Origin: an uncultured delta proteobacterium
GTDB taxonomy: Bacteria > Desulfobacterota > BSN033 > UBA1163
Assembly (NCBI GenBank): GCA_963708295.1
Contig: CAVPSJ010000014.1
Coordinates: forward strand, 32,001 to 96,000
Reading direction: 5' to 3'
DNA length: 64,000 nt
Shown piece after piece: positions 1 through 64,000 of this stretch (its first letter is position 1; every line of letters begins with the position of its first letter). The notes under the pieces were generated by a model. The model was not told the DNA's origin. It saw nothing but the letters and a program-made list of their open reading frames with translations, and made no database searches. The translations under genes and the position numbers were made by a program.

Positions 1-488
1 GATGGTGAATCGGGCGCTGCTCCAGAGATCATCGCAGGAAATGTCGCACCCATCAAAAAAGCGGGCAGGACAAGCGCAGCCAGGCTGACGACCATTCGCA
101 CAATTGTCAAGGTGGCTCGATGGTGAACGCTTTCTGCCAATGATGTAAAGAGATGGGACAGCAGCTCGAATAGCGATGGCGAGAGGAGGACGTAAATGCC
201 GATGGCGATCTCCAGCAATAAATAGGGTACGAAAGAAGCCGCTCGTTTACGAAAGATCTTTCCCCCCATATAGCTCCCAAGTCCAAGCCCTCCCATAAAG
301 ACGACAATAATCATGGCGGTGGCGCTTAGTGAATTGCCCACGACCACGATGAGCATCCGATTCCATGTGACCTCCGCGATCAGACTGGCCGCGCCTGACG
401 CAAAAAAGGCAACATAGATGCAGATCAAGAACAAGAATGAGCGGAAGCTAAAAGTCATCTGTCGGGGATGACTATTCGATGTAGCCAT
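1..488 (-). CDS. Fused MFS/spermidine-synthase-like membrane protein, N-terminal part (runs off the window)
   Basis: Not in the ORF track. ATG at 488 with RBS CAGGAG. Reads MATSNSHPRQMTFSFRSFLFLICIYVAFFASGAASLIAEVTWNRMLIVVVGNSLSATAMIIVVFMGGLGLGSYMGG...LPAFLMGATFP, the typical N-terminal membrane domain of this family. Confidence 0.8.
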   Translation of the reverse strand, partial: MATSNSHPRQMTFSFRSFLFLICIYVAFFASGAASLIAEVTWNRMLIVVVGNSLSATAMIIVVFMGGLGLGSYMGGKIFRKRAASFVPYLLLEIAIGIYVLLSPSLFELLSHLFTSLAESVHHRATLTIVRMVVSLAALVLPAFLMGATFPAMISGAAPDSP

Positions 489-540
489 AAACGACTCCTG
501 TTACTAAGAACTCCATAATTGATTAGACACAATTTTTCGG

Positions 541-615
541 AAAATCTCCCCCTCCCCTCTTTGCTAAAGAGGGGCTATTCCTCCCTTTGGAAAAGGGAGG
601 TGAGGAGGGATTTTA
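541..615. repeat. boxC-like palindromic repeat (CCCCTCTTT..AAAGAGGGG / CCCTTTGGAAAAGGG)
   Basis: Same hairpin units as those flanking the DUF559 gene at 9800-9900 and 10262-10335. Confidence 0.7.
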
Positions 616-832
616 TAAGAAATTTCTTGACTCTTGGATCATTAAATATGTTCTGTCTATTATGGACTGATTATTAAATTGGCTCTTGGTGCCGATCTGT
701 TATCGTTAGCGGACGTTGAACACGCAATTTTAACCTGAGCTCTCGTTATCCGCAATTGCAGGTGACCCTTAGTAGGTTGGCTTAATGGTGATTATTCCGG
801 ATATTCGTGCGGGATCCCGGCTGGTCTTTCTG

Positions 833-1255
833 TCAAAAAATGTTTACCGTTCTTCCTCTTTTGAAAACAAACTTATCATAAAGAATAAAGTCTATGCAAG
901 CGGCGATTCCTATGCCAACGGCTACGTTGAGGAGGTAGAAGACTCCCCATTTTTCAAGAACTGCGAAAAGAATAATTCTTAAAACTATGCCTGCTAACAA
1001 TGCAAGGTTGAAAGATATAAACTGGGCTACCAGGCTTTTCCCCTGCTTCCTGGGTGAATCTTTCCAAGTCCACAACCTGCTAATCGAAAAATTATAGACG
1101 GCGCTCATTTCAATGGCCAATATGTTAGCGAGGTTTTTCAAAAAATAGCCCTTAAATCCAAGAAGTTCTATGAAGATGGTTATAAGCAAGAAGTTCACGA
1201 GGGCAGCGCTACATCCAACAACGAGAAATTTCATTATCCGTTCGTTATAAGTCAT
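833..1255 (-). CDS. GtrA-family integral membrane protein
   Basis: MKFLVVGCSAALVNF...ANILAIEMSAVYNFSISRLWTWKD...FILYDKFVF is the GtrA pattern. Start trimmed from the 1333 ORF start. Confidence 0.8.
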   Translation of the reverse strand: MTYNERIMKFLVVGCSAALVNFLLITIFIELLGFKGYFLKNLANILAIEMSAVYNFSISRLWTWKDSPRKQGKSLVAQFISFNLALLAGIVLRIILFAVLEKWGVFYLLNVAVGIGIAACIDFILYDKFVFKRGRTVNIF

Positions 1256-1435
1256 AACATTCACTTTCCAATCAAACGTACCGGGGCTTTCAAGAAGGAT
1301 GATCAAACAACAATATTTTAGACAATAATACATTCACGAGTTTTATTCCAATGAACAGGTAAGCCGTTTAAAAGAAAACGGTGATCGCTAGCCTAGTCAA
1401 GGTTTTGTATTATGTCATGCTTGTCCAAAATAACA

Positions 1436-1674
1436 TTTTCATCGCAGAGCCGCAGAGAACGCGGAGAAAGGGTTTTTTGTTTGGCGGAGAAATACCGCCA
1501 AACAAAAAGCTTTCCGTCCTTTCAATGCAAGGCTCAGTATAGGTGCCAGAGCCACTATGAGAGTTCGATCTTGTTCCCGAAGGGGCGGAGTTTCTGCTCC
1601 AATTGTCCCGCCAGAGGCGGGATTGGAGCAGAAGAAAAATCTTCCTCAGCGATCTCGGCGTCTCAGCGGTGAAA
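1436..1674. repeat. MITE-like element with imperfect inverted ends made of ~9-bp units
   Basis: TTCATCGCAGAGCCGCAGAGAACGCGGAG at the left end pairs with CTCAGCGATCTCGGCGTCTCAGCGGTGAA at the right end. Confidence 0.55.
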
Positions 1675-1888
1675 CCTGGATTCGAAAGCAATGCATGTTA
1701 ATTCAAAAGTCCAATGAAATCAAGGTTCCCCACGAGAGATTCCCCTTAATTCGGACAGCAGTGGTATTATGTCGATTATTTCTATAATCTTTTAGTAGTG
1801 CCTCGCAGATTTTGTCTTTAATCCGGATTTAGACAACGACCGTTTACAAAACTTGAAAATATCAATACGGTCTGTTAGCTTTTAAAAG

Positions 1889-3463
1889 ATGACCAGAAAA
1901 ACAGCCAAAAGCTTCGCTAGCGATAACGAGCGAAAAGATGTGGCCGAGCAGGACACCCCGCTCAGCGTGAAAATGAACATATCGCCCCTTTATATTTATG
2001 TGCTCGCCTTTTTCTCCGGGATGTGCATCATGGCCGTTGAGCTTTGCGCGTCTCGGCTCATGGCCCCATTTTTCGGAACGTCCACCTTTGTCTGGACAAA
2101 TATCATCGGCATTATCATGATTGCCCTGTCGATCGGCTACTTTGTCGGAGGAAAGCTCGCCGATCGAAAGCCTCGGCTTCCCATCCTTCTGAAGCTTCTG
2201 ATGGCAGCCTCTGCCTTTCTCCTCGTGCTCCCCTTCCTGGCTCCACCGCTTGTCAGGTGGCTCGCGTCGCTCATGGGGAGCTTCAATTCATCCTTCTCGT
2301 TCATATTTTTCGGATCCCTTTCTGCCATAACGCTCCTTTTTTCCCCGCCTATCGTGGTGATGGGCATGACAAGCCCGTTTCTCATCAGGATCATCGCCCA
2401 AAACGGTCGCGTGGGCGACTCTGCCGGGCATATCTTCGGAATCTCAACCATCGGGAGCGTTTTGGGCACATTTTTACCCATACTCGTTTTCATTCCGATC
2501 TTCGGCACGGCGAAGACGATACTCTTTTTTGGGGCTGCACTTTTCGTTGTCACCGTGTTGGGCTTTGCCAATAGAAAGGCTGCACTCCTTTGTGTCGCCG
2601 TGGCTGTGCCGTTTTTTATTCCGGTACCGACCATGCGGGAGATCCCTGGAAAAGTCTATTCGACGGAGTCAGCCTACCAGTATATAGAGGTATTTGACAG
2701 AGGTTCTAACCGCTACCTTGCCTACAACGATGCTTTGGGGTTCCAAACGGTTGCCAACAAGACAAGCGTCTTCACCGGCCTTTATTACGACTATTATTCG
2801 CTTCTTCCTCTCTTGCTTGAGACTCCTCCGAAAAGCGCCCTCATTATCGGCCTGGGAGGCGGGATCATCGCGAATCAAATTCGTTATTTTTATCCGGAGA
2901 TTGGCGTTGACGGCGTTGAGATAGACCCAAAGGTAATAGAGATTGCCCGGACCTACTTCGCCCTTGTCGACACGGTGAGGGTGTTCAATCAGGACGGACG
3001 TATCTTTGTAAACCTGGGAAAAAAGAAATATGACATTGTCATTATCGACGCCTATACGCAGCAGGTCTATATCCCTTTTCATCTTACGACGAAAGAGTTC
3101 TTCAGCCAAGTGAAAAGGGGACTCTCGAACAATGGAGTTGTCGCCATGAACGTTTCCTCGGCAAAAAACGACTCACCCCTTATCAGGAGCATCACGAATA
3201 CGCTCCGACTTGTGTTCGGTCATGTATACCACCTCAGAATCCCGAACTCCGTTGATAACCTCGTGCTCGCCTCGGATATGAAGATTGATTTTGCGATTCC
3301 CGGTAGTGCGGTCGAAAAAGGGATGCAGAGCATAGCGCAGTACAGCCGGCGGTTTTTTACAGAGAGCCCATACGACGAAAGGTATAAGCCGCTCACTGAC
3401 GACAAGGCGCCGGTCGAGCATATGGTGGATTGGGAAATACTGAAGCAATTTGTTAAGGGTTAG
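1889..3463 (+). CDS. Fused MFS/spermidine synthase (SAM-dependent methyltransferase fold)
   Basis: Multi-TM N-terminal half. LIIGLGGG glycine loop, GVEIDPKVI, DGR and YDIVIIDAY motifs. Confidence 0.9.
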   Translation: MTRKTAKSFASDNERKDVAEQDTPLSVKMNISPLYIYVLAFFSGMCIMAVELCASRLMAPFFGTSTFVWTNIIGIIMIALSIGYFVGGKLADRKPRLPILLKLLMAASAFLLVLPFLAPPLVRWLASLMGSFNSSFSFIFFGSLSAITLLFSPPIVVMGMTSPFLIRIIAQNGRVGDSAGHIFGISTIGSVLGTFLPILVFIPIFGTAKTILFFGAALFVVTVLGFANRKAALLCVAVAVPFFIPVPTMREIPGKVYSTESAYQYIEVFDRGSNRYLAYNDALGFQTVANKTSVFTGLYYDYYSLLPLLLETPPKSALIIGLGGGIIANQIRYFYPEIGVDGVEIDPKVIEIARTYFALVDTVRVFNQDGRIFVNLGKKKYDIVIIDAYTQQVYIPFHLTTKEFFSQVKRGLSNNGVVAMNVSSAKNDSPLIRSITNTLRLVFGHVYHLRIPNSVDNLVLASDMKIDFAIPGSAVEKGMQSIAQYSRRFFTESPYDERYKPLTDDKAPVEHMVDWEILKQFVKG

Positions 3464-3539
3464 ATCCGGTGTAACCTGAACTTCACCGGGGACATTTCAA
3501 ATATGAAAGAATAAAAAGTATCTTCACCAAATACTATAT

Positions 3540-3776
3540 TTAAGTCTCCAGCCCTAGACTTAATATGAGTGAAGAATCCACGGTTTTCGTCTTGGAAGAG
3601 CTCACTCTTCCAAGTTTCCTGATTAACCTCTTCTTATCAATGGTCCGGATTTGATTTAGCTTTACGACAGAATCCCTTTCCAAACCGCTTTCAGATGGCT
3701 TAATCTCCACATTGATAGGATATGCCTTGATTGCAGAGGAAATGGCGGCAACAATAGTAACTGGCGAAACTTCATT
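3540..3776 (-). pseudogene. 5'-truncated PemK/MazF toxin
   Basis: Translates NEVSPVTIVAAISSAIKAYPINVEIKPSESGLERDSVVKLNQIRTIDKKRLIRKLG...LSLGLET*. The MazF N-terminus and an antitoxin are missing. Confidence 0.75.
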
Positions 3777-3839
3777 AACTTGTCAACACCTTCCGTATCC
3801 CCGTCTGTCCATTTCTTATTTCCCCATCTCGTGACCGCA

Positions 3840-4025
3840 AGGCTTGATGATCTTGTGCCATTCAGGACGTTTCAGAAACTGTCAGCATTGAGATCCGCAA
3901 GACTGCTGAACTATCCGGAAATTGCACGTGATGCCTCCCTGGTTGGGGAAGGAGTGGCGAGGGGGTTTCAATGGGAAAATGATCCGAGAGTCGATGGTTA
4001 CCGGAGGAAACAAACAAGGCAATGA
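3840..4025 (+). pseudogene. Fragment resembling an AAA+/DUF4143 ATP-binding protein
   Basis: LVPFRTFQKLSALRSARLLNYPEIARDA resembles the HTH region of this family. No full ORF. Confidence 0.35.
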
Positions 4026-4136
4026 AATCCTGTAAACTACCCAAATGGGTTAACCAATAGCGTCAGGAACAAAGGCCAAATCAGCACTTCATGTCCTGAC
4101 GGCCGGATTTTAATTATTCTTAAGGAACTCTGCTAA

Positions 4137-4934
4137 TTAAGGGCAGACCGGTACCGCCGCTCCTCCACCCCCTCCTCCACCAGTCGTTGCACCGATGATG
4201 GCGATGGCTGCTATCCCCACTCCACTAATAATCGCTATCCATCCCCACGTCGGAATCCCTAAGAACTTGGAAGATTCGGCAGGGTTTGTGGTTTTCTCGC
4301 TCGCCTGCGCCACCATCACTTTTGGAGGGGTTTTCACAGTGACGGAAGGGAGGGTGACCGCGTCTTTGGAGGAAAGTGAAGCCAGGACACGCTTCTGATT
4401 TAAGACGGAGAGGGAACCCTGGAAACTCCTGACCGTGACTGCCCCGTTGGAATGGACCGAGATGGATCCGATCGTCGCTTCGCTCTTTGATGAAGCAGCC
4501 GAAAGGTTTTTGGAAGCCTCAAGGGATTTCGATTGGATAACCGTCAAATCCCCCACTTTGAAACTCAACTCAGTCGTGGAGGGAAGTCTGAAGTCAATGG
4601 TTCCCTCAGTCAGTTGAATCTGATCGCTTCGATCGAATGAAAGGAGGCTGTTTTCCTTTACCTCAATCAGACGATTGCCTTCTAACGTGATCAGGGAGGC
4701 CCCTTTTTCAATCTTTATTCTCATTCCCGAAAAAATTGGAAACTGGGAAAGCTCCACATTCTTCCATACCGCCTTCCTTGATTCAAACTTCACTTCTCCC
4801 CTTGAAACCATCTCACCCAGAGGCCGACCTATTTCCTTAGCCTCAACAATCATTGTATGAAATCCACTTGCCAGAAGCAAAAAGGACACGCAAAGGAAAA
4901 ACACCCAAACCTTGAAAGCAAATCCTCTTTTCAT
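4137..4934 (-). CDS. Exported FecR-like beta-rich hypothetical protein with C-terminal TM helix and Gly-rich tail
   Basis: Signal peptide, FecR-like beta segment (GEMVSRGEVKF...LIEVKENSLLSF...LTEGTIDF), then WGWIAIISGVGIAAIAII and GGGGGGGAAVPVCP. Confidence 0.6.
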   Translation of the reverse strand: MKRGFAFKVWVFFLCVSFLLLASGFHTMIVEAKEIGRPLGEMVSRGEVKFESRKAVWKNVELSQFPIFSGMRIKIEKGASLITLEGNRLIEVKENSLLSFDRSDQIQLTEGTIDFRLPSTTELSFKVGDLTVIQSKSLEASKNLSAASSKSEATIGSISVHSNGAVTVRSFQGSLSVLNQKRVLASLSSKDAVTLPSVTVKTPPKVMVAQASEKTTNPAESSKFLGIPTWGWIAIISGVGIAAIAIIGATTGGGGGGGAAVPVCP

Positions 4935-5057
4935 GTCTTTCCCTTCCCGGATGTTAAAGATGTTCTTTTTCTTATAAAATACCCCCCTGCCCCCTTCCGG
5001 TCAAGGGAATAATGGCCTTTGAAAATAGCTCACCTCATCTCAAGTTTCCATGTCTCT

Positions 5058-5245
5058 TTATCACCGTTTCGCCGTGTCCCCGTGTCTAATTATCTATTTA
5101 TTTTTCCTTATCTCCCTGCCTCCTCATTCCCGATCTCGTCTTCAATGTTTCTCCCCGTCTCCCCATCGCCGTTTCACCGCGTCCCCCGTCTCATTATTTT
5201 GCTTATTCCCCCCACCGCCGTGTCCCCGCTTCTCCCAATCTCATT
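5058..5245. repeat. Degenerate 8-bp tandem repeats (TCxCCGyg)
   Basis: TCACCGTT TCGCCGTG TCCCCGTG; TCCCCGTC TCCCCA TCGCCGTT TCACCGCG TCCCCCGTC. Confidence 0.6.
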
Positions 5246-5424
5246 TACCTTGACTGGGTGAGATTCCGCAAGAGGTGAGGGTTTCTCCGCTAATGAAATT
5301 CCAAATTTCACAAATTCACAAAGTCAGTCTATACTCAGGCGGGAGTAACCTTCTTAAGTTACTGAATTAAAATGAAATTTTTTGATATCAGAAAACAGGT
5401 CTTTCTGCCCGCCGAATAAGAAAC

Positions 5425-5441
5425 TTGGTATGGGAATTGCG
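5425..5441 (+). promoter_or_regulatory. Sigma54 (-24/-12) promoter of the omcS cluster
   Basis: TTGGTATGGGAATTGCG with exact GG-N10-GC spacing, 30 bp before the first gene. An AT-rich IHF-like tract lies upstream (~5355-5385). Confidence 0.7.
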
Positions 5442-5470
5442 TTATACAGTCTAGTTGAAGTTAAGCCCAA

Positions 5471-6427
5471 GTGAAACGCGCCATGAAGATTAAACTGACG
5501 AGGTTATTCGTAGGATTTTTGTTAATTGTTCTTTTCGTGATGGGGATTTCGACTTCCGTCAAGGCGAATGTCAAGGCTGCGTTTCTATACAGCCTTTCTA
5601 ACTTCACAGGCAAGATACCTTATAGCGCCACAAGGATCAGCGTCGATAAACAATCGGGAGAGATTTACGTCATCTATGAAAACCTGCTGAAAGTATTTAA
5701 TCAAGCCGGAATGGAAATTTACCGTTTCGGTGAAGATTTAGATGTTGGACAAATCCTCGATCTGGCTGTCGATCCGAATGGTGACCTGCTGCTTCTTACG
5801 GTCAAGGATTCGAAACAGATGTTGGTCCAATGCAATTACAGGGGAGATCCGACATCCGAAATAGGGCTAAGAAACCTTCCCCCTGAGTTTTCCGGAGTTG
5901 TGGCGAATCGCCTGGTATGCCATGGCGAAAGCCTCTATTTCGGATCTGCCGGAGGGATGAAAATTGTCATTACCGACCTGGAGGGCAACTTTAAGAAAGG
6001 ATACGACCTGATCTCCCTTCTTGAGCTCAAAGAAGAGGACAGGGGAAACATGGAGATATTCGGTTTTAGCGTAGACGGGAACGGAAATATTCTATTTACG
6101 ATTCCTGTCCTGTTTAAGGCCTTCATGCTTTCAGATGATGGGAAAATTTCGTATTTCGGGAGGCCGGGCGGCGCCCCGGGCAAATTCAATATCGTTTCAG
6201 GAATTGTAAGGGATAGTAGAGGGAATTTTCTGGTGGTTGACCGATTGAAGTCCGCCGTGATGATTTTTGACAAGAAGCTTAGTTTCGTGACCCAGTTTGG
6301 CTATCGCGGTTTCAAGCCGGAAAACCTCTTTAACCCGGATGACATCGCCATTGATAGCAATGACAGGATCTATGTGACCCAGCAAAGAAAAAGGGGGGTA
6401 AGTGTTTTCAAGCTGACTTACGATTAG
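5471..6427 (+). CDS. Exported NHL-repeat beta-propeller (first gene of the omcS locus)
   Basis: Signal peptide and NHL-like repeats (FGRPGGAPGKFNIVSGIVRDSRGNFLVVD, LFNPDDIAIDSNDRIYVT). Directly upstream of omcS. Confidence 0.85.
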   Translation: MKRAMKIKLTRLFVGFLLIVLFVMGISTSVKANVKAAFLYSLSNFTGKIPYSATRISVDKQSGEIYVIYENLLKVFNQAGMEIYRFGEDLDVGQILDLAVDPNGDLLLLTVKDSKQMLVQCNYRGDPTSEIGLRNLPPEFSGVVANRLVCHGESLYFGSAGGMKIVITDLEGNFKKGYDLISLLELKEEDRGNMEIFGFSVDGNGNILFTIPVLFKAFMLSDDGKISYFGRPGGAPGKFNIVSGIVRDSRGNFLVVDRLKSAVMIFDKKLSFVTQFGYRGFKPENLFNPDDIAIDSNDRIYVTQQRKRGVSVFKLTYD

Positions 6428-6443
6428 GCTTTAGTTGGCAGAC

Positions 6444-6472
6444 ACGTGACACAAAGCACGGTCACGTTTTTT
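6444..6472 (+). terminator. Hairpin plus U-tract between the NHL gene and omcS
   Basis: ACGTGAC-N10-GTCACGT followed by a T run. Confidence 0.45.
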
Positions 6473-6631
6473 CGATTTCACAGGGGGTAATTCGGGGGGA
6501 AATAAAAAATAAAGAAGGAGGTGGTCGAAGGCAATCGATAATAAGCAAGTGATCAGTGATCGGTAATCAGTAGGCAGTAAACAGTAAACACTAAGCAGGA
6601 AGCAGGAAAAAAAATTTATTAGGAGGACAAA

Positions 6632-7873
6632 ATGAAAGGATTGAAATTGAGTTTGGTTATCATGGCTGCAGCCTTGTTAACCATCGGTTTAGGCGGAGTG
6701 GCCTATGCCTTCCATGCCGGCGGCGTTGCGGAATGTGCCGGATGTCACAGCATGCATAGCCCAATGGGCGTACATCTATTACTTGCCTCAGATGCCAGTT
6801 CGACATGTTTGACCTGCCATGAGCACGCGGGAGATACGGGTCCGAGTTCGTATCACGTGAGCACTGCCCAGGCCAATTTGACGGTGGGAACCGCTCCCCT
6901 CCAGAGAGGTCCGGGAGGAGATTTTGCCTGGCTGAAGAAAAACTATGCCTATACGTCCCATGGAACGGCGAGTTATGAAGACGCCTCTATCCACGGCCAC
7001 AGCATTATTGCTGCGGATAACGGATATACGGTTGTTGATCCTGTGCATGCCACATCACCTGGTGGCAGTTTCATGTCAAGCAACCTTGGCTGCGACAGTT
7101 GCCATGACCCTCACGGAAAAGGCAGAATACTCAGCAGCGGCACATACGCGTCTACTGGCGCCCCGATCATAGCATCCGGTTCAACGGCCAGTGCTCTTCC
7201 CGCCGCTGGTCAGGCGTTTGGCCTCTACAGAATACTGGCTTGGCCAGGCTATGCCGGAGCTCCAGGCGCGACATACACCACATGGCCGATTGCGATATCC
7301 CCATCTAGTTACAACAGGACCGAAGCGGCCACCATGACTCGAATTGCGTATGGCGGCGGAGCTAGCGCGAATGGTTGGGGAAAATGGTGTGGAACTTGCC
7401 ATGCGGCTATAGCCAACAATTCAGGACTTCAAGGCCATCCTTCCCACAAGGTCGACACCGCGTTAGGCTCTACGTATGGAACTATTTACAATAATTACGT
7501 GAAAACGGGCGATATGTCCGGGACCTTTGGTGGCACAACGCCTGGTCCCTACACCTCACTCGTCCCGTACCAGGAAGCTACGAGTGCTATTCCGACTCTT
7601 TATAGTCATGCGAAAACCGACAATTGCGTCCTTGGCGGTCCCTCCACGAGCGATGAGGTAACGTGTCATTCCTGCCACAGGTCGCATGCATCCGGATGGA
7701 CGCATGCGTTGAGGTGGAATAATGACACAACGTTTATCGTGAGCAACGGTGTGTATCCTGCTGAGCAGGGCCGTACTGCTATAGAGACACAGGGGGCCTA
7801 TTACGACCGGCCGGCTACTGTCTTTGCAGCCTACCAGAGGTCGCTCTGTAACAAGTGCCATGCGATGGACTAA
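6632..7873 (+). CDS. omcS: OmcS-family hexaheme c-type cytochrome (nanowire subunit), paralog 1
   Basis: Signal peptide AYA|FHAGGVAECAGCHSMH. Six CxxCH (CAGCH, CLTCH, CDSCH, CGTCH, CHSCH, CNKCH). OmcS hallmark segments HAGDTGPSSYHVST, PGGDFAWLKK, YNRTEA and YQRSLCNKCHAMD. RBS AGGAGG. Confidence 0.93.
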   Translation: MKGLKLSLVIMAAALLTIGLGGVAYAFHAGGVAECAGCHSMHSPMGVHLLLASDASSTCLTCHEHAGDTGPSSYHVSTAQANLTVGTAPLQRGPGGDFAWLKKNYAYTSHGTASYEDASIHGHSIIAADNGYTVVDPVHATSPGGSFMSSNLGCDSCHDPHGKGRILSSGTYASTGAPIIASGSTASALPAAGQAFGLYRILAWPGYAGAPGATYTTWPIAISPSSYNRTEAATMTRIAYGGGASANGWGKWCGTCHAAIANNSGLQGHPSHKVDTALGSTYGTIYNNYVKTGDMSGTFGGTTPGPYTSLVPYQEATSAIPTLYSHAKTDNCVLGGPSTSDEVTCHSCHRSHASGWTHALRWNNDTTFIVSNGVYPAEQGRTAIETQGAYYDRPATVFAAYQRSLCNKCHAMD

Positions 7874-7931
7874 TTCAACCCTTTTCTCTCTCTCCATCTG
7901 AAAGGAAGGTGGCTGGGAGTAAAGGAAAGAA

Positions 7932-7968
7932 GGAGGGGGCCGGTATCTACCGGCCCCCTTTTTTTTGG
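7932..7968 (+). terminator. Intrinsic terminator after omcS1
   Basis: AGGGGGCCGGTA-TC-TACCGGCCCCCT followed by a T tract. Confidence 0.85.
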
Positions 7969-8051
7969 TTGAATTCCGGTCTTTTATGAGTTTTAATAGA
8001 CGTTAAACAATTAGTTTGGATGGGCCGGAAATAAGGAGGTGAATTTCCATC

Positions 8052-9671
8052 ATGATTCCGAAAAAAGCTCCATGCCCCTTGCTCTCTGCCCTATGCCCTT
8101 TGCGCTCTCGCCCCTCAGGGGAGAGGGGAAAAGCCTGCCGCGTTCTTAATACCGGGGGGAGGGGTCGTATGCCTGCCCTCCGAAAGCTCGCTGCAGGAGG
8201 GCACTATGCTCTACCTGGCCTACGAAGCCTCCGATTCTGGGGCGTAGTGGGCTGCGCTATGCTGATTCTTGCAATGCTGGGTTGCCAGGCAGCCGTGACA
8301 AGGATTAGGCCTCCCCTTGAAGAGGAGGGGGAAGTCTATCTTTATATCCAGGCTTATCCTCAGGAGGCCGAGCGACTCCGGTTTACGGTTGACGAAGCAT
8401 TTGCAGTCAGCGCTGATGGAAGAGAATTCCCGTTGGATACTTATTTGCACGAAATAAAATCGAGTGACTTGAGAAGGCAGCGGCTTCTGGGTTCCGGCAG
8501 AATTCCACCTGGTTCCTATGTCGGTTTCTCGTTCAAGACCAAAAAAGCTACTTTAAGGGGCGAAGAGGGTGAAGCCGACCTTTTGGTACCCGAGAAGTCC
8601 GTGCGAAGTGAATTCAATTTCAGGGTGAATAGAAAGACCGGATATGTTTTCTTTCTTTCCTTCAAGTATAAGGAGTCGATCGAAGCCGGTTTCAGCTTCA
8701 GTCCTGTATTTTCCGTATCTGTTCCAGCTAAACCCATCTTAAGCCTTGCCGGGTATATAAGCAACGCGGTTTCCAGCAATCTCACGGTATTTGATAAGAA
8801 AGCGACGCAGGTTACAGGCTTAATACCTGTCGGACGGGAACCGTCGGGAATGGCACTCGACCAGAGATCAAGAAGACTTTACGTGGCGGACTCAGGAGAT
8901 AATGAAATCTTAGTCGTAGACATTCTGGCAGATCAGGTGACAAACAAAATTAGACTGACCAGTGGAGATCGCCCACTGGAGCTGGCCCTTACCCCTGACG
9001 GGAGGACGCTCCTTTCGGTCAATCATGGTTCGAATACCGTAAGTTTCATAGACCCTACTTCTCTGTTTGAGTTGAACAGGGTAAATGTCGGCAATGGCCC
9101 TCGCTCCATTGTGATCGATCCTGCCGGCAGAAGGGCTTATGTGTTCAATACCGTCTCTGGGACGATCACTGTGCTCGACATACCAAACCGGGCCATCATC
9201 ACCACGTTTTCCACGGACCCCGGTCCGTTAAGAGGGGACTTCAGCCCAAAGGGTGATAACCTTTATGTCATTCACGAGCTCTCTTCTTATCTGGCAGTCA
9301 TTGACCCTGTCTCATTCAGAGTCTTGAAGAGATTTTCGATTGGGCCTGGAATGATCTCGATCAAGGTCGACAGCCGGACAGGTCTGGTTTATATTAGCCG
9401 AAGGAATGATATTTTTGTGGGAGTATACAATCCCTTCTCTTTTGTTGCCGTCGATCTTATAAGAACCGGAGGGACAGTCAATTATATGACGATTGACGAT
9501 GAGGAAAATAACCTCTACATGGTTAGCTCTGAGATGAAGAGAATCATTGTGAGTAACCTCGTGAGAAAAAAGATTCTGTATGAGGTCGATGTGGGGGAAA
9601 CCCCCTACTGGGTGAGCGTCATGGGGGAACGTCTTCTGCAGATTATTAGAACACCCGTTTTTCGACAATAA
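8052..9671 (+). CDS. YVTN/YncE beta-propeller lipoprotein (osc-cluster component)
   Basis: Strong RBS AAGGAGGTG and lipobox-like LAMLG|C. YVTN repeats (AGYISNAVSSNLTVFD, IPVGREPSGMALD, VNVGNGPRSIVID). Start uncertain because the N-region contains repeat-derived sequence. Confidence 0.8.
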   Translation: MIPKKAPCPLLSALCPLRSRPSGERGKACRVLNTGGRGRMPALRKLAAGGHYALPGLRSLRFWGVVGCAMLILAMLGCQAAVTRIRPPLEEEGEVYLYIQAYPQEAERLRFTVDEAFAVSADGREFPLDTYLHEIKSSDLRRQRLLGSGRIPPGSYVGFSFKTKKATLRGEEGEADLLVPEKSVRSEFNFRVNRKTGYVFFLSFKYKESIEAGFSFSPVFSVSVPAKPILSLAGYISNAVSSNLTVFDKKATQVTGLIPVGREPSGMALDQRSRRLYVADSGDNEILVVDILADQVTNKIRLTSGDRPLELALTPDGRTLLSVNHGSNTVSFIDPTSLFELNRVNVGNGPRSIVIDPAGRRAYVFNTVSGTITVLDIPNRAIITTFSTDPGPLRGDFSPKGDNLYVIHELSSYLAVIDPVSFRVLKRFSIGPGMISIKVDSRTGLVYISRRNDIFVGVYNPFSFVAVDLIRTGGTVNYMTIDDEENNLYMVSSEMKRIIVSNLVRKKILYEVDVGETPYWVSVMGERLLQIIRTPVFRQ

Positions 9672-10480
9672 GAAGCATAGAGCATGGCAACATAATGAGC
9701 ACCAAATTCCAAACCACAAATTCCAAATAAGCTCCAATGACCCAAATTCAAAAATCCAAACTCTTTGATTTAGAAGAAAGGTTCTTCGCTCTCCTCCAAC
9801 CATTCCCTCTTTGGCAAAAGGGTAGATCCGAACATTCCCCCCTTTGGAAAAGGGTAAATCCAAACACTCCCCCCTTTGGAAAAGGGGGGTGGGGGGGGAT
9901 TTTTAGAACATATGCTTTCTTATGATAAGCAGTTGAAATCGTTATCGCAGCATCTCAGAAAAAATATGACGGATGCTGAAAACCTATTGTGGTCAAAATT
10001 GAGGCGAAAGCAACTGAAAGGGCATCCGTTTTATCGTCAAAAGATTATCGGGAAGTATATCGTTGATTTTTACTGTCCGAAGGCAAATCTTGTTGTAGAG
10101 CTTGATGGTGGACAACACTATTCTGAGATAGGGCAAGTAAGAGATAGGGTAAGAGACGATGTTCTTGAGGAAATGGGATTAAAGGTCCTCAGGTTTTCGG
10201 ACAGGGATGTTTTTGAGAATATCGGCGGAGTGACGGAAATGATATGGAGTCGTTTATGACCTATAAAATCTCCCCTTGCCCCTCTTTACCAAAGAGGGGG
10301 AAAGAAAGAGAGAAATTTGCCAAAGAGGGGAAAAGGAAAAGGTCCGATGGATGCCAGGGGGGATTATTTGGAGCTTGGAATTTGGGATTTGGAGTTTTAA
10401 AAAAAGTTGATATGTCCCTTGCCAATTGTTCTATCCTTGTCAAATTTATCCCTCTGCTCTCTGCCCTCTGCTCTCTGCTG
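9672..10480. mobile_element. Nested palindromic repeat cassette centred on a DUF559 endonuclease gene
   Basis: Three concentric inverted layers around the gene (see findings). Confidence 0.6.
9912..10259 (+). CDS. DUF559 (Vsr-like) endonuclease
   Basis: LRKNMTDAENLLWSKLRRKQLKG.PFYRQKIIGKYIVDFYC...VVELDGGQHY...DRVRD..L...GLKVLRF is the DUF559 signature. Confidence 0.92.
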   Translation: MLSYDKQLKSLSQHLRKNMTDAENLLWSKLRRKQLKGHPFYRQKIIGKYIVDFYCPKANLVVELDGGQHYSEIGQVRDRVRDDVLEEMGLKVLRFSDRDVFENIGGVTEMIWSRL

Positions 10481-12670
10481 ATTTTATTGTTGCTGTTGCC
10501 TATTGGGGCAAATGCCCAGGGTCTATTTCAGGGAATTACCGGCTCTTTGGAATTCAATTACAATTATTTGACTTCCAAGACAACCGATGCGACCGGAAAT
10601 ACGGTGAAAACAAGAGCACAGACCTATTTCCCTCGATTTCAATTTGATATCAACACGGATATCTTTCCCAATCTGAGACTAATGGCTGGCGGGATTGCGG
10701 AAGGGTTTATAACAGACCTTAAATCAGATGGGTCTGACGTCACGACGACGCAGCTTAATTTCAGACCATACATCGATCTTACTCTGAGGACGCCCTTTTA
10801 TTGGGCGAGTATGGGCTACGTGAGAAGACAGCAGATAACAGATGCCACGAATTCGTCTTCTATCAATCTTATCAGAGATGAGTATTACGGAATTCTTGGA
10901 TTGCGACCCGAGGGGTTACCATTCATGGAGTTGCAACTTAGAAAGAGAGATTCTTATGACGATGCCAAGTCAATCCTGAATACTACGGAGGAGTTGATCA
11001 GCCTCAATTCAAGATATCAATATAAAGGTCTTCTGCTTGATTATTACGGTACTTATCTGCATACGAAAGATGAAGTACGCAATCTTGACGTTGTCCAGCA
11101 GACCCATACGGGGAGAGCTTCCTATTCAGATTCGTTTCTTGATAAACGATTAGCGGTCAATACCAATTATAACGTATTGTACCAGGGAACGACGACCAAA
11201 TCAACAAAACAAGGAGTCATAGACCAGGGAGTTGTAACCTCTCAGGCCTTTCCCACCGGAGGCCTCTTCGCCATAGATGATACACCTCTCGATGGTGCGT
11301 TAAATCCGAATCCTGCCCTCATTGATGGTGATCTGACAGCCAGTGCGGGAATCAATATCGGCCTGCCTCCGGGAGTAGATACCAGTCTGAGGAATATTGG
11401 TCTCGACTTCACGACCCCCACGGAGGTGAACCGGCTCCTCCTGTGGGTTGACAGGGATCTTTCTACGGCGTCCGATATTGTAAATTTCTTTTCTTTAAAC
11501 TTGAAGGTCTACGTCAGTTCCGATAATTTGAACTGGGTCGCCTGGCCAATCACTCCTCCAATCACTTTTGGACCTTTCGAAAATCGTTTTGAAATTAAAT
11601 TTGCAAACGTCGTTCCTCCCAGACGCTTTATAAAGGTGGTGACCCCTCCCTTGAGTCCGGCTGTTCCAGGGGCCTTTGGCTTTCCGAACATTTTCATCAC
11701 AGAATTACAGGCATTCCTTGATACATCAACAAGTACTTTCCAAAATAATAGGCAAAATAAGACCAACACAATTACCAACAACTATGATATAGACTTGAAA
11801 ATGAGGATTCTGGACGATCCGTCTTTGTTCTATGAATTCTATGGTTACTACAATAACAGGCAGAACGCTGTTGACGAGACGAGGTATACCATCTCGAATG
11901 CATTTTACACTTTCCATAGATTTAACGAAGTCTTTTCAGGCAGGGCAAGGGTGGCAGTGGAAAATGGAAAGGAACTGGAAGATAAGAGGGTTGCTTATAT
12001 TTATGATGCTGCGCTTATAGCCGACCCCTTGAGAACGCTCCACAATAGCCTCGTCGTCAACGGCAGGAACGAAGAAATAGGCGGGAGACCTAATGATGTG
12101 AATTCGGTATTTCTATATAACACCGCGCAATTGTATAAAGGGATAGATGTGAGTCTTAATGGCGGTGTAAATTTTACAAAGCAGGAAACGGGTGAAAGCG
12201 GAAGAGATTTTATTATTACTTTTCAGACGAATATCGTACCTCACAGAACGCTGACTCTGGGACTCAATTACAATAATACGGTAGCCCAGAAATCAGGGGG
12301 AAATCTGGGTTCCACGTCAACCACTACACAAATCCTTGATATTAATTTGAATTACAATCCCTTCACGACTTTAAATCTTTTTGCTTATCTCCAGTATGTT
12401 AGGGAATCGGGACAGAAGGATAGGATCCTTCAGAATTACGCTATCAACTGGATGCCTTTTCCCGATGGAGCACTTCAGTTTAATATTGCTTATAATGAAA
12501 ATTATAGGTCCGAGGACCACTTAACGGAAAGAATTTTCGTGCCAAGCGTCCGATATTACCTTTCAAAACGGTCATACTTACAAGTTTCATATCAATTAAT
12601 TCGAAGCAGTAGCGATATCGAGAAGATAGATTCGAACCTGTTTAGTACAAGTCTAAAGATATATTTCTGA
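10412..12670 (+). CDS. Large outer-membrane beta-barrel with inserted soluble domain (osc-cluster channel candidate)
   Basis: Signal peptide ending ANA|Q, alternating beta-strands rich in Y/N/F, C-terminal LKIYF. Central insert (LIDGD...RNIGLDF..PTEVNRLLLW...KVYVSSDNLNW...RFIKVV...ITELQAF) resembles a discoidin/F5-8 module. Confidence 0.8.
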   Translation: MSLANCSILVKFIPLLSALCSLLILLLLLPIGANAQGLFQGITGSLEFNYNYLTSKTTDATGNTVKTRAQTYFPRFQFDINTDIFPNLRLMAGGIAEGFITDLKSDGSDVTTTQLNFRPYIDLTLRTPFYWASMGYVRRQQITDATNSSSINLIRDEYYGILGLRPEGLPFMELQLRKRDSYDDAKSILNTTEELISLNSRYQYKGLLLDYYGTYLHTKDEVRNLDVVQQTHTGRASYSDSFLDKRLAVNTNYNVLYQGTTTKSTKQGVIDQGVVTSQAFPTGGLFAIDDTPLDGALNPNPALIDGDLTASAGINIGLPPGVDTSLRNIGLDFTTPTEVNRLLLWVDRDLSTASDIVNFFSLNLKVYVSSDNLNWVAWPITPPITFGPFENRFEIKFANVVPPRRFIKVVTPPLSPAVPGAFGFPNIFITELQAFLDTSTSTFQNNRQNKTNTITNNYDIDLKMRILDDPSLFYEFYGYYNNRQNAVDETRYTISNAFYTFHRFNEVFSGRARVAVENGKELEDKRVAYIYDAALIADPLRTLHNSLVVNGRNEEIGGRPNDVNSVFLYNTAQLYKGIDVSLNGGVNFTKQETGESGRDFIITFQTNIVPHRTLTLGLNYNNTVAQKSGGNLGSTSTTTQILDINLNYNPFTTLNLFAYLQYVRESGQKDRILQNYAINWMPFPDGALQFNIAYNENYRSEDHLTERIFVPSVRYYLSKRSYLQVSYQLIRSSSDIEKIDSNLFSTSLKIYF

Positions 12671-12699
12671 TGGAAATGGTTGAATCTTACTATACCGGC

Positions 12700-12745
12700 G
12701 GCTAACCCTTCTCTCCCCACTGGGAGAGGGAAGAGACGGCTCCCA
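12700..12745. repeat. boxC-like hairpin
   Basis: CTAACCCTTCTCTCCCCACTGGGAGAGGGAAG. Confidence 0.5.
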
Positions 12746-12822
12746 TTGATTTCTGCTTTTTTTTCAGTAATATATAAAATGCACAATTCTTCACAAAATA
12801 ATTTTTAACGGGGGGGGATATT

Positions 12823-13407
12823 GTGATTGGTAAAATGAGAATTAGGCATCTAAAAATTTTCCTCATTTTTTCTGTCTTCTTCTTAACCTCATGTGCGACT
12901 TCATTAAGGGATGTCTATATCGACCCGAATATGGACTTCGGGGCAGTTAAAAGTATAGCCGTAATGCCTTTTTTGAGTCTTGCAAGAGATCCGGTTGTGG
13001 CCGACAGGGTAAGAGATGTCTTTATTAACAAGCTCTTGGCAACAGGCGCTGTCTATGTCCTGCCGGTTGGAGAAGTCGCCCGGGGAACCGCAAGGGCGGA
13101 AATTCAGAATCCCTCTGCGCCCTCTCCTGAAGAGGCGGTGAAGTTAGGGGGAATTATCAAGGTCCAGGCAATCATTACAGGGACGGTAAGGGAATACGGT
13201 GAGGTGAGATCCGGAACAGCTGCCGCAAATGTTGCATCTGTTAGCGTTCAGATGATCGAGACACAGACCGGCAAAGTCGTGTGGTCGGCTTCCTCTACGG
13301 AAGGTGGAGTTAATATATGGGACCGTCTTTTCGGCGGAGGTGGCAAGCCGATGAATAAAGTGACCGAGAAAGCAGTCGATGATCTTATCCGAAAACTATT
13401 CAAATAA
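12823..13407 (+). CDS. CsgG/GNA1162(DUF799)-like lipoprotein
   Basis: Lipobox LTS|C, then SIAVMPF, VQAIITGTVREY and QMIETQTGKVVWSAS. Confidence 0.8.
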   Translation: MIGKMRIRHLKIFLIFSVFFLTSCATSLRDVYIDPNMDFGAVKSIAVMPFLSLARDPVVADRVRDVFINKLLATGAVYVLPVGEVARGTARAEIQNPSAPSPEEAVKLGGIIKVQAIITGTVREYGEVRSGTAAANVASVSVQMIETQTGKVVWSASSTEGGVNIWDRLFGGGGKPMNKVTEKAVDDLIRKLFK

Positions 13408-14541
13408 ATTCATCTTGATTCTGATTCTGAGCTCTATTCCTCTTTCCAAACTTCGCAGTTAGCGAAGAGCTTGGAAAAGAAAATGTTGCCGCGACGAAGG
13501 AAGGAATCCGGGTTGCCGTCTTGCCACTTGAAAACCTCAGTGGGACAATGGCGCCTATCAAAGAGATCAGGCAGATCTTCATTGAAAAGTTGAGAAAGGC
13601 GGGGGTTGACGTTCTCAATGAAGAGGCTTTAGAGAAGTTTATGGCAAAGCACCGTATCCGGTACACGGGCGGGATCGACAAGAATACAGCTCAAGCGTTT
13701 AAACAAGAAGTAAACGTCGACGGTGTCTTCATTGCCTCATTAGAGTTCTACAGCGATGCCAACCCCCCAAAGATTTCTTTGATCTCCAGATTGGTTTCAA
13801 CAGGGGAAAGTCCTTCTATTTTGTGGATGGACGGAGTTGGATTAGCCGGAGACGATTCAAGAGGTCTTCTGGACCTGGGGCTGATCGAGGACCCCAAAGT
13901 TCTTTTGGACAAGGCGATGAACGTGATGTTCGATTCGCTGTATCGGTATCTTTCGACGAAAGCAGATGCAGAGAGAAGGGCATGTTGCCAAGAGGAAGTT
14001 TCGACCCAAAATGTTTTACCGTTCTCCAGCCCTGGATCAGGAAAGAAAATATACGGTGGCCATTGTTCCCTTCGTGAATTTGAGCGGGAGAAAATATGCG
14101 GGAGATATTCTCGTCCTTCATCTTGCCAAGGAACTAAAAAAATATGACAATTTCAATGTGATTGAATTTGGCATGGTGAGACAGACTTTCCTTGAATTGA
14201 GGATTATTATGGACCAGGGAATCTCACTGCCCCAAGCTGATCCTATCTTTGCCTTATTGAACGCAGACCTGATTCTGTCAGGAGATGTTACCGATTATGA
14301 CGATTACCATGGAATATGGGGAATACCCAAAGTTGGGTTTACCACTCAGCTCATCGCAAAAAAGAATCGGGAGGTCGTTTGGAGTTCAGATGGATACAAC
14401 GAAGGAGAGGATGGGGTCTTCTTTTTCGATCTGGGGAGAGTGAATACGGCACATGTTATGGCTTCTCAGATGGCACAGTGGATTGGTAAAATGGTGCTGG
14501 GCCAGGAGAAAAAGGTTCAAGCCTCTTCCAGTAAAGATTAA
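13379..14541 (+). CDS. Exported protein with two CsgG/LpoB-like domains, split by frameshifts
   Basis: Domains start RVAVLPLENLSG and TVAIVPFVNLSG. The 13521 and 13966 ORFs join, and an ATG at 13379 gives a hydrophobic leader after one further indel. Confidence 0.7.
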
Positions 14542-14576
14542 AATACGGAGAGATTTGGGAATCGAAGAGAGGTGAT

Positions 14577-16207
14577 ATGAGACATTTTACTGGGGCGTCA
14601 AGAATCATACTGGTGCTTGGTTTTCTTCTTGGAATTTCAAGCATCGGGTTAGGACAAGATCTGCCAATGATTAAAGGGAAGAAGACTGTTGCCATCGTAA
14701 ACGGGGAGCCCATTACCTTAAGCGAATTCAATCAGGAACGGCGCGGGAGTAGAAAGCGAAGAGAAGAGGCTGGATTTACTCCGGCGGTTGATTAACTCAC
14801 GGCTGATGATTCAGGAAGCGAGAAGAATGGGGATTGATCAGTTAAAGGAATTAAAAGAGAGGGTTGACGTATTTGCGAAGGTGACACTCCGGGAAAAGTT
14901 GCTGGAAACACATATTAGAAATATTAAACCCGATGAGAAAAGAAGTAGAGAAGGTCTACCGGGAAGCCGTCAAAGAGTTCAAAATCAAATCGATCGTTTT
15001 TGATAAAGAAGAAGACGCCAACCAGATGGAGGGCTTGCTTAAGGACGGGAAGGACTTCGATAAGGTGTTGGAGAAATTTCTCTCGGAAAAAAAGGGGAAG
15101 GGGAGTCAGGAAGGAGTCTTTTTGAAGAATAAGGCATTGTTGCCGGAGATCGCAGAGGCCGTTTCAAAAATGAATGTTGGATCGATTAGCCCAGTTGTTC
15201 GAATTAAATCAGGCTATGTCGTTTTCAAAATCGAAGACATCCGTTATCCTGAAGACCCTGAAATAAAGAAAGAAGTGGAACTGGACCTGCTTACAAAAAA
15301 GCAGCAGGAAGCCATATCCAAATACTGTGAGGACCTAAACAAAAAGTACGCAAAAGTAAATCAGGAGCTTCTCAAGAGCCTGGATTTTGAGTCGAAAGAA
15401 CCAGGGTTCGAGAACCTTATCAAGGATAAGCGTGTGGTGGCAGAGATAAAGGGGGAGAGACCCATCACGGTGGGTGAGCTCACGGATTATATGCGGCAGC
15501 AGCTTTATCATGGCGTAGAGATGGCCGTTGAATCAAAAAGATTGAACAAGAGAAAAGCAAAAATACTGGATGAAATGCTTCAAAAAAGAACCCTCAGGGT
15601 AGAAGCGCTCCGGTTGGGTCTGGACAAGAAGGAAAGCTATAAGAACCAGGTCAAAGAACACGAAAACTCGTTAATCTTCGCTGCTTTCATTCAAAAGGCT
15701 GTCGCCCCGGACATCAAATTGAAAGAAGAGGAACTTAGGGCCTACTATGATCAACATATTAACGATTACACCCATCCTGAGATGATGAAAATAAGCGGTC
15801 TCGTCTTTTCAAAAAGGGATGACGCAGAGAAGGCCATCACCAACTTGCGAAAGGGGACAGATTTCCGGTGGGTGAAAGAGAATGCTGAAGGGCAAATCAA
15901 TCAAAACGAAAAGGGTGTGTTGGTTTTTGATGGAAGGCTCCTCACGACAAAAGATCTGCCCGAAGGAGTGAGCAAGGCCGTCACCGGGGCCAAAGCGGGC
16001 GATTTCAGACTTTATGAAAGCCCGGAGAAACATTATTATGTTTTGTACGTTCAGGAGGTTAATCCCTCGAGACCCCAGCCCTATGCAGAGGCGAAAGAAG
16101 AGATTGCGAAGAAGATCTATAATGAAAAACTTATCAAAGCCGTGGAGGACTATGCGGACAAATTGAGAGCCGTTTCGGAGGTAAAAATTTTTCTAAAGGA
16201 CAACTAA
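14577..16207 (+). CDS. SurA/PpiC-type peptidyl-prolyl isomerase chaperone (two rotamase domains), split by frameshifts
   Basis: TVAIVNGEPITLSEF; LINSRLMIQEARRMGID; VGSISPVVRIKSGYVVFK; VAEIKGERPITVGEL. Three ORF pieces in different frames. Confidence 0.8.
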
Positions 16208-16443
16208 ATGCAAAGAGCATAGCCTAAAGGAGAAGCGCCAAATACCAAATACCAAATTTCATAAGGATATCAAAGCTTCAGTTTCCTGAACGACCCAATT
16301 GAAAACTATTTGAATTTTGGTCATTGGAGTTTATTTGGGATTTGGAGATTGGAATTTGGAGTTTATCTGAAGTTTGGGATTTGAAATTTGTCATTTGGGA
16401 TTTGAACTGTATACGCTATGCCCTCTGCCCTCTGCTCTATGCT
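16208..16443. repeat. Nested inverted heptamer tandem repeats
   Basis: Outer pair GCAAAGAGCATAGC / GCTATGCCCTCTGCCCTCTGCTCTATGC. Inner pair CCAAATACCAAATACCAAAT / ATTTGGGATTTGGAGATTGGAATTTGG. Confidence 0.7.
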
Positions 16444-16463
16444 TGAATTAAAAGGGAGTTGCC

Positions 16464-18465
16464 ATGTCATTCTTACGATCGAAAGTTAAAGTGCTCCTCT
16501 TAGGGATAGTCCTTTTACTCTGTGGAGTTCTGCTGTATGCCTGTGCCGAAGCGCCGCGGCAAAGGACCCTGGGAGGGGCTGCAGGTACGGGGAAGCGATT
16601 TGCACAGAAAGATTGCCTCGATTGTCACAAGAAGTTTGCGGACAAATATCTTGGGATGAAATATGTCCATGGGATGGTTAAAGAGAAAAAATGTGAAGAT
16701 TGCCATTTGCGTCATGGTCTTGTTCCAAAATTGATTCTGAAAAAAGAAGGTAACGAAATTTGCTATCCCTGCCACAGCCGGGAAAAGATAGGGCTAAACA
16801 AACCGAATGTTCATACGGCCCTGAAGAGAGGGAAATGCATTCAATGCCATAATCCCCATGCCTCCCAGTTCAGTCACCTGTTAAAAGCAGAAGGGAATGA
16901 AGCCTGCTATCAATGTCATAAAAAGGAGAATTACGAGAAGAAAGTCGTCCATAAAGTAGGGGCAAAAGGTTGTACGACGTGCCACTCTTCCCATAGTTCT
17001 GACCAGAAAGACCTTTTGGTGAAAGCGGAGACTCCTCTCTGCCTCAGCTGCCATGACAGCGGCAAGGAACCTTTTAAGAAGGCCCACGGGAATTATCCGG
17101 TGAATCAAGCCTTATGCTCAGGTTGCCATAATCCTCACTCTTCATCTCAAGTAAAGCTTCTGAAAACGAGCGCCCATAGTCCTGTGGCTTCAAAAGAATG
17201 CGATGCATGCCATAAGCCCCCGTCAGACCCAAAGCCTTTTGCGACCACGGAGGCAGGGAGCAAGCTCTGCTATAATTGTCATGACGCCTCAAAATTGAAA
17301 GCCGGTGGAAGTGTAGAACATGGTCCTTTTAAAGAAGGAGAATGTCTTACTTGTCATACCGCCCATACTTCGGAATACCCGCAGCTTCTTGCTAAGAGAG
17401 GGAATCTTCTCTGTTTTGATTGTCATAAGGAAAAAAGTGAGAAGCGTGGCCGTCAATCATGCTCCTGTCACCAGTGAAAAGGGATGCCTTTCCTGCCATC
17501 CGCCTCACGCCGCCAAATACAAGAATCTTCTAAACACAAAAGACGCAGCTCTATGTTTTTCATGCCATACGAAGACAAGGGACGCGCCGAAGTCTAAAGT
17601 ATCTCATGCTCCCTTTTGTCGAAGGGGAATGTAATTCATGCCATAATCCTCATGGTTCGAATATCAAAAATATTATTAAGGACAGGATGGACAGGGTTTG
17701 TTATACGTGCCATTCCGATGCCGAAGCAAAGTTTTTGAAGACCTATACCCATAAACCCGTCGTGGATGCGAACTGTGATGCCTGCCATCAGTCCCACGGA
17801 TCGAATGAGAAGAATCTCCTGAAATTTAGCGGTTCCAAGATGTGCGCTCAGTGTCATGGCGATCTCATGAAAGCGGAGACGAGCGGCACGAACCATAACC
17901 CTTTTGCAGAAGGGGAATGTCTCACATGCCATGATGCCCATGGGAGCAATATTAAAGGGATGACCGTGAATAAAGAAGGTGCTCTCTGTTTCTCTTGCCA
18001 CGGAGATGTGAGCAAAGGGCTAAAAGCTGCAAAGAGCCAGCACAAGCCCCTGTTAACGGATGAATGTACGAAGTGCCACAGCCCTCACAAGACAAAATTA
18101 GACAAACTTCTTTTGGCAAAGAGTCCTGATCTTTGTCTGACCTGTCATAAAGACCTGAAGACCAAGATGGAAAAGGAAAAGGCGCATCAACCGGCTGCTC
18201 GGGATTGCGAGAGATGCCATAAGCCCCATTTTTCAGCGGAGTCGCCTCCTGATGAATCAGGCCATTCAGCCCTTATGCGGGGAATGCCACGATTTTAAGA
18301 AGCCAGCCTTTGGCAAGGCTCACCTCGATATCGAGGCGGCGTGTCATGGATTGCAGAACTTGCCATGATCCCCATGCTTCAAAAGACCCGAAGTTCTTCA
18401 AGACTGTTATTCATCCTCCGTTTGCGGGAAGGTCGTGTGAGGACTGCCACGTCGTCAGTAAGTAA
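16464..18465 (+). CDS. 26-heme lipoprotein cytochrome c, split by frameshifts
   Basis: Lipobox LYA|C. CxxCH count over the joined frames is 12 + 2 + 9 + 3 (CGECH, CRTCH, CEDCH) = 26, with recurring CxxCHxPH..LL repeats. Confidence 0.85.
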
Positions 18466-18563
18466 AGATGCAAAGCGCATAGAGCATGAGGGCACGGGGC
18501 ATAGGGAAAGAGAGAAAAGATATTACGGACTGACGGATTGAAAGAGTTATGAAAGGGTATCCA

Positions 18564-19901
18564 ATGAAATTGCGATTGAAATGGTTCTTCTTATTCACAG
18601 GTTTGATTTTGATTCTGGTTTTTTCGGCGGCTTATGGGCAGCAGAATAAATTCAAGCTGAAACCTGGCGCCCAGGGGAAACTCTGTCTGGAATGTCATGA
18701 TGCCTTCAAGGAAAAGCTCAAGAATCCATTTGTCCATACCCCCGTGAAGACGGGAGAATGCACGGAATGTCATAATCCGCATTCTTCCTCTCATGGAAAG
18801 TTGCTGGACGAAGATCCAAACAAAATCTGCAATAAGTGCCATGAAGGGATTGTGCCCAAGGATCCAAAGAGCATTCATAAAGTTGTGATGGAAGGCAATT
18901 GCGTAAAATGCCATGACCCCCATGCCTCAAAAAACAAATTCGTCCTTCTGAAAGCGGGAAACGAACTCTGTTTTGATTGTCACAAAAATATCGGCAATGC
19001 CGTCACCAAAGCAAAGTTCAAGCACAGTCCTGTGGAGAAAGGATGCGTCGGTTGCCACGAGCCGCATGCTTCGACCAAAGGAAAACATCTTCTGAAAAAT
19101 GATCTGGTGGCTCTCTGTGTGAGCTGTCACAAGACGGACCAGGCTTCCTTTTCAAAGCAGCATATGAATTATCCCGTGGCGAAGTCAGACTGTTCGTCTT
19201 GTCATGACGCCCATGGCTCGAATAAGGCAGGAATATTATTCGATAATGTGCATGCATCCGGTTGCGAATAAAATGTGCAACCAGTGCCATGAAGCCTCCA
19301 CTTCTCCCGATGCGCTCAAGACCAAGAAGGCCGGGTTTGATCTGTGTCGTGGTTGTCACAGCAGCATGATGAATGAGGCATTTAATAAGAACCGGATCCA
19401 CTGGCCTCTGGTGGATAAGGTGGGTTGTTTGAACTGCCATGAGCCCCATGCCTCGCAACAGAAAAAGCTTCTGATGGGGGACATGAAAACCTTGTGTGGA
19501 AAGTGTCATATGGACACCATGGAGTCACAGGAAAAGCTTGTCAAAAAAGAGAAGCAGGAAAATGCTGCTGTCGGAAAGGTGGCCGCGATCAAGGGTGCCA
19601 TCACGCACAATCCCATACAAGAAGGAAATTGCGACGCCTGCCATTCGTCTCATGCGCTCTGATAGTGTTTTCCTTTTGAAGCGGCCCTTCCATTATTGAA
19701 AGTCTGCGGAACCTGCCACGATTGGACGAAACATACGAGCCACCCCATGGGGGAGAAGATCATTGACTCGCGAAATAAGAACATTACCATGCAGTGCCTG
19801 AGTTGTCATCAGGTCTCACGGAACCGGATATCGGATATCTGATGCCTTTCCCGACGGTCACGGATCTTTGCGTCCAGTGCCACAAACAATACAAGAGGTG
19901 A
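18564..19901 (+). CDS. 16-heme periplasmic cytochrome c, split by frameshifts
   Basis: Signal peptide AYG|Q. CxxCH count 8 + 5 + 3 (CGTCH, CLSCH, CVQCH) = 16. Ends CVQCHKQYKR*. Confidence 0.85.
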
Positions 19902-19919
19902 TCAGCAAGAAACTGCGAT

Positions 19920-20054
19920 AATTGGAGTGTTGGAGTAGTGGAGTATTGGAAGAAAAAATGAATAGTGGGTGGTGGAAATATTGGGAGAGGATCAAAGATA
20001 GAAAGCTTTCGGTGGTTTTCGTTTCATCCAGCACTCCAATACTCCATTACTCCG
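19920..20054. repeat. Inverted 8-bp tandem repeats
   Basis: TGGAGTGTTGGAGTAGTGGAGTATTGGA pairs with TCCAGCACTCCAATACTCCATTACTCC. Confidence 0.7.
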
Positions 20055-20102
20055 AATGCCCCTTGTTACTCGGGTGAGTCTGGTCTTGAAAGAGGTGAAT
20101 CA

Positions 20103-21016
20103 ATGGTAGGAACTTCGATTAAAATCATAATGATTATTGGCATTCTGCTTTTGCCGATGAAGTCTTTTAGCGCTGAAACGGTGAAGTTTAGGTACCTTCA
20201 ATCTGTCTATTTCGATGAGAAAGGGTGGAGGCATGAAGCAACCGGAAGGAGTTGCCTGCGGCGAAAAGGATCTCTCTGATCGTTGGCGATACCGGAAAAC
20301 GATCGTCTTCTCCGGTATACCTTCCAGGAAAAGAAGTTTAAAGGCTGGAACCGAGATTAAAATCCCGCAGCTATCCAATCCGATCCGACTTCAAATCAAT
20401 TCCAAGGGAGAAATTTTTGCTCTGGATGGTAAGAAACGGCGCATCATCCGGCTGAATCCTGACGGAACGTTCAAAGGCTATGTGGATGCAGAGGGTATCC
20501 CTTCCCCTTCAACCTTCGTTCCGAGGAGCTTTAAGATAGACAGGAATAATAATATCTACATCCTCGATATATTTTCAGGCCGTGTGCTGGTCCTCAACTC
20601 CGGAAGGCAAATACCAAAAACAGATTCCATTCCCGAAAGATTATGGATTTTTCTCCGACCTATCCGTCGATTCGAAAGGTACGCTGTTCTTAATCGACTG
20701 TGTCAAGGCCATGGTTTTTTCGGCCGCTAAGGATTCAAACAGCTTTTCTCCGTTAACAAAGAATCTGAGAGAATATCTAGATTTTCCAACCAGCATCACA
20801 ACGGATAACCGGGGGACCATTTTTATCGTCGACCAAAATGGGAGCGGCATCGTTATTCTCGGACAGGATGGGTCTTTTCAGGGGCGGCAGTTGAACATGG
20901 GATGGAATGAGGGTCTTCTATACTATCCTTCTCAGATGTGTATCAACGAAAAGGGAGAGGTTTTCATCGCCGACCGGGGCAATAGCCGGGTTCAGATATT
21001 TACGCTCGTTAAATAG
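20103..21016 (+). CDS. Exported NHL-repeat protein (last gene of the cluster), split by frameshifts
   Basis: RBS GAGGTG and signal peptide. MKQPEGVAC, LDFPTSITTD and LYYPSQMCINEKGEVFIADRGNSRVQIF. Confidence 0.8.
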
Positions 21017-21075
21017 AAACCTTCGGGTATTATTATTGAGAGCAGGGAATAGTTTGCATTTGGGATTACAAGAAG

Positions 21076-21170
21076 CTGTCATTGCGAGCCCGCCCCGTTC
21101 CGGGATTCTTCGGAAGAGGCCGTGGCAATCTCGCTCTGAGATTGCTTCCTCGCTACACTCCTCGCATGAC
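21076..21170. repeat. GTCATTGCGAG...GCAATCT / AGATTGCTTC...CGCATGAC palindromic element
   Basis: A related half-copy lies at 54961-55021. Confidence 0.6.
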
Positions 21171-21221
21171 CTACTAGAACCGCGATACAAATTATAATAT
21201 TTTCTGTTTAATAAATGAAAA

Positions 21222-21268
21222 TAAAAAGAGGGCCAGCGGGTAATCTGCCAGCCCTCTTTGTTTTTTTG
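21222..21268. terminator. Bidirectional terminator between the cluster and omcS2
   Basis: AAAAAGAGGGC...GCCCTCTTTGTTTTTT between convergent genes. Confidence 0.7.
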
Positions 21269-21301
21269 CCGAACGGCTTGAATTCTATCCCCCCGACAAG
21301 G

Positions 21302-22543
21302 TCAGTCCATCGCATGGCATTTGTTACAGAGCGACCTCTGGAAGGCTGCAAAGACAGTAGGCGGCCGGTCGTAATAGGCCCCCTGTGTCTCTATAGCCGT
21401 ACGGCCCATCTCGGCAGGATACACGCCGTTGCTAACGATGAACGATGCCTCATTATTCCACCTCAAGGCATGCGCCCAACCGGATGCGTGCGACCTGTGG
21501 CACGAGTGACACGTTACCTCATCGCTCGTGGAGGGGCCACCAAGGACGCTATTGTCGTTTCTCGCATGACTTGCAAGGGTCGTAATAACACTCGTGGCTT
21601 CCTGGAACGGGACGAGTGAGGTGTAGGGACCAGGCGTTGTGCCACCAAAGGTCCCAGACATATCGCCCGATTTCACGTAATTATTATAAATAGTTGCATA
21701 CGTAGAGTTTAAAGCGGTGTCGACCGGGTGGGAAGGATGGCCTTTAAGTCCTGTCATGTTGGCTATGGCCGCATGGCAAGTTCCGCACCATTTCCCCCAA
21801 CCATTAGCGCTACCGCCGCCGCCATAAGCAATTCGAACCATATTCGTCGCTTCGGTCTGGTTGTAAGTAGACGGAGAAACTGCGATCGGCCATGAGGTAT
21901 AAGTCGCACCTGGAGCCCCGGCATAACCTGGCCAGGCCAGAATCCTGTAGAGACCGACCGCCTGACCAGCTGCTGGAACAATGCCTGTGGAGCCGGATGC
22001 TATAATCGGGGTGCCGGTACTCGCATATGAGCCGTCGCTGAGTCTCCTGCCCTTTCCGTGAGGGTCATGGCAACTGGCACAGCCAAGGTTGCTTGACAGG
22101 AAACTGCCACCCGGAGATGTGGGATGCACAGGATCAACAGTCGTATAGTTGTTGTCCGCAGCGATAATGCTGTGACCGTGGACAGATCCGTCTTCGAAAT
22201 CGGCCCCCTGCGCCGTCAGGGCATAGTTTTTCTTTAACCAGGCAAAATCTCCGGCCGGACCTCTCTGTAAGGGAGCGGTTCCAACGGTCAAATTGGCGTC
22301 TGCAGTGCTCACGTGGTACGAAGTCGGACCCGTATCCCCTGCGTGCTCATGGCAGGCCAAACATGTTGAACTGGCTTCTGAGGAAATTAAGAGATGGGAA
22401 CCCGACATTGGGCTATGCATGCTATGACACCCGGCACACTCCGCAGCGCCGCCCGAATGGAAGATCTGTTGCGCTAATCCGTTGACACTCGTGATTAATA
22501 GAAATGCAACAACGATCCCCAGACTTAACTTTGGTGCTTTCAT
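21302..22543 (-). CDS. omcS: OmcS-family hexaheme cytochrome, paralog 2
   Basis: Start MKAPKLSLG with RBS AAGGAGG, 413 aa. QQIFHSGGAAECAGCHSMH, six CxxCH, same C-terminus QRSLCNKCHAMD as paralog 1. Confidence 0.92.
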   Translation of the reverse strand: MKAPKLSLGIVVAFLLITSVNGLAQQIFHSGGAAECAGCHSMHSPMSGSHLLISSEASSTCLACHEHAGDTGPTSYHVSTADANLTVGTAPLQRGPAGDFAWLKKNYALTAQGADFEDGSVHGHSIIAADNNYTTVDPVHPTSPGGSFLSSNLGCASCHDPHGKGRRLSDGSYASTGTPIIASGSTGIVPAAGQAVGLYRILAWPGYAGAPGATYTSWPIAVSPSTYNQTEATNMVRIAYGGGGSANGWGKWCGTCHAAIANMTGLKGHPSHPVDTALNSTYATIYNNYVKSGDMSGTFGGTTPGPYTSLVPFQEATSVITTLASHARNDNSVLGGPSTSDEVTCHSCHRSHASGWAHALRWNNEASFIVSNGVYPAEMGRTAIETQGAYYDRPPTVFAAFQRSLCNKCHAMD

Positions 22544-22809
22544 TTTTCCCTCCTTCTTTCTTACTCTTATTCCGTAGTCCCGGCCCTTCATCAAACCCTT
22601 TTTCCCCTATTTTTCTTTATCGTTTGGCCTGCCAACTGTGTAAAAATCCTCAGCAGATGAGAATTTTCCCCCTGGCATATGCTGAATTTCTCATAAACAT
22701 TCCATCCCCCTGAAATCGGTCTTTTCTCTTTCTTCCTGTAATTTTTTGATTTTTAAAGATAATTTGGAATATCAGGAATAATTTTACTAAAGAAGAAATG
22801 GCAAGGGGT

Positions 22810-22827
22810 ATGGAACAGAAATTGCTT
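22810..22827 (+). promoter_or_regulatory. Sigma54-type promoter
   Basis: ATGGAACAGAAATTGCTT with GG-N10-GC spacing. Confidence 0.5.
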
Positions 22828-22841
22828 CCACATATGAAAAT

Positions 22842-23010
22842 AAAAAGCCGCCTTAACCCCAGGGTGGTCGCGAGAAACGTGGCTCGTAGGCTGGTTTCTC
22901 CCCCAGAGCTAAGACGGCAAGAAGTATAAGGATATACGTCTAGGTAAACGGAAGACACGTTCTACCTCGCGACCTTCTCTATCTAAGTCACACCTTAAGA
23001 AGAATGTCAA
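22842..23010 (-). ncRNA. Candidate structured cis-regulatory or antisense RNA
   Basis: GGTCGCGAG..AACGTG pairs with CACGTT..CTCGCGACC, with alternative pairing GAGAAAC/GTTTCTC. Minus-strand TTGACA upstream and GGCGGCTTTTT end. Confidence 0.35.
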
Positions 23011-23214
23011 GAATTTTCTTCGAGCGGGGGGCCGCCACGAAGCGAACACCTTCTTATACTTGATTGCCCTTATTCTACCAAAAACCTCTCATTTTGAATC
23101 CTCTTAAATTGTTGCCACGAAATCTATCTAATTATCTTTTTTTGATTTTTGACCCTTTCCGTGGTAAAAATTGAATATAGGTTTATTGACTACAAACAAT
23201 AGGAGGAAGGTCCG

Positions 23215-23451
23215 ATGAAGTGTTACGTTTGTGCGAAATTGGGAGTGGATAAGGATGCCGTAGCGATTTGTATCGTCTGCGGGATGGGGCTCTGCACGGG
23301 GCATGCCTTTAAGGAAGAACTCCTGGTCAGGGATATCATTGATTGGGGGTTCGGGGAGGAGAAGATCACCTATCCTCATACGCTGCCTCGGTTCATCTGC
23401 GCAGAATGCAAGCTGGCCATCGAACAGAGGACAAAGCCGGAAAGAAGATGA
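23215..23451 (+). CDS. DUF2180-family small Cys-rich protein
   Basis: MKCYVC...DAVAICIVCGMGLCTGH...LPRFICAEC. RBS AGGAGG. Confidence 0.8.
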   Translation: MKCYVCAKLGVDKDAVAICIVCGMGLCTGHAFKEELLVRDIIDWGFGEEKITYPHTLPRFICAECKLAIEQRTKPERR

Positions 23452-23586
23452 TAAAGGTCGAAGTTTGGAGTCAAGAATTGAGGGAATTAGAAATGACAAG
23501 TCTCCGCTGGAACGAGGTCCCTGCTTCTCGATCGAGAAATTGAAAAAAAGGTTGTGTTTTCACAGGAGATTATCAATAATAATCCT

Positions 23587-23964
23587 ATGAAGAAGACGAT
23601 TTTGGTTGTTGAAGATGAAGAGAGCCTCAGGCTTTTCTACGAAGAAGAACTGAAGGGGGAGGGGTACGACATCCTGACCGCCAAAAACGGCAGAGAAGCC
23701 ATTCGACAATTGGAGACGGGGAAGCCCGATTTGATCATTCTCGATATTGTAATGCCTGTGATGGATGGGATGGAGACATTGGGCCGGATTGTCAGCAAAG
23801 AAAGGAAGATCCCCGTCATCCTCAACACCTCCTATTCGGGGTATCGGCAGGATTTTATGAGTTGGGCCGCTGATGCCTATGTCGCAAAGTCTCACGACCT
23901 CACCGAATTGAAAAAGAAGATCCGAGAACTTTTAGAGGTTTCTGAAAAGTCCAGAAATCTCTGA
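23587..23964 (+). CDS. Single-domain response regulator (receiver)
   Basis: ILVVEDE, DLIILDIVMPVMDG, PVILNT, YVAKS. Confidence 0.92.
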   Translation: MKKTILVVEDEESLRLFYEEELKGEGYDILTAKNGREAIRQLETGKPDLIILDIVMPVMDGMETLGRIVSKERKIPVILNTSYSGYRQDFMSWAADAYVAKSHDLTELKKKIRELLEVSEKSRNL

Positions 23965-24060
23965 TTACACGGATTATGAAACGATTACACCGATTGGGAA
24001 TCCGTTGGAAATAAGGGAAAATCTGTGGAATCATTCTTTAGAATCTCTGTAATCAAGAGA
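23955..24060. repeat. Inverted 9-mer repeat element
   Basis: CTCTGATTACACGGATT..GATTACACCGATT pairs with AATCTGTGGAATC..AATCTCTGTAATCAAGAG. Confidence 0.55.
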
Positions 24061-24107
24061 GCGAAAAGCGGTGTTTCAGAGCTCTCTTTAGAGAAGGGTA
24101 AAGGCCG

Positions 24108-25313
24108 GTGAAGAAAGTCTTGGCCATGGTTTTAGCAGGCGGCCGGGGAGAAAGACTCTATCCGCTCACTCGGGATCGGGCCAAACCTGCTGTTCCTTTC
24201 GGCGCCATTTATCGGATTATTGACTTCACGCTTTCCAACTGCATTAATTCCGGCGTACGTCGCATCTATGCCCTCACCCAATATAAATCGACCTCTCTCA
24301 ATCGCCACATCCAATTAAGCTGGGACATCCTCTCGGCTCCTCTGGGAGAGTTCGTTGAAGCGATTCCCGCGCAACAGAGAATTGATGAGCATTGGTACCA
24401 GGGAACCGCCGATGCGATTTTTCAAAACATCAACATCTTACAGGAGGAGAGACCCGACCTTGTACTCATCCTCTCCGGTGATCACATTTACAAGATGGAC
24501 TATCGAAAGATGATCGCCTTCCACCTGGAGAAGGAAGCAGATCTGACGGTTGCGGCCATCCGGATGGACCGAAAGCTTTCCAGAGAATTTGGTGTCATGG
24601 AAATAGATGAGAATTGGCGAATCGTTGGCTTTCAGGAGAAACCCGAAGAGCCCAAAGCGATTCCCGGAGACCCGGGAGGGATTCTGGCCTCCATGGGAAT
24701 TTATATTTTCAATACCGAAGTATTGGTCCGGCGATTGATTGAGGATACTCGGTCGGACTCAAGCCACGATTTTGGCAAGGATATCATTCCCATGATGATT
24801 GGAAGAGATCGCGTCTTCTCTTTTGATTTCAGACGAGGAGATTGCGGAGGGAAGGGATATTGGAGAGATGTGGGGACGATCGATGCCTTTTACGAAGCGA
24901 ATATGGATTTGATCTCCATCACGCCCGAGCTCAATCTTTATGATGCTCAGTGGCCCATCCTGACCTACCAACCGCCTTCCCCCCCCGCAAAAACCGTGTG
25001 GATCGAGGAGGGAAGGGTCGGCATGGCTCTCAACTCGATCATCTCAAATGGCTGCATTATCAGTGGCGGAAATGTCAGGCGATCGATCCTCTCGCCCAGA
25101 GTAACGATTCATAGCTTTGCTGAGATTGAAGATTCCATCCTCCTGGAAGGGGTGGATGTTGGAAGGAATGCCAAGATCAAGAGGACGATCATCGATAAGG
25201 GGGTTGAAATTCCTCCATCGATGGAGATCGGGTACCATCTGGAGGAAGATGCAAAACGATTCACGGTGACTCCTTCAGGGATTGTGGTCGTTCCAAAAGG
25301 GATTCGGCTTTAG
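24108..25313 (+). CDS. glgC: Glucose-1-phosphate adenylyltransferase
   Basis: LAGGRGERLYPLTRDRAKPAVPFG, WYQGTADA, SGDHIYKMDY, HDFGKD, YWRDVGT. Confidence 0.97.
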   Translation: MKKVLAMVLAGGRGERLYPLTRDRAKPAVPFGAIYRIIDFTLSNCINSGVRRIYALTQYKSTSLNRHIQLSWDILSAPLGEFVEAIPAQQRIDEHWYQGTADAIFQNINILQEERPDLVLILSGDHIYKMDYRKMIAFHLEKEADLTVAAIRMDRKLSREFGVMEIDENWRIVGFQEKPEEPKAIPGDPGGILASMGIYIFNTEVLVRRLIEDTRSDSSHDFGKDIIPMMIGRDRVFSFDFRRGDCGGKGYWRDVGTIDAFYEANMDLISITPELNLYDAQWPILTYQPPSPPAKTVWIEEGRVGMALNSIISNGCIISGGNVRRSILSPRVTIHSFAEIEDSILLEGVDVGRNAKIKRTIIDKGVEIPPSMEIGYHLEEDAKRFTVTPSGIVVVPKGIRL

Positions 25314-25441
25314 CAAGCTGCTGAAAAACGCTCATCTGCGTCGTTGTCCTCATCCTTCGTCGTTGCGGCGTACAGCCCAGTACGCCTCACTTCTCAGGAT
25401 TTCAGGCGCCTTGCATCTAAGCATTTTTGAGCAGCCTGCTG
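25313..25441. mobile_element. MITE with GCTGCTGAAAAA / TTTTTGAGCAGCCTG terminal inverted repeats (copy 1)
   Basis: TIRs visible. Internal sequence homologous to 38129-38312 (reverse) and 52888-53063. Confidence 0.75.
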
Positions 25442-25770
25442 AGAACAGCTTTTTGAACAATTCAATACCAATCCTTGGCGTTCAGGGTCCGGCCGAGGGC
25501 AATGCCCGCAGATTGAGCGTTCGGCCCGAACTCAAACCGAAGGACATCCGACCGGCTTCGGGCCGGGGAGTCGATGTGTTGATTCGTTCAAATGTTCGAA
25601 CGGGTTGCTAGAGGAACGGCTCCCGCCTTTCGGCCGTTGCCCCATTATGGCGTATGGGTATACGAAATCAAATGATCTCTGGGGAGACAGTGAATGTTCT
25701 CCGGGCTGAACAGAAAATAAAATCTTCCTGGACGGATTCGGCTTCCTTCTCCACGGAGCCAAGAATTTGC

Positions 25771-25799
25771 TTGACAAAAAAACCGACATTTTGTATAAG
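25771..25799 (+). promoter_or_regulatory. Sigma70 promoter of the TRAP operon
   Basis: TTGACA-N17-TATAAG. Confidence 0.65.
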
Positions 25800-25985
25800 C
25801 CCTCTATACATAGTTAAACTTAGATAAGATCGAGCGCCGATTTGAGAACTTAGGCAGAGTTCCGGGGGCTTTTTATAAAACCTTACAAACATCAATCCAC
25901 TGAAATCCTGTCACTGAAAACTGTTCCGTGCATTCCCGTAATTCTATTGGCATATTTCGGTCAATTCCTTTAAATAATAAAAGGA

Positions 25986-26474
25986 GTGGGAATGGAAACA
26001 ATATTTCGCATTCTTCAGAGGGTGAGTAAAATCCTTAATTATATCGGCGGCGCAGCGCTCACTTTCATGATGTTTTTGACTGTGGCGGATGTGCTCTTGC
26101 GAGCCGCGGGCCACCCTATCCTGGGCACTTACGAATTGGTATCATTAACTCTGGCGATTGTCATCGGTTTCACGATTCCTAAGGTCTCCTTGGACCGCGG
26201 GCACGTGTATATGGAAATCCTGCTGGAAAAGCTTTCGAAGAGAGATAAGGCCATCATGAACACCTTTACGCGGATTCTGGGCATCGTTTTATTCGCGATC
26301 ATAGCGTATAACCTCATGTTAATCAGCAAAGAGTTCCATGCATCGGGTGAAGTCTCCTCCACACTCAAGTTGCCCTTCTTCCCCATTTCTTTCTTCGTCG
26401 GCGTCTGCTGCTTCATCGAGTGCTTCGTTTTCATGTTGGATATCGTAAAAATCTGGAGGGGTCAATATGAATGA
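25986..26474 (+). CDS. dctQ: TRAP transporter small permease
   Basis: Four TM helices; LTVADVLLR...PILGTYELV...GHVYMEIL. Confidence 0.9.
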   Translation: MGMETIFRILQRVSKILNYIGGAALTFMMFLTVADVLLRAAGHPILGTYELVSLTLAIVIGFTIPKVSLDRGHVYMEILLEKLSKRDKAIMNTFTRILGIVLFAIIAYNLMLISKEFHASGEVSSTLKLPFFPISFFVGVCCFIECFVFMLDIVKIWRGQYE

Positions 26475-27768
26475 GATCACCGTGGGCATTATGGCCCTCG
26501 TTGTGCTGCTGCTGCTTTTCGCTACGGGCATTGAATTGGGCATCGCGATGGCATTGGTGGGGTTTGTGGGTTTTGCTTACCTGAACGGCATTCAGCCGGC
26601 CATGCAACTCGTAGGGCGAGACATATACGATGTCATCACGAATTACGGGTACACGGTTTTTCCTCTTTTTATTCTGATGGGTCAAATCGGCTTCAACTCG
26701 GGGATTGCGGTCAGACTGTATGGTGCAGCACACAAATTCATCGGCCATATTCCCGGTGGCTTGGCCATGGCCACGGTAATGGGAGCCACCGGGTTTAAGG
26801 CCATCTGCGGCTCCTCAGCAGCTACGTCGGCGACGTTCGCCAGCGTCGCGATCCCCGAAATGGACCGGTATGGGTATGACAGGAAACTGTCTACAGGGAT
26901 CGTTGCGACCGTGGGAACGCTCGGTTGTATCATTCCCCCCAGTGTGGTGCTGATCGTATTCGGTATTATCACCGAGCAGTCCATCGGGCAGCTTTTCCTT
27001 GCGGGGATCATCCCCGGATTGATCATCGCTCTCTTTTTCATCGGGATCATTTATGGATGGGTGAAGATCAATCCAAAGATTGCGCCCATGTCGGAGCGGT
27101 CTACCTGGAAAGCTAGGATTCGCTCGCTTCCGGAGGTGGTCTGGATCATCCTTGTCTTTCTCCTGGTCATCGGAGGGATCATGCAGGGTTTCTTTACGCC
27201 GACGGAGGCAGGGGCGGTTGGTACCTTTGCAGTTCTGCTGCTGGCGGTAGTTAAACGAACTTTGAATTTCAGCGGATATTTGAAATCCCTTTCGGAAGCC
27301 CTTCGCACGGCGGGGATGATTCTCATGCTCATTACGGGCTCTGTGATCCTTGGCCATTTCATCGTGGTGACCAATATTCCCGAGAATACGGCGGAGTGGT
27401 TAGTGGCTCTCCCTTTGAACCGCTACGTCATCATGCTTCTGATCTGTCTCGTTTATGAGATAGGAGGGTCGTTCATCGATGACCTTGCGTTCATGATTCT
27501 TGCGACGCCTATCTTCTACCCGGCGGTACAAAAGCTCGGTTTCAATCCTATCTGGTTCGGGATCGTCATCGGCGTGGTCGTAATGATCGGTGTGGTGATT
27601 CCTCCGGTGGCTGTGTGTGTTTTTGTGGTTAAGAACATCACCAAGGAACCTATCGGCCGGATCTACAAAGGCGTCGCTCCGTTCTTGATCTCTCTCGTTA
27701 TTGTCTGGGGTCTTCTGTTCGCCTTTCCCCAGCTCGCCCTCTGGCTCCCCTCATTGTTTTATAAATGA
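26467..27768 (+). CDS. dctM: TRAP transporter large permease
   Basis: PGGLAMAT, GTLGCIIPPS, GFFTPTEAGAVG. Confidence 0.95.
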   Translation: MNEITVGIMALVVLLLLFATGIELGIAMALVGFVGFAYLNGIQPAMQLVGRDIYDVITNYGYTVFPLFILMGQIGFNSGIAVRLYGAAHKFIGHIPGGLAMATVMGATGFKAICGSSAATSATFASVAIPEMDRYGYDRKLSTGIVATVGTLGCIIPPSVVLIVFGIITEQSIGQLFLAGIIPGLIIALFFIGIIYGWVKINPKIAPMSERSTWKARIRSLPEVVWIILVFLLVIGGIMQGFFTPTEAGAVGTFAVLLLAVVKRTLNFSGYLKSLSEALRTAGMILMLITGSVILGHFIVVTNIPENTAEWLVALPLNRYVIMLLICLVYEIGGSFIDDLAFMILATPIFYPAVQKLGFNPIWFGIVIGVVVMIGVVIPPVAVCVFVVKNITKEPIGRIYKGVAPFLISLVIVWGLLFAFPQLALWLPSLFYK

Positions 27769-27883
27769 GAAGGGAGATAGAGAAGGGAAGGATATATTTG
27801 TTTAAGCCTGTTTGCAGATGGGTTTGAAAAAGGGAAGAAAATAGATCACAATTTAACGCAACAAAAAGAAAGGAGGCATTAAA

Positions 27884-28948
27884 ATGGGAAGAAAGGTCGC
27901 ATGGGTAGCGTTTGTGGTATCGTTTTTGTTTTTAATGGTTTCTTCTCCCTACGCAGCGGAGGCGATCAAGCTCAAGCTGGCGAATTATTTTCCGCCCACA
28001 CACATGAATTCAGTGATGATGGGCAAATACTGCGAGGAGTTGAACAAAAAACTGGCCGGCAAGGCGGAAGTCACCCAGTATACGGGCAGCACCCTTCTTT
28101 CGGCACCCAAGATGGCTGCCGGGGTAGCCGCCGGTATCGCGGATATCGGCCTCTCCAACCTCTCTTACACAAGAGGACGGTTTCCGGTCATGGAGATCAT
28201 GGAACTACCCCATGGTTTCCCGAGCGCCTGGATCGCAGGGCACGTGGCGAATGACTTTTATAGCAAATATCAGCCGAAGGATTTCGACACGTATCAGGTG
28301 CTGATGCTCAGCACGTCTCCGATTAACGTCATTCAGACGCTTAATAAACCTGTCAAGACGCTGGAGGACGTGAAGGGGCTGAAACTGAGAGGCACGGGGA
28401 GGCTCGGCGATATCGTCAAAGCGCTTGGGGCCAGCCCCATTCCTATTGAGACGCCCGACCTGTACGATGGGTTGAAAAGGGGTGTGATTGAGGGCGCATT
28501 GCTCCCCCTCGAAACGATGAAAGGTTTTAAGACGGGCGAATTGATTAAATACGTCACAGCTTCCTGGCGGGTTGGAAGCGCCTATTGCTTCTATGTGCTG
28601 ATGAATAAGCAAAAATGGAACGGTCTTCCTGCCGATGTCCAGAAAACCATGTCCGACTTCTCCAAGGAATTTATTGAAAGATGGACACTGGAGTGGAACA
28701 GAATCGATATCGAAGGTAAGGAGTTCTTCATGAAACAGGGCGGCCAGATCGTGACCGTTCCCGATGCGGATAGCCCCCAGTGGATCAAGGCGGTACAGCC
28801 CGTGCTCGGCGACTACAAGAAAGACCTGACCGGAAAGGGCTTTAAGGCTGCGGACATCGAGGAATGGATCGGCTTCGTGAACAAACGCATTCAGTACTGG
28901 AAAGGCGAGGAAAAAGCGAAGAAAATACCCACATCGTATCAGTACTAA
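27884..28948 (+). CDS. dctP: TRAP substrate-binding protein
   Basis: Signal peptide, YTRGRFP, KPVKTLEDVKGLKLR, LYDGLKRGVIEG. Confidence 0.92.
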   Translation: MGRKVAWVAFVVSFLFLMVSSPYAAEAIKLKLANYFPPTHMNSVMMGKYCEELNKKLAGKAEVTQYTGSTLLSAPKMAAGVAAGIADIGLSNLSYTRGRFPVMEIMELPHGFPSAWIAGHVANDFYSKYQPKDFDTYQVLMLSTSPINVIQTLNKPVKTLEDVKGLKLRGTGRLGDIVKALGASPIPIETPDLYDGLKRGVIEGALLPLETMKGFKTGELIKYVTASWRVGSAYCFYVLMNKQKWNGLPADVQKTMSDFSKEFIERWTLEWNRIDIEGKEFFMKQGGQIVTVPDADSPQWIKAVQPVLGDYKKDLTGKGFKAADIEEWIGFVNKRIQYWKGEEKAKKIPTSYQY

Positions 28949-28971
28949 CGACTGTCAGTCTTTGCCGAGAA

Positions 28972-29020
28972 AGAGGAGGTACACTTCAGCCTGTTCGGGC
29001 TGGAGTGTGGCCTCCTCGCT
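28972..29020 (+). terminator. Hairpin after dctP
   Basis: GAGGAGGTACACTTCAGCC..GGCTGGAGTGTGGCCTCCTC. Confidence 0.5.
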
Positions 29021-29294
29021 GGATAGGAGTTAGATCTTTAAAGTGAGGGACTACGCCGGCCTGCAAAGGGACCACCCCGGAAAGAGTTGATTTTTCTCGT
29101 ATCCTCCCTACGCAAGATTTCATAGATCTCCTTCTGGAATCTCTCTCTTATCCTGGTTGAAGGGGAGGTGATGGCGTGTTATAGATTTTTGACTGAACGA
29201 TCCGTCGCGTGAACGAGCGACATCGTTGGAACCGAGATTGCGGCCGGGGGTTTGATGATTCGATGCCGACAAAATGGAGAATGAGGTGAAACTG

Positions 29295-30614
29295 ATGAAA
29301 GAGGAAATAAAATACTGGAATCCGGCCATAGAGACGATGCCGAGGGAGAAGCTTGTCGCGATTGAGTTGAAGCGTTTTAGAGAGCTTCTCCGATGGAGTC
29401 AGGAGAACTCTCCTTTTTACAAAAAGAAATTCCATGGAATCGAGCCGGAGGACATTCGAACGCTTGAAGACCTTGCAAAGGTTCCCCTCACGGAGAAAGA
29501 TGAACTGAGAGAGGCCCAGGTGGGAAAGGAACCCTATCTTTATGGCGACCTTTTGGCCGTCCCTACCGAACGACTCTCCATATACCATCAAACCTCGGGG
29601 ACAACCGGAAAGCCCGTGTATATTCCGGATACCTACGAAAGCTGGCAATGGGTTGTGGAGGTGTGGTGTTACATCCTTTACGGGGCAGGCTTTCGACCGA
29701 CAGACCGGGTTTTTCTCCCCTTTGTCTACAATGTCTATATTGCCTTCTGGCAGGGGCACTACGCCGCGGAAAAGTTGGGATGTGAAGTAGTTCCAGGAGG
29801 AGGTCTTGAGACAAAGGCGCGTATTCAGAAGATGATGGAGGTGAAAGCGACGGGTCTGATGAACACTCCGACCTACGGCCTTCACATGCTAGAAGTGGCC
29901 AAAGAGATGGGGATTGATCCGAAGCGAGATCTAACGATTAAGAAGATGATCTGTGCCGGCGAACCTATGCCCGAGCCGACTCGACTTCGCTTGGAAGAAG
30001 GGTGGGGGGCGGATGTTTTTGACCATCTTGGAGGTACGGAGCCAGGAGGATGGGCGGGGATGTGCACCGAAAAGAAAGGGATGCATGTGATCGAGCCCCA
30101 CTTTCTGTTAGAAATGATAGATTTAGAGACGATGTCGAAGCCCATTCCCGCGGGGACGAAAGGGGTGGCGGTGATTACCTCTCTTTGCCGGAGATCCATT
30201 CCCCTCATTCGATTCAACTTGAAAGATATCATGATGGTCAGGACCGACCCCTGTGCATGCGGAAGAACTTCCATTCGTATTGATCAGGTCGGGGGACGAG
30301 TGGATGATCTCAGAAAGATCCGAGGGGTTTTCTTCAGTCCGAGCGTCGTGGAAGAGGTGATCCGCGGAAAATTCCCGGAAGTGGTGGAGTTTGAAACGAT
30401 CCTAACGCAGGAAGGCATCATGCCCGTTCTGACACTCAGGGTGGAGATGGATCCATCGCTGGCCGAATCCGGGCAAAAAGAGCTTCGGAAAGTCATCCGG
30501 GAGAAGCTGAAAATCAGGACGAATCTTACTTTTGAAATCGAATCTGTCAAACCCGGAGGCTTGCCTCGTTATACCTTAAAGTCGGCAAGATTTAAGGATC
30601 TGACGAAGAAGTAG
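29295..30614 (+). CDS. Phenylacetate-CoA ligase (PaaK) family aryl-CoA ligase 1
   Basis: QTSGTTGKP P-loop, AGEP, DPCACGRT, GRVDDLRKIRGV, LPRY.LKSARFKD. Confidence 0.9.
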   Translation: MKEEIKYWNPAIETMPREKLVAIELKRFRELLRWSQENSPFYKKKFHGIEPEDIRTLEDLAKVPLTEKDELREAQVGKEPYLYGDLLAVPTERLSIYHQTSGTTGKPVYIPDTYESWQWVVEVWCYILYGAGFRPTDRVFLPFVYNVYIAFWQGHYAAEKLGCEVVPGGGLETKARIQKMMEVKATGLMNTPTYGLHMLEVAKEMGIDPKRDLTIKKMICAGEPMPEPTRLRLEEGWGADVFDHLGGTEPGGWAGMCTEKKGMHVIEPHFLLEMIDLETMSKPIPAGTKGVAVITSLCRRSIPLIRFNLKDIMMVRTDPCACGRTSIRIDQVGGRVDDLRKIRGVFFSPSVVEEVIRGKFPEVVEFETILTQEGIMPVLTLRVEMDPSLAESGQKELRKVIREKLKIRTNLTFEIESVKPGGLPRYTLKSARFKDLTKK

Positions 30615-30781
30615 ACCCGGTTTAGAATTCCAATGGTTGCGACCCTTCGACATACTCAGGGTCGTGGGTCGCGCGAAGCGCGGGATCGGACGACCCGAAA
30701 CCGAGCGGATATTAAACCCAGCCAAAATTATTTGAGAGGATGCCTTGCCGCAAAGTAGCGGGCTGTCCTGTCTAACGGGTA
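30614..30781. mobile_element. MITE-like element containing REP-like hairpins
   Basis: Imperfect inverted ends ACCCGGTTTAGA / TCTAACGGGT. Internal CGACCCTTCGACATACTCAGGGTCG hairpin. Confidence 0.45.
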
Positions 30782-30803
30782 AAAGGTAAAAGGGAGAGAA
30801 GGC

Positions 30804-30971
30804 ATGGAATACGATTTGAAAGCAATGGATCTGGAGATCAAGGCGATCGAGGAGAGAACAAAGAAGCTGAGGGAATTAGGCAGTGGATTTATGACGATTG
30901 AACGAAATACGGATTCAATCCTGGCCTTTGTCTATCTTCTCAAAAAGAACATTTGTGACTTGGTAGAGTAG
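30804..30971 (+). CDS. Small helical hypothetical protein (55 aa), paralog A
   Basis: Below the ORF-track cutoff. RBS GGGAGA. MEYDLKAMDLEIKAIEERTKKLRELGSGFMTIERNTDSILAFVYLLKKNICDLVE, homologous to 31090-31266. Confidence 0.75.
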   Translation: MEYDLKAMDLEIKAIEERTKKLRELGSGFMTIERNTDSILAFVYLLKKNICDLVE

Positions 30972-31089
30972 AATCAAAGACGCATTCCCCATGCAACCCC
31001 TTCTGTGATAAGAATGATTTTTCCGGGGAATATATTACGCGAAGGGCCTGCCCCCAAATCCGTCTCTGACCTGAGACGGAATCTTACGC

Positions 31090-31266
31090 TTACAGCAGAT
31101 CTTTCACATCACTGATGTTGATCTCCAGCATCTTCACCGAGGCAAGGATTCGAACCGTGTTTCGGTCGACTGCCGGAATTCTGCTCGAGAGCGCTTTCAA
31201 TTCTTGAGCCGCTTTCTTGATTGTCTTAATTCGAGTATCGAGCTTATTCATCTCCCTTCGAGTCAT
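31090..31266 (-). CDS. Small helical hypothetical protein (58 aa), paralog B
   Basis: RBS AAGGAG. MTRREMNKLDTRIKTIKKAAQELKALSSRIPAVDRNTVRILASVKMLEINISDVKDLL. Confidence 0.75.
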   Translation of the reverse strand: MTRREMNKLDTRIKTIKKAAQELKALSSRIPAVDRNTVRILASVKMLEINISDVKDLL

Positions 31267-31298
31267 CGTGTTCTCCTTGTCATTTCGATTGCTTTAAA

Positions 31299-31465
31299 AT
31301 AAATCCGAAATCCGAATATCGGGCGAAGCGTCCGTCTCGGACCAATACGAAACAAATTCGAAATTCGAATTTCTAAATGCTCCAAACTCAGGTGCTTTAG
31401 TTTGGAATTTTGTATTTTGGTCATTGGGATTTGTTTCGAGCTTCGGATTTCGTGCTTCGGATTTT
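31299..31465. repeat. Inverted heptamer repeat element
   Basis: AAATCCGAAATCCGAA..AAATTCGAAATTCGAA pairs with TTCGAGCTTCGGATTTCGTGCTTCGGATTT. Similar element at 58780-58931. Confidence 0.7.
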
Positions 31466-31469
31466 CTCA

Positions 31470-32819
31470 TCAATTGTGTTTCCTTAGATCTTTAAATCGT
31501 TTGGCCTTGACCTCGTAACGGGGCAGGGAGTTGAAGGGGTGGACCTCGATATTATAGCCCAGGTTGGTTTTCAATCGAAGTTGATCTTTCAGTTGGATGA
31601 GGATGGTTTCACGGCTTTTTTCTTCTTCGGGTAAAAGCTCGATCTTGAGCGTGATGTCGTCGAGATCCCCTTTCTTCGTGACGATCACCTCAAATTCGTT
31701 GCTCAAGCCTTTAATGGAACGGACCACCTCTTCAATGGCGGAGGGAGCTACTAAGACGCCTTTGATTTTCGTAATGTCGTCCGCCCTTCCTGCCACACCA
31801 CCCTGAATCAGGCGAAATGTCCTTCCGCAGGGGCAGGGGTCTTTGGCCCATTCTGCCACGTCCTTGGAGTCGAAACAGATACAGGGCTGGGCGATTCGGT
31901 CAAGGGCCGTGATGACGATTTTTCCCTTTCGACCCGGTTCCTGAATGATCTCTCCTGTTTCAAGGTCCTCCAATTGGACGAGAAACATGGTTTCGTTGAT
32001 GTGAAGTCCTCCCGGTTGCTCCGTGCATTCAAATCCCCAGGCCCCGATCTCCGTGGCGCCCACATGATCGTAAACCTTGGCGCCCCAGGCTTCTTCCATT
32101 CTCTTCTTCGTTGCCGGGATGCTGGCACCAGGCTCCCCGGCGCAGGTGATCTTACGGATGGTCAGATCTCGAGCCGGATCGATCCCCAGTTTCTTTCTTG
32201 CGGTGTCGGCCATTCCCAACACATAGGTGGGAGTTGCCATCATGGCGGTTGCCCGAAGTTCCTGGATTTTGAGAATGCGGGCCTCGGTATCGAGCACTCC
32301 GCCCGGGATGACTTCACACCCGACTTTTTCGGCGGCGTAATGGCCTGCCCAGAAGGCAACGAAGATGTTGTACCCGAAAGGCAGAAAGACCCGGTCTGTT
32401 TTTCGGTAACCCTGTGCATAGAGGATATAGGCCCAGCATTCGGACCACCACTCCCAATCCTGCCAGGTATCGGGCTGATACACGGGTAACCCGGTCGTCC
32501 CGCTCGTCTGCCGAAATTCAGTGACTTCTTCTAAAGGAACACAGAGGGCATCTCCATACGGAAAAGGATCCTTCCTCTGGATATCCCTCATCATTGCCTT
32601 TTCCACCTTCGGGACCTTGGCGATATCTTCAAGAGTTTTGACGTCGCCGGGCCTCAGTCCCGCCTCGTGATAGAGCTTTCGATGAAACTTCGACTTGTCG
32701 TAGGCCCATTTCAGAATCTTTTTGAACTTTTTGATCTGAAGCTCCTGTAGTTGCTCAAGAGGAAGGGTTTCCGTAATCGGGTTCCAGTAGACATCGGTTT
32801 TTCTTGGAGTTGTTTTCAT
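31470..32819 (-). CDS. Phenylacetate-CoA ligase (PaaK) family aryl-CoA ligase 2
   Basis: RQTSGTTGLP, CAGEPG, DHVGATE, DPCPCGRT, GRADDITKIKGV. Confidence 0.9.
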   Translation of the reverse strand: MKTTPRKTDVYWNPITETLPLEQLQELQIKKFKKILKWAYDKSKFHRKLYHEAGLRPGDVKTLEDIAKVPKVEKAMMRDIQRKDPFPYGDALCVPLEEVTEFRQTSGTTGLPVYQPDTWQDWEWWSECWAYILYAQGYRKTDRVFLPFGYNIFVAFWAGHYAAEKVGCEVIPGGVLDTEARILKIQELRATAMMATPTYVLGMADTARKKLGIDPARDLTIRKITCAGEPGASIPATKKRMEEAWGAKVYDHVGATEIGAWGFECTEQPGGLHINETMFLVQLEDLETGEIIQEPGRKGKIVITALDRIAQPCICFDSKDVAEWAKDPCPCGRTFRLIQGGVAGRADDITKIKGVLVAPSAIEEVVRSIKGLSNEFEVIVTKKGDLDDITLKIELLPEEEKSRETILIQLKDQLRLKTNLGYNIEVHPFNSLPRYEVKAKRFKDLRKHN

Positions 32820-32820
32820 T

Positions 32821-33219
32821 TCATCCTTTCTTCCCAGTACCGGCAGGCAGAAGTTTCTCAAGAATCCGGTCTGACAGTTTTCCGGTAAGGTTCTCTATGA
32901 TTTTGATCTCCTTCGGGGTGATGTTGTCCCAGTGAATGCCGGCGGTCACCACCACGGTTTTTCTCAGCTGTGCAGCCAGCTTTTCGGAAATTTTTTTGAC
33001 CAGCCTATCCTCTTTATGCCCCGGGAAAGTAAAGTTGGAAGAGGTTGCGCTCCATTGATGAGGGTTCTTTAGGCTTTGCCTTGGAGCCGCTATTCCGACG
33101 GCGCCGATGTGGGGTCGAGTCCCCCCCCATACGGAGACCAGGATGTCTTGGCCCACCTCTTGAACAAAACCATAAGTCTTGAATCGGCCTCTCGAAGTTT
33201 CAACAAGAAATCTTTTCAT
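32821..33219 (-). CDS. LpdD-like prenylated-FMN maturation/chaperone protein
   Basis: GQDILVSVWGGTRPHIGAV...PGHKED...VVVTAGIHWDNIT. Adjacent to ubiX and ubiD. Confidence 0.75.
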   Translation of the reverse strand: MKRFLVETSRGRFKTYGFVQEVGQDILVSVWGGTRPHIGAVGIAAPRQSLKNPHQWSATSSNFTFPGHKEDRLVKKISEKLAAQLRKTVVVTAGIHWDNITPKEIKIIENLTGKLSDRILEKLLPAGTGKKG

Positions 33220-33239
33220 GGGGGCGGTTTCCATTTTAA

Positions 33240-33480
33240 AAAGTCGAAGCCTTTTTGTCAACCTTGATTTATCTCTTGCCAACGTCCAGTTTTTCCTTGC
33301 CCGCGACCGGGGTAAATCCCCTCCGAGGCTTCATAAGGCCTGCGTTGAGGGAAAACGGGATGAATCCGTCCGAGGTTTGAAACAGGGTTTTCCGTTGAAA
33401 CGCTTGCAGCCAAACCCTAAAAAGGTTGGGCCTAGTCCGGGCAATCAGAGAACACCTTTGCTCTGTAGGCATAGACGGAA
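33240..33480 (-). ncRNA. Orphan structured non-coding segment, possibly an IS110/IS1111-type end
   Basis: Nested stems TTGCCCG/CGGGCAA, GCGTT/AACGC and GGAAAAC/GTTTTCC, with TTGACA near the 3' end. The IS110 resemblance is unverified. Confidence 0.35.
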
Positions 33481-33511
33481 TGAATAGAGTATGGGAAGAG
33501 AATGGAGCGGG

Positions 33512-34078
33512 CTATTTAGACTCGGTCCCCCATCTTTTAAAAAGCTTTGCATCCATCGAGAAGAGGTCGAGGACCTTCCCGATGGTTTGATGAATTAAAT
33601 CCTCAATGGTCTTCGGATGATGATAAAAAGCAGGCAGGGGGGGCATGATAATCCCTCCCATTCTTGTGACCTTGAGCATCAGTTCAAGATGTCCCTCGTG
33701 AAGGGGTGTTTCCCTGACCAGGAGGACAAGCCTCCTCCTCTCTTTCAACATCACGTCGGCAGTTCTTACAAGCAGGTTATGACTGTACGAATTGGCAATC
33801 GCAGAAAGGGTCTTGATAGAACACGGAGCGACCACCATCCCATCCACCTTGAAGGAACCACTCGCCAAAGGGGCAGTGAGATCCCCTTCCTCATAAACAT
33901 GGGAAGCCATTGATTTGAGTTCGTTGATTTTCACGCTCGTCTCAATCTCCAAGTTCTTTAAGCCGGCCTGAGTGATGATGAGATGGATCTCAACCCCCAG
34001 GTTAGAAAGGACTTTGAGGAGTTTAACGCCGTAAATTGCACCGGAGGCACCCGTAATCCCTACGACGATACTGTTCAT
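33512..34078 (-). CDS. ubiX: Flavin prenyltransferase
   Basis: VVGITGASG, APLASGS, APCSIKTL, LKERRRLVLLVRETP, PAFYHHP. Confidence 0.96.
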   Translation of the reverse strand: MNSIVVGITGASGAIYGVKLLKVLSNLGVEIHLIITQAGLKNLEIETSVKINELKSMASHVYEEGDLTAPLASGSFKVDGMVVAPCSIKTLSAIANSYSHNLLVRTADVMLKERRRLVLLVRETPLHEGHLELMLKVTRMGGIIMPPLPAFYHHPKTIEDLIHQTIGKVLDLFSMDAKLFKRWGTESK

Positions 34079-35350
34079 CTAAGATTCTTTCCTCTTCAAA
34101 CTTTCTTTGAGGGCCTCAACTACGGCCACGGCAAACTGAGACTTGTTGATATCTGTGTTCACTTCTACGACCTTGATCCCAGGGTCTAAATACTTTCTTA
34201 AGGCATCGACAAAGGCTTTATCTGCGATGGGATCGTAAAGAGCCCCTCCTTCTACACTCAGAGAAGAGAATCCTTTTTGGGGGATGACAAACTTCAGTAA
34301 ATTCTTGTTTGGATACTGATTTAGCTTTTCAGCCACGGTTTTGGCAATGGTTTCCATCTCTTCAACGCTTGTTCTTGCCTGAACTCTCATGGCATCCTGG
34401 ATGAGGAGCTTTCTCTCCGCCAATTTCCTGGAGACCCAGAGCGGATCTCCTTTGTCCCTTCTCTCAATGGGACCGCAGCTGATCATGTCAAAGCCACAGG
34501 GAGAGAGGATATAAGGAATGGGCGTCCGGAGAGCTGCATCCAGCCGGTTGGGTCCGGAGGCTCGATTGCCTCCGAAAAGATATTCGCTGAAACTTGCCGG
34601 GACCAGGTCGATAAAGGCTTCGAAGAACCCTTGACTGACGAGGTCCACGGCGGCACGGTCCCCGATACCGGTCGCATGAAACGAGATGAGGTCATAGTCT
34701 TTTTCCAGAAGTTCCCTGACGTAATGAGCCCCTTTATCGCAGAAACCAAATTCGGTGAGGGCGATCGAAGGCTTCTTCTCTTTCATAACAGGTTCCAGCC
34801 TTTCAACCATTCCAGCGATCGCATTGGCACCGTTCACAGCCAGCGTTCTTACCAATGGGTTTAAGCCTACCGTATCGACCACACTGTGCATGACTGTGAT
34901 GTCCCTGACCCCAAAATAATCTGCGAGTCTGTTGGCATAGGCCGGCATGGCGGTGACACTTGAAATGAGAAGCTTGGGGACCCCGAAAGGTAAAGCTCTC
35001 ATCGCTGTCAGGGTAAGGAAAGTTCCGGTCATGCCCGCAATGGCAATCATCCCCTTCAGCTCATCCGCTTGATAAAGCTGAGTCACTTTCTTAGACAGTC
35101 CCTCTGCCACCATGGAAGTTGCTTTTTCCCTCTCCTTGGCCAGCATTCCCTTAATTTGCTCGATGCTCCCTCCGCCCAGCTTGGCGATCTCCGCACAGGT
35201 CACATCTGCTTTCAACGAGGAAACAATCGCCCCTGTGCCGATGCTGATGTCAATCAGGAGTGTTTTATGCCCCCGTTTCTCTATCTTCTCCTTGATGATC
35301 TTGAGAGCTTCCTCTCTTTCATCCAACATCCCCACAATCACGATGGACAT
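34079..35350 (-). CDS. Tm-1-like ATP-binding domain protein (UPF0261), divergent copy
   Basis: AMRALPFGVPKLLISS, DITVMHSVVDTVGLN, ISFHATGIG, IPQKGFS. N-terminal GMLDER replaces the usual GTLDTK. Confidence 0.88.
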   Translation of the reverse strand: MSIVIVGMLDEREEALKIIKEKIEKRGHKTLLIDISIGTGAIVSSLKADVTCAEIAKLGGGSIEQIKGMLAKEREKATSMVAEGLSKKVTQLYQADELKGMIAIAGMTGTFLTLTAMRALPFGVPKLLISSVTAMPAYANRLADYFGVRDITVMHSVVDTVGLNPLVRTLAVNGANAIAGMVERLEPVMKEKKPSIALTEFGFCDKGAHYVRELLEKDYDLISFHATGIGDRAAVDLVSQGFFEAFIDLVPASFSEYLFGGNRASGPNRLDAALRTPIPYILSPCGFDMISCGPIERRDKGDPLWVSRKLAERKLLIQDAMRVQARTSVEEMETIAKTVAEKLNQYPNKNLLKFVIPQKGFSSLSVEGGALYDPIADKAFVDALRKYLDPGIKVVEVNTDINKSQFAVAVVEALKESLKRKES

Positions 35351-35412
35351 GCTTTATCCTCCGTTCCGCTTTCCTAATACCTTGCCCTTTGCTCTATGCC
35401 CTATGCGATATT

Positions 35413-36810
35413 TCACAGACCGAGGTCTGACCACTTTGCCTTTATCTTTTTGACCATGTCTGCATCGAGTTCAATCGGAACAGGTTTTTCCTTCCATTCA
35501 AAGGGTATCGTGGCATCCATGATGATCCGGGAGGTGATATCCCTTTGCTCGATGGGAAGAGAAGGATCCAAGGGGGTAGATCTTCCGCGATTGATGATCT
35601 GAGACCGACTCGGTTGGAACCTGAAACTGAGCGCCCATAGGACACGGGGCAAATCCCAGGGATCAATATCCTCATCCACGACAATCACGGTCTTTAAACC
35701 ATAAGCGCCCATCTCAGTGGAGATGGCCGCTGTGCCTACCTGGTTGGCATGGCCAGGATACATCTGCTTGACAGAGATGATCGCGACGAACCTTCCCGCC
35801 CCTTCCGGTGGGCAGTACACGGCTTTTATTCCCGGGATCCTCATGGCTACAAGTTCCTGCCAAAGTGTCGCACCGTAGGTCAAAGCCATGGTCATATGCG
35901 TGTCGGTCACAGCCCTTCCTACGGTCGTAAACCAGAATATGGGATTATTCCGATGAGTGATGCAGTTAATTTTGATAAAATTTCTTGGCGTCGCCCCAAC
36001 TCCCGAATAATAGCCCGTGTATTCTCCGAATGGGCCCTCAGGCTTCGTGGTTTCAGCGTCTACTTCTCCCTCCACCACGATTTCAGCACTTGCCGGGACA
36101 GGAAGGTCGACTGTCTCTCCTTTGACGACCTCTATCGGTTCACCCCGAATCGCACCGCCGAAGTCATATTCTGACTCAAAAGCAGGCAACCTCGCGGCGC
36201 CCATCAAAAACATCAGGGGATCCCCTCCGATGGCCACAATCACAGGCATCGGTTTCTTAAGCGATTTATATTTCTGAAGCATGATATCAGCATGCTTTCC
36301 TTTGATAAATTGGCAACCGAGTGTCTTCTCGTCCAACACCTGAAGTCTGTAGACACCCACATTCAACCATCCGGACTCGGGATCCTTCGAAATGGTGTAG
36401 GCCGTGGTGCCGAAAAAACGTCCCCCATCCTTCGGAAAAACTTTGGGAACCGGGAATTTGAGAAGATTGATCTGATCGCCTTTCAGCACGTTCTCCTTAC
36501 AGGGTCCACTTGCCACGAACTTGGGGGGTTTTTTATTGGCCGTCCTTTTTACCCACTCCCTCATGAGTTCAACCAGACTCGTATTCTTGGGCATGCTCAT
36601 GATCAGGGACAACCTGGATGTCGTTGTACAGACACTGGAGATCACTTGACTGGGATAGCCCTTGACTTTTTCGAACAGGAGAGCGGGTCCCCCCTGTTCT
36701 TCATTTAGTTTCGCAATGTGCGACATCTCAAGATCCCAATCTACCTCCGGTTTTATCCTTTTGAGCTCCCCTTCCTTCTCGCAAAGTGATATAAAACTTC
36801 TTAAATCCAT
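35413..36810 (-). CDS. ppcB: UbiD-family carboxylase, phenylphosphate carboxylase beta-subunit-like
   Basis: MDLRSFI...EVDWDLEMSHIAKLNEEQGGPALLFE, FPKDGGRF, EGPFGEYTGYY, GRSTPLDPSL. Confidence 0.8.
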   Translation of the reverse strand: MDLRSFISLCEKEGELKRIKPEVDWDLEMSHIAKLNEEQGGPALLFEKVKGYPSQVISSVCTTTSRLSLIMSMPKNTSLVELMREWVKRTANKKPPKFVASGPCKENVLKGDQINLLKFPVPKVFPKDGGRFFGTTAYTISKDPESGWLNVGVYRLQVLDEKTLGCQFIKGKHADIMLQKYKSLKKPMPVIVAIGGDPLMFLMGAARLPAFESEYDFGGAIRGEPIEVVKGETVDLPVPASAEIVVEGEVDAETTKPEGPFGEYTGYYSGVGATPRNFIKINCITHRNNPIFWFTTVGRAVTDTHMTMALTYGATLWQELVAMRIPGIKAVYCPPEGAGRFVAIISVKQMYPGHANQVGTAAISTEMGAYGLKTVIVVDEDIDPWDLPRVLWALSFRFQPSRSQIINRGRSTPLDPSLPIEQRDITSRIIMDATIPFEWKEKPVPIELDADMVKKIKAKWSDLGL

Positions 36811-36854
36811 AAGCGGCCTCCTTTGGATTTTTATTTTGGTTCTAAAGTATAAAC

Positions 36855-36905
36855 ATTGACTTGACATGTCAATTTATTTCTAATAATAGTTTATAAGAAA
36901 AACTG
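36855..36905. promoter_or_regulatory. Divergent ubiD/lysR control region with perfect palindrome TTGACATGTCAA
   Basis: 12-bp palindrome at 36861-36872 in the short divergent gap, with adjacent AT-rich T-N11-A candidates. Confidence 0.5.
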
Positions 36906-36907
36906 AT

Positions 36908-37813
36908 ATGTATTCCTATTCCTTAAATTCTCTCATTGTCTTTTATGAAGTCGTGCAACTGAAGAGTTTCTCCAAAGCAGCAGAGGTGCTCTGCCTGACC
37001 CAGCCCGGCGTTTCCAATCATATTGCACAGTTAGAGGTTCAAGCAGGGCGCCCTCTTCTGAAAAGAGAGAAGGGGGCCATTGAGCTGACCCCGGAAGGAA
37101 AGGTGATTTTCAAATATGCAGAGAGGATCGTCAACGTCACGGAGGAATTGGAGAAAAGAATCAAGATGATGCACGAAGAGGTGAAGCCCCATCTCAACGT
37201 GGGTACGACCCCAACCTATTCAAAGGCCATCATGCCAGAGCTTCTTGGGAGCTTTCAGAAAGCGTTCCCTCAAGTGATGATTAAACTGGATACGGGAAGC
37301 TCGGAAGAGATGGAAAAGACCTTGCTCTCTGGCCATAATGATATTGTCATCGTCGCAAACCCGACCCTATCCAAGAAACTACATGCCATTCCTTTTCTCA
37401 AGGAGGAGCTTGTCCTGATCACCCCGAAAGATCATATCCTCTCAAAGAAGGAGTCTATCTCGCTTCGCGAGATTAAGGATTATCCTCTTATCTTACGGGA
37501 GGAAGGGTCTGCGACGAGAAAGATTGTCCTTTCGGCATTGAAATCAATGAGGATAACCCCTTCTGTCCTCATTGAGGTCAAAAGCACAGACTTTATTAAA
37601 GAATGGGTTTCTAAAGGGAAGGGCATCTCCGTGCTGATCAAACGATCTATCCTTGAAGATGAGAAACGAGATCTAAAGATCATTTCCTTGGTTCCCCCCC
37701 TTCTCCTTGAGATTTCTATTCTGTTTCTGAAATCGATGAAATACAATATATGGATTCAAAAATTTATTGACCATCTGAGAAACCCTGCTTATAACCCTTT
37801 TCTCCAACGCTGA
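36908..37813 (+). CDS. LysR-family regulator
   Basis: SFSKAAEVLCLTQPGVSNHIAQLE HTH; LILREEGSATR. Confidence 0.95.
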   Translation: MYSYSLNSLIVFYEVVQLKSFSKAAEVLCLTQPGVSNHIAQLEVQAGRPLLKREKGAIELTPEGKVIFKYAERIVNVTEELEKRIKMMHEEVKPHLNVGTTPTYSKAIMPELLGSFQKAFPQVMIKLDTGSSEEMEKTLLSGHNDIVIVANPTLSKKLHAIPFLKEELVLITPKDHILSKKESISLREIKDYPLILREEGSATRKIVLSALKSMRITPSVLIEVKSTDFIKEWVSKGKGISVLIKRSILEDEKRDLKIISLVPPLLLEISILFLKSMKYNIWIQKFIDHLRNPAYNPFLQR

Positions 37814-37849
37814 ATGAATCGTTAACCCCCTCAGGCGAATCGTAAAGAG

Positions 37850-38085
37850 ATTTTAGTAGATTGCAAAAAGTTGAGAACCCCGCCCACAGGGCGGGGCTTT
37901 AAAACCTAAATTCTTGACCAAAAATGAGATCCCGAAACAAGTTCGGGATGACAACAAGAGGGGAACCCAATCGTCATGTCATGCTGAACTTGTTTCAGCA
38001 TCTGGTTTGTTTTTTTTCTGCCTTCAGCAGACGCACCTTTCATCTCCGTCTATAGGAAGTGGTTTTCAGGCGCAATCTTAATAAA
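37850..38085. mobile_element. Composite MITE-like element with nested palindromes
   Basis: Ends TTTAGTAGATTGC / GCAATCTTAATAAA. Internal hairpins CCCCGCCCACAGGGCGGGG, ATCCCGAAACAAGTTCGGGAT and ATGCTGAACTTGTTTCAGCAT. Confidence 0.55.
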
Positions 38086-38128
38086 TTTGTTTGGGGTATT
38101 AGGGGGTTGCTGAAAAAGTGATTATTTC

Positions 38129-38312
38129 TCAGGCTGCTCAAAAATGCCTAGATGCAAGGCTCCCGAGATCCTGAGAGTGTCGTCACGACGAATAAGGAGT
38201 GACTTCTTGCCACGCCGACGAGTTGGTGAGTCGGCTAGAGGCGTACCTGAACGTACGCCGTAATAACGAAGGATGAGGGAAACGAACCAGATGGACGTTT
38301 TTCAGCAGCCTG
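38129..38312. mobile_element. GCTGCTGAAAAA-type MITE (copy 2, reverse orientation, with ~58-bp insert)
   Basis: CAGGCTGCTCAAAAA / TTTTTCAGCAGCCTG TIRs; aligns with 25313-25441. Confidence 0.75.
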
Positions 38313-38326
38313 TTAGATTTTGAGAA

Positions 38327-39553
38327 TTACTTGCGGTTGATCCTATTCGATCTGATCATTGCATCCAGGACATCGACCGCTCTCCGGGCAAAGGCAGGGT
38401 CACTGATATGAACATCCATCTCCTCAAGAGGGATGTGTGGCTGGAGGAGATTTTTTAGTTCTTCAACAAACACACGGTCTATCTTCGGATCAAAGAGCGC
38501 CATTCCCTCCTTATCCGCTTCGGACCAACCCTTCTTAGGAATGAGGATGTGAATGGGGCCTTTTGAACGGTTTAACTTTTCACCGATGATTTGGGCAAAG
38601 GCCTTCATTTCTTCAGGTTCCATACGGACACAGAATCGGGTATCATGGGAATGTATCCTTCTCCCTTGAAGCTGGTGGGGCATCGGATAAGAGGGACTGA
38701 AGACGGCATTGTCCAGCCCTCCGGGTGCCACCACGAGCGGAATTCCAAAGCGGCCTGCGGTTTCTAAGCGCATCGGGCCGATGCCCTTGCAGTATCCCCC
38801 GAACATCTCATCGGCTATCTCGTGGGTCGTGAAATCGAGGATACCCGCAACCAATCCTTCAGCAATAAACTCCTCCATGGCCATCCCACCGACTCCGTTG
38901 GCGTGGAAACCGATCATCTCGTATCCCTTTTCCTGAAGCAGTGGCTCTGCATAGGTGGCGCAGTATGAATTAATGCCGTACGCGGTCACCGCGACCATGG
39001 GTTTTTCTTTATTCATTTTTCTGCCTTTCTCGATCATTCCGGAGATGGCAGAGGCGACCTGTCCGAGGATGAGGCGCATGAATTCATTCAACCCCAGGAT
39101 ATCTGCTACGGAGTGGAACATGACAATATCTTTTGTTCCAATATATTCTCGCATATCTCGGGAGGCCACCGTGGAGAGCATGACCTTGGGTAGACCTAAA
39201 GGAAGGGATCGCATCATATGGGTAGCAACCGCTGTTCCCGTACCCCCTCCAATCCCCAAGACCCCGTCCAGTTTTTCGTCTTCTAAGAGGCGCTTCGTTA
39301 AGATTGTTCCGCCCTCCTGAATGGCTTTGATAGCCATGGAGCGATCCTTCTCTCTGATTAGATCCTCGAGATGATAACCCGCAGCCTCCAGCACCTCGGT
39401 TCGATGGATATCCGGAGGGGTCAACGGCTCTCCCAGGATTCCAACATCCATCAAGATAGGCTGTATACCGAGTTTTTGGACGCAGCCCTTGATATAAGCC
39501 GCTTCTCTCCCTTTGGTATCTAACGTGGCGATGATGAGAAGATGTTTTTTCAT
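38327..39553 (-). CDS. Tm-1-like ATP-binding domain protein (UPF0261)
   Basis: ATLDTKGREA, GIGGGTGT, LPLGLPKVMLSTVAS, FHANGVGG, DFTTHEIADE. Confidence 0.92.
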   Translation of the reverse strand: MKKHLLIIATLDTKGREAAYIKGCVQKLGIQPILMDVGILGEPLTPPDIHRTEVLEAAGYHLEDLIREKDRSMAIKAIQEGGTILTKRLLEDEKLDGVLGIGGGTGTAVATHMMRSLPLGLPKVMLSTVASRDMREYIGTKDIVMFHSVADILGLNEFMRLILGQVASAISGMIEKGRKMNKEKPMVAVTAYGINSYCATYAEPLLQEKGYEMIGFHANGVGGMAMEEFIAEGLVAGILDFTTHEIADEMFGGYCKGIGPMRLETAGRFGIPLVVAPGGLDNAVFSPSYPMPHQLQGRRIHSHDTRFCVRMEPEEMKAFAQIIGEKLNRSKGPIHILIPKKGWSEADKEGMALFDPKIDRVFVEELKNLLQPHIPLEEMDVHISDPAFARRAVDVLDAMIRSNRINRK

Positions 39554-39691
39554 TACTTGTTCCGTTCTTGGTTTGGGGTCTCTTTCTATGAAGATGGTAT
39601 TGATGATCCTCCTCGTGGAGGGGATGGGAGAAACGATTTAAAGAAAATAGAATATCATAGAAGAAGCCCACCTCATCGGGCGGGGCTTCGT

Positions 39692-40765
39692 TCAAATCTT
39701 CACTTTTGTAGGGGTAAAAGCTTTTTCAAACAATAATTCCAAACCAGTCTTTTTCCCAAGCACCGATTCCTTCTTCTTTTTACCCCAAACACTCTCAGGA
39801 CGAGCCTGAACGAGAAAGATGTTTTCAGGGAACGGAAGGCTTCTTGAGATACTATATTCTATATCTTGTGTGCACCCAAAGTGGGTCTCCACTTTTTTTG
39901 AAATCTTTGTAAGTTCTAGGATCTCCCTGTCTTCAAGGCATGGGGCTTTCCTCTTGTCGGCCGGCAGTTCCTTATACTCCATTTCCTTGGTCTTAGGGTT
40001 ATAGGCATATTCACTCCCCTTATCAGAGATCACCCTTTCCTCTATTTCGAGTGTCACCTTATCAACCAAATATCGATCGGGGGTTACGTTCCCCGAAACA
40101 ACCGCTTCGCCAAGGCCGAAACTCCCCTCAATGACCACTTTTGACTCATCCCCATTCACTGGATTCACTGTAAACATCACGCCGGCAGCCTTTGCATCCA
40201 CCATGGTTAATACCGCCACGCCAATCGGGTCATAATGCAAAGGGAGGCCCAATTTTCCCCTTGCAATCATAGAGCGGGTATTAAAAGTACTTGACCAGAC
40301 TCTTGTTACATTTTTAACGACATCCTCTGATCCGCTCACATTAAGATATGTCTCATATTGACCGGGATGGCTTACAGGGCCAGCCGAACGAGTAGCCACA
40401 TAGATGTTTTCACGTCCCGCGATCCTGCACAGCTCCAAATAATACTCCTTTACCGTCTTCTCCATATCGGAGGGCATCTTTATCGATTCAACCATTTCCC
40501 TTATGTCTTGAGACGCCTTGTCATACTTTAACGTATCAGAGACATTATTTGGATCTGCCTTGAAGTTCTCTAAATACTTTAACAAGCGTTCCGTGGCTTC
40601 AGTTTCATTCATAAATCTCTTGTATGCTTCCACACTGAGAGCATAGCCAGACGGTACATTAAACCCTCCCTTCATCATCTCTCCGAGGTTTGCGCATTTC
40701 TTCCCAACGATGGTGCTGTTCTCTTGTCCGAGCTCTTTCAGCCAGTATATCCATTTCTCCGGCAT
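39692..40765 (-). CDS. ppsB: PEP/pyruvate-binding ATP-grasp protein, phenylphosphate synthase subunit B-like
   Basis: VGKKCANLGEM, RSAGPVSHPGQYETYLNV, AAGVMFT, GLGEAVVSG.VTPD, QDIEY, LVQARPE. No pyruvate TIM-barrel domain. Confidence 0.85.
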   Translation of the reverse strand: MPEKWIYWLKELGQENSTIVGKKCANLGEMMKGGFNVPSGYALSVEAYKRFMNETEATERLLKYLENFKADPNNVSDTLKYDKASQDIREMVESIKMPSDMEKTVKEYYLELCRIAGRENIYVATRSAGPVSHPGQYETYLNVSGSEDVVKNVTRVWSSTFNTRSMIARGKLGLPLHYDPIGVAVLTMVDAKAAGVMFTVNPVNGDESKVVIEGSFGLGEAVVSGNVTPDRYLVDKVTLEIEERVISDKGSEYAYNPKTKEMEYKELPADKRKAPCLEDREILELTKISKKVETHFGCTQDIEYSISRSLPFPENIFLVQARPESVWGKKKKESVLGKKTGLELLFEKAFTPTKVKI

Positions 40766-40830
40766 ATTCGTCCCTTTCGTCATTTATCACCTATTGGGGG
40801 TACAGGAATCGTACCCCCAGGTGATCAGAC

Positions 40831-42684
40831 TTATTTACCCTTTGCCCTCTTGACGATCAACACGATCCCTGTTGTTCCATCCACTTTAATGATATCGCCT
40901 GTCTTTATCACAGAGGTCGCAACTCCAGTCCCAGTTACAGAAGGCAAGCCATACTCCCTCGAAACAATGGCCGCATGGGATGTCAGTCCTCCTATATCCG
41001 TTACGGCTGCCTTGATCTTTGTAAAGACCGGCGCCCAGGATGGGTTTGTCGTGGGGGCAACCATAATCTCGCCCTCCTTTAGTGTAACAATATCTTCAAG
41101 GAGTTTGAGGACCCTTGCAGGACCTTCAGCCACTCCCGCGGATGAAGCAAACCCTTTGATTTCTGTCACATCTTTTTCAGCTCCCGTGCCTTTTATCCAT
41201 TCATCAATTTGAGCACTGGTGACACCCCAGAGCATGATGGTAAAGGGTTCGACGATCTCTTCCGGAGGGATCCCGAGCGCGGGCGGAGCCATCCATTTTC
41301 TCGCTGCGTCAAGTATCTTTTCTCTCTTCTCCGCTTTCTCCATCCAGAATTTGCTTCTTGACGGTACCCCTTCTCCCAATGCCCATGTGGTGACTAAATC
41401 TTCAAGCAGCATCGGGACTTCAAATCTATTGAAAAGAAAGATATCGTCTACCTTTTTCAATATTTTGTTATCGGCGAGCAGCTTTCCAAACTCTCTTACC
41501 TTTTTAAACCATATCGTATGCAGCCAGTGCTCAACCCAGAAAATGTGGTCTTCCGCATACCGGTATATTGTCCTTACAATACCAAACGCATCGTCAAAGG
41601 ATTTTCTATCGTCTTCCGACTTGATCAGCTTCCGATACTCCTCAACAATCCTTTCTCTCTCTTCAGAAATTGCTGTAAGGGACCTCTCTATCGTTTCCCC
41701 CTTTTCAAGTCTTTGAACATAACTCTGCATATAGGTGAAAGGCACATTCATCTTGTTTACCCAGCTTCCTTCATAATGGAACCATCCACTTCCGCAGGAT
41801 ACAGAAAACCATGGGTCTTTCACTCTCTCTAACTCCTCAAGCCATTTCCTGCCCCCTTCTGTGCTCTTCAACTCCTTGATCTTCTCCTCAGCAGGTATAT
41901 CCTTTTTAAGGGTATTGGCAACAGGCCGCTCTGCTATAGCCAATCTACTTAACCTGCAAAGCTCTTCTTCAGGACGGAACATGGCCACATCTGCGCCTGC
42001 AACCATCTTACCAATGGTACTCTCTTTTATACCTGGAAACAGCTTTCTCGCAGCATCCGCAAACATAAGATAGGCAGCGTAAGCCAAATTCAGATACTCA
42101 AAGTGCCATTGCCATGATTTAAATATCATGTTGATTAAAATATTAAACGATGCTATCACATCGTATGATTGAGTATATCCTTTCACCAATGGAATCACTT
42201 CATCATCGGGTACGTACTTTACTAATTCTTTCACAACCTCAAGCGATTCCATCTCCTTCCCAAGTGCCTGGAACTTTTGCAACCATTTTCCCCACAGCAT
42301 ATCATAGTTTTGAAAAACATAGGGTACCCTTTTCCCAAACAGTGCGGCCTTCTCTCCAATCGTCGCCTGTGATGGCGGCTCAACAGGCGTGATATACATA
42401 TAGCAGCCCAACACTCTCTGTGCGATTCCCTGTGCAGGGGGGATACAGAATACCCTCGTATTATTCTGTGAAAGCGCTATCTGCCAGGCCTCCTGGAAGA
42501 TATCATCTAACGGATACAGAGGTTCAGGGGCATGGATCTTATCCGCAAACCAGATGTGATTGTTGTCCCACTCCTCTCTGTCCTTGCTGAATAGACGCTG
42601 GGGCGCATACATCTCTTCCCAACCCTCTAATTCCCGCGGCAATTTTACTTCCGATGCGAATGGAAATCTCCTTTCCGTTGCCAT
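40831..42684 (-). CDS. ppsA: Phenylphosphate synthase subunit A-like (substrate domain plus phospho-His swivel domain)
   Basis: GWEEMY...WFAD.IHAPEPLYPLD, FYH/WQWHFEYLNL-type segment, WFSVSCGSGWFHY. C-terminal PTTNPSWAPVF..VTDIGGLTSHAAIVSREYGLP. Confidence 0.85.
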   Translation of the reverse strand: MATERRFPFASEVKLPRELEGWEEMYAPQRLFSKDREEWDNNHIWFADKIHAPEPLYPLDDIFQEAWQIALSQNNTRVFCIPPAQGIAQRVLGCYMYITPVEPPSQATIGEKAALFGKRVPYVFQNYDMLWGKWLQKFQALGKEMESLEVVKELVKYVPDDEVIPLVKGYTQSYDVIASFNILINMIFKSWQWHFEYLNLAYAAYLMFADAARKLFPGIKESTIGKMVAGADVAMFRPEEELCRLSRLAIAERPVANTLKKDIPAEEKIKELKSTEGGRKWLEELERVKDPWFSVSCGSGWFHYEGSWVNKMNVPFTYMQSYVQRLEKGETIERSLTAISEERERIVEEYRKLIKSEDDRKSFDDAFGIVRTIYRYAEDHIFWVEHWLHTIWFKKVREFGKLLADNKILKKVDDIFLFNRFEVPMLLEDLVTTWALGEGVPSRSKFWMEKAEKREKILDAARKWMAPPALGIPPEEIVEPFTIMLWGVTSAQIDEWIKGTGAEKDVTEIKGFASSAGVAEGPARVLKLLEDIVTLKEGEIMVAPTTNPSWAPVFTKIKAAVTDIGGLTSHAAIVSREYGLPSVTGTGVATSVIKTGDIIKVDGTTGIVLIVKRAKGK

Positions 42685-42829
42685 AAGAACCCCCTTTCTC
42701 TTCAAGTATTTTTTCAAACTGAGCGGTTAGAGTCTTCAACTTCCAGTCTTAAATCATCATCGCCTCTCTTCAAATCATTTCTTGGCTTTCGTACTCCACT
42801 CGTATTGCTCAAGGGAGGAAACACGTCTC

Positions 42830-43238
42830 TTTCCTTAAATGTTCCTCACCGTCGCGGGCACACATCCCTCACGAATCGGTCTCCTTGCGAGAGGACTCGT
42901 TCGGCGATTCGGATATGGGGCCACGGTTTACAGACCGTGACTGCGTGCGAGGAGGGTTACCCCTCGAAGTTCATGAGTAGCGTAGAAAGAATTCTTCGGA
43001 GTGCGCTGGTCTCCGCCCTGGAACCCCGCCTCCCAAGACATGATGTGACGGGCAAGTCTGGAGCGTAGACGACTCTCCAAAGGAAGGGGAGAGGAGCCGT
43101 GGGCCTTAGCCCATCGAGCTCTACAAATCATTTCTCAGGGTTTCGAAGGCCTTAACTTCGGATGCTCACTCAGCCTCTGAATATTCGTTCTGTTCGAAGC
43201 CGTAAGGTGTAATTTAAATTAATGCCCGAACAAGTCAA
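42830..43238 (-). ncRNA. Highly structured non-coding segment upstream of ppsA (possible IS110 left-end remnant or long leader)
   Basis: Hairpins CACGG..CCGTG, GTCTCC..GAGGAC and CGAGGAGGGTTACCCCTCG. Minus-strand TTGACT-N16-TAAATT at ~43208-43236. No credible ORF. Confidence 0.35.
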
Positions 43239-43279
43239 TTCATTTCTTTTTATGAAGTATCAGAAAAAGTTATGAGATC

Positions 43280-43979
43280 TCACGTCTTCGTAGACATTGT
43301 GGCTTCTCCCGTGAGAGAGGCGAGAAGTTCATTAAAATGGTAGATCAGTCGATCGGGTCCTGCAGAGAGAAGCTCTGCTTTTAAATTCTCTTCACCCATG
43401 ATGATGATCACTTTTACACCTGTGGCCTTTGCAGCCCGAATGTCATCCAAGCTATCCCCCACGTAAAGGGCCTTGTCTTTAATCACCTGAAGTCGGCTCA
43501 AGGCCAGACGTAGGCCTTCTCCGCTTGGCTTCATGAATTGGACATCATTTCGACTGACCACGACATTAAAAAACGGATGGAGATCCAGTTTCAGAAGGGC
43601 CTTCTCCAATGCCTTTCTTCCGACATTGCTGACCAGGCCGATTTTAATTCCCTTCGTTTTCAAGGCGGACAAGAAATTCCTCGGATCCGCTCCGGAGGTT
43701 CCAGCGCCTGAAGGCATCCTCATCGAACCGATCATAGACGGCCCCAATCTTTTCTCTCACCGTCTCAGCGGATTGTCCGATTTCTTGAGCCATCCGTATC
43801 GCTTCCAGCATTAACGTGGAATACTTCATCCCTTGAAATCGTTGGACTGGAAAACGAAGAGTGTTCAGCATCTCAAGGGCCTCTTTCACGGCCCCCTGGA
43901 GATCCCATTGGAGATCGACCAGTGTTCCTTCAAAATCGAAGAGAACGGCCTCTACATCTTTGAGAAGGATTTTGTCCAT
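43280..43979 (-). CDS. HAD-family hydrolase (phosphatase-like), one frameshift
   Basis: VLFDFEGTL (motif I variant), LVSN, KPS, YVGDSLDD across two ORF pieces. Confidence 0.85.
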
Positions 43980-44078
43980 TCCTAAGACATTTAGCAGGAG
44001 TGGGAAACTTTTTCAAATGTTTTCTATTGAATTTTCTTCGGAGGGGAGATATTCTTTTTAAAGGAGGGCTGAAAAAAC

Positions 44079-44705
44079 ATGTCACAGGTCATCGTTGCGC
44101 AGAATGTGGATGGAATTGTAATGGCATGCGAAAATCGGGCGATCCAGCTGGACGAAAAAGGAAATGAAATCTCACTGCAGATCAATCGTCTACTCCCCTT
44201 GACCCCCCATTGCGCCCTTATGATTTCAGGGTCGGCGGAGGGGAGGGATATGGGGAGCGCCTTGAAGAATTTTGTTCTGGGCGAGAAGCTGAACGATGTG
44301 CAGGAGGTTTACGGAACCGCCATCGCCTATCTTTCGACGGAGTACGAGCGGTTTATGCGAAAGAAGTGTGAACTCTTGCCCATCGATCCCATCCATCAGG
44401 TGTCCTTTATCCTGGCTGGAAAGACCGAGAAAGATCAGGGGATGCCGTTTCGTCTCTACTACCTTTGGACCAAAAAGAAACTCCCCCAGATCGACGGGGA
44501 CGAAATCTCGCGCGCTTTCTCCCTACCAAGAAGGATGGGTCTGGAGTTTCAGCTGAATAAGATGTGCAAAGAGAATGCCCCGCTGAAAGAAATCTTGAAA
44601 AAGATGACTGATGGAATGGAGCATCTGAAGAATAAGGGCGAGGTGAGCGGTCCCTTCTCTTTTGGTATGATCACCCGGGAAGGATATCAATCGCTCAATC
44701 CCTGA
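44079..44705 (+). CDS. Ntn-hydrolase / proteasome-beta-like protein
   Basis: M|SQVIVAQNVDGIVMACENR...RLLPLTPHCALMISG...VSFILAG...EVSGPFSFGMITREG follows beta-subunit topology. RBS AGGAGG. Confidence 0.55.
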   Translation: MSQVIVAQNVDGIVMACENRAIQLDEKGNEISLQINRLLPLTPHCALMISGSAEGRDMGSALKNFVLGEKLNDVQEVYGTAIAYLSTEYERFMRKKCELLPIDPIHQVSFILAGKTEKDQGMPFRLYYLWTKKKLPQIDGDEISRAFSLPRRMGLEFQLNKMCKENAPLKEILKKMTDGMEHLKNKGEVSGPFSFGMITREGYQSLNP

Positions 44706-45447
44706 AGGAAACTCTTCACATTTCTACCGAGCACAGAATGGTTGTAGCCTCCTTCGAGAACGCCGAATCGTCTTCCCTGGCAGTGTTCGAGCGAGGCCTC
44801 TTTTGCCGATTTTCCAATGGTGAAGTAGTCTTCGGTCTTAAGAAGTCCTCCCCAGTCCTCTTCGTGGCGGTCAAATCCTGCCGAGATGGCAACAATGATC
44901 GTAAGGCCTCTCGGTTTGGAAGACATCTCTGTACCTGTTCGTAAGAATTCCTCACGGCGCGTTCCTTCGGGATGGAAATAACTGACGGAGGAGAAGCCAT
45001 CGAAGGTATTGGATGTGCCGTCCCCATAATGAAGATCGAAGTCGAGGATGAGGGCACCCTTGATCTTCCCCTCACTGAGGAGTTTCTTGATGGCAATGGC
45101 AATATTGTTGAAGTAGCAGAAATCCCCAGCAGGAATGAGGACTGGCATGGTGTCCTGGAGGCCGGATCAGGCCGAAAGCGGGCTGGCCTTCAAAAGCCAT
45201 TTCCGCTGCCAGAATCGCCCCTCCGGCAGCGAGGAGTCCAATCTCATAAGACCGAGGCTCCTTCTTAACGGATTGGATGTGACTCCTTCCATGGACTCTC
45301 TCCAGATCTCTCTCTGAAGCTGGTTCCGGTTCAACGAATTCAAATTCCTTCTCCAGCATGCTTCACCATCGGCTCCATTCTCCCCGGAGCCGCCGCCGGA
45401 TCGGAGGTGTAGACTTCGTAGAATCGTGGATGAAAGATGACCTTCAT
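44687..45447 (-). CDS. Histone deacetylase / acetylpolyamine amidohydrolase family protein, frameshifted
   Basis: MKVIFHPRF, RPPGHHA, GFCYFNNIAIA, ILDFDLHYGDGT, SAGFD, LEGGY. Confidence 0.88.
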
Positions 45448-45557
45448 TGGTTTTCCTCCTTCAATCCGGTCATATTATCATACTCCTCTCATTGTTGACA
45501 ATATCTTTCAGATTGATATACGATATATACAAAATATACAATGTTGGAGGTGAGTCG

Positions 45558-45806
45558 ATGACAACTCAGATGATTATCAGAATAGACCCTGAAGTTAAGG
45601 TCAAGCTCAGTAAGCTTGCCAGGATGGAAGGGAAGACAACGAGCCAGATGGTGAGGGAACTGATAGAAGACTATACCAGAGAAAGGGATATTGGTACCTA
45701 TATTGATGACCTTTGGGATAGAATTGGAGGGAAATTGAGATCCAAAGGGGTAAGACAAAGAGATATCGATAAGGCCATCAAAGAGGTAAGAAGAAGCCGA
45801 GGATGA
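45558..45806 (+). CDS. RHH/CopG-type antitoxin
   Basis: RBS GGAGGTG. MTTQMIIRIDPEVKVKLSKLARMEGKTTSQMVRELIEDY. Overlaps the PIN gene (ATGA). Confidence 0.8.
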   Translation: MTTQMIIRIDPEVKVKLSKLARMEGKTTSQMVRELIEDYTRERDIGTYIDDLWDRIGGKLRSKGVRQRDIDKAIKEVRRSRG

Positions 45807-46226
45807 AGGTTGTTATCGATACCAATATCTTTGTTTCATCCTTTTTCGGAGGCAACCCCCGGAAGATCATTGACCTCTGGAAAAAGGGGAATATAAGCCT
45901 TTGCCTATCTAAAGATATCCTTGATGAGTATGTAGATGTTCTACAGAGAGTTGGATTAAAGGACGAAAGATGAAATTGAAGAACTTCTCTCTCTTTTTGC
46001 CAAAGGATTCAATATCCTCTTCACTACAAAGACACCAAAGATAAAGGTGGTTAAAGATGATCCTGATGATGACAAATTCATAGAGTGTGCTGTGGCCTTA
46101 AAAGCAGAAATCATCATTACTGGGGATAAGGCATTAATAGCAATGAGTGAGTACATGGGGATTAAGATATTAACCCCCCAGGAGTTCTTAAAGACCTATA
46201 AACCGCATGGAAAGAGTGATCTATGA
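45803..46226 (+). CDS. PIN-domain toxin, one frameshift near 45968
   Basis: Not in the ORF track. MKVVIDTNIFVS...DDPDDDKFIECAV..KAEIIITGDKAL...IKILTPQEFL. Confidence 0.85.
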
Positions 46227-46481
46227 GGGAGTAGGAAATATATTACGTCTAGATGACGGGACAAACGGACGAGTCTATCAGCCAGTAACTTCTTCTGACA
46301 AGTATTTTGAGTTGACGGACAATTTCAGGATAACCCTTCTTGCGGGTTACACCTACAAACACTCAGTAGCAAGTAATTTTGAAGTTGACGATTACCGAAG
46401 GAAACAAACAAGAAAGGCAGGACCATTTCTGATCCTGCCCTTTGGTTTTTGACATTCAATATTGGTTTACTTTTTAAGTCC

Positions 46482-46646
46482 CTACGTTTCTACCTGAACC
46501 AAATACAAACTATTGAGATCTGAGTTATAGCCTATAACCTCCCGTACCCAATTAAGGATGGATTCCTTTGTTATTCTTTCTGGGAGTATTCCAATAAGAT
46601 GCTCTTCCCCAGTCTCGTCATGAAAGTAAAATTCATAAGCTACCAT
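46482..46646 (-). CDS. Small hypothetical protein (54 aa)
   Basis: RBS GGAGG. MVAYEFYFHDETGEEHLIGILPERITKESILNWVREVIGYNSDLNSLYLVQVET. Confidence 0.55.
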   Translation of the reverse strand: MVAYEFYFHDETGEEHLIGILPERITKESILNWVREVIGYNSDLNSLYLVQVET

Positions 46647-47091
46647 TTTCTGTCCTCCACCTGTTCTCTCCCCAAAATGAGGATAACCCTCTCAATGGAG
46701 TTTACCAGCCGGAAAGCCCGTCTCTTACCGATTCTCTTTTTGAGCCAGTAATAGAGAGATAAGTTTTTATTAATCAGGAAACTCCTCATTCTTTTTCACC
46801 ACCTGGATTTTTAAGATAGATTTATTTTTTAAACTTCCTCCACAATCGTGCAAGACCGATTACTCCAGAACCCATAAGGAGGATTACTCTCAGTTTTTCA
46901 CCTTGTCGATACGCTTGACATCAAGTCCGCTCAAAAGATTAGACGTAGGAAAATGGAATTTATTCTGTGAACATCCCACGCACCCCAAGAAGGATATGTA
47001 TTACGATTCGGATTGAAGTAATACTCTCTTGTCCTTTGAATTACTTAACAGATGTTAAAACATTTCAATGTTATTTAATGCAAAAATATAC

Positions 47092-47119
47092 TTGACATTT
47101 GATAAAAATGTAATATAAT
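47092..47119 (+). promoter_or_regulatory. Consensus sigma70 promoter overlapping an inverted-repeat operator
   Basis: TTGACA-N16-TATAAT with ACATTT-N5-AAATGT inside the promoter. Confidence 0.75.
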
Positions 47120-47153
47120 GGTCTCAATTTATTTACTCTGCGGAGGGGTAGTG

Positions 47154-47684
47154 ATGGATTTTAAAGAGGTCGCTGTTTTGGGGGATGAGATTGTTTTGCT
47201 TGGTAGAATCGCTGCAAAGGTAGGGTTCAGGATAAAAGATAGCAATTTTGGACTAAACCGGTCGGAGATAGAGATCTGTAGGGTCATTGCAATACTATCG
47301 AGGGAGCTAGGGCGTGATAGGATTCCAATGTCTTTGGTTTTTAGAGTTTTACCAGCTCTCGAGGCGAGCGTCAGCCGAACAATCGGCTCGTTAGAATCCA
47401 AAGGATATATCAAGAAGATTTATGCCAGAGACAAAGGAGAAAAGAAGGGACGGATTTATCTCTCCTTAACGGCCAAAGGGGGAAAAACTTCTGATCTAGT
47501 TTCGAGATATTTTATAACAAAAATCGTCGATATGCTGAAGGAGGTCTTGGAACCAAGACTCCCTAAAAAAGGCGTTAATAAATCCACGCTTTCCGAAGGG
47601 GAAAAGATCTTGAAAGAACTTAGACAAGGTTTGATCGATAATATTTTAAAAACATACAAAAAGCGTAGCAAAGGGCGAAGTTAA
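47154..47684 (+). CDS. MarR-like winged-HTH regulator
   Basis: GLNRSEIEI, ASVSRTIGSLESKGYIKK...RIYLSLTAKG. The 47118 ATG lies inside the -10 box, so the start was moved. Confidence 0.75.
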   Translation: MDFKEVAVLGDEIVLLGRIAAKVGFRIKDSNFGLNRSEIEICRVIAILSRELGRDRIPMSLVFRVLPALEASVSRTIGSLESKGYIKKIYARDKGEKKGRIYLSLTAKGGKTSDLVSRYFITKIVDMLKEVLEPRLPKKGVNKSTLSEGEKILKELRQGLIDNILKTYKKRSKGRS

Positions 47685-47691
47685 ATAAAAT

Positions 47692-47834
47692 GTGACCAAG
47701 AAAAAATCAACACACTGATAATGATTAATTTTTAGCTGATTTTATTGCTGGTTTTGGCTTCGGGGTTGGTAGGGTGCCCCTGGTGGTATCATGACGGTGG
47801 CCATGGTGGCGGCCATTACGGGAGGGGAAGATGA
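47692..47834 (+). CDS. Possible tiny Gly/His-rich lipoprotein (frameshifted start)
   Basis: LLLVLASGLVG|CPWWYHDGGHGGGHYGRGR*. Confidence 0.35.
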
Positions 47835-47873
47835 GGGAGCAGTTACAATCTATTTAAAAAAGGAGACCCGAAG

Positions 47874-50187
47874 ATGATAAAAATCAGCTACCCTCTTATT
47901 AATTATTTTTAGTTTAATCTATTTTGCTGCGGAGGCACAATCTGCCTCACTAGGCTGGGGGGGTGATCCTACAGACATCCCCATCCCCGGCGACTATGAC
48001 GGAGATGCCAAAACCGATATCGCAGTCTACCGGGCCAGCATCGGCGCCTGGTACATCATTCCCTCTTCCACCGGTGTTGCTTACGGCGTCGGCTGGGGGG
48101 GTGATTCTACAGACATCCCTATCCCCGGCGACTATGACGGAGATGCCAAAACCGATATCGCAGTCTACCGAACCAGCACTGGCGCCTGGTGGGTCACTCC
48201 CTCTTCAGGTGCCCCTGCCTATGGCTATGGCTGGGGTGGACCTGGATTCAAACCCGTTCCCGGAGACTATGATGGAGACAGGAAGACCGACATTGCGATT
48301 TACGATACCACCAGCGGTGCCTGGTGGATCACTCCTTCTTCGGGTATTCCAGCCTATGGAGTCGGTTGGGGTGGCCCTGGATTCAAACCTGTTCCTGGGG
48401 ATTATGATGGGGATGGGAAGACCGATATAGCAATCTACGACACCACAGGGGGGGCCTGGTGGATCACTCCTTCTTCGGGTGCGGCGGCCTATGGCGTGGG
48501 TTGGGGAGGAGACCCAAGTGATAAACCTGTTCCTGGTGATTACGATGGAGATGGGAAGACTGACATCGCTGTCTATCGTACCAGCACAGGTGCCTGGTAT
48601 GTAAAACCCTCTTCGGGTGCGGCGGCCTATGGCGTGGGTTGGGGAGGAGACCCAAGTGATAAACCTGTTCCTGGTGATTACGATGGAGATGGGAAGACTG
48701 ACATCGCTGTCTATCGTACCAGCACAGGTGCCTGGTATGTAAAACCCTCTTCGGGTGCTGCCCCTGATGGAGTAGGCAAAGGGAGTCCCCAATTCAGGGC
48801 GATTGGAGGCGTTTCCATGGGCGCATATGGAGCCATGAATATTGGTTTAGGTCGCCCAGACTTTTTTAACACCATCGCCTCTCTTGGGGGTCCCCTCGAC
48901 ATGGCTTACATGCTAAAATTTATTGAAGTAGATATGCTTGGAAATTACGACAATCCGTCAGCCTACCCCAATCGGGATACTCTGATCGATATGCTCAAGG
49001 ACCTTACTATTAGTTTTGGGAACCCTGTCTATTACAATCCGCTCTCAACCTACTATCCTCCAGGAATTACTGCCCAGAATGCGAGAGTGCCTACAACCCT
49101 TTTCAATTTTAAGGATGGAGATCTTAATCCCAACGGAAGTCGGCCGGTCATCACCTATGAAGACCCTGCCCCAGGCGACTGGGTAGAAGTTTTGTTAGCT
49201 CTGGATTCCAACGGAAATGGAAAGAGGGACTTAGGAGAACCAATCTTAAGACAATTTCAGGAGCCCTTCATAGATACGAATGGAAATGGGATGTTCGATC
49301 CAGGGGAGCCCTTTTCCGATACCGGTCTAGATGGCGTTCGGGGAACGGGAGACTATGGAGAAGGTGATGGGGAGTTCACTTATAATCCCAATCATGACAA
49401 TTTCTTGGCTGAAGATCCATTGACCCGTGCCAATACACTCTCCTTTGGCGACCCTTCAGAATCTTAACCTCTATCTCGATGCAGGTACACAAGATGAATT
49501 TCAGTTTAACATAAATGCTGAAAATTTCGTTGAGACACTGTTCGACCGGAGTCTCGTCTTCAGGGTTGAAAATGGCTTTCCTGAGGACTTTCCCAGTGTC
49601 TCTCACTTCAACGAAAAAAGAGTTTATGTCAGGTACCCAGGAGGACATGTTGGGTTTAATAAGGAAAATATCGGATTAAGTTTCGAACAGGCGAAACAGG
49701 GGATTGAAGAGGCGATCGTGGTCGCCAACCGTTTCACAACTCTCTTTAGTTTTATCTCAGACCATTTTACTGGAGGAGACTTTGGAACCAACCCGCTCGA
49801 ATTGCTTCTGTATCCCAGCAAGATGGAAGTTGCCTACTTTACAAGCTCTTCATTAAATAGAACGATGAAATTTGGGATCTATCTTCCTCCTGGATATTCA
49901 AGAAGCAGAACGAATTATTATCCTGTCCTCTACTTCCTCTTAGGCTACAATATGTCCGTGGATGGCATGACCAATTCTTGGATAAAAGCAGTTCTCGATG
50001 GTTTAATCCTAACCGGTGAGATGCAGAAGATGATTATTGTCATCCCGGACGGGTTAAATTATAAGAATCAAAATGGCAAAAGGGACACTTTTTCGTCAAC
50101 CAGATCGACCAAGAACGAGGAGACAAATTCAAGGACTATTTCTTCGATCTGGTCACGTTTATCGACACCTACTACAAAACGAAATAG
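47874..50187 (+). CDS. Secreted FG-GAP repeat protein fused to a circularly permuted alpha/beta-hydrolase esterase, several frameshifts
   Basis: RBS AAGGAG and signal-like leader. Six PGDYDGDxKTDIAxY repeats, then RAIGGVSMGAYGA, YLDAGTQD and GGH, then IYLPPGY..YPVLY..MIIVIPDG..FIDTYYKTK*. Confidence 0.8.
48472..48758 (+). repeat. Exact 138-bp tandem duplication (FG-GAP repeats 5 and 6)
   Basis: The sequence starting at 48481 recurs identically at 48619. Confidence 0.9.
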
Positions 50188-50820
50188 ACCTCCGGACCCT
50201 TTTCAACGATCTAGAGTGGTTTTGAGAGCTTATGATAATAGTCGAGACTCGGCATCAAAAATGCGGATAAAATGGTGTTGAGGAAGAAGTTTAAGAAGTG
50301 AATTTGCCGTAGTTCTATGAGGTAATGTATGATATTTGATATCTTCTTTAACCTCGTGACCTCTGTGGTTGCTATTTATTTATGGGTAATGTGACAGAGA
50401 AGGATGTAAACTAATATTAAATCGTCGAAGAGCAAAGGCAGGGTCAGAGACCGCTCTACCTTTTTTCTCTAAAGGTTTCCCTATCCTCGCTTTCTATTCG
50501 CAATCGTCAACTTGCAAGATTGGAAAATAATATTAACTTGCTGAGATGTTATATTGGGTGTAGATAATTCCTCAGGTCTATTATTGTGACCATTCATAAT
50601 TGAGGATTTCCACCTGAAACATTGAATGGATAAGGTCCATACGGATTTGAGGAGTACAGGAAGAACTAAATGACATTTCCTTTTCGAGATTTTTGGAGCG
50701 GGGCGATAGTAAAATTTGGCGAGTATACCTACAAGTCATTACGGGCAACCATATTCAGGGATCGAAGGTTACGCTTTGAAAGAGAGGATGAGTGCCATCG
50801 CCACTTCAGCCTGCTTCTTA

Positions 50821-51060
50821 TTAAAATGAGGAGGCCCGACCTTCTTTCTTTCCCGTTTTCTTTTTCAATTCTCTATGTATTTTTCTCTCCTTCTGTTTTG
50901 TCAAAGTCCCACAGTCAGGGCACCTATTCACGAACGTGCAATCATCCCCCTCCACATAGTAATCTTCGACCTTATCCCAAGTTGATAAGCATTCAAAACT
51001 ACTTAACACCTGTGTAAGCATTTTCCTACATTTTGGACAGTAACAGTACGCCATTGCCAT
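50821..51060 (-). CDS. Small Zn-ribbon-like hypothetical protein
   Basis: CYCPKC...RCPDCG; RBS GAGGTGG. Confidence 0.5.
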   Translation of the reverse strand: MAMAYCYCPKCRKMLTQVLSSFECLSTWDKVEDYYVEGDDCTFVNRCPDCGTLTKQKERKIHRELKKKTGKKEGRASSF

Positions 51061-51318
51061 TCTAGCCACCTCTTCCGTTAAATTTGGCAGCCAGGCCACA
51101 GACCTATCTTCTCAATGTAAATTTAGTAACTGAGCTCAATTTATGCAACCCTAAAAAAAGCACTCGACAATCGCTGATGACATTGGTATGTAATCATTTC
51201 CCTCTTTTCCTCTTTACATACTCGTTAAAGAAGGTGAGGGAGTAATTTAGCTCGGTTGACAAAAATAAGGCCCCTCACGCCGTAAAGATTGCTAATCTCG
51301 GAGAACCATTTGCTCAGC

Positions 51319-51444
51319 CTAACAGCAGCAAGCATCGTCGCAAGAAAAACGGAAGCAGGATGGATCATACCAGCAGCAATCATCCATGGATGAAGACATA
51401 ATGTCCGCTTTCCTCGGTTTCGATTTTCTGTCATTCTTCTTCAT
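51319..51444 (-). CDS. 41-aa Cys-rich peptide
   Basis: Not in the ORF track. RBS-like GAGGG/AGGT. MKKNDRKSKPRKADIMSSSMDDCCWYDPSCFRFSCDDACCC*. Confidence 0.55.
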   Translation of the reverse strand: MKKNDRKSKPRKADIMSSSMDDCCWYDPSCFRFSCDDACCC

Positions 51445-51719
51445 TACCTATTCCCTCTTTTAATCTAAAAATGCCTATCTTTCTTTAAAAAGGCAAGTAG
51501 TGTGAAAAGTTTAGCAACGCCTCTTATTAAAAAGAGGTCCCTGACTAAATGTCAAGTTCTTATGGCATTGCGTTATTGATTTTCACTTGTTGCATTGTCA
51601 CGCAAAATTTTAAAATCAAGACTTCAGGAAGAACTCACCATTGCACTTGGTAATGTCTGTCGCTTGAGATTCTGACTTACAAGAGGAACCTGCGAAGATA
51701 ATCTTCGTTGATTATGAAC

Positions 51720-52865
51720 TTATTCGTCAGCCGATTTCTTCGGGATTCGGAGCACCCCGTCCACTTCCTCGAAGTCGAACCACCATTTATTTTGGGGGTT
51801 AGGTTTTCCGTATCCAAAGAAGTCATCTGCCCGGACCGCGACGCTTCTTGCAAGGGAGGAGTGTCTCGTCGCCCAGCCGACGGCGCGGTGAAAAAGAGTG
51901 TAAGGTTTGTTCGCCGGGCAGACCGTGATGCAGGTTCCGCATCCAGAACCTTTTTTGTTCCCCACTCGCATGGAGGTGCATTTCTGAACGTCCGTCGGCC
52001 AATGTTCATATCCATTATACATGACTTTGTCACCGAAGCTCAGGGCTCCTGAGGGGCACTCCCGGGCGCACTTCTTACATTTTGAACAAAGGTCCTGAAG
52101 GCCGAAATCAATGGGTTTGTCGGGCAGGAGGGGCAGGTCCGTGGTGACGACGGCGGCCTTAAAACGCGGTCCGAGGAAAGGATGAAGCACACAGTCCCCG
52201 ATTCGACACATCTCTCCCAGGCCTGCCCAGAGGAGGATGGGAGGAACGACGACCTGATAATTTCTTGCGTGGTGGGCTCTGGCCGGATACCCGAGCCTGC
52301 GAATGTAGTCGGCCAGAATACAGGCAATAAATCCCGAGGCCGAGTAGGCCATGAAGCTCATCGAATTACTGATCCACCCGTGAGTGGTATTCGCGCTCGA
52401 TGTTCTCCAATCTTGGTCAATCAAGATACCGATGGCGTATTTGTGATTTAGCTCGATTGTCTCACCATTCCCAAAACTGTGCGTATAGACCGCATACCGG
52501 GGTAACTTACAAATCCCGACGGCGTCCGCCCTGAGGAAGTAGGCCAATTCCTTAACATGACGGGAAAGCACGGCGGGATCTTCGGGAACGGGGGCCTTCT
52601 GCTTGGCGACGATCCCATCGACGATCCCCTTCAAGTGGCCCTGCATTTGCATCAAAGCCGCGGAGAGCGGGTGTTTCTGAACAAACCGCATCCTTTCTAC
52701 CTTGAGGGAGACTCCATAATCCCCTCGCGCTGCTTTGTTGAAGCCGCTCTCCCGCTCATCCACCCTCCGGACCTGATCATCAAGGATTTTTGTCGTAGGG
52801 CGATCTACTCTTTTCAGTTTATGGACAGGAAAGGGCTCAACATCCCGTTTGTGATAGCCGCTCAT
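51720..52865 (-). CDS. rdhA: Cytoplasmic (catabolic-type) B12-dependent reductive dehalogenase homolog
   Basis: YFLRADAVGIC, YIRRLGYPARAH, AGLGEMCRIG..LHPFLGPRFKAAVVTTDLPL.PDKPIDFGLQDLCSKCKKCARECP, GCGTCITVCP. No TAT leader and no rdhB. Confidence 0.85.
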   Translation of the reverse strand: MSGYHKRDVEPFPVHKLKRVDRPTTKILDDQVRRVDERESGFNKAARGDYGVSLKVERMRFVQKHPLSAALMQMQGHLKGIVDGIVAKQKAPVPEDPAVLSRHVKELAYFLRADAVGICKLPRYAVYTHSFGNGETIELNHKYAIGILIDQDWRTSSANTTHGWISNSMSFMAYSASGFIACILADYIRRLGYPARAHHARNYQVVVPPILLWAGLGEMCRIGDCVLHPFLGPRFKAAVVTTDLPLLPDKPIDFGLQDLCSKCKKCARECPSGALSFGDKVMYNGYEHWPTDVQKCTSMRVGNKKGSGCGTCITVCPANKPYTLFHRAVGWATRHSSLARSVAVRADDFFGYGKPNPQNKWWFDFEEVDGVLRIPKKSADE

Positions 52866-52887
52866 AAGTTCATCCTCATTATGTTTT

Positions 52888-53063
52888 TAGCAGGTTGCTG
52901 AAAAACGCCCATCTGCTTCGTTATCCGGCCGCCTCACCGTCTCGGCGGCGTGGCAATAAGTCGCTCCTTATTCGTCGCGACGCCACCCCTCATCCTTTCC
53001 CGTGTCAAAGCACGGGGCAGGCTTGTTGCGGCGTACTTCCAAATAAACACTTTTTCAGCAACC
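52888..53063. mobile_element. GTTGCTGAAAAA-type MITE (copy 3, with two inserts)
   Basis: AGGTTGCTGAAAAA / TTTTTCAGCAACC TIRs. The right end supplies the stop codon of the AMP ligase. Confidence 0.75.
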
Positions 53064-54722
53064 CTTTGATTCCTTCTGAAGCTTTTCGTTAATGATCGAC
53101 CGCAGTTCCTTCTTGTCGATCTTTCCAACCTGGGTCATGGGAAACTCTTTGACCAGCTCCAATCGTTCAGGCAGTTTGAAGGTTGAAATGTGTCTTTCTT
53201 CTTTGAAGAAAGGCACACAGTTCGTCAAGGGTCAGCCCCTGGTTTTCCTTTGGTCAGGACGAAGGCACATCCTTTTTCTCCGAGCACAGGGTCGGGCATC
53301 GCCACATAAGCACAATTCTCCACCTTCGGGTGAGCCAGAATATGGTTTTCCACTTCCTCTGCGCTTATCTTTTCGGCTCCCCGGTTAATCGTGTCCTTGA
53401 TCCTGCCCTCCACGCCACGTATCGTCCCCTGAACCATCCTCACCACGTCCCCGGTGCGATAGAAGCCGTCTTCGGTGAATGCCTTCTTATTGTATTCGGG
53501 TGAATGATAGTAGCCCCGTGATGGTGGTGGGTCCTCGAACTAACAATTCTCCCAGTTCGCCATAAGGAACTTCCTGATCATTCTCATCCACCACCCTGAT
53601 CTCGTCGTCCTTAAACATGGGAGCGCCTTGTGTATTGAGGAGCAGGTCTTCGGGGTCATCCCTTTCCGTCCAGAAAAGCATGCCTTCGGCCATCCCGAGG
53701 TTCTGGTGGTAGTCGCATCCCAGGGTCGATCTTGATTTTCTTTGCCACTTCAGCGTTCAGTCTTGCTCCACCGGCAAGGACGACTTCCAAAGAGCTCAAA
53801 TCATATTTGGATAGCTCAGGCGCCTCCATCCAACGAATGAGCAGGGCAGGAGGGGTCGGCATGATCGTTATTTTCTCCTTCTGAATACGCTTCAAAGACC
53901 GGCTTCTGTTTTCGTTGAAGGGATGAGAACTACCTTCCCGCCCTTGTATAACATCCCCATCAACCCCGGAGAGCTCAGAGCAAAATTGTGATTGACCGGG
54001 ATGGCGATTCCCATCACCGAATCCTCGCTTAGTCTTGTTATTTCAGCCACCCGTTTGAAGTTGAGGCTGTAGTCATTGTGAGTCCTCGGGATGATCTTAG
54101 GAACCCCGGTCGTTCCTCCGGACAGCTGGAAGACGGCCGGTTCCATCGGATCGGGTCGATATTTCTTCAGGGATTCAACTGGAACTCGCTCTTCGATTCT
54201 GTCGTTCAGAAGGGTGGTGAGGGAAATAAAGTCATCCTCGACCCCTTCCCCGACACCAATGTGAATTCAAGGGTGGGGATTTTCTTTCGAATTTCACGAG
54301 ACATCGCTTGATGTGAAAAATCCCTGAAGCGGGACGGAATCGACGTGGGCCCTGGCTTGAGTGAACTGGGCAAAGAAGGAGATCTCCGCGTCCCGGTGAG
54401 CGGGGAGGGCGAGGATCGGAATAACGCCTATTTTGACTGCGGCGAAGTAACAGTAGACAAATTCCGGTTCATTGGGGAGTTGAAGGATGATCCGATCATA
54501 GGGTCTCAAACCCAGATTGATCAAATGGAGAGAAAGCCGATTTACCTTTTCAGCCATCTCAGCGTAGGAAACGTAGTCTCCCGTGTAGGCAAGCGCGACT
54601 CGATGAGGGTGTCGATTCACCCAATCGTCAAATTCTTCTCCGAGTGTCTTGTCGATCCAGTAGCCCTTTTCCTTGTATTTCTTTACAAAGGATTCGGGAT
54701 ATGGAACAAAACCTTCCAACAT
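53055..54722 (-). CDS. DhbE/EntE-like aryl-acid-AMP ligase, multiple frameshifts
   Basis: [71 protein letters not shown]-type end. Confidence 0.85.
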
Positions 54723-54814
54723 GGCTTCATCTCCGATTTTTGAACGATTTTTCTAATTCTCAGTTTTGTCCAGATTAGATTTACTACCCGGTCCATAATT
54801 GAACAGACATCTGA

Positions 54815-54942
54815 TTAACCCCACCCCCACCCTTCCCCTCCCCCTGAAGGGGAGGAAAATCGTAATGTTCTGCCCCTTCGAAGAGGAAATTCTTATTCTC
54901 CTCCTCCTTCAAGGGGGAGGTTAGGAAGGGGATGGGGATGGC
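54815..54942. repeat. boxC-like inverted repeat cluster
   Basis: CCCCACCCCCACCCTTCCCCTCCCCCTGAAGGGGAGG pairs with CCTCCTTCAAGGGGGAGGTTAGGAAGGGGATGGGG. Confidence 0.65.
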
Positions 54943-55047
54943 CCCGTCAGTAATTAATGCAGTCATTGCGAGCGAAGCCCTGCACCGTCATGCGTGTTCA
55001 GCGGCGAATCGAAGCAATCTGTTATTTTGGACGACAATGTCTAGTCT

Positions 55048-55528
55048 CTATGATTTCTTCTGCATCATTTTTGACGCAGCCATAATGGAATCGACAATAT
55101 GCTGATATCCGGTGCAACGACACAGGTTTCCGGAAATCGCCTTTCTGATCTCAGTCGTTGTCGGCTCCGGATTCTCATCCAGAAAGGCCTTTGCAGACAT
55201 CACCATTCCCGGGGTACAGAAACCGCATTGAATGGCTCCGTGTTTCAAAAAGGCTTCCTGTATCGGGTGGAGTTTTTCGCCCTCTGAAAGTCCCTCGATC
55301 GTCAGTGATCTCCTTCCCCTGAGCATCCATGGCGAGCACCAGGCAGGAGGCGACCGGCCTTCCATCGATCAGCACGGTGCAGGCACCGCAATTCCCCTCA
55401 TTGCACGATTTCTTTGTTCCTGTCAGGCCCAGGTTTTCTCTTAAGACTTCCAGGAGGGTCCTCCTCGTTTCAATGCTCAGTCGATAATTTGTTCCGTTCA
55501 CTTTCAATGTAATCTCTTCTTGTTTCAT
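55048..55528 (-). CDS. 2x[2Fe-2S] subunit (CoxS-like), one frameshift
   Basis: GTKKSCNEGNCGACTV, QCGFCTPG, GNLCRCTGY. Confidence 0.92.
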
Positions 55529-55555
55529 ACACCCGACTCCTTCAAATCGCTGATC

Positions 55556-56441
55556 TCAATTGATCCTGTTATACGCAGCCATGACCGCCCGTTTCGTCAG
55601 AACCTCGATCATCTCTCTTCGATATTCCTTCGATGCACGCATACTGCTTCGCGGGTTCGCTTCCTGAGCAGCTATCTTTCCTGCTTCCTTTCCCACCGTC
55701 TCATTCATCTCTCTGTTCAGGAGAATTTGTTCAGCTTTTAAGGCCCGGATCGGGGTTAAGCCAACAGCGCCGAGAGCGATCCTGGCTCCCCGTGCAAGTC
55801 TTTCTTTCTGAATCGAAGCTCAAGCAGGCAGCGACGCCAACCTGCGCCAAGTCCATGGCAGCGCGCCGCATCAGCTTGAAGTAGGCCCCGCTGCTTTTCT
55901 CGAGCGGATTGGGAATCATGATCTGAGTCAGGATCTCACCGGGTTTGAGAACGGACTCCCCCGGCCCCTTAAAAAACTTCTCAACGAGCACTTTTCTCTT
56001 TCCCTTGGGACCTATGATTTCGACCGACGCATCCAAAACGATCAACGGGGGGGCTGTATCGGCAGACGGCGCCGCGCTGCAGAGATTCCCTCCAATCGTT
56101 CCCAGATTTCTTATTTGAGGAGACGCCATCACCTGAGCGGCATCCCAGAGGACGCGAAACTTATCCTGAATCATTTTCGAATGTTCGATTTCGCCTAAGG
56201 TGACCAAGGCTCCAATTCTCATCCCTTCCTTCTCATCGTGGATGCCCTTCAGCTCCGCTATCCCTTTGAGGTTGATGAGATGCTCGGGGACAATCTCTCT
56301 TTTTTTCATCGACACCAGGAGATCCGTTCCCCCTGCCAAAACTCTGCCCTTTCCATCATATTTGGCCAAGAAGTCCAGGGCCTCGGGAAGGGATGTCGGG
56401 GCATGGTATTCAAATTTAGGCAATCTCTTGATAAACATCAC
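55556..56441 (-). CDS. FAD-binding subunit (CoxM-like), one frameshift
   Basis: LAGGTDL, QIRNLGTIGGNLC..PSAD, RASKEYR. Lacks the Cys-rich [4Fe-4S] insert of HcrB. Confidence 0.9.
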
Positions 56442-58717
56442 TTCGCCTCCTTTTCTTTCAAGGCTTTTAGAATCTTTTCAGGGGTGATGGGAAGATCTTT
56501 GATCCTCACTCCAACCGCATCATAGACCCCGTTGGCAATCGCTGCCATGGTTGAGCAGGAGCTTGCTTCTCCTGCGCCTTTGGCGCCAAAGGGACCATAA
56601 GGGTCATGGGTATGAACATGCTCGACGACATATTCCGGCACATCCATACTCGTCGGTTGTTTGTAGTTCTGCCAGGTGAAATTGAGGGCACGCCCTTTTT
56701 CATCATAGAGTGATTCTTCAAGGAGGGCGTGACCCGTCATATGGGTGCTGCCGCCATTGACCTGTCCTTCCAGCATGAGGGGGTTGATGGGTTGACCGGC
56801 ATCGTCCCCGTGGGCCGCTTTGATCAGTGTCACTTTTCCCGTCTCCTTATCCACCTCTAACTCCATGGCCGTGGCGATAAAGTCGAGACCGTGGACCAGA
56901 TTCCCCTTTCCTGTCTTCCAGTCCACGATATCGATGTCCGTCGCTGCCCAGTAGCCCCTTCCGTAGAGAGGGGTCCCCCGGTCATAATAGGCCCTCCGGA
57001 CGGCCAGGAGAAAGTCGATCCCCTTTTCCGGGTTTCCTTTGGGAAAAATCCGTCTGTTCTTGAATTCAAGTTCTTCCGGGTCGGCCTTCAATTCCTTTGC
57101 GGCAATTTCTGCAAGCTGTCTTTTCAGATCCTTTGCGGCCAAGATCGTCGCGTTGCCATCCCAGTACGTGCATCGATCTCCGAACATTCCCGAATCAAGA
57201 ATGGCCGTGTCTGAATCGCTGACCCCCTGGATCATATCTTCGAAAGGAAGACCCAGCACCTCTGCCGCCATCTGGCAGAAAACGGTGTTCGCCCCTTGCC
57301 CGATCTCCGTGCCGCCGTGGGTGACGATGACCTTTCCATCTTCCACAAGCTTCAGCATCACGGAGGAGCCGAAATGGCCGCCCAGTCTTGGGCCGGAGGG
57401 ATGGGAGGCACAGCTAAAGCCGATTCCCCTTCCTTCGGGTCTTCGTTTCCTGCTCTCCTTCCATTTAATCTTTTCGGCTGACTTCTCAATGCATTCCGGA
57501 AGGCCCGATACATCCACCATCATCCCGTTGGCCGTCCTCCATTGACTGGTGACCGCATTGATTTTCCTGATCTCTACCTGGTCAATGCCAAGGTCTTCGG
57601 CGACCATATGGAGCAGGGAGTCCAGGGCAAACTGGGCCAGGGTGATCTCCTGTCCTCTCACCGTACCGCAGGGAGCCCTGTTCGAATAGACCAGCTTGCC
57701 GTGGTACTCGATGGCAGGAATCTTGTACGGGATATTTAAGAATGCGCCGAAATAATAGATGTTGAAAGGTCCGATCCCGCAGATGGGGCCCCCTTCAAGA
57801 ATGCATTCCGCTTTCAGGGCAGTGATGGCGCCATTTTTTCTTACGCCGATTTTCAGCCGGGCATCCATGGCATTTCGCTGCCTGTAGGCTGCGAGGACTT
57901 CGTCGTAGTTCAAAACGATCTTGACAGGCCGTCGGGTGATCTGCGCCAGCTTGGCCGCTGCAAAATCGACATCAAAGGGATCATGTTTTCCCGAAAAGGC
58001 GCCCCCCACGAAGGGGTTGACAATTCTCATCCCGGAGAGGGGAATGTCTAGAGCCCTGCACATGTGACGCCAGGTGATGTAGGGACTTTGTTTGGAACCT
58101 TGCAAGAGAATTCTGCCGGTCGGGTCCACTTCGGCCAGGCAGGCATGAGGTTCGATGAAACCTACGGTCACGCGCTGGGAGGTGAATGTCTCCTCTCTGA
58201 TGTAATCCGCCTCTTTGAACCCTTTTTCAACATCCCCGAAGTTGAAATCTGAGAAATAGGCGAGGTTGCTTTTTGAGAATTCGTTGACCAGCGAGGCTCC
58301 AGGTTTTAGAGCGTCCTCGGCCGTCAGAACGACGGGCAATTCCTCATAGTCTACTTTGATTAAATCGAGTGCCTCCTCGGCTGTATCCTCATCCATGGCA
58401 GCCACGGCCGCCACCCCTTCTCCAAAATGGTGGACCTTGGTGATGGGCATAGGAATTTGATCTCTGGTATCGGGTCGGGTGCCGAAGGGGATTCCCGGAA
58501 AATCTTTTCCTGTGATGACTCCCATGACGCCTGGAAGTGCCCTGGCTCTGCTCGTATCGATGTTGAGGATTTTGGCATGGGCCAGGGGACTTCTCAAAAG
58601 TTTGCCGTGCAACATTCCGGCTGCCACCAGATCTCCGGCATATTTCGCCTTACCAGTGACCTTCACCCTTCCGTCCGTTCTTTCCACCGATTTGCCCACA
58701 ACCGAATATTCTTCCAT
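56438..58717 (-). CDS. Xanthine-oxidase-family molybdopterin large subunit
   Basis: KVTGKAKYAGD, LRSPLAHAKI, EIGQG, INPLMLEGQVNGG, GPFGAKGAGE, DLPITPEKIL. Confidence 0.95.
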   Translation of the reverse strand: MEEYSVVGKSVERTDGRVKVTGKAKYAGDLVAAGMLHGKLLRSPLAHAKILNIDTSRARALPGVMGVITGKDFPGIPFGTRPDTRDQIPMPITKVHHFGEGVAAVAAMDEDTAEEALDLIKVDYEELPVVLTAEDALKPGASLVNEFSKSNLAYFSDFNFGDVEKGFKEADYIREETFTSQRVTVGFIEPHACLAEVDPTGRILLQGSKQSPYITWRHMCRALDIPLSGMRIVNPFVGGAFSGKHDPFDVDFAAAKLAQITRRPVKIVLNYDEVLAAYRQRNAMDARLKIGVRKNGAITALKAECILEGGPICGIGPFNIYYFGAFLNIPYKIPAIEYHGKLVYSNRAPCGTVRGQEITLAQFALDSLLHMVAEDLGIDQVEIRKINAVTSQWRTANGMMVDVSGLPECIEKSAEKIKWKESRKRRPEGRGIGFSCASHPSGPRLGGHFGSSVMLKLVEDGKVIVTHGGTEIGQGANTVFCQMAAEVLGLPFEDMIQGVSDSDTAILDSGMFGDRCTYWDGNATILAAKDLKRQLAEIAAKELKADPEELEFKNRRIFPKGNPEKGIDFLLAVRRAYYDRGTPLYGRGYWAATDIDIVDWKTGKGNLVHGLDFIATAMELEVDKETGKVTLIKAAHGDDAGQPINPLMLEGQVNGGSTHMTGHALLEESLYDEKGRALNFTWQNYKQPTSMDVPEYVVEHVHTHDPYGPFGAKGAGEASSCSTMAAIANGVYDAVGVRIKDLPITPEKILKALKEKEAK

Positions 58718-58779
58718 GCCGTTACTCTCCTTCTTTCATTTGGATTCCTGCAATTCAAATCAGCCAGCCACAATTACAT

Positions 58780-58931
58780 TAAATCCGAAATTCGAATTCC
58801 GAAACAATGACCAAAATTCGAATCTCAAATGACCAAAACCTGTTATTCGAGGTCGGGTGTTTCAAGTTTGGAGCATTTCGGATTCTGATATTCGAACTTG
58901 TTTCGAATTTCGTATTTCGATATTCGGATTT
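58780..58931. repeat. Inverted heptamer repeat element
   Basis: AAATCCGAAATTCGAATTCCGAAAC pairs with GTTTCGAATTTCGTATTTCGATATTCGGATTT. Confidence 0.7.
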
Positions 58932-59037
58932 TCACCCCTTTGCCACCCAGACAACAAAGGAATCCTTTGTGCCCAGCCCCCAAGATATGGGCTATGGTCA
59001 CCTCCCCTCCATGGAGGGTGAGGGTGTCAAAGTTCTT

Positions 59038-59326
59038 CTACCCTCCTCCCAAGGGAATGATGATGATGGTCACTGTATCTCCGTCCTTCAAAGGGGTCTC
59101 CAATCCGCCGCTCCACTGTGGGATAAGGAACATCATTGATCCTGATTTCCCATTCATCGGGGTTGATGGTCTGGCTCCCAGGTCGTACATACTCAACCCG
59201 AGTGGGTGACCTCTCCGAGAGCTCTTCCAGAAATTCTCTGATGGTCAATTGGGATTGATCTAAATCCGCAAATTCTCCGTTGTCCAGCCCGGGAACAACG
59301 AAGTTAGACTTCACGTGGATTTTCAT
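59038..59326 (-). CDS. MoaD/ThiS ubiquitin-like sulfur carrier, one frameshift
   Basis: After a shift the C-terminus reads LETPLKDGDTVTIIIIPLGGG*. Confidence 0.8.
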
Positions 59327-59458
59327 GAGCCTCCACCTTTATCTTTGATACCTCATTCTCGTCCATGAGGCAGATCTTCTCCAAGCCGACTGATGCCTCC
59401 GAGACATCGCGCTATGAAGCGTTGTATGATCATAGGCGACTCCTTGGCTGGAGTGGAT

Positions 59459-60472
59459 TTACGACTTCAGTCCCATAAGCCGTCGGACGTTGCCCTCATA
59501 GATGGCCTGGCGCTCTGACGGCTTAATATCCAAGCTGTCGATGATCTCGATGGTCCAACGGATATAGGCAGTTCCCTTCTCCGGATCGAAAGGCATGTCC
59601 GAAGCAAAGAGGACTCTATCTGTCCCAAAGAATTTCATGCCGCAGATCGTTGCCTCCTTGGACCCGAAGACGGCTGTGTCTGCATAGAAGAGATGGAAGT
59701 AATCGAGCGGCCTCTTTTTCAGTTTTTTCAGACAAGTGGAAGTAGTCTTCATCAGAAGTCCGTGTGCCCAAGCTGGTCCCAGCCGGGACCGACACGACCT
59801 TCAAAGTAGGGGATCATGCCGCCCAGGTGGTGGGTGATGATTTTAAGGTTGGGGTGTTTGTCAAAGAGGCCGGCAAAGACCAGATGGGCCATGGCCACGC
59901 TGGTCTCATAAGGCCAGCCGAAGGTCCACCAGATCTCATAGTGGCTCTTGCGTTCGCCCTTGTAGTCCGGGAAATCGGCCCCCCGGGCCGGGATGAAGCC
60001 AGATGGGCCGGTCGAGTTCAGCCATGAGGTCGAAGAGAGGCATGGTCTCGGGTTTGTCCAGAGGCCGGCCGTTGACATTGGAAAATATCTGAACGCCGAC
60101 GGCCCCGAGGTCCTTGATCGCCCGCCTGGCCTCTTCGAGAAGCCCTTTCGGATCGTTCATCGGCAGGGAGGCGATAAAACCGGGAAAGCGCTTCGGATAT
60201 TTTTGGACCAGTTCCGCCATCCCGTCGTTGGCCAACTTGGCCAGGTCGGTGGAGATCGGAGGAGGACCAAAGGCCTCGATCGGGGGCGATCCGATACAGA
60301 TGATCTGGGCGTAGTCATCGAAGAGGTCCATCATCTTGAACCGGACATCGAGGTCCACGATGCTTGGAACATTGCGGACCCGTTTGTGCATGTCTGCTCC
60401 ATTGGGCAAGAGTTCAAGCATCTTGTCAAAGTATTTCTTGGGAAAGATGTGATTAAAGACGTCGATCTTCAT
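59459..60472 (-). CDS. Amidohydrolase_2-family (aromatic-acid decarboxylase/hydratase-like) protein, frameshifted
   Basis: IDVFNHIFP, LANDGMAE, WLHP, GWPYET, HHLGGMIPYF.GR, FASDMPF. Confidence 0.85.
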
Positions 60473-60523
60473 CGATCATACCTCCTTTATGGGTTACGAT
60501 CAGAATCGGGAAGGTGTCTCACC

Positions 60524-60731
60524 TTACAGGCAGAGCATCTCGGGACCGAACCGTATCGTGATGGCTTCCACCGGGCAATCAAGACGGCAGGAGCCGCAGT
60601 GCCAGCACTCGTCCGGATACTTGACCGTCGGAAGCTTCTTTCTTCTTGTCAAAATGGATCACATCCAGCGGGCAATGCAAGTCGCAGGTTCCGCATTTCT
60701 TGCACTTCTTCAGATCGATCACAGGGGGCAT
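60524..60731 (-). CDS. AprB-like 2x[4Fe-4S] ferredoxin, one frameshift
   Basis: Not in the ORF track. MPPVIDLKKCKKCGTCDLHCPLDV...YPDECWHCGSCRLDCPVEAI. RBS GAGGAG. Confidence 0.85.
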
Positions 60732-60761
60732 GGTTTGCTCCTCTCTTCGCCTCTTTTCCCA

Positions 60762-62472
60762 TCACAGGGGTGGAATCGCATCGTAATTCAGTTTCTTAAA
60801 CTCCGTCTTGATCCCTTGCTCCGTTTTCCACAACACGATCTGTCCATCATATTCCGGCCTTGTTTCCGGGTAATCGGTACGATGATGATAGACGCCAAAC
60901 CGGGTTTCCTTTCGGGCCAGCGAAGCGGTGCACATCATCTTTGCGACCAGCCAGGATCTGTTCCGCTCTCGAGGACCCGGGTCAGTTCATGGTAGTTCTG
61001 GGCGCCAATGCTCTTCAAATACGTTTCCAATTCCTCCAGTTTTTCCAGGGCCACCTGTCAGGCTCTTTTCGTTCCGGGCGGGTCCGGCATTCTGCCAGAG
61101 CATCTTTCGCATCGTGTCTTCAAACTGGCGATGCGGCGATCGTTCCGGAGGCCTGAAGAGGGGCAAAGGTCCTTTTCTTGAGCTGCTTCACCTGGGACAT
61201 TTTCACCTTAGGGCTCTTTGCGGAAGGCCTTGGCATATTCAGCAGCCATCTTGCCGGCCAGATAACCCCCTGTCGTGCAGATATGAACGCAGCGCATCTG
61301 GTCGGAACAGTCACCCGCCGCAAAGAGCCCGGGAACCGTGGAGGCCGTCGTTTTCGTCGATCATGATTCCGCTGCTGTTGACTTCCGATGATCCTCCCTG
61401 CATCCCTTCGGAAGGCATGATTTCGAGAGGTTCTTTTGCCAGATCGATTCCCTTCTGCTCGATGAAATCGGGCAGGGTGTCTTTGTCATATCCCAGGGTC
61501 TTCTTGAGATGGGTCATCTCGCTGGCAGAGAGGTGACGGCAGTCGACATAGACCGGGCCCCTCCCTTCAGAGATCTCCTTCATCACACTCTCGACGAGCT
61601 TAAACCGGGGCGCCCTCACTCCTGCAGGATGATACTTCGGCATGAATTCCTCGCCCGCCGCATTCACAATTCTTCCCCCCATCCCCGTCAGGGCATTGAG
61701 CCCGGCGGCGCTGAATCCTCTCGGGACAAGGGTGATCCGCACGATCTCCATGTTGGCGAGTTTTGCCCCTGCCTCGTAGGCCATGGCCTGGGCAGCGCCT
61801 GTGTTGGCGGGGCACTGCCAGGTATTGAAGGGAAGCCCTGTGGGATTTTCGAAGATGCGGTTGGTGTTTCCCGTCGCAAGGATGACGGCTTTGGCCGTGA
61901 TGGTGTAAAACGTTCCCGTCCTGATATTGAACCCGACCGCACCGGTCACTCTTCCGTTATGGGTCAATAGTCCGGAGATGGCACATTTCTCCAGGGTCTG
62001 AGCGCCGAGGCGTCTGGCCTCCCGGGCGAGCAAGGGGCTTCAGTTGTTTACCGTTAAAATTGATGAAGTACGGACCGGGCTGGCCCATGGAGGTGGTTCG
62101 ATAATAAGTCCCGTCGGTCTGCTTAAGGGTGCATCCTATTCTTTCCATCCTGTCGATGGCTGCCTTCAGTTCTCTGCAGAAGACCGCATTCTGGACGCTC
62201 AGGTTGACTGTTCCCCGGGCGATCTTGCCCACCCATTCAAGGTAGGCCTCCCTTGTATCCCAGGTGTCGGTGCCAAGATAGGCCATGAAATGGTCCACCC
62301 CACCGGCGATCGCTCCGCACCGATCGATCGAGCTCTTGTCAGCGATTAAGACCCTGACGCCTTTTTCGAGGGCCCCGATCGCTGCGTTGTTGCCTGCCAA
62401 ACCACCTCCCACGATCAGCACATCGGTCTCCAGCTTTTCACCCAATTGTTCAACGTCTTTTGCCATATCCAT
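60762..62472 (-). CDS. AprA/SdhA-family flavoprotein (APS-reductase alpha-like), frameshifted
   Basis: ETDVLIVGGGLAGNNAA, RCGAIAGGVDH, AKAVILATG, NTGAAQAMAYEAGAKLANME, RKETRFG. Confidence 0.8.
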
Positions 62473-62483
62473 ACTCCTCTTTT

Positions 62484-64000
62484 CTAAAGATTTATTCTGC
62501 TCCGGCCAAGGCCTTCGCTCTTCGACTCCGGAGTACCAGCCACCTCCTGCAAGACCAAGAGCCCGATCAACCACATAACCCGCCAGACTGGAAAGGGTGT
62601 GAGGATAAACCAATAAGAATCCCCCGATCAGAAACAACAATCGCCTGATCCAGCCAAGATTGCGGAACAAGAAATCCATGAAAGGTAACGGCCATACACC
62701 CGAGCCCGATAAAGGAAGAGATGACCCGGAGGGCAACCATGGCAGGAGAGCCCATGAGCAGGAGTTCGTTGGCGTAGATGTAGAGGTAGGGAACTAAGAA
62801 GGACGGTAAAGAGTAGAAGAAGGTGAGGTTGGTCGTTTTCATGGGATCTGTTTCTGCCAAACCCGCTGCCGCAAAGGAGGTCGGGGCAACAGGAGGGCTG
62901 ATGTTCCCAAGGGCTCCGAAGAAGAAGACGAAGAGGTGCGCTGCCATGGGATGGGCGCCTGCCTTGACAAGGGCAGGGGCAGCTAGGACAGCCAGGATGA
63001 GATAGCAGGTCACCGGTGGAAGCGGAAGTCCAAGGATCAGCGAAGCGATCATCGTCAGAATGAGAAGGACGATCATGCTTCCGCCAGCGAACGTAATCAT
63101 GATATCCGAGAAGCGCATACCGAGGCCGGTCATGCTGATGGCGCCCGTAATCAGACCGGCAGACGCACAGCAGGCAGCGACGATGAGACTCCCCTTTGCA
63201 CCTCTTTCGAGTGCGGTCGCTATCTTCTTGACATTCATCCTCGTCTTTGGACGCAGCTGGCTTGCGATGACACAGGCGACGATCGCCCAAAAGCCGGCCT
63301 TGGGCGTTGACGTCCCCAGGATAGCAACGCAGTAGATCAGGACGAGAATGGGAAAGACCATGTGTCCGCGGTCGAGAAAGGCCTTCTTGAGGCTTGGAAG
63401 TTCTGCCTTTGGAAGGCCCTTGAGCCCATATTTCGCTGACTGGAGTTCGACGATCATATAGACAGAGACATAAAAGAGAAGACCCGGGATCAGGGCGGCC
63501 TTACAGACATCCCAGTAGGACCCGCCAATCATCTCCGGGATGATGAAGGCGACTGAGCCCATCACCGGAGGAATCAGCATACCCCCGGTGGAAGCGAGGG
63601 CTTCGACAGATGCGGCCACAATGGGTCTGTATCCAACCCTTTTCATCAGAGGGATGGTCAGGACGCCCACGGCCGTCACATTGGCCACCTGGTTCCCGGT
63701 GATACTGCCGAACATACAACTGGCCATGACAGCGGCTTTTGCCGGGCCGCCCCGGAATTTTCCAAAGAGGGCAAGCCCCACATCAATGAAAAACGCTCCC
63801 GCCCCGGAAACCAGGAGAAAGGCCCCGAAGGTAACAAAGATGATGATCACTGTTGAAGAGACGCCCAATGGCATCCCCAGGATTCCTTCGGTGCTGAAGA
63901 ACATGAAATTGACGATCTGTTCAAAGGTGAACCCGGTGTGAGCCATGTAGGAGGGAAGGTAGCTCCCGAAGGCGAGGTAGGCAAATCCAACCATGCAAAT
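62484..64000 (-). CDS. TRAP/TAXI fused 4TM/12TM permease (5' end outside window; frameshifts near 3' end)
   Basis: EGILGMPLGVS, RGGPAKAAV, ASTGGMLIPPVMGSVAF, AHLFVFFFG...SPPV. Confidence 0.92.

Follow-up and report, generated by a model that had tools for sequence, protein, structure and literature searches.

Gene content and orthology

Does an uncultured bacterium outside the Geobacter lineage encode a complete system for building OmcS nanowires, and what might such a system do for its host? The question is raised by positions 5425-22543 of the window, the 64 kb stretch of DNA analyzed here, which lies on contig C14 of the host genome (G000). Gene calls and profile searches of the window recovered all parts listed in the original prediction (Table 1). 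In Geobacter sulfurreducens the omcS companion (osc) cluster spans GSU2505 to GSU2493, as reported by Shen et al. (2025, Cell Chem Biol) and relayed in PMC13194489 and PMC12977616. As reference we used G445, the G. sulfurreducens genome that encodes an OmcS with 100% identity to PDB 6EF8; this genome carries no annotation, and GSU numbers were set by gene order (PMC12977616, PMC13194489, PMC10599522).

The osc genes of G. sulfurreducens and the window genes are reciprocal best matches in identical order. All eight genes of the GSU2500-2493 block find their best match inside the window, in sequence order, and the NHL gene, a hexaheme cytochrome gene and this block are collinear in the two genomes at 36-61% identity. 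Reciprocal BLAST and synteny against GSU2493-2505, the check suggested with the original prediction, thus bear out the proposed gene order, 26- and 16-heme genes included. Judged by orthology and synteny, the cluster is a true osc-type member of an already known system. In 6/6 host-family relatives examined, the operon is complete and its genes are unbroken.

The cluster had been described as complete, which holds for the listed parts. It does not extend to the GSU2502 homolog, which lies outside the operon, ~5 kb upstream on the opposite strand, or to a hexaheme grouping with OmcT or OscC. The GSU2502-like gene is the best G000 match (28-30% identity) of the gene between omcT and oscC in G. 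sulfurreducens, and it looks accessory because it was absent from the examined regions of G004, G011 and G020. Nor are all genes co-oriented with a second omcS, as had been stated, the second hexaheme gene being convergent on the minus strand.

Table 1. Features of the osc-type cluster and its surroundings, in window positions unless marked C14
Feature	Position	Strand	Evidence
GT2, three GT-C+TPR genes, PMT_2 gene, DUF2142 gene	C14 20335-29365		just outside window
GSU2502-like fused MFS/spermidine synthase, 5' end, running off window edge	1..488	-	892 aa, C14 29810-32488; NF037959 over cut-off
GtrA-family flippase-like protein, window end of upstream cassette	833..1333	-	PF04138 E=2e-17
Second fused MFS/spermidine synthase	1889..3463	+	NF037959 201.8 bits vs cut-off 40; same position in G010
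Putative promoter, sigma-54 -24/-12 motif (GG-N10-GC)	5425..5441	+	motif scan
NHL beta-propeller, GSU2505 position	5471..6427	+	PF01436; 40% to gene upstream of G. sulfurreducens omcS, reciprocal
OmcS-family hexaheme, copy 1	6632..7873	+	413 aa; signal peptide; 6 CxxCH and 6 conserved distal His
YVTN/YncE beta-propeller lipoprotein, GSU2500/OscD position	8052..9671	+	TIGR02276, PF21783; 43% to G. sulfurreducens
DUF559 endonuclease-like ORF, between YVTN gene and barrel	9876..10259	+	PF04480 E=7e-35
Outer-membrane beta-barrel, ~30 strands, inserted domain, GSU2499/OscE position	10415..12670	+	36% to G. sulfurreducens
PelC/GNA1162-like lipoprotein, GSU2498/OscF position	12823..13407	+	61% to G. 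sulfurreducens; invariant Cys; PelC 9H80 E=5.5e-6 (profile)
Larger PelC-like protein, GSU2497/OscG position	13379..14541	+	51% and 44% over two halves; PelC-type matches E ~1e-3
SurA-like PPIase, GSU2496/OscH position, 2 frameshifts	14577..16207	+	PF13145 E=1e-33; 38% to G. sulfurreducens
26-heme cytochrome, GSU2495/OscI, 4 frameshifts	16464..18465	+	26 CxxCH across breaks; 74-79% to intact relatives
16-heme cytochrome, GSU2494/OscJ, 5 frameshifts	18549..19901	+	16 CxxCH across breaks; 77-83% to intact relatives
NHL beta-propeller, GSU2493 position, 5 frameshifts	20100..21016	+	PF01436; 52% and 42% to G. sulfurreducens
OmcS-family hexaheme, copy 2, convergent	21302..22543	-	82-84% identical to copy 1; its sister in tree

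The YVTN propeller has the lipobox LGC and probably a true start near 8250. The DUF559 ORF that follows it is a lineage-specific insertion outside the system; it has no match in 22 related loci and three paralogs elsewhere in G000. The two lipoproteins were originally taken to be CsgG-like, but their PF03783 scores (18.2 and 17.8 bits) fall below the gathering cut-off of 20.8, and the PDB profile matches of both are PelC and GNA1162, not CsgG; PelC is the better match. The Atlas has no entry for the barrel, and the lipoprotein homolog falls in GNA1162/LpoB clusters only.

The sigma-54 promoter predicted at the cluster head is supported by the motif at 5425, which recurs 5' of the NHL gene in 7/10 other genomes. 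The motif has only three matches in the window on both strands, and the cluster gene order is also common to genomes from other families, so the pattern is not due to chance. The host genome has rpoN, and C14 14971-18305 encodes a sigma-54 activator together with a sensor kinase that carries a heme-binding motif. This pair lies upstream of the operon in 6/6 relatives, directly so in four. Scans for sigma-70 promoters and terminators gave counts consistent with chance (23 vs 22.4 and 17 vs 21.6, respectively).

Host and distribution

The host belongs to the Thermodesulfobacteriota and is not simply a member of the Geobacteraceae, a possibility that the original prediction had raised against itself. 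G445 (family f62) ranks as "same phylum" only in the genome ranking, and RpoB is 72% identical over the best segment. The host class comprises 68 genomes in three families. Phenylphosphate carboxylase beta and Oah score over their cut-offs in the host, in agreement with the predicted anaerobic degradation of aromatic compounds. DsrA is also over its cut-off, and a reductive dehalogenase is encoded inside the window. Because sat was not found and no aprA scored over its cut-off in the host genome (91% complete), the host may be unable to respire sulfate and may depend on external electron acceptors.

OmcS-like genes occur in 15/401 genomes of the phylum and in 5/14 other genomes of the host genus, and the osc machinery is also present in Acidobacteriota and Nitrospirota. 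The title of the osc paper, Shen et al. 2025, reportedly calls the machinery widespread and ancient. The surprise originally expressed at a cluster outside Geobacter is unwarranted, and we rejected the label "unique outside Geobacter". A core of 16-heme, 26-heme, PPIase and propeller genes was described in SEEP-SRB1, Ca. Desulfofervidus, Thermodesulfobacterales, Anaeromyxobacter and Desulfurivibrio (PMC5539420), and an Oet porin-cytochrome conduit occurs in such clusters together with OmcS-like cytochromes (PMC10553843). The cluster core outside Geobacter was thus already reported in 2017 and 2023 and is not new here. The accessible part of a preprint on extracellular electron transfer in peat (10.64898/2026.05.27.727921) presents other architectures, with OmcS mentioned once in its main text.

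The new member leaves the picture of widespread clusters unchanged, and extends the list of candidate cytochrome-based electron exporters to an uncultured, apparently aromatic-degrading class of Thermodesulfobacteriota. Its relatives occur in metagenomes from wetlands and peat, settings for which the terminal electron acceptor is still being sought.

Two OmcS-family hexaheme cytochromes

The "omcS" label survives at the level of the family. Copy 1 matches OmcS of PDB 6EF8 at E=3e-88 in sequence searches and at E=1e-23 (TM 0.69) with Foldseek. Orthology to OmcS proper is not borne out; in a quick tree of 46 rows, the window copies fall in a 9-row clade (SH-aLRT 97) and OmcS in a separate 6-row clade (93). 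Copy 1 sits at the OscC position, outside the 3-row OscC clade, and neither copy groups with OmcT, OscC or OmcS in this tree. BLAST scores are close (OmcS 323, OmcT 312, OscC 296 and OmcJ 302 bits). PMC12977616 warns that true OmcS is not callable outside the genus.

The two copies form inverted arms with 84-90% identity, and from this sequence likeness copy 2 is a recent duplicate of copy 1; a convergent hexaheme gene at the same position is also found in G012, G163 and G418. All 12 His ligands are kept in both copies and are invariant across 30 aligned sequences. H42 aligns with mature His16 of OmcS, likewise invariant, which we take to be the cross-subunit heme ligand. His ligation across subunits of the OmcS filament is stated without a residue number in PMC12307469, and our literature search found no published mention of His16 by number. 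Both copies lack ~14 residues directly after His16, a part in which AF2 pLDDT is ~33.

The machinery and its subunit give different trees. In a tree of four genes, which replaced a poorly resolved barrel-only tree, the machinery of the host family falls into a single clade, a grouping that the hexaheme subunit does not share (AU p=2e-51). Subunit transfer may underlie the difference, or else old paralogy followed by differential loss.

Proposed function and alternatives

We judge it fairly probable that the cluster works as an osc-type operon serving extracellular electron transfer, its frameshifts being assembly errors. The filament and secretion roles are borrowed from what was proposed for G. 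sulfurreducens, and our own contribution is gene content, orthology, synteny and ligand conservation; folding, secretion and morphology roles of Osc proteins are summarized in PMC13194489. The sensor kinase and sigma-54 activator would turn on the promoter at 5425. The hexaheme would be exported to the periplasm, receive its hemes from System II (ResB) machinery, be folded by the PPIase and exit through the barrel with the PelC-like lipoproteins as partners. Outside the cell it would stack to form a heme filament like that of OmcS, with the YVTN lipoprotein giving the filament its shape. Electron transfer linking the inner membrane with the barrel or filament would most likely fall to the periplasmic 26- and 16-heme cytochromes, and electrons from the oxidation of aromatic compounds would most likely reach Fe(III), humic matter or partner cells. 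We infer from sequence that the hexahemes may form filaments, used in mineral respiration or direct interspecies electron transfer (DIET). Counting against this explanation are the placement of the hexahemes outside the OmcS clade, the residues missing after His16, and the low number of OmcS-like genes in the host genus. Work cited in PMC13194489 found OmcS dispensable both for growth on anodes and for the reduction of Fe(III) oxide.

If the system is functional, electrons could also flow inward, from minerals or partner cells to sulfite (dsrAB) or organohalide reduction, as proposed for the sulfate-reducing partners of methane-oxidizing archaea. This is compatible with a filament, and dsrA and the reductive dehalogenase would fit it, as would expression of the same core in ANME partners, for which electron import is hypothesized (PMC5539420, PMC10553843). 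The host, however, has organic electron donors of its own, and the sat and aprA results suggest a need for external acceptors; we regard inward flow as a serious possibility, but outward flow as the likelier direction.

A porin-cytochrome conduit with no filament appears unlikely to us. Here the 26-heme cytochrome would occupy the barrel in the way MtrA occupies MtrB, with the hexahemes as surface or soluble terminal cytochromes, equivalent to the OetABI arrangement (PMC10553843) minus the wire. The G011 ortholog of the 26-heme cytochrome scores over the DmsE-family cut-off (TIGR03508), the hexahemes lie outside the OmcS clade, and the top Foldseek match of the barrel model (AF2 pLDDT 82) is MtrB (6R2Q_B, E=2.5e-9), but this match is generic, with a TM of only 0.31, 7% identity and TonB receptors scoring alike. 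The invariant His matching His16 also speaks for the filament. To our knowledge, MtrCAB has no dedicated PPIase or PelC-like lipoproteins among its parts, which also counts against a conduit.

Frameshifts in the distal half of the operon

Five cluster genes are broken by 17-18 frameshifts in 7.2 kb, almost all of them +1 and with no in-frame stops; those in the larger PelC-like gene number one or two (near 13956 and possibly 13440). The 26 and 16 CxxCH motifs of the large cytochromes were recovered only by reading across the breaks, yet all 42 are kept and identity equals that among intact relatives. In a genome-wide control, 15/112 orthologs are broken and 19/21 shifts are +1. The host resB, whose product is required to attach c-type hemes, is also fragmented in the assembly, and two breaks fall within 0.3 kb in an unrelated gene at window 45.1-45.4 kb. 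Five DNA runs contain only 5-7% of the sequence words, and four of them were compared. At six frameshift sites the extra base is missing in contigs of related organisms (X1-X3, not this strain); X4, which shares some identical pieces and may be the source itself, was left out of this support. Because the +1 signature is genome-wide and six relatives are intact, the frameshifts are probably assembly errors. True decay of the distal half into a non-functional remnant in this strain would agree with the frameshift density (~2.5 per kb vs 0.14 per kb in the control, ~17x), with the absence of frameshifts from five homolog-tested genes at 5471-13407 and six tested at 23.5-44.7 kb, and with the 9/14 other genus genomes in which no OmcS-like gene was found, but is very improbable given the kept heme motifs, the undiminished identity, the lack of nonsense codons, the breaks in the unrelated gene and an insertion-only pattern that matches the genome-wide errors, bacterial pseudogenes usually being deletion-biased.

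A neighboring glycosylation cassette

A GT2/GT-C cassette adjoins the cluster both here and in G. sulfurreducens, and the same GT2 ortholog group lies beside an OmcE-like cluster in G437. GT2 and hexaheme genes co-occur (counts 20, 6, 11 and 32; Fisher p=5e-5, a value overstated because kin are not independent). In the literature searched, we found no description of a link between a glycosylation cassette and an OmcS-family cluster.

A broader scheme, which we offer tentatively and consider doubtful, is that the osc operon would be a vertically kept chassis with an exchanged filament subunit, one genus exporting hexahemes of four clades. A mobile GT2, GtrA and GT-C/TPR cassette, shared with OmcE clusters and found beside omcS in G. 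sulfurreducens, would glycosylate the OmcS-family filament, and with this glycosylated wire of the short-loop type an aromatic degrader would be able to use iron or the organic matter of peat for respiration. Modification of OmcS or its machinery by the GT-C/GT2 pair beside omcS, adjacent to GSU2507, is testable in G. sulfurreducens. Export of a foreign short-loop hexaheme by osc, if true, would make the machinery a general wire-export platform relevant to nanowire engineering.

Comparison with known systems

Like the cluster described here, the osc locus of G. sulfurreducens has a sigma-54 activator/kinase pair upstream, with a GT-C/GT2 pair and a gene resembling GSU2502 in its vicinity. It has omcS, omcT and oscC where the window has one hexaheme before the block. 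The window differs further in its convergent hexaheme duplicate downstream, its short-loop subunit subfamily, the displaced and inverted GSU2502 homolog, the DUF559 insertion, an accessory block of 19 kb that separates the regulator from the operon, and a host in another class.

The SEEP-SRB1 core (PMC5539420) and OetABI (PMC10553843) share with the window the 16-heme, 26-heme, PPIase, six-bladed propeller, barrel and OmcS-like cytochrome genes, the Oet proteins being compared by description rather than by sequence. They too belong to non-Geobacter Desulfobacterota with dsrA, whereas the present host is apparently an aromatic degrader in which sat and aprA were not found, with no archaeal partner known. 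OmcE clusters (bioRxiv 10.1101/2025.10.22.684050) are likewise nanowire clusters flanked by GT2, GT39-type and TPR genes, but here the cassette flanks an OmcS-family cluster. The predicted subunit shares with OmcS (PDB 6EF8/6NEF) six CxxCH motifs, six distal His, the fold and ~44-48% identity (depending on the alignment); its mature form has 387 residues against 407, a difference of ~20, and it belongs to a separate clade in which the stretch following His16 is missing from the window copies.

Cluster content and synteny

The gene content of the window cluster is established, as are its orthology to and synteny with the omcS companion (osc) genes of Geobacter sulfurreducens, GSU2505-GSU2493. 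As originally predicted, every gene of that cluster in G445, a genome taken as G. sulfurreducens because its hexaheme is identical to OmcS of PDB entry 6EF8 across all 407 residues, has its best host match in the window, with order kept. Identities are 40% for NHL, 44% for the hexaheme, 43% for YVTN, 36% for the barrel, 61% and 51/44% for the lipoproteins, 38% for the PPIase, 57/52% and 41% for the 26-heme and 16-heme cytochromes, and 52/42% for the second NHL; the reverse search covered only the retrieved G445 loci. The GSU2502 homolog (annotations of GSU2502-2507 from the available part of PMC10599522) is on the opposite strand at the left edge of the window.

ORF calling and family scans recovered all parts listed in the original prediction. 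The second omcS-like gene is present, but on the minus strand rather than co-oriented, and the two lipoproteins described as CsgG-like resemble PelC more than CsgG. A DUF559 ORF absent from that list interrupts the operon; no counterpart was found in 22 related loci. The AF2 model of the barrel is confident (pLDDT 82) and shows a large outer-membrane barrel into which a further domain is inserted; its best structural match is MtrB (TM just 0.31). The sigma-54 motif is one of three in the window. Of 10 other genomes, 7 carry it 5' of the corresponding NHL gene, and it was not found there in G020, G082 and G445; rpoN was found in the host genome.

The divergent secreted-looking ORF had no Pfam/NCBIfam match and no paralog in the host genome. 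On the intergenic repeats, related wetland contigs stack up and connect them to other DNA, which suggests dispersed repeat elements. Variants elsewhere include a PMT_2 (GT-C) gene between YVTN and barrel in G012 and an extended PelC-like protein in G375.

Features of the window, its contig (CAVPSJ010000014.1) and comparison loci
Sequence	Position	Strand	Feature
Window	4137-4934		265-aa ORF, divergent from promoter
Window	5425		Sigma-54 motif
Window	5425-22543		Cluster
Window	6632-7873	+	Hexaheme copy 1
Window	21302-22543	-	Hexaheme copy 2
Window	6709-7871; 21304-22463		Inverted repeat, ~1.1 kb, 84-90%
Window	9695-9890; 10359-10397; 16239-16410; 19932-20053		Short degenerate heptamer-like and inverted repeats, intergenic gaps
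Window	13,400-20,600		Breaks in five genes
Window	14936; 17445; 18248; 19655; 19687; 20599		Extra base missing in related contigs
Window	33512-42717		UbiX, phenylphosphate carboxylase beta, two PEP-synthase-like subunits
Window	51720-52865		Reductive dehalogenase, TIGR02486 over cut-off
Contig	5500-6480		High-GC-like ORFs
Contig (L121:2926-4170)	10925-12169		12-heme cytochrome, NapC/NirT-like N-terminus
Contig (L121)	14971-18305		Sensor kinase, sigma-54 response regulator
L006, Nitrospirota	6793-16518		Tandem OmcS-family genes
L032, G012	9809-11494		PMT_2 gene within operon
L082, G375	8097-11519		PelC-like protein, 1140 aa, with Y_Y_Y/PKD/Ig-like repeats
L118, G445	5190-6530		16-heme gene

Hexaheme subunits

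Copy 1 matches 6EF8 at E=3e-88, and its AF2 model (mean pLDDT 62) has 6EF8 as its sole structural match at E<0.001 (TM 0.69). Copy 2 is 82-84% identical to copy 1. Six CxxCH motifs and six distal histidines are invariant across 30 aligned sequences, including the histidine aligned with OmcS His16, after which both window hexahemes lack ~14 residues. In a 46-row quick tree, the window copies cluster with short-loop hexahemes, one of them from an Acidobacteriota (97), separate from the OmcS (93) and OscC (99) clades, and hexahemes of same-genus genomes spread over four clades. A tree of four machinery genes from 15 genomes unites the seven host-family genomes at 100/100, the genus itself being unresolved. 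An AU test that left out three paralogs and copy 2, on a group chosen after the 46-row tree was known, rejected the grouping of host-family first hexahemes (p=2e-51, 7 rows vs 19). Two histories would each yield this conflict: exchange of the subunit, or an ancient paralogy followed by differential loss.

The hexaheme genes form an inverted repeat flanking the machinery genes, on which gene conversion or inversion could act. At least six OmcS-family genes, two near-identical, stand in tandem in the Nitrospirota locus.

Proposed function

We consider it fairly probable, and the most likely reading, that the operon is under sigma-54 control, that its products would fold an OmcS-family hexaheme and export it via the barrel with PelC-like partners, and that the 26- and 16-heme cytochromes would connect it to the periplasm. 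Expression, polymerisation, glycosylation and physiology of the system we infer. A conduit without a filament seems unlikely. The available part of PMC10553843 describes an OetABI conduit with OmcS-like cytochromes, rare outside four groups.

Frameshifts

The broken genes carry 17 robust breaks plus an uncertain eighteenth, with a net +1 throughout bar one +2 and no in-frame stops. Read through, they give exactly 26 and 16 CxxCH motifs, at the identity level seen among intact relatives. The extra base is missing in related organisms' contigs at the tabulated sites, among the matches listed. As a control, 193 ORFs from ~400 kb of the family relative G011 gave 112 host orthologs under filters of 65% identity and 80% coverage; 15 were broken, 19 of 21 shifts were +1, and the rate was at least 0.14 per kb, since genes with many breaks drop out at the filter. 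The host resB is likewise fragmented. We regard assembly error as very probable, although the density in the cluster, ~17 times the control, counts against it. True decay of the operon, which that density might favour, is improbable beside an operon intact in all six family relatives retrieved.

The G445 16-heme gene itself has a +1 break near codon 290, and a frameshift in oscJ, at position 868, is listed in the available part of PMC13194489. If the oscJ break is real, full OscJ may be dispensable for OmcS wires.

Probable regulator and putative glycosylation cassette

The sensor kinase, with one CxxCH motif, and the sigma-54 response regulator also occur 5' of the cluster in each of the six relatives (61-88% identity) and are probably its dedicated regulator. 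The ~19 kb between activator and operon encodes GT2, GtrA, three GT-C+TPR proteins, PMT_2, DUF2142 and two MFS/spermidine synthases. A GT2 84% identical to the host's, together with GT-C genes, lies beside the cluster in G010, G012 and G277, and was not in the retrieved regions of G004, G006 and G011; the G020 contig stops just beyond the kinase. Within the Geobacter family, GT2 orthologs occur in 20 of 26 hexaheme-positive and 11 of 43 hexaheme-negative genomes. Among those 20, the ortholog is within 25 kb of the hexaheme in eight (9 kb in G445), far off in five and on another contig in seven; in G437 it adjoins an OmcE-like cluster. The cassette may glycosylate the cluster's products, and the GT-C/TPR genes have other possible targets. 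A link between OmcE and glycosylation is already published (10.1101/2025.10.22.684050, available part); our literature search turned up nothing comparable for OmcS clusters.

Host context

Close homologs bear Thermodesulfobacteriota names, and the host, as predicted, lies outside Geobacteraceae, the Geobacter family being kin at phylum rank only. Its class comprises 68 genomes in three families; our literature search found no paper on it. In the host genome (completeness 91%), dsrA, Oah, phenylphosphate carboxylase beta and a reductive dehalogenase exceed cut-offs, sat was not found, no aprA passed its cut-off, and 35 ORFs pass the multiheme filter. The UbiX region resembles an anaerobic phenol carboxylation set. 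The 12-heme cytochrome, ~26 kb 5' of the operon and adjoining a molybdopterin-type enzyme ORF, is a candidate quinol-side partner. The high-GC-like ORFs, unlike the remainder of the contig, are possibly a foreign or chimeric segment.

Distribution and comparison with known systems

Among other genomes of the genus, 5 of 14 carry an OmcS-like gene, against 1 of 10 in the rest of the family and none of 13 in other families of the class. Counting the host, 9 of the class's 68 genomes have the 26-heme gene. Hexahemes were found at E<1e-20 in 15 of 401 phylum genomes sampled and in 26 of 69 Geobacter-family genomes. The protein database yielded 3281 matches out of 8000 candidates. In a GTDB scan the machinery genes are adjacent in seven of nine loci, including two Acidobacteriota, one Nitrospirota, one Desulfurivibrionaceae and one Krumholzibacteriia; the other two loci were distant.

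In their available parts, PMC13194489 summarises Osc roles and cites work in which OmcS was not needed on anodes or on Fe(III) oxide, and PMC10954620 reports OmcS homologs across diverse bacteria. That of PMC5539420 defines a 16-heme/26-heme/PPIase/propeller core in SEEP-SRB1, Ca. Desulfofervidus, Thermodesulfobacterales, Anaeromyxobacter and Desulfurivibrio, and describes it as unexpressed in metal respiration in four species. The cluster is thus not the surprise outside Geobacter that had been supposed: with these accounts, PMC10553843 and the other phyla in our scan, it belongs to an already known, widespread kind of system.
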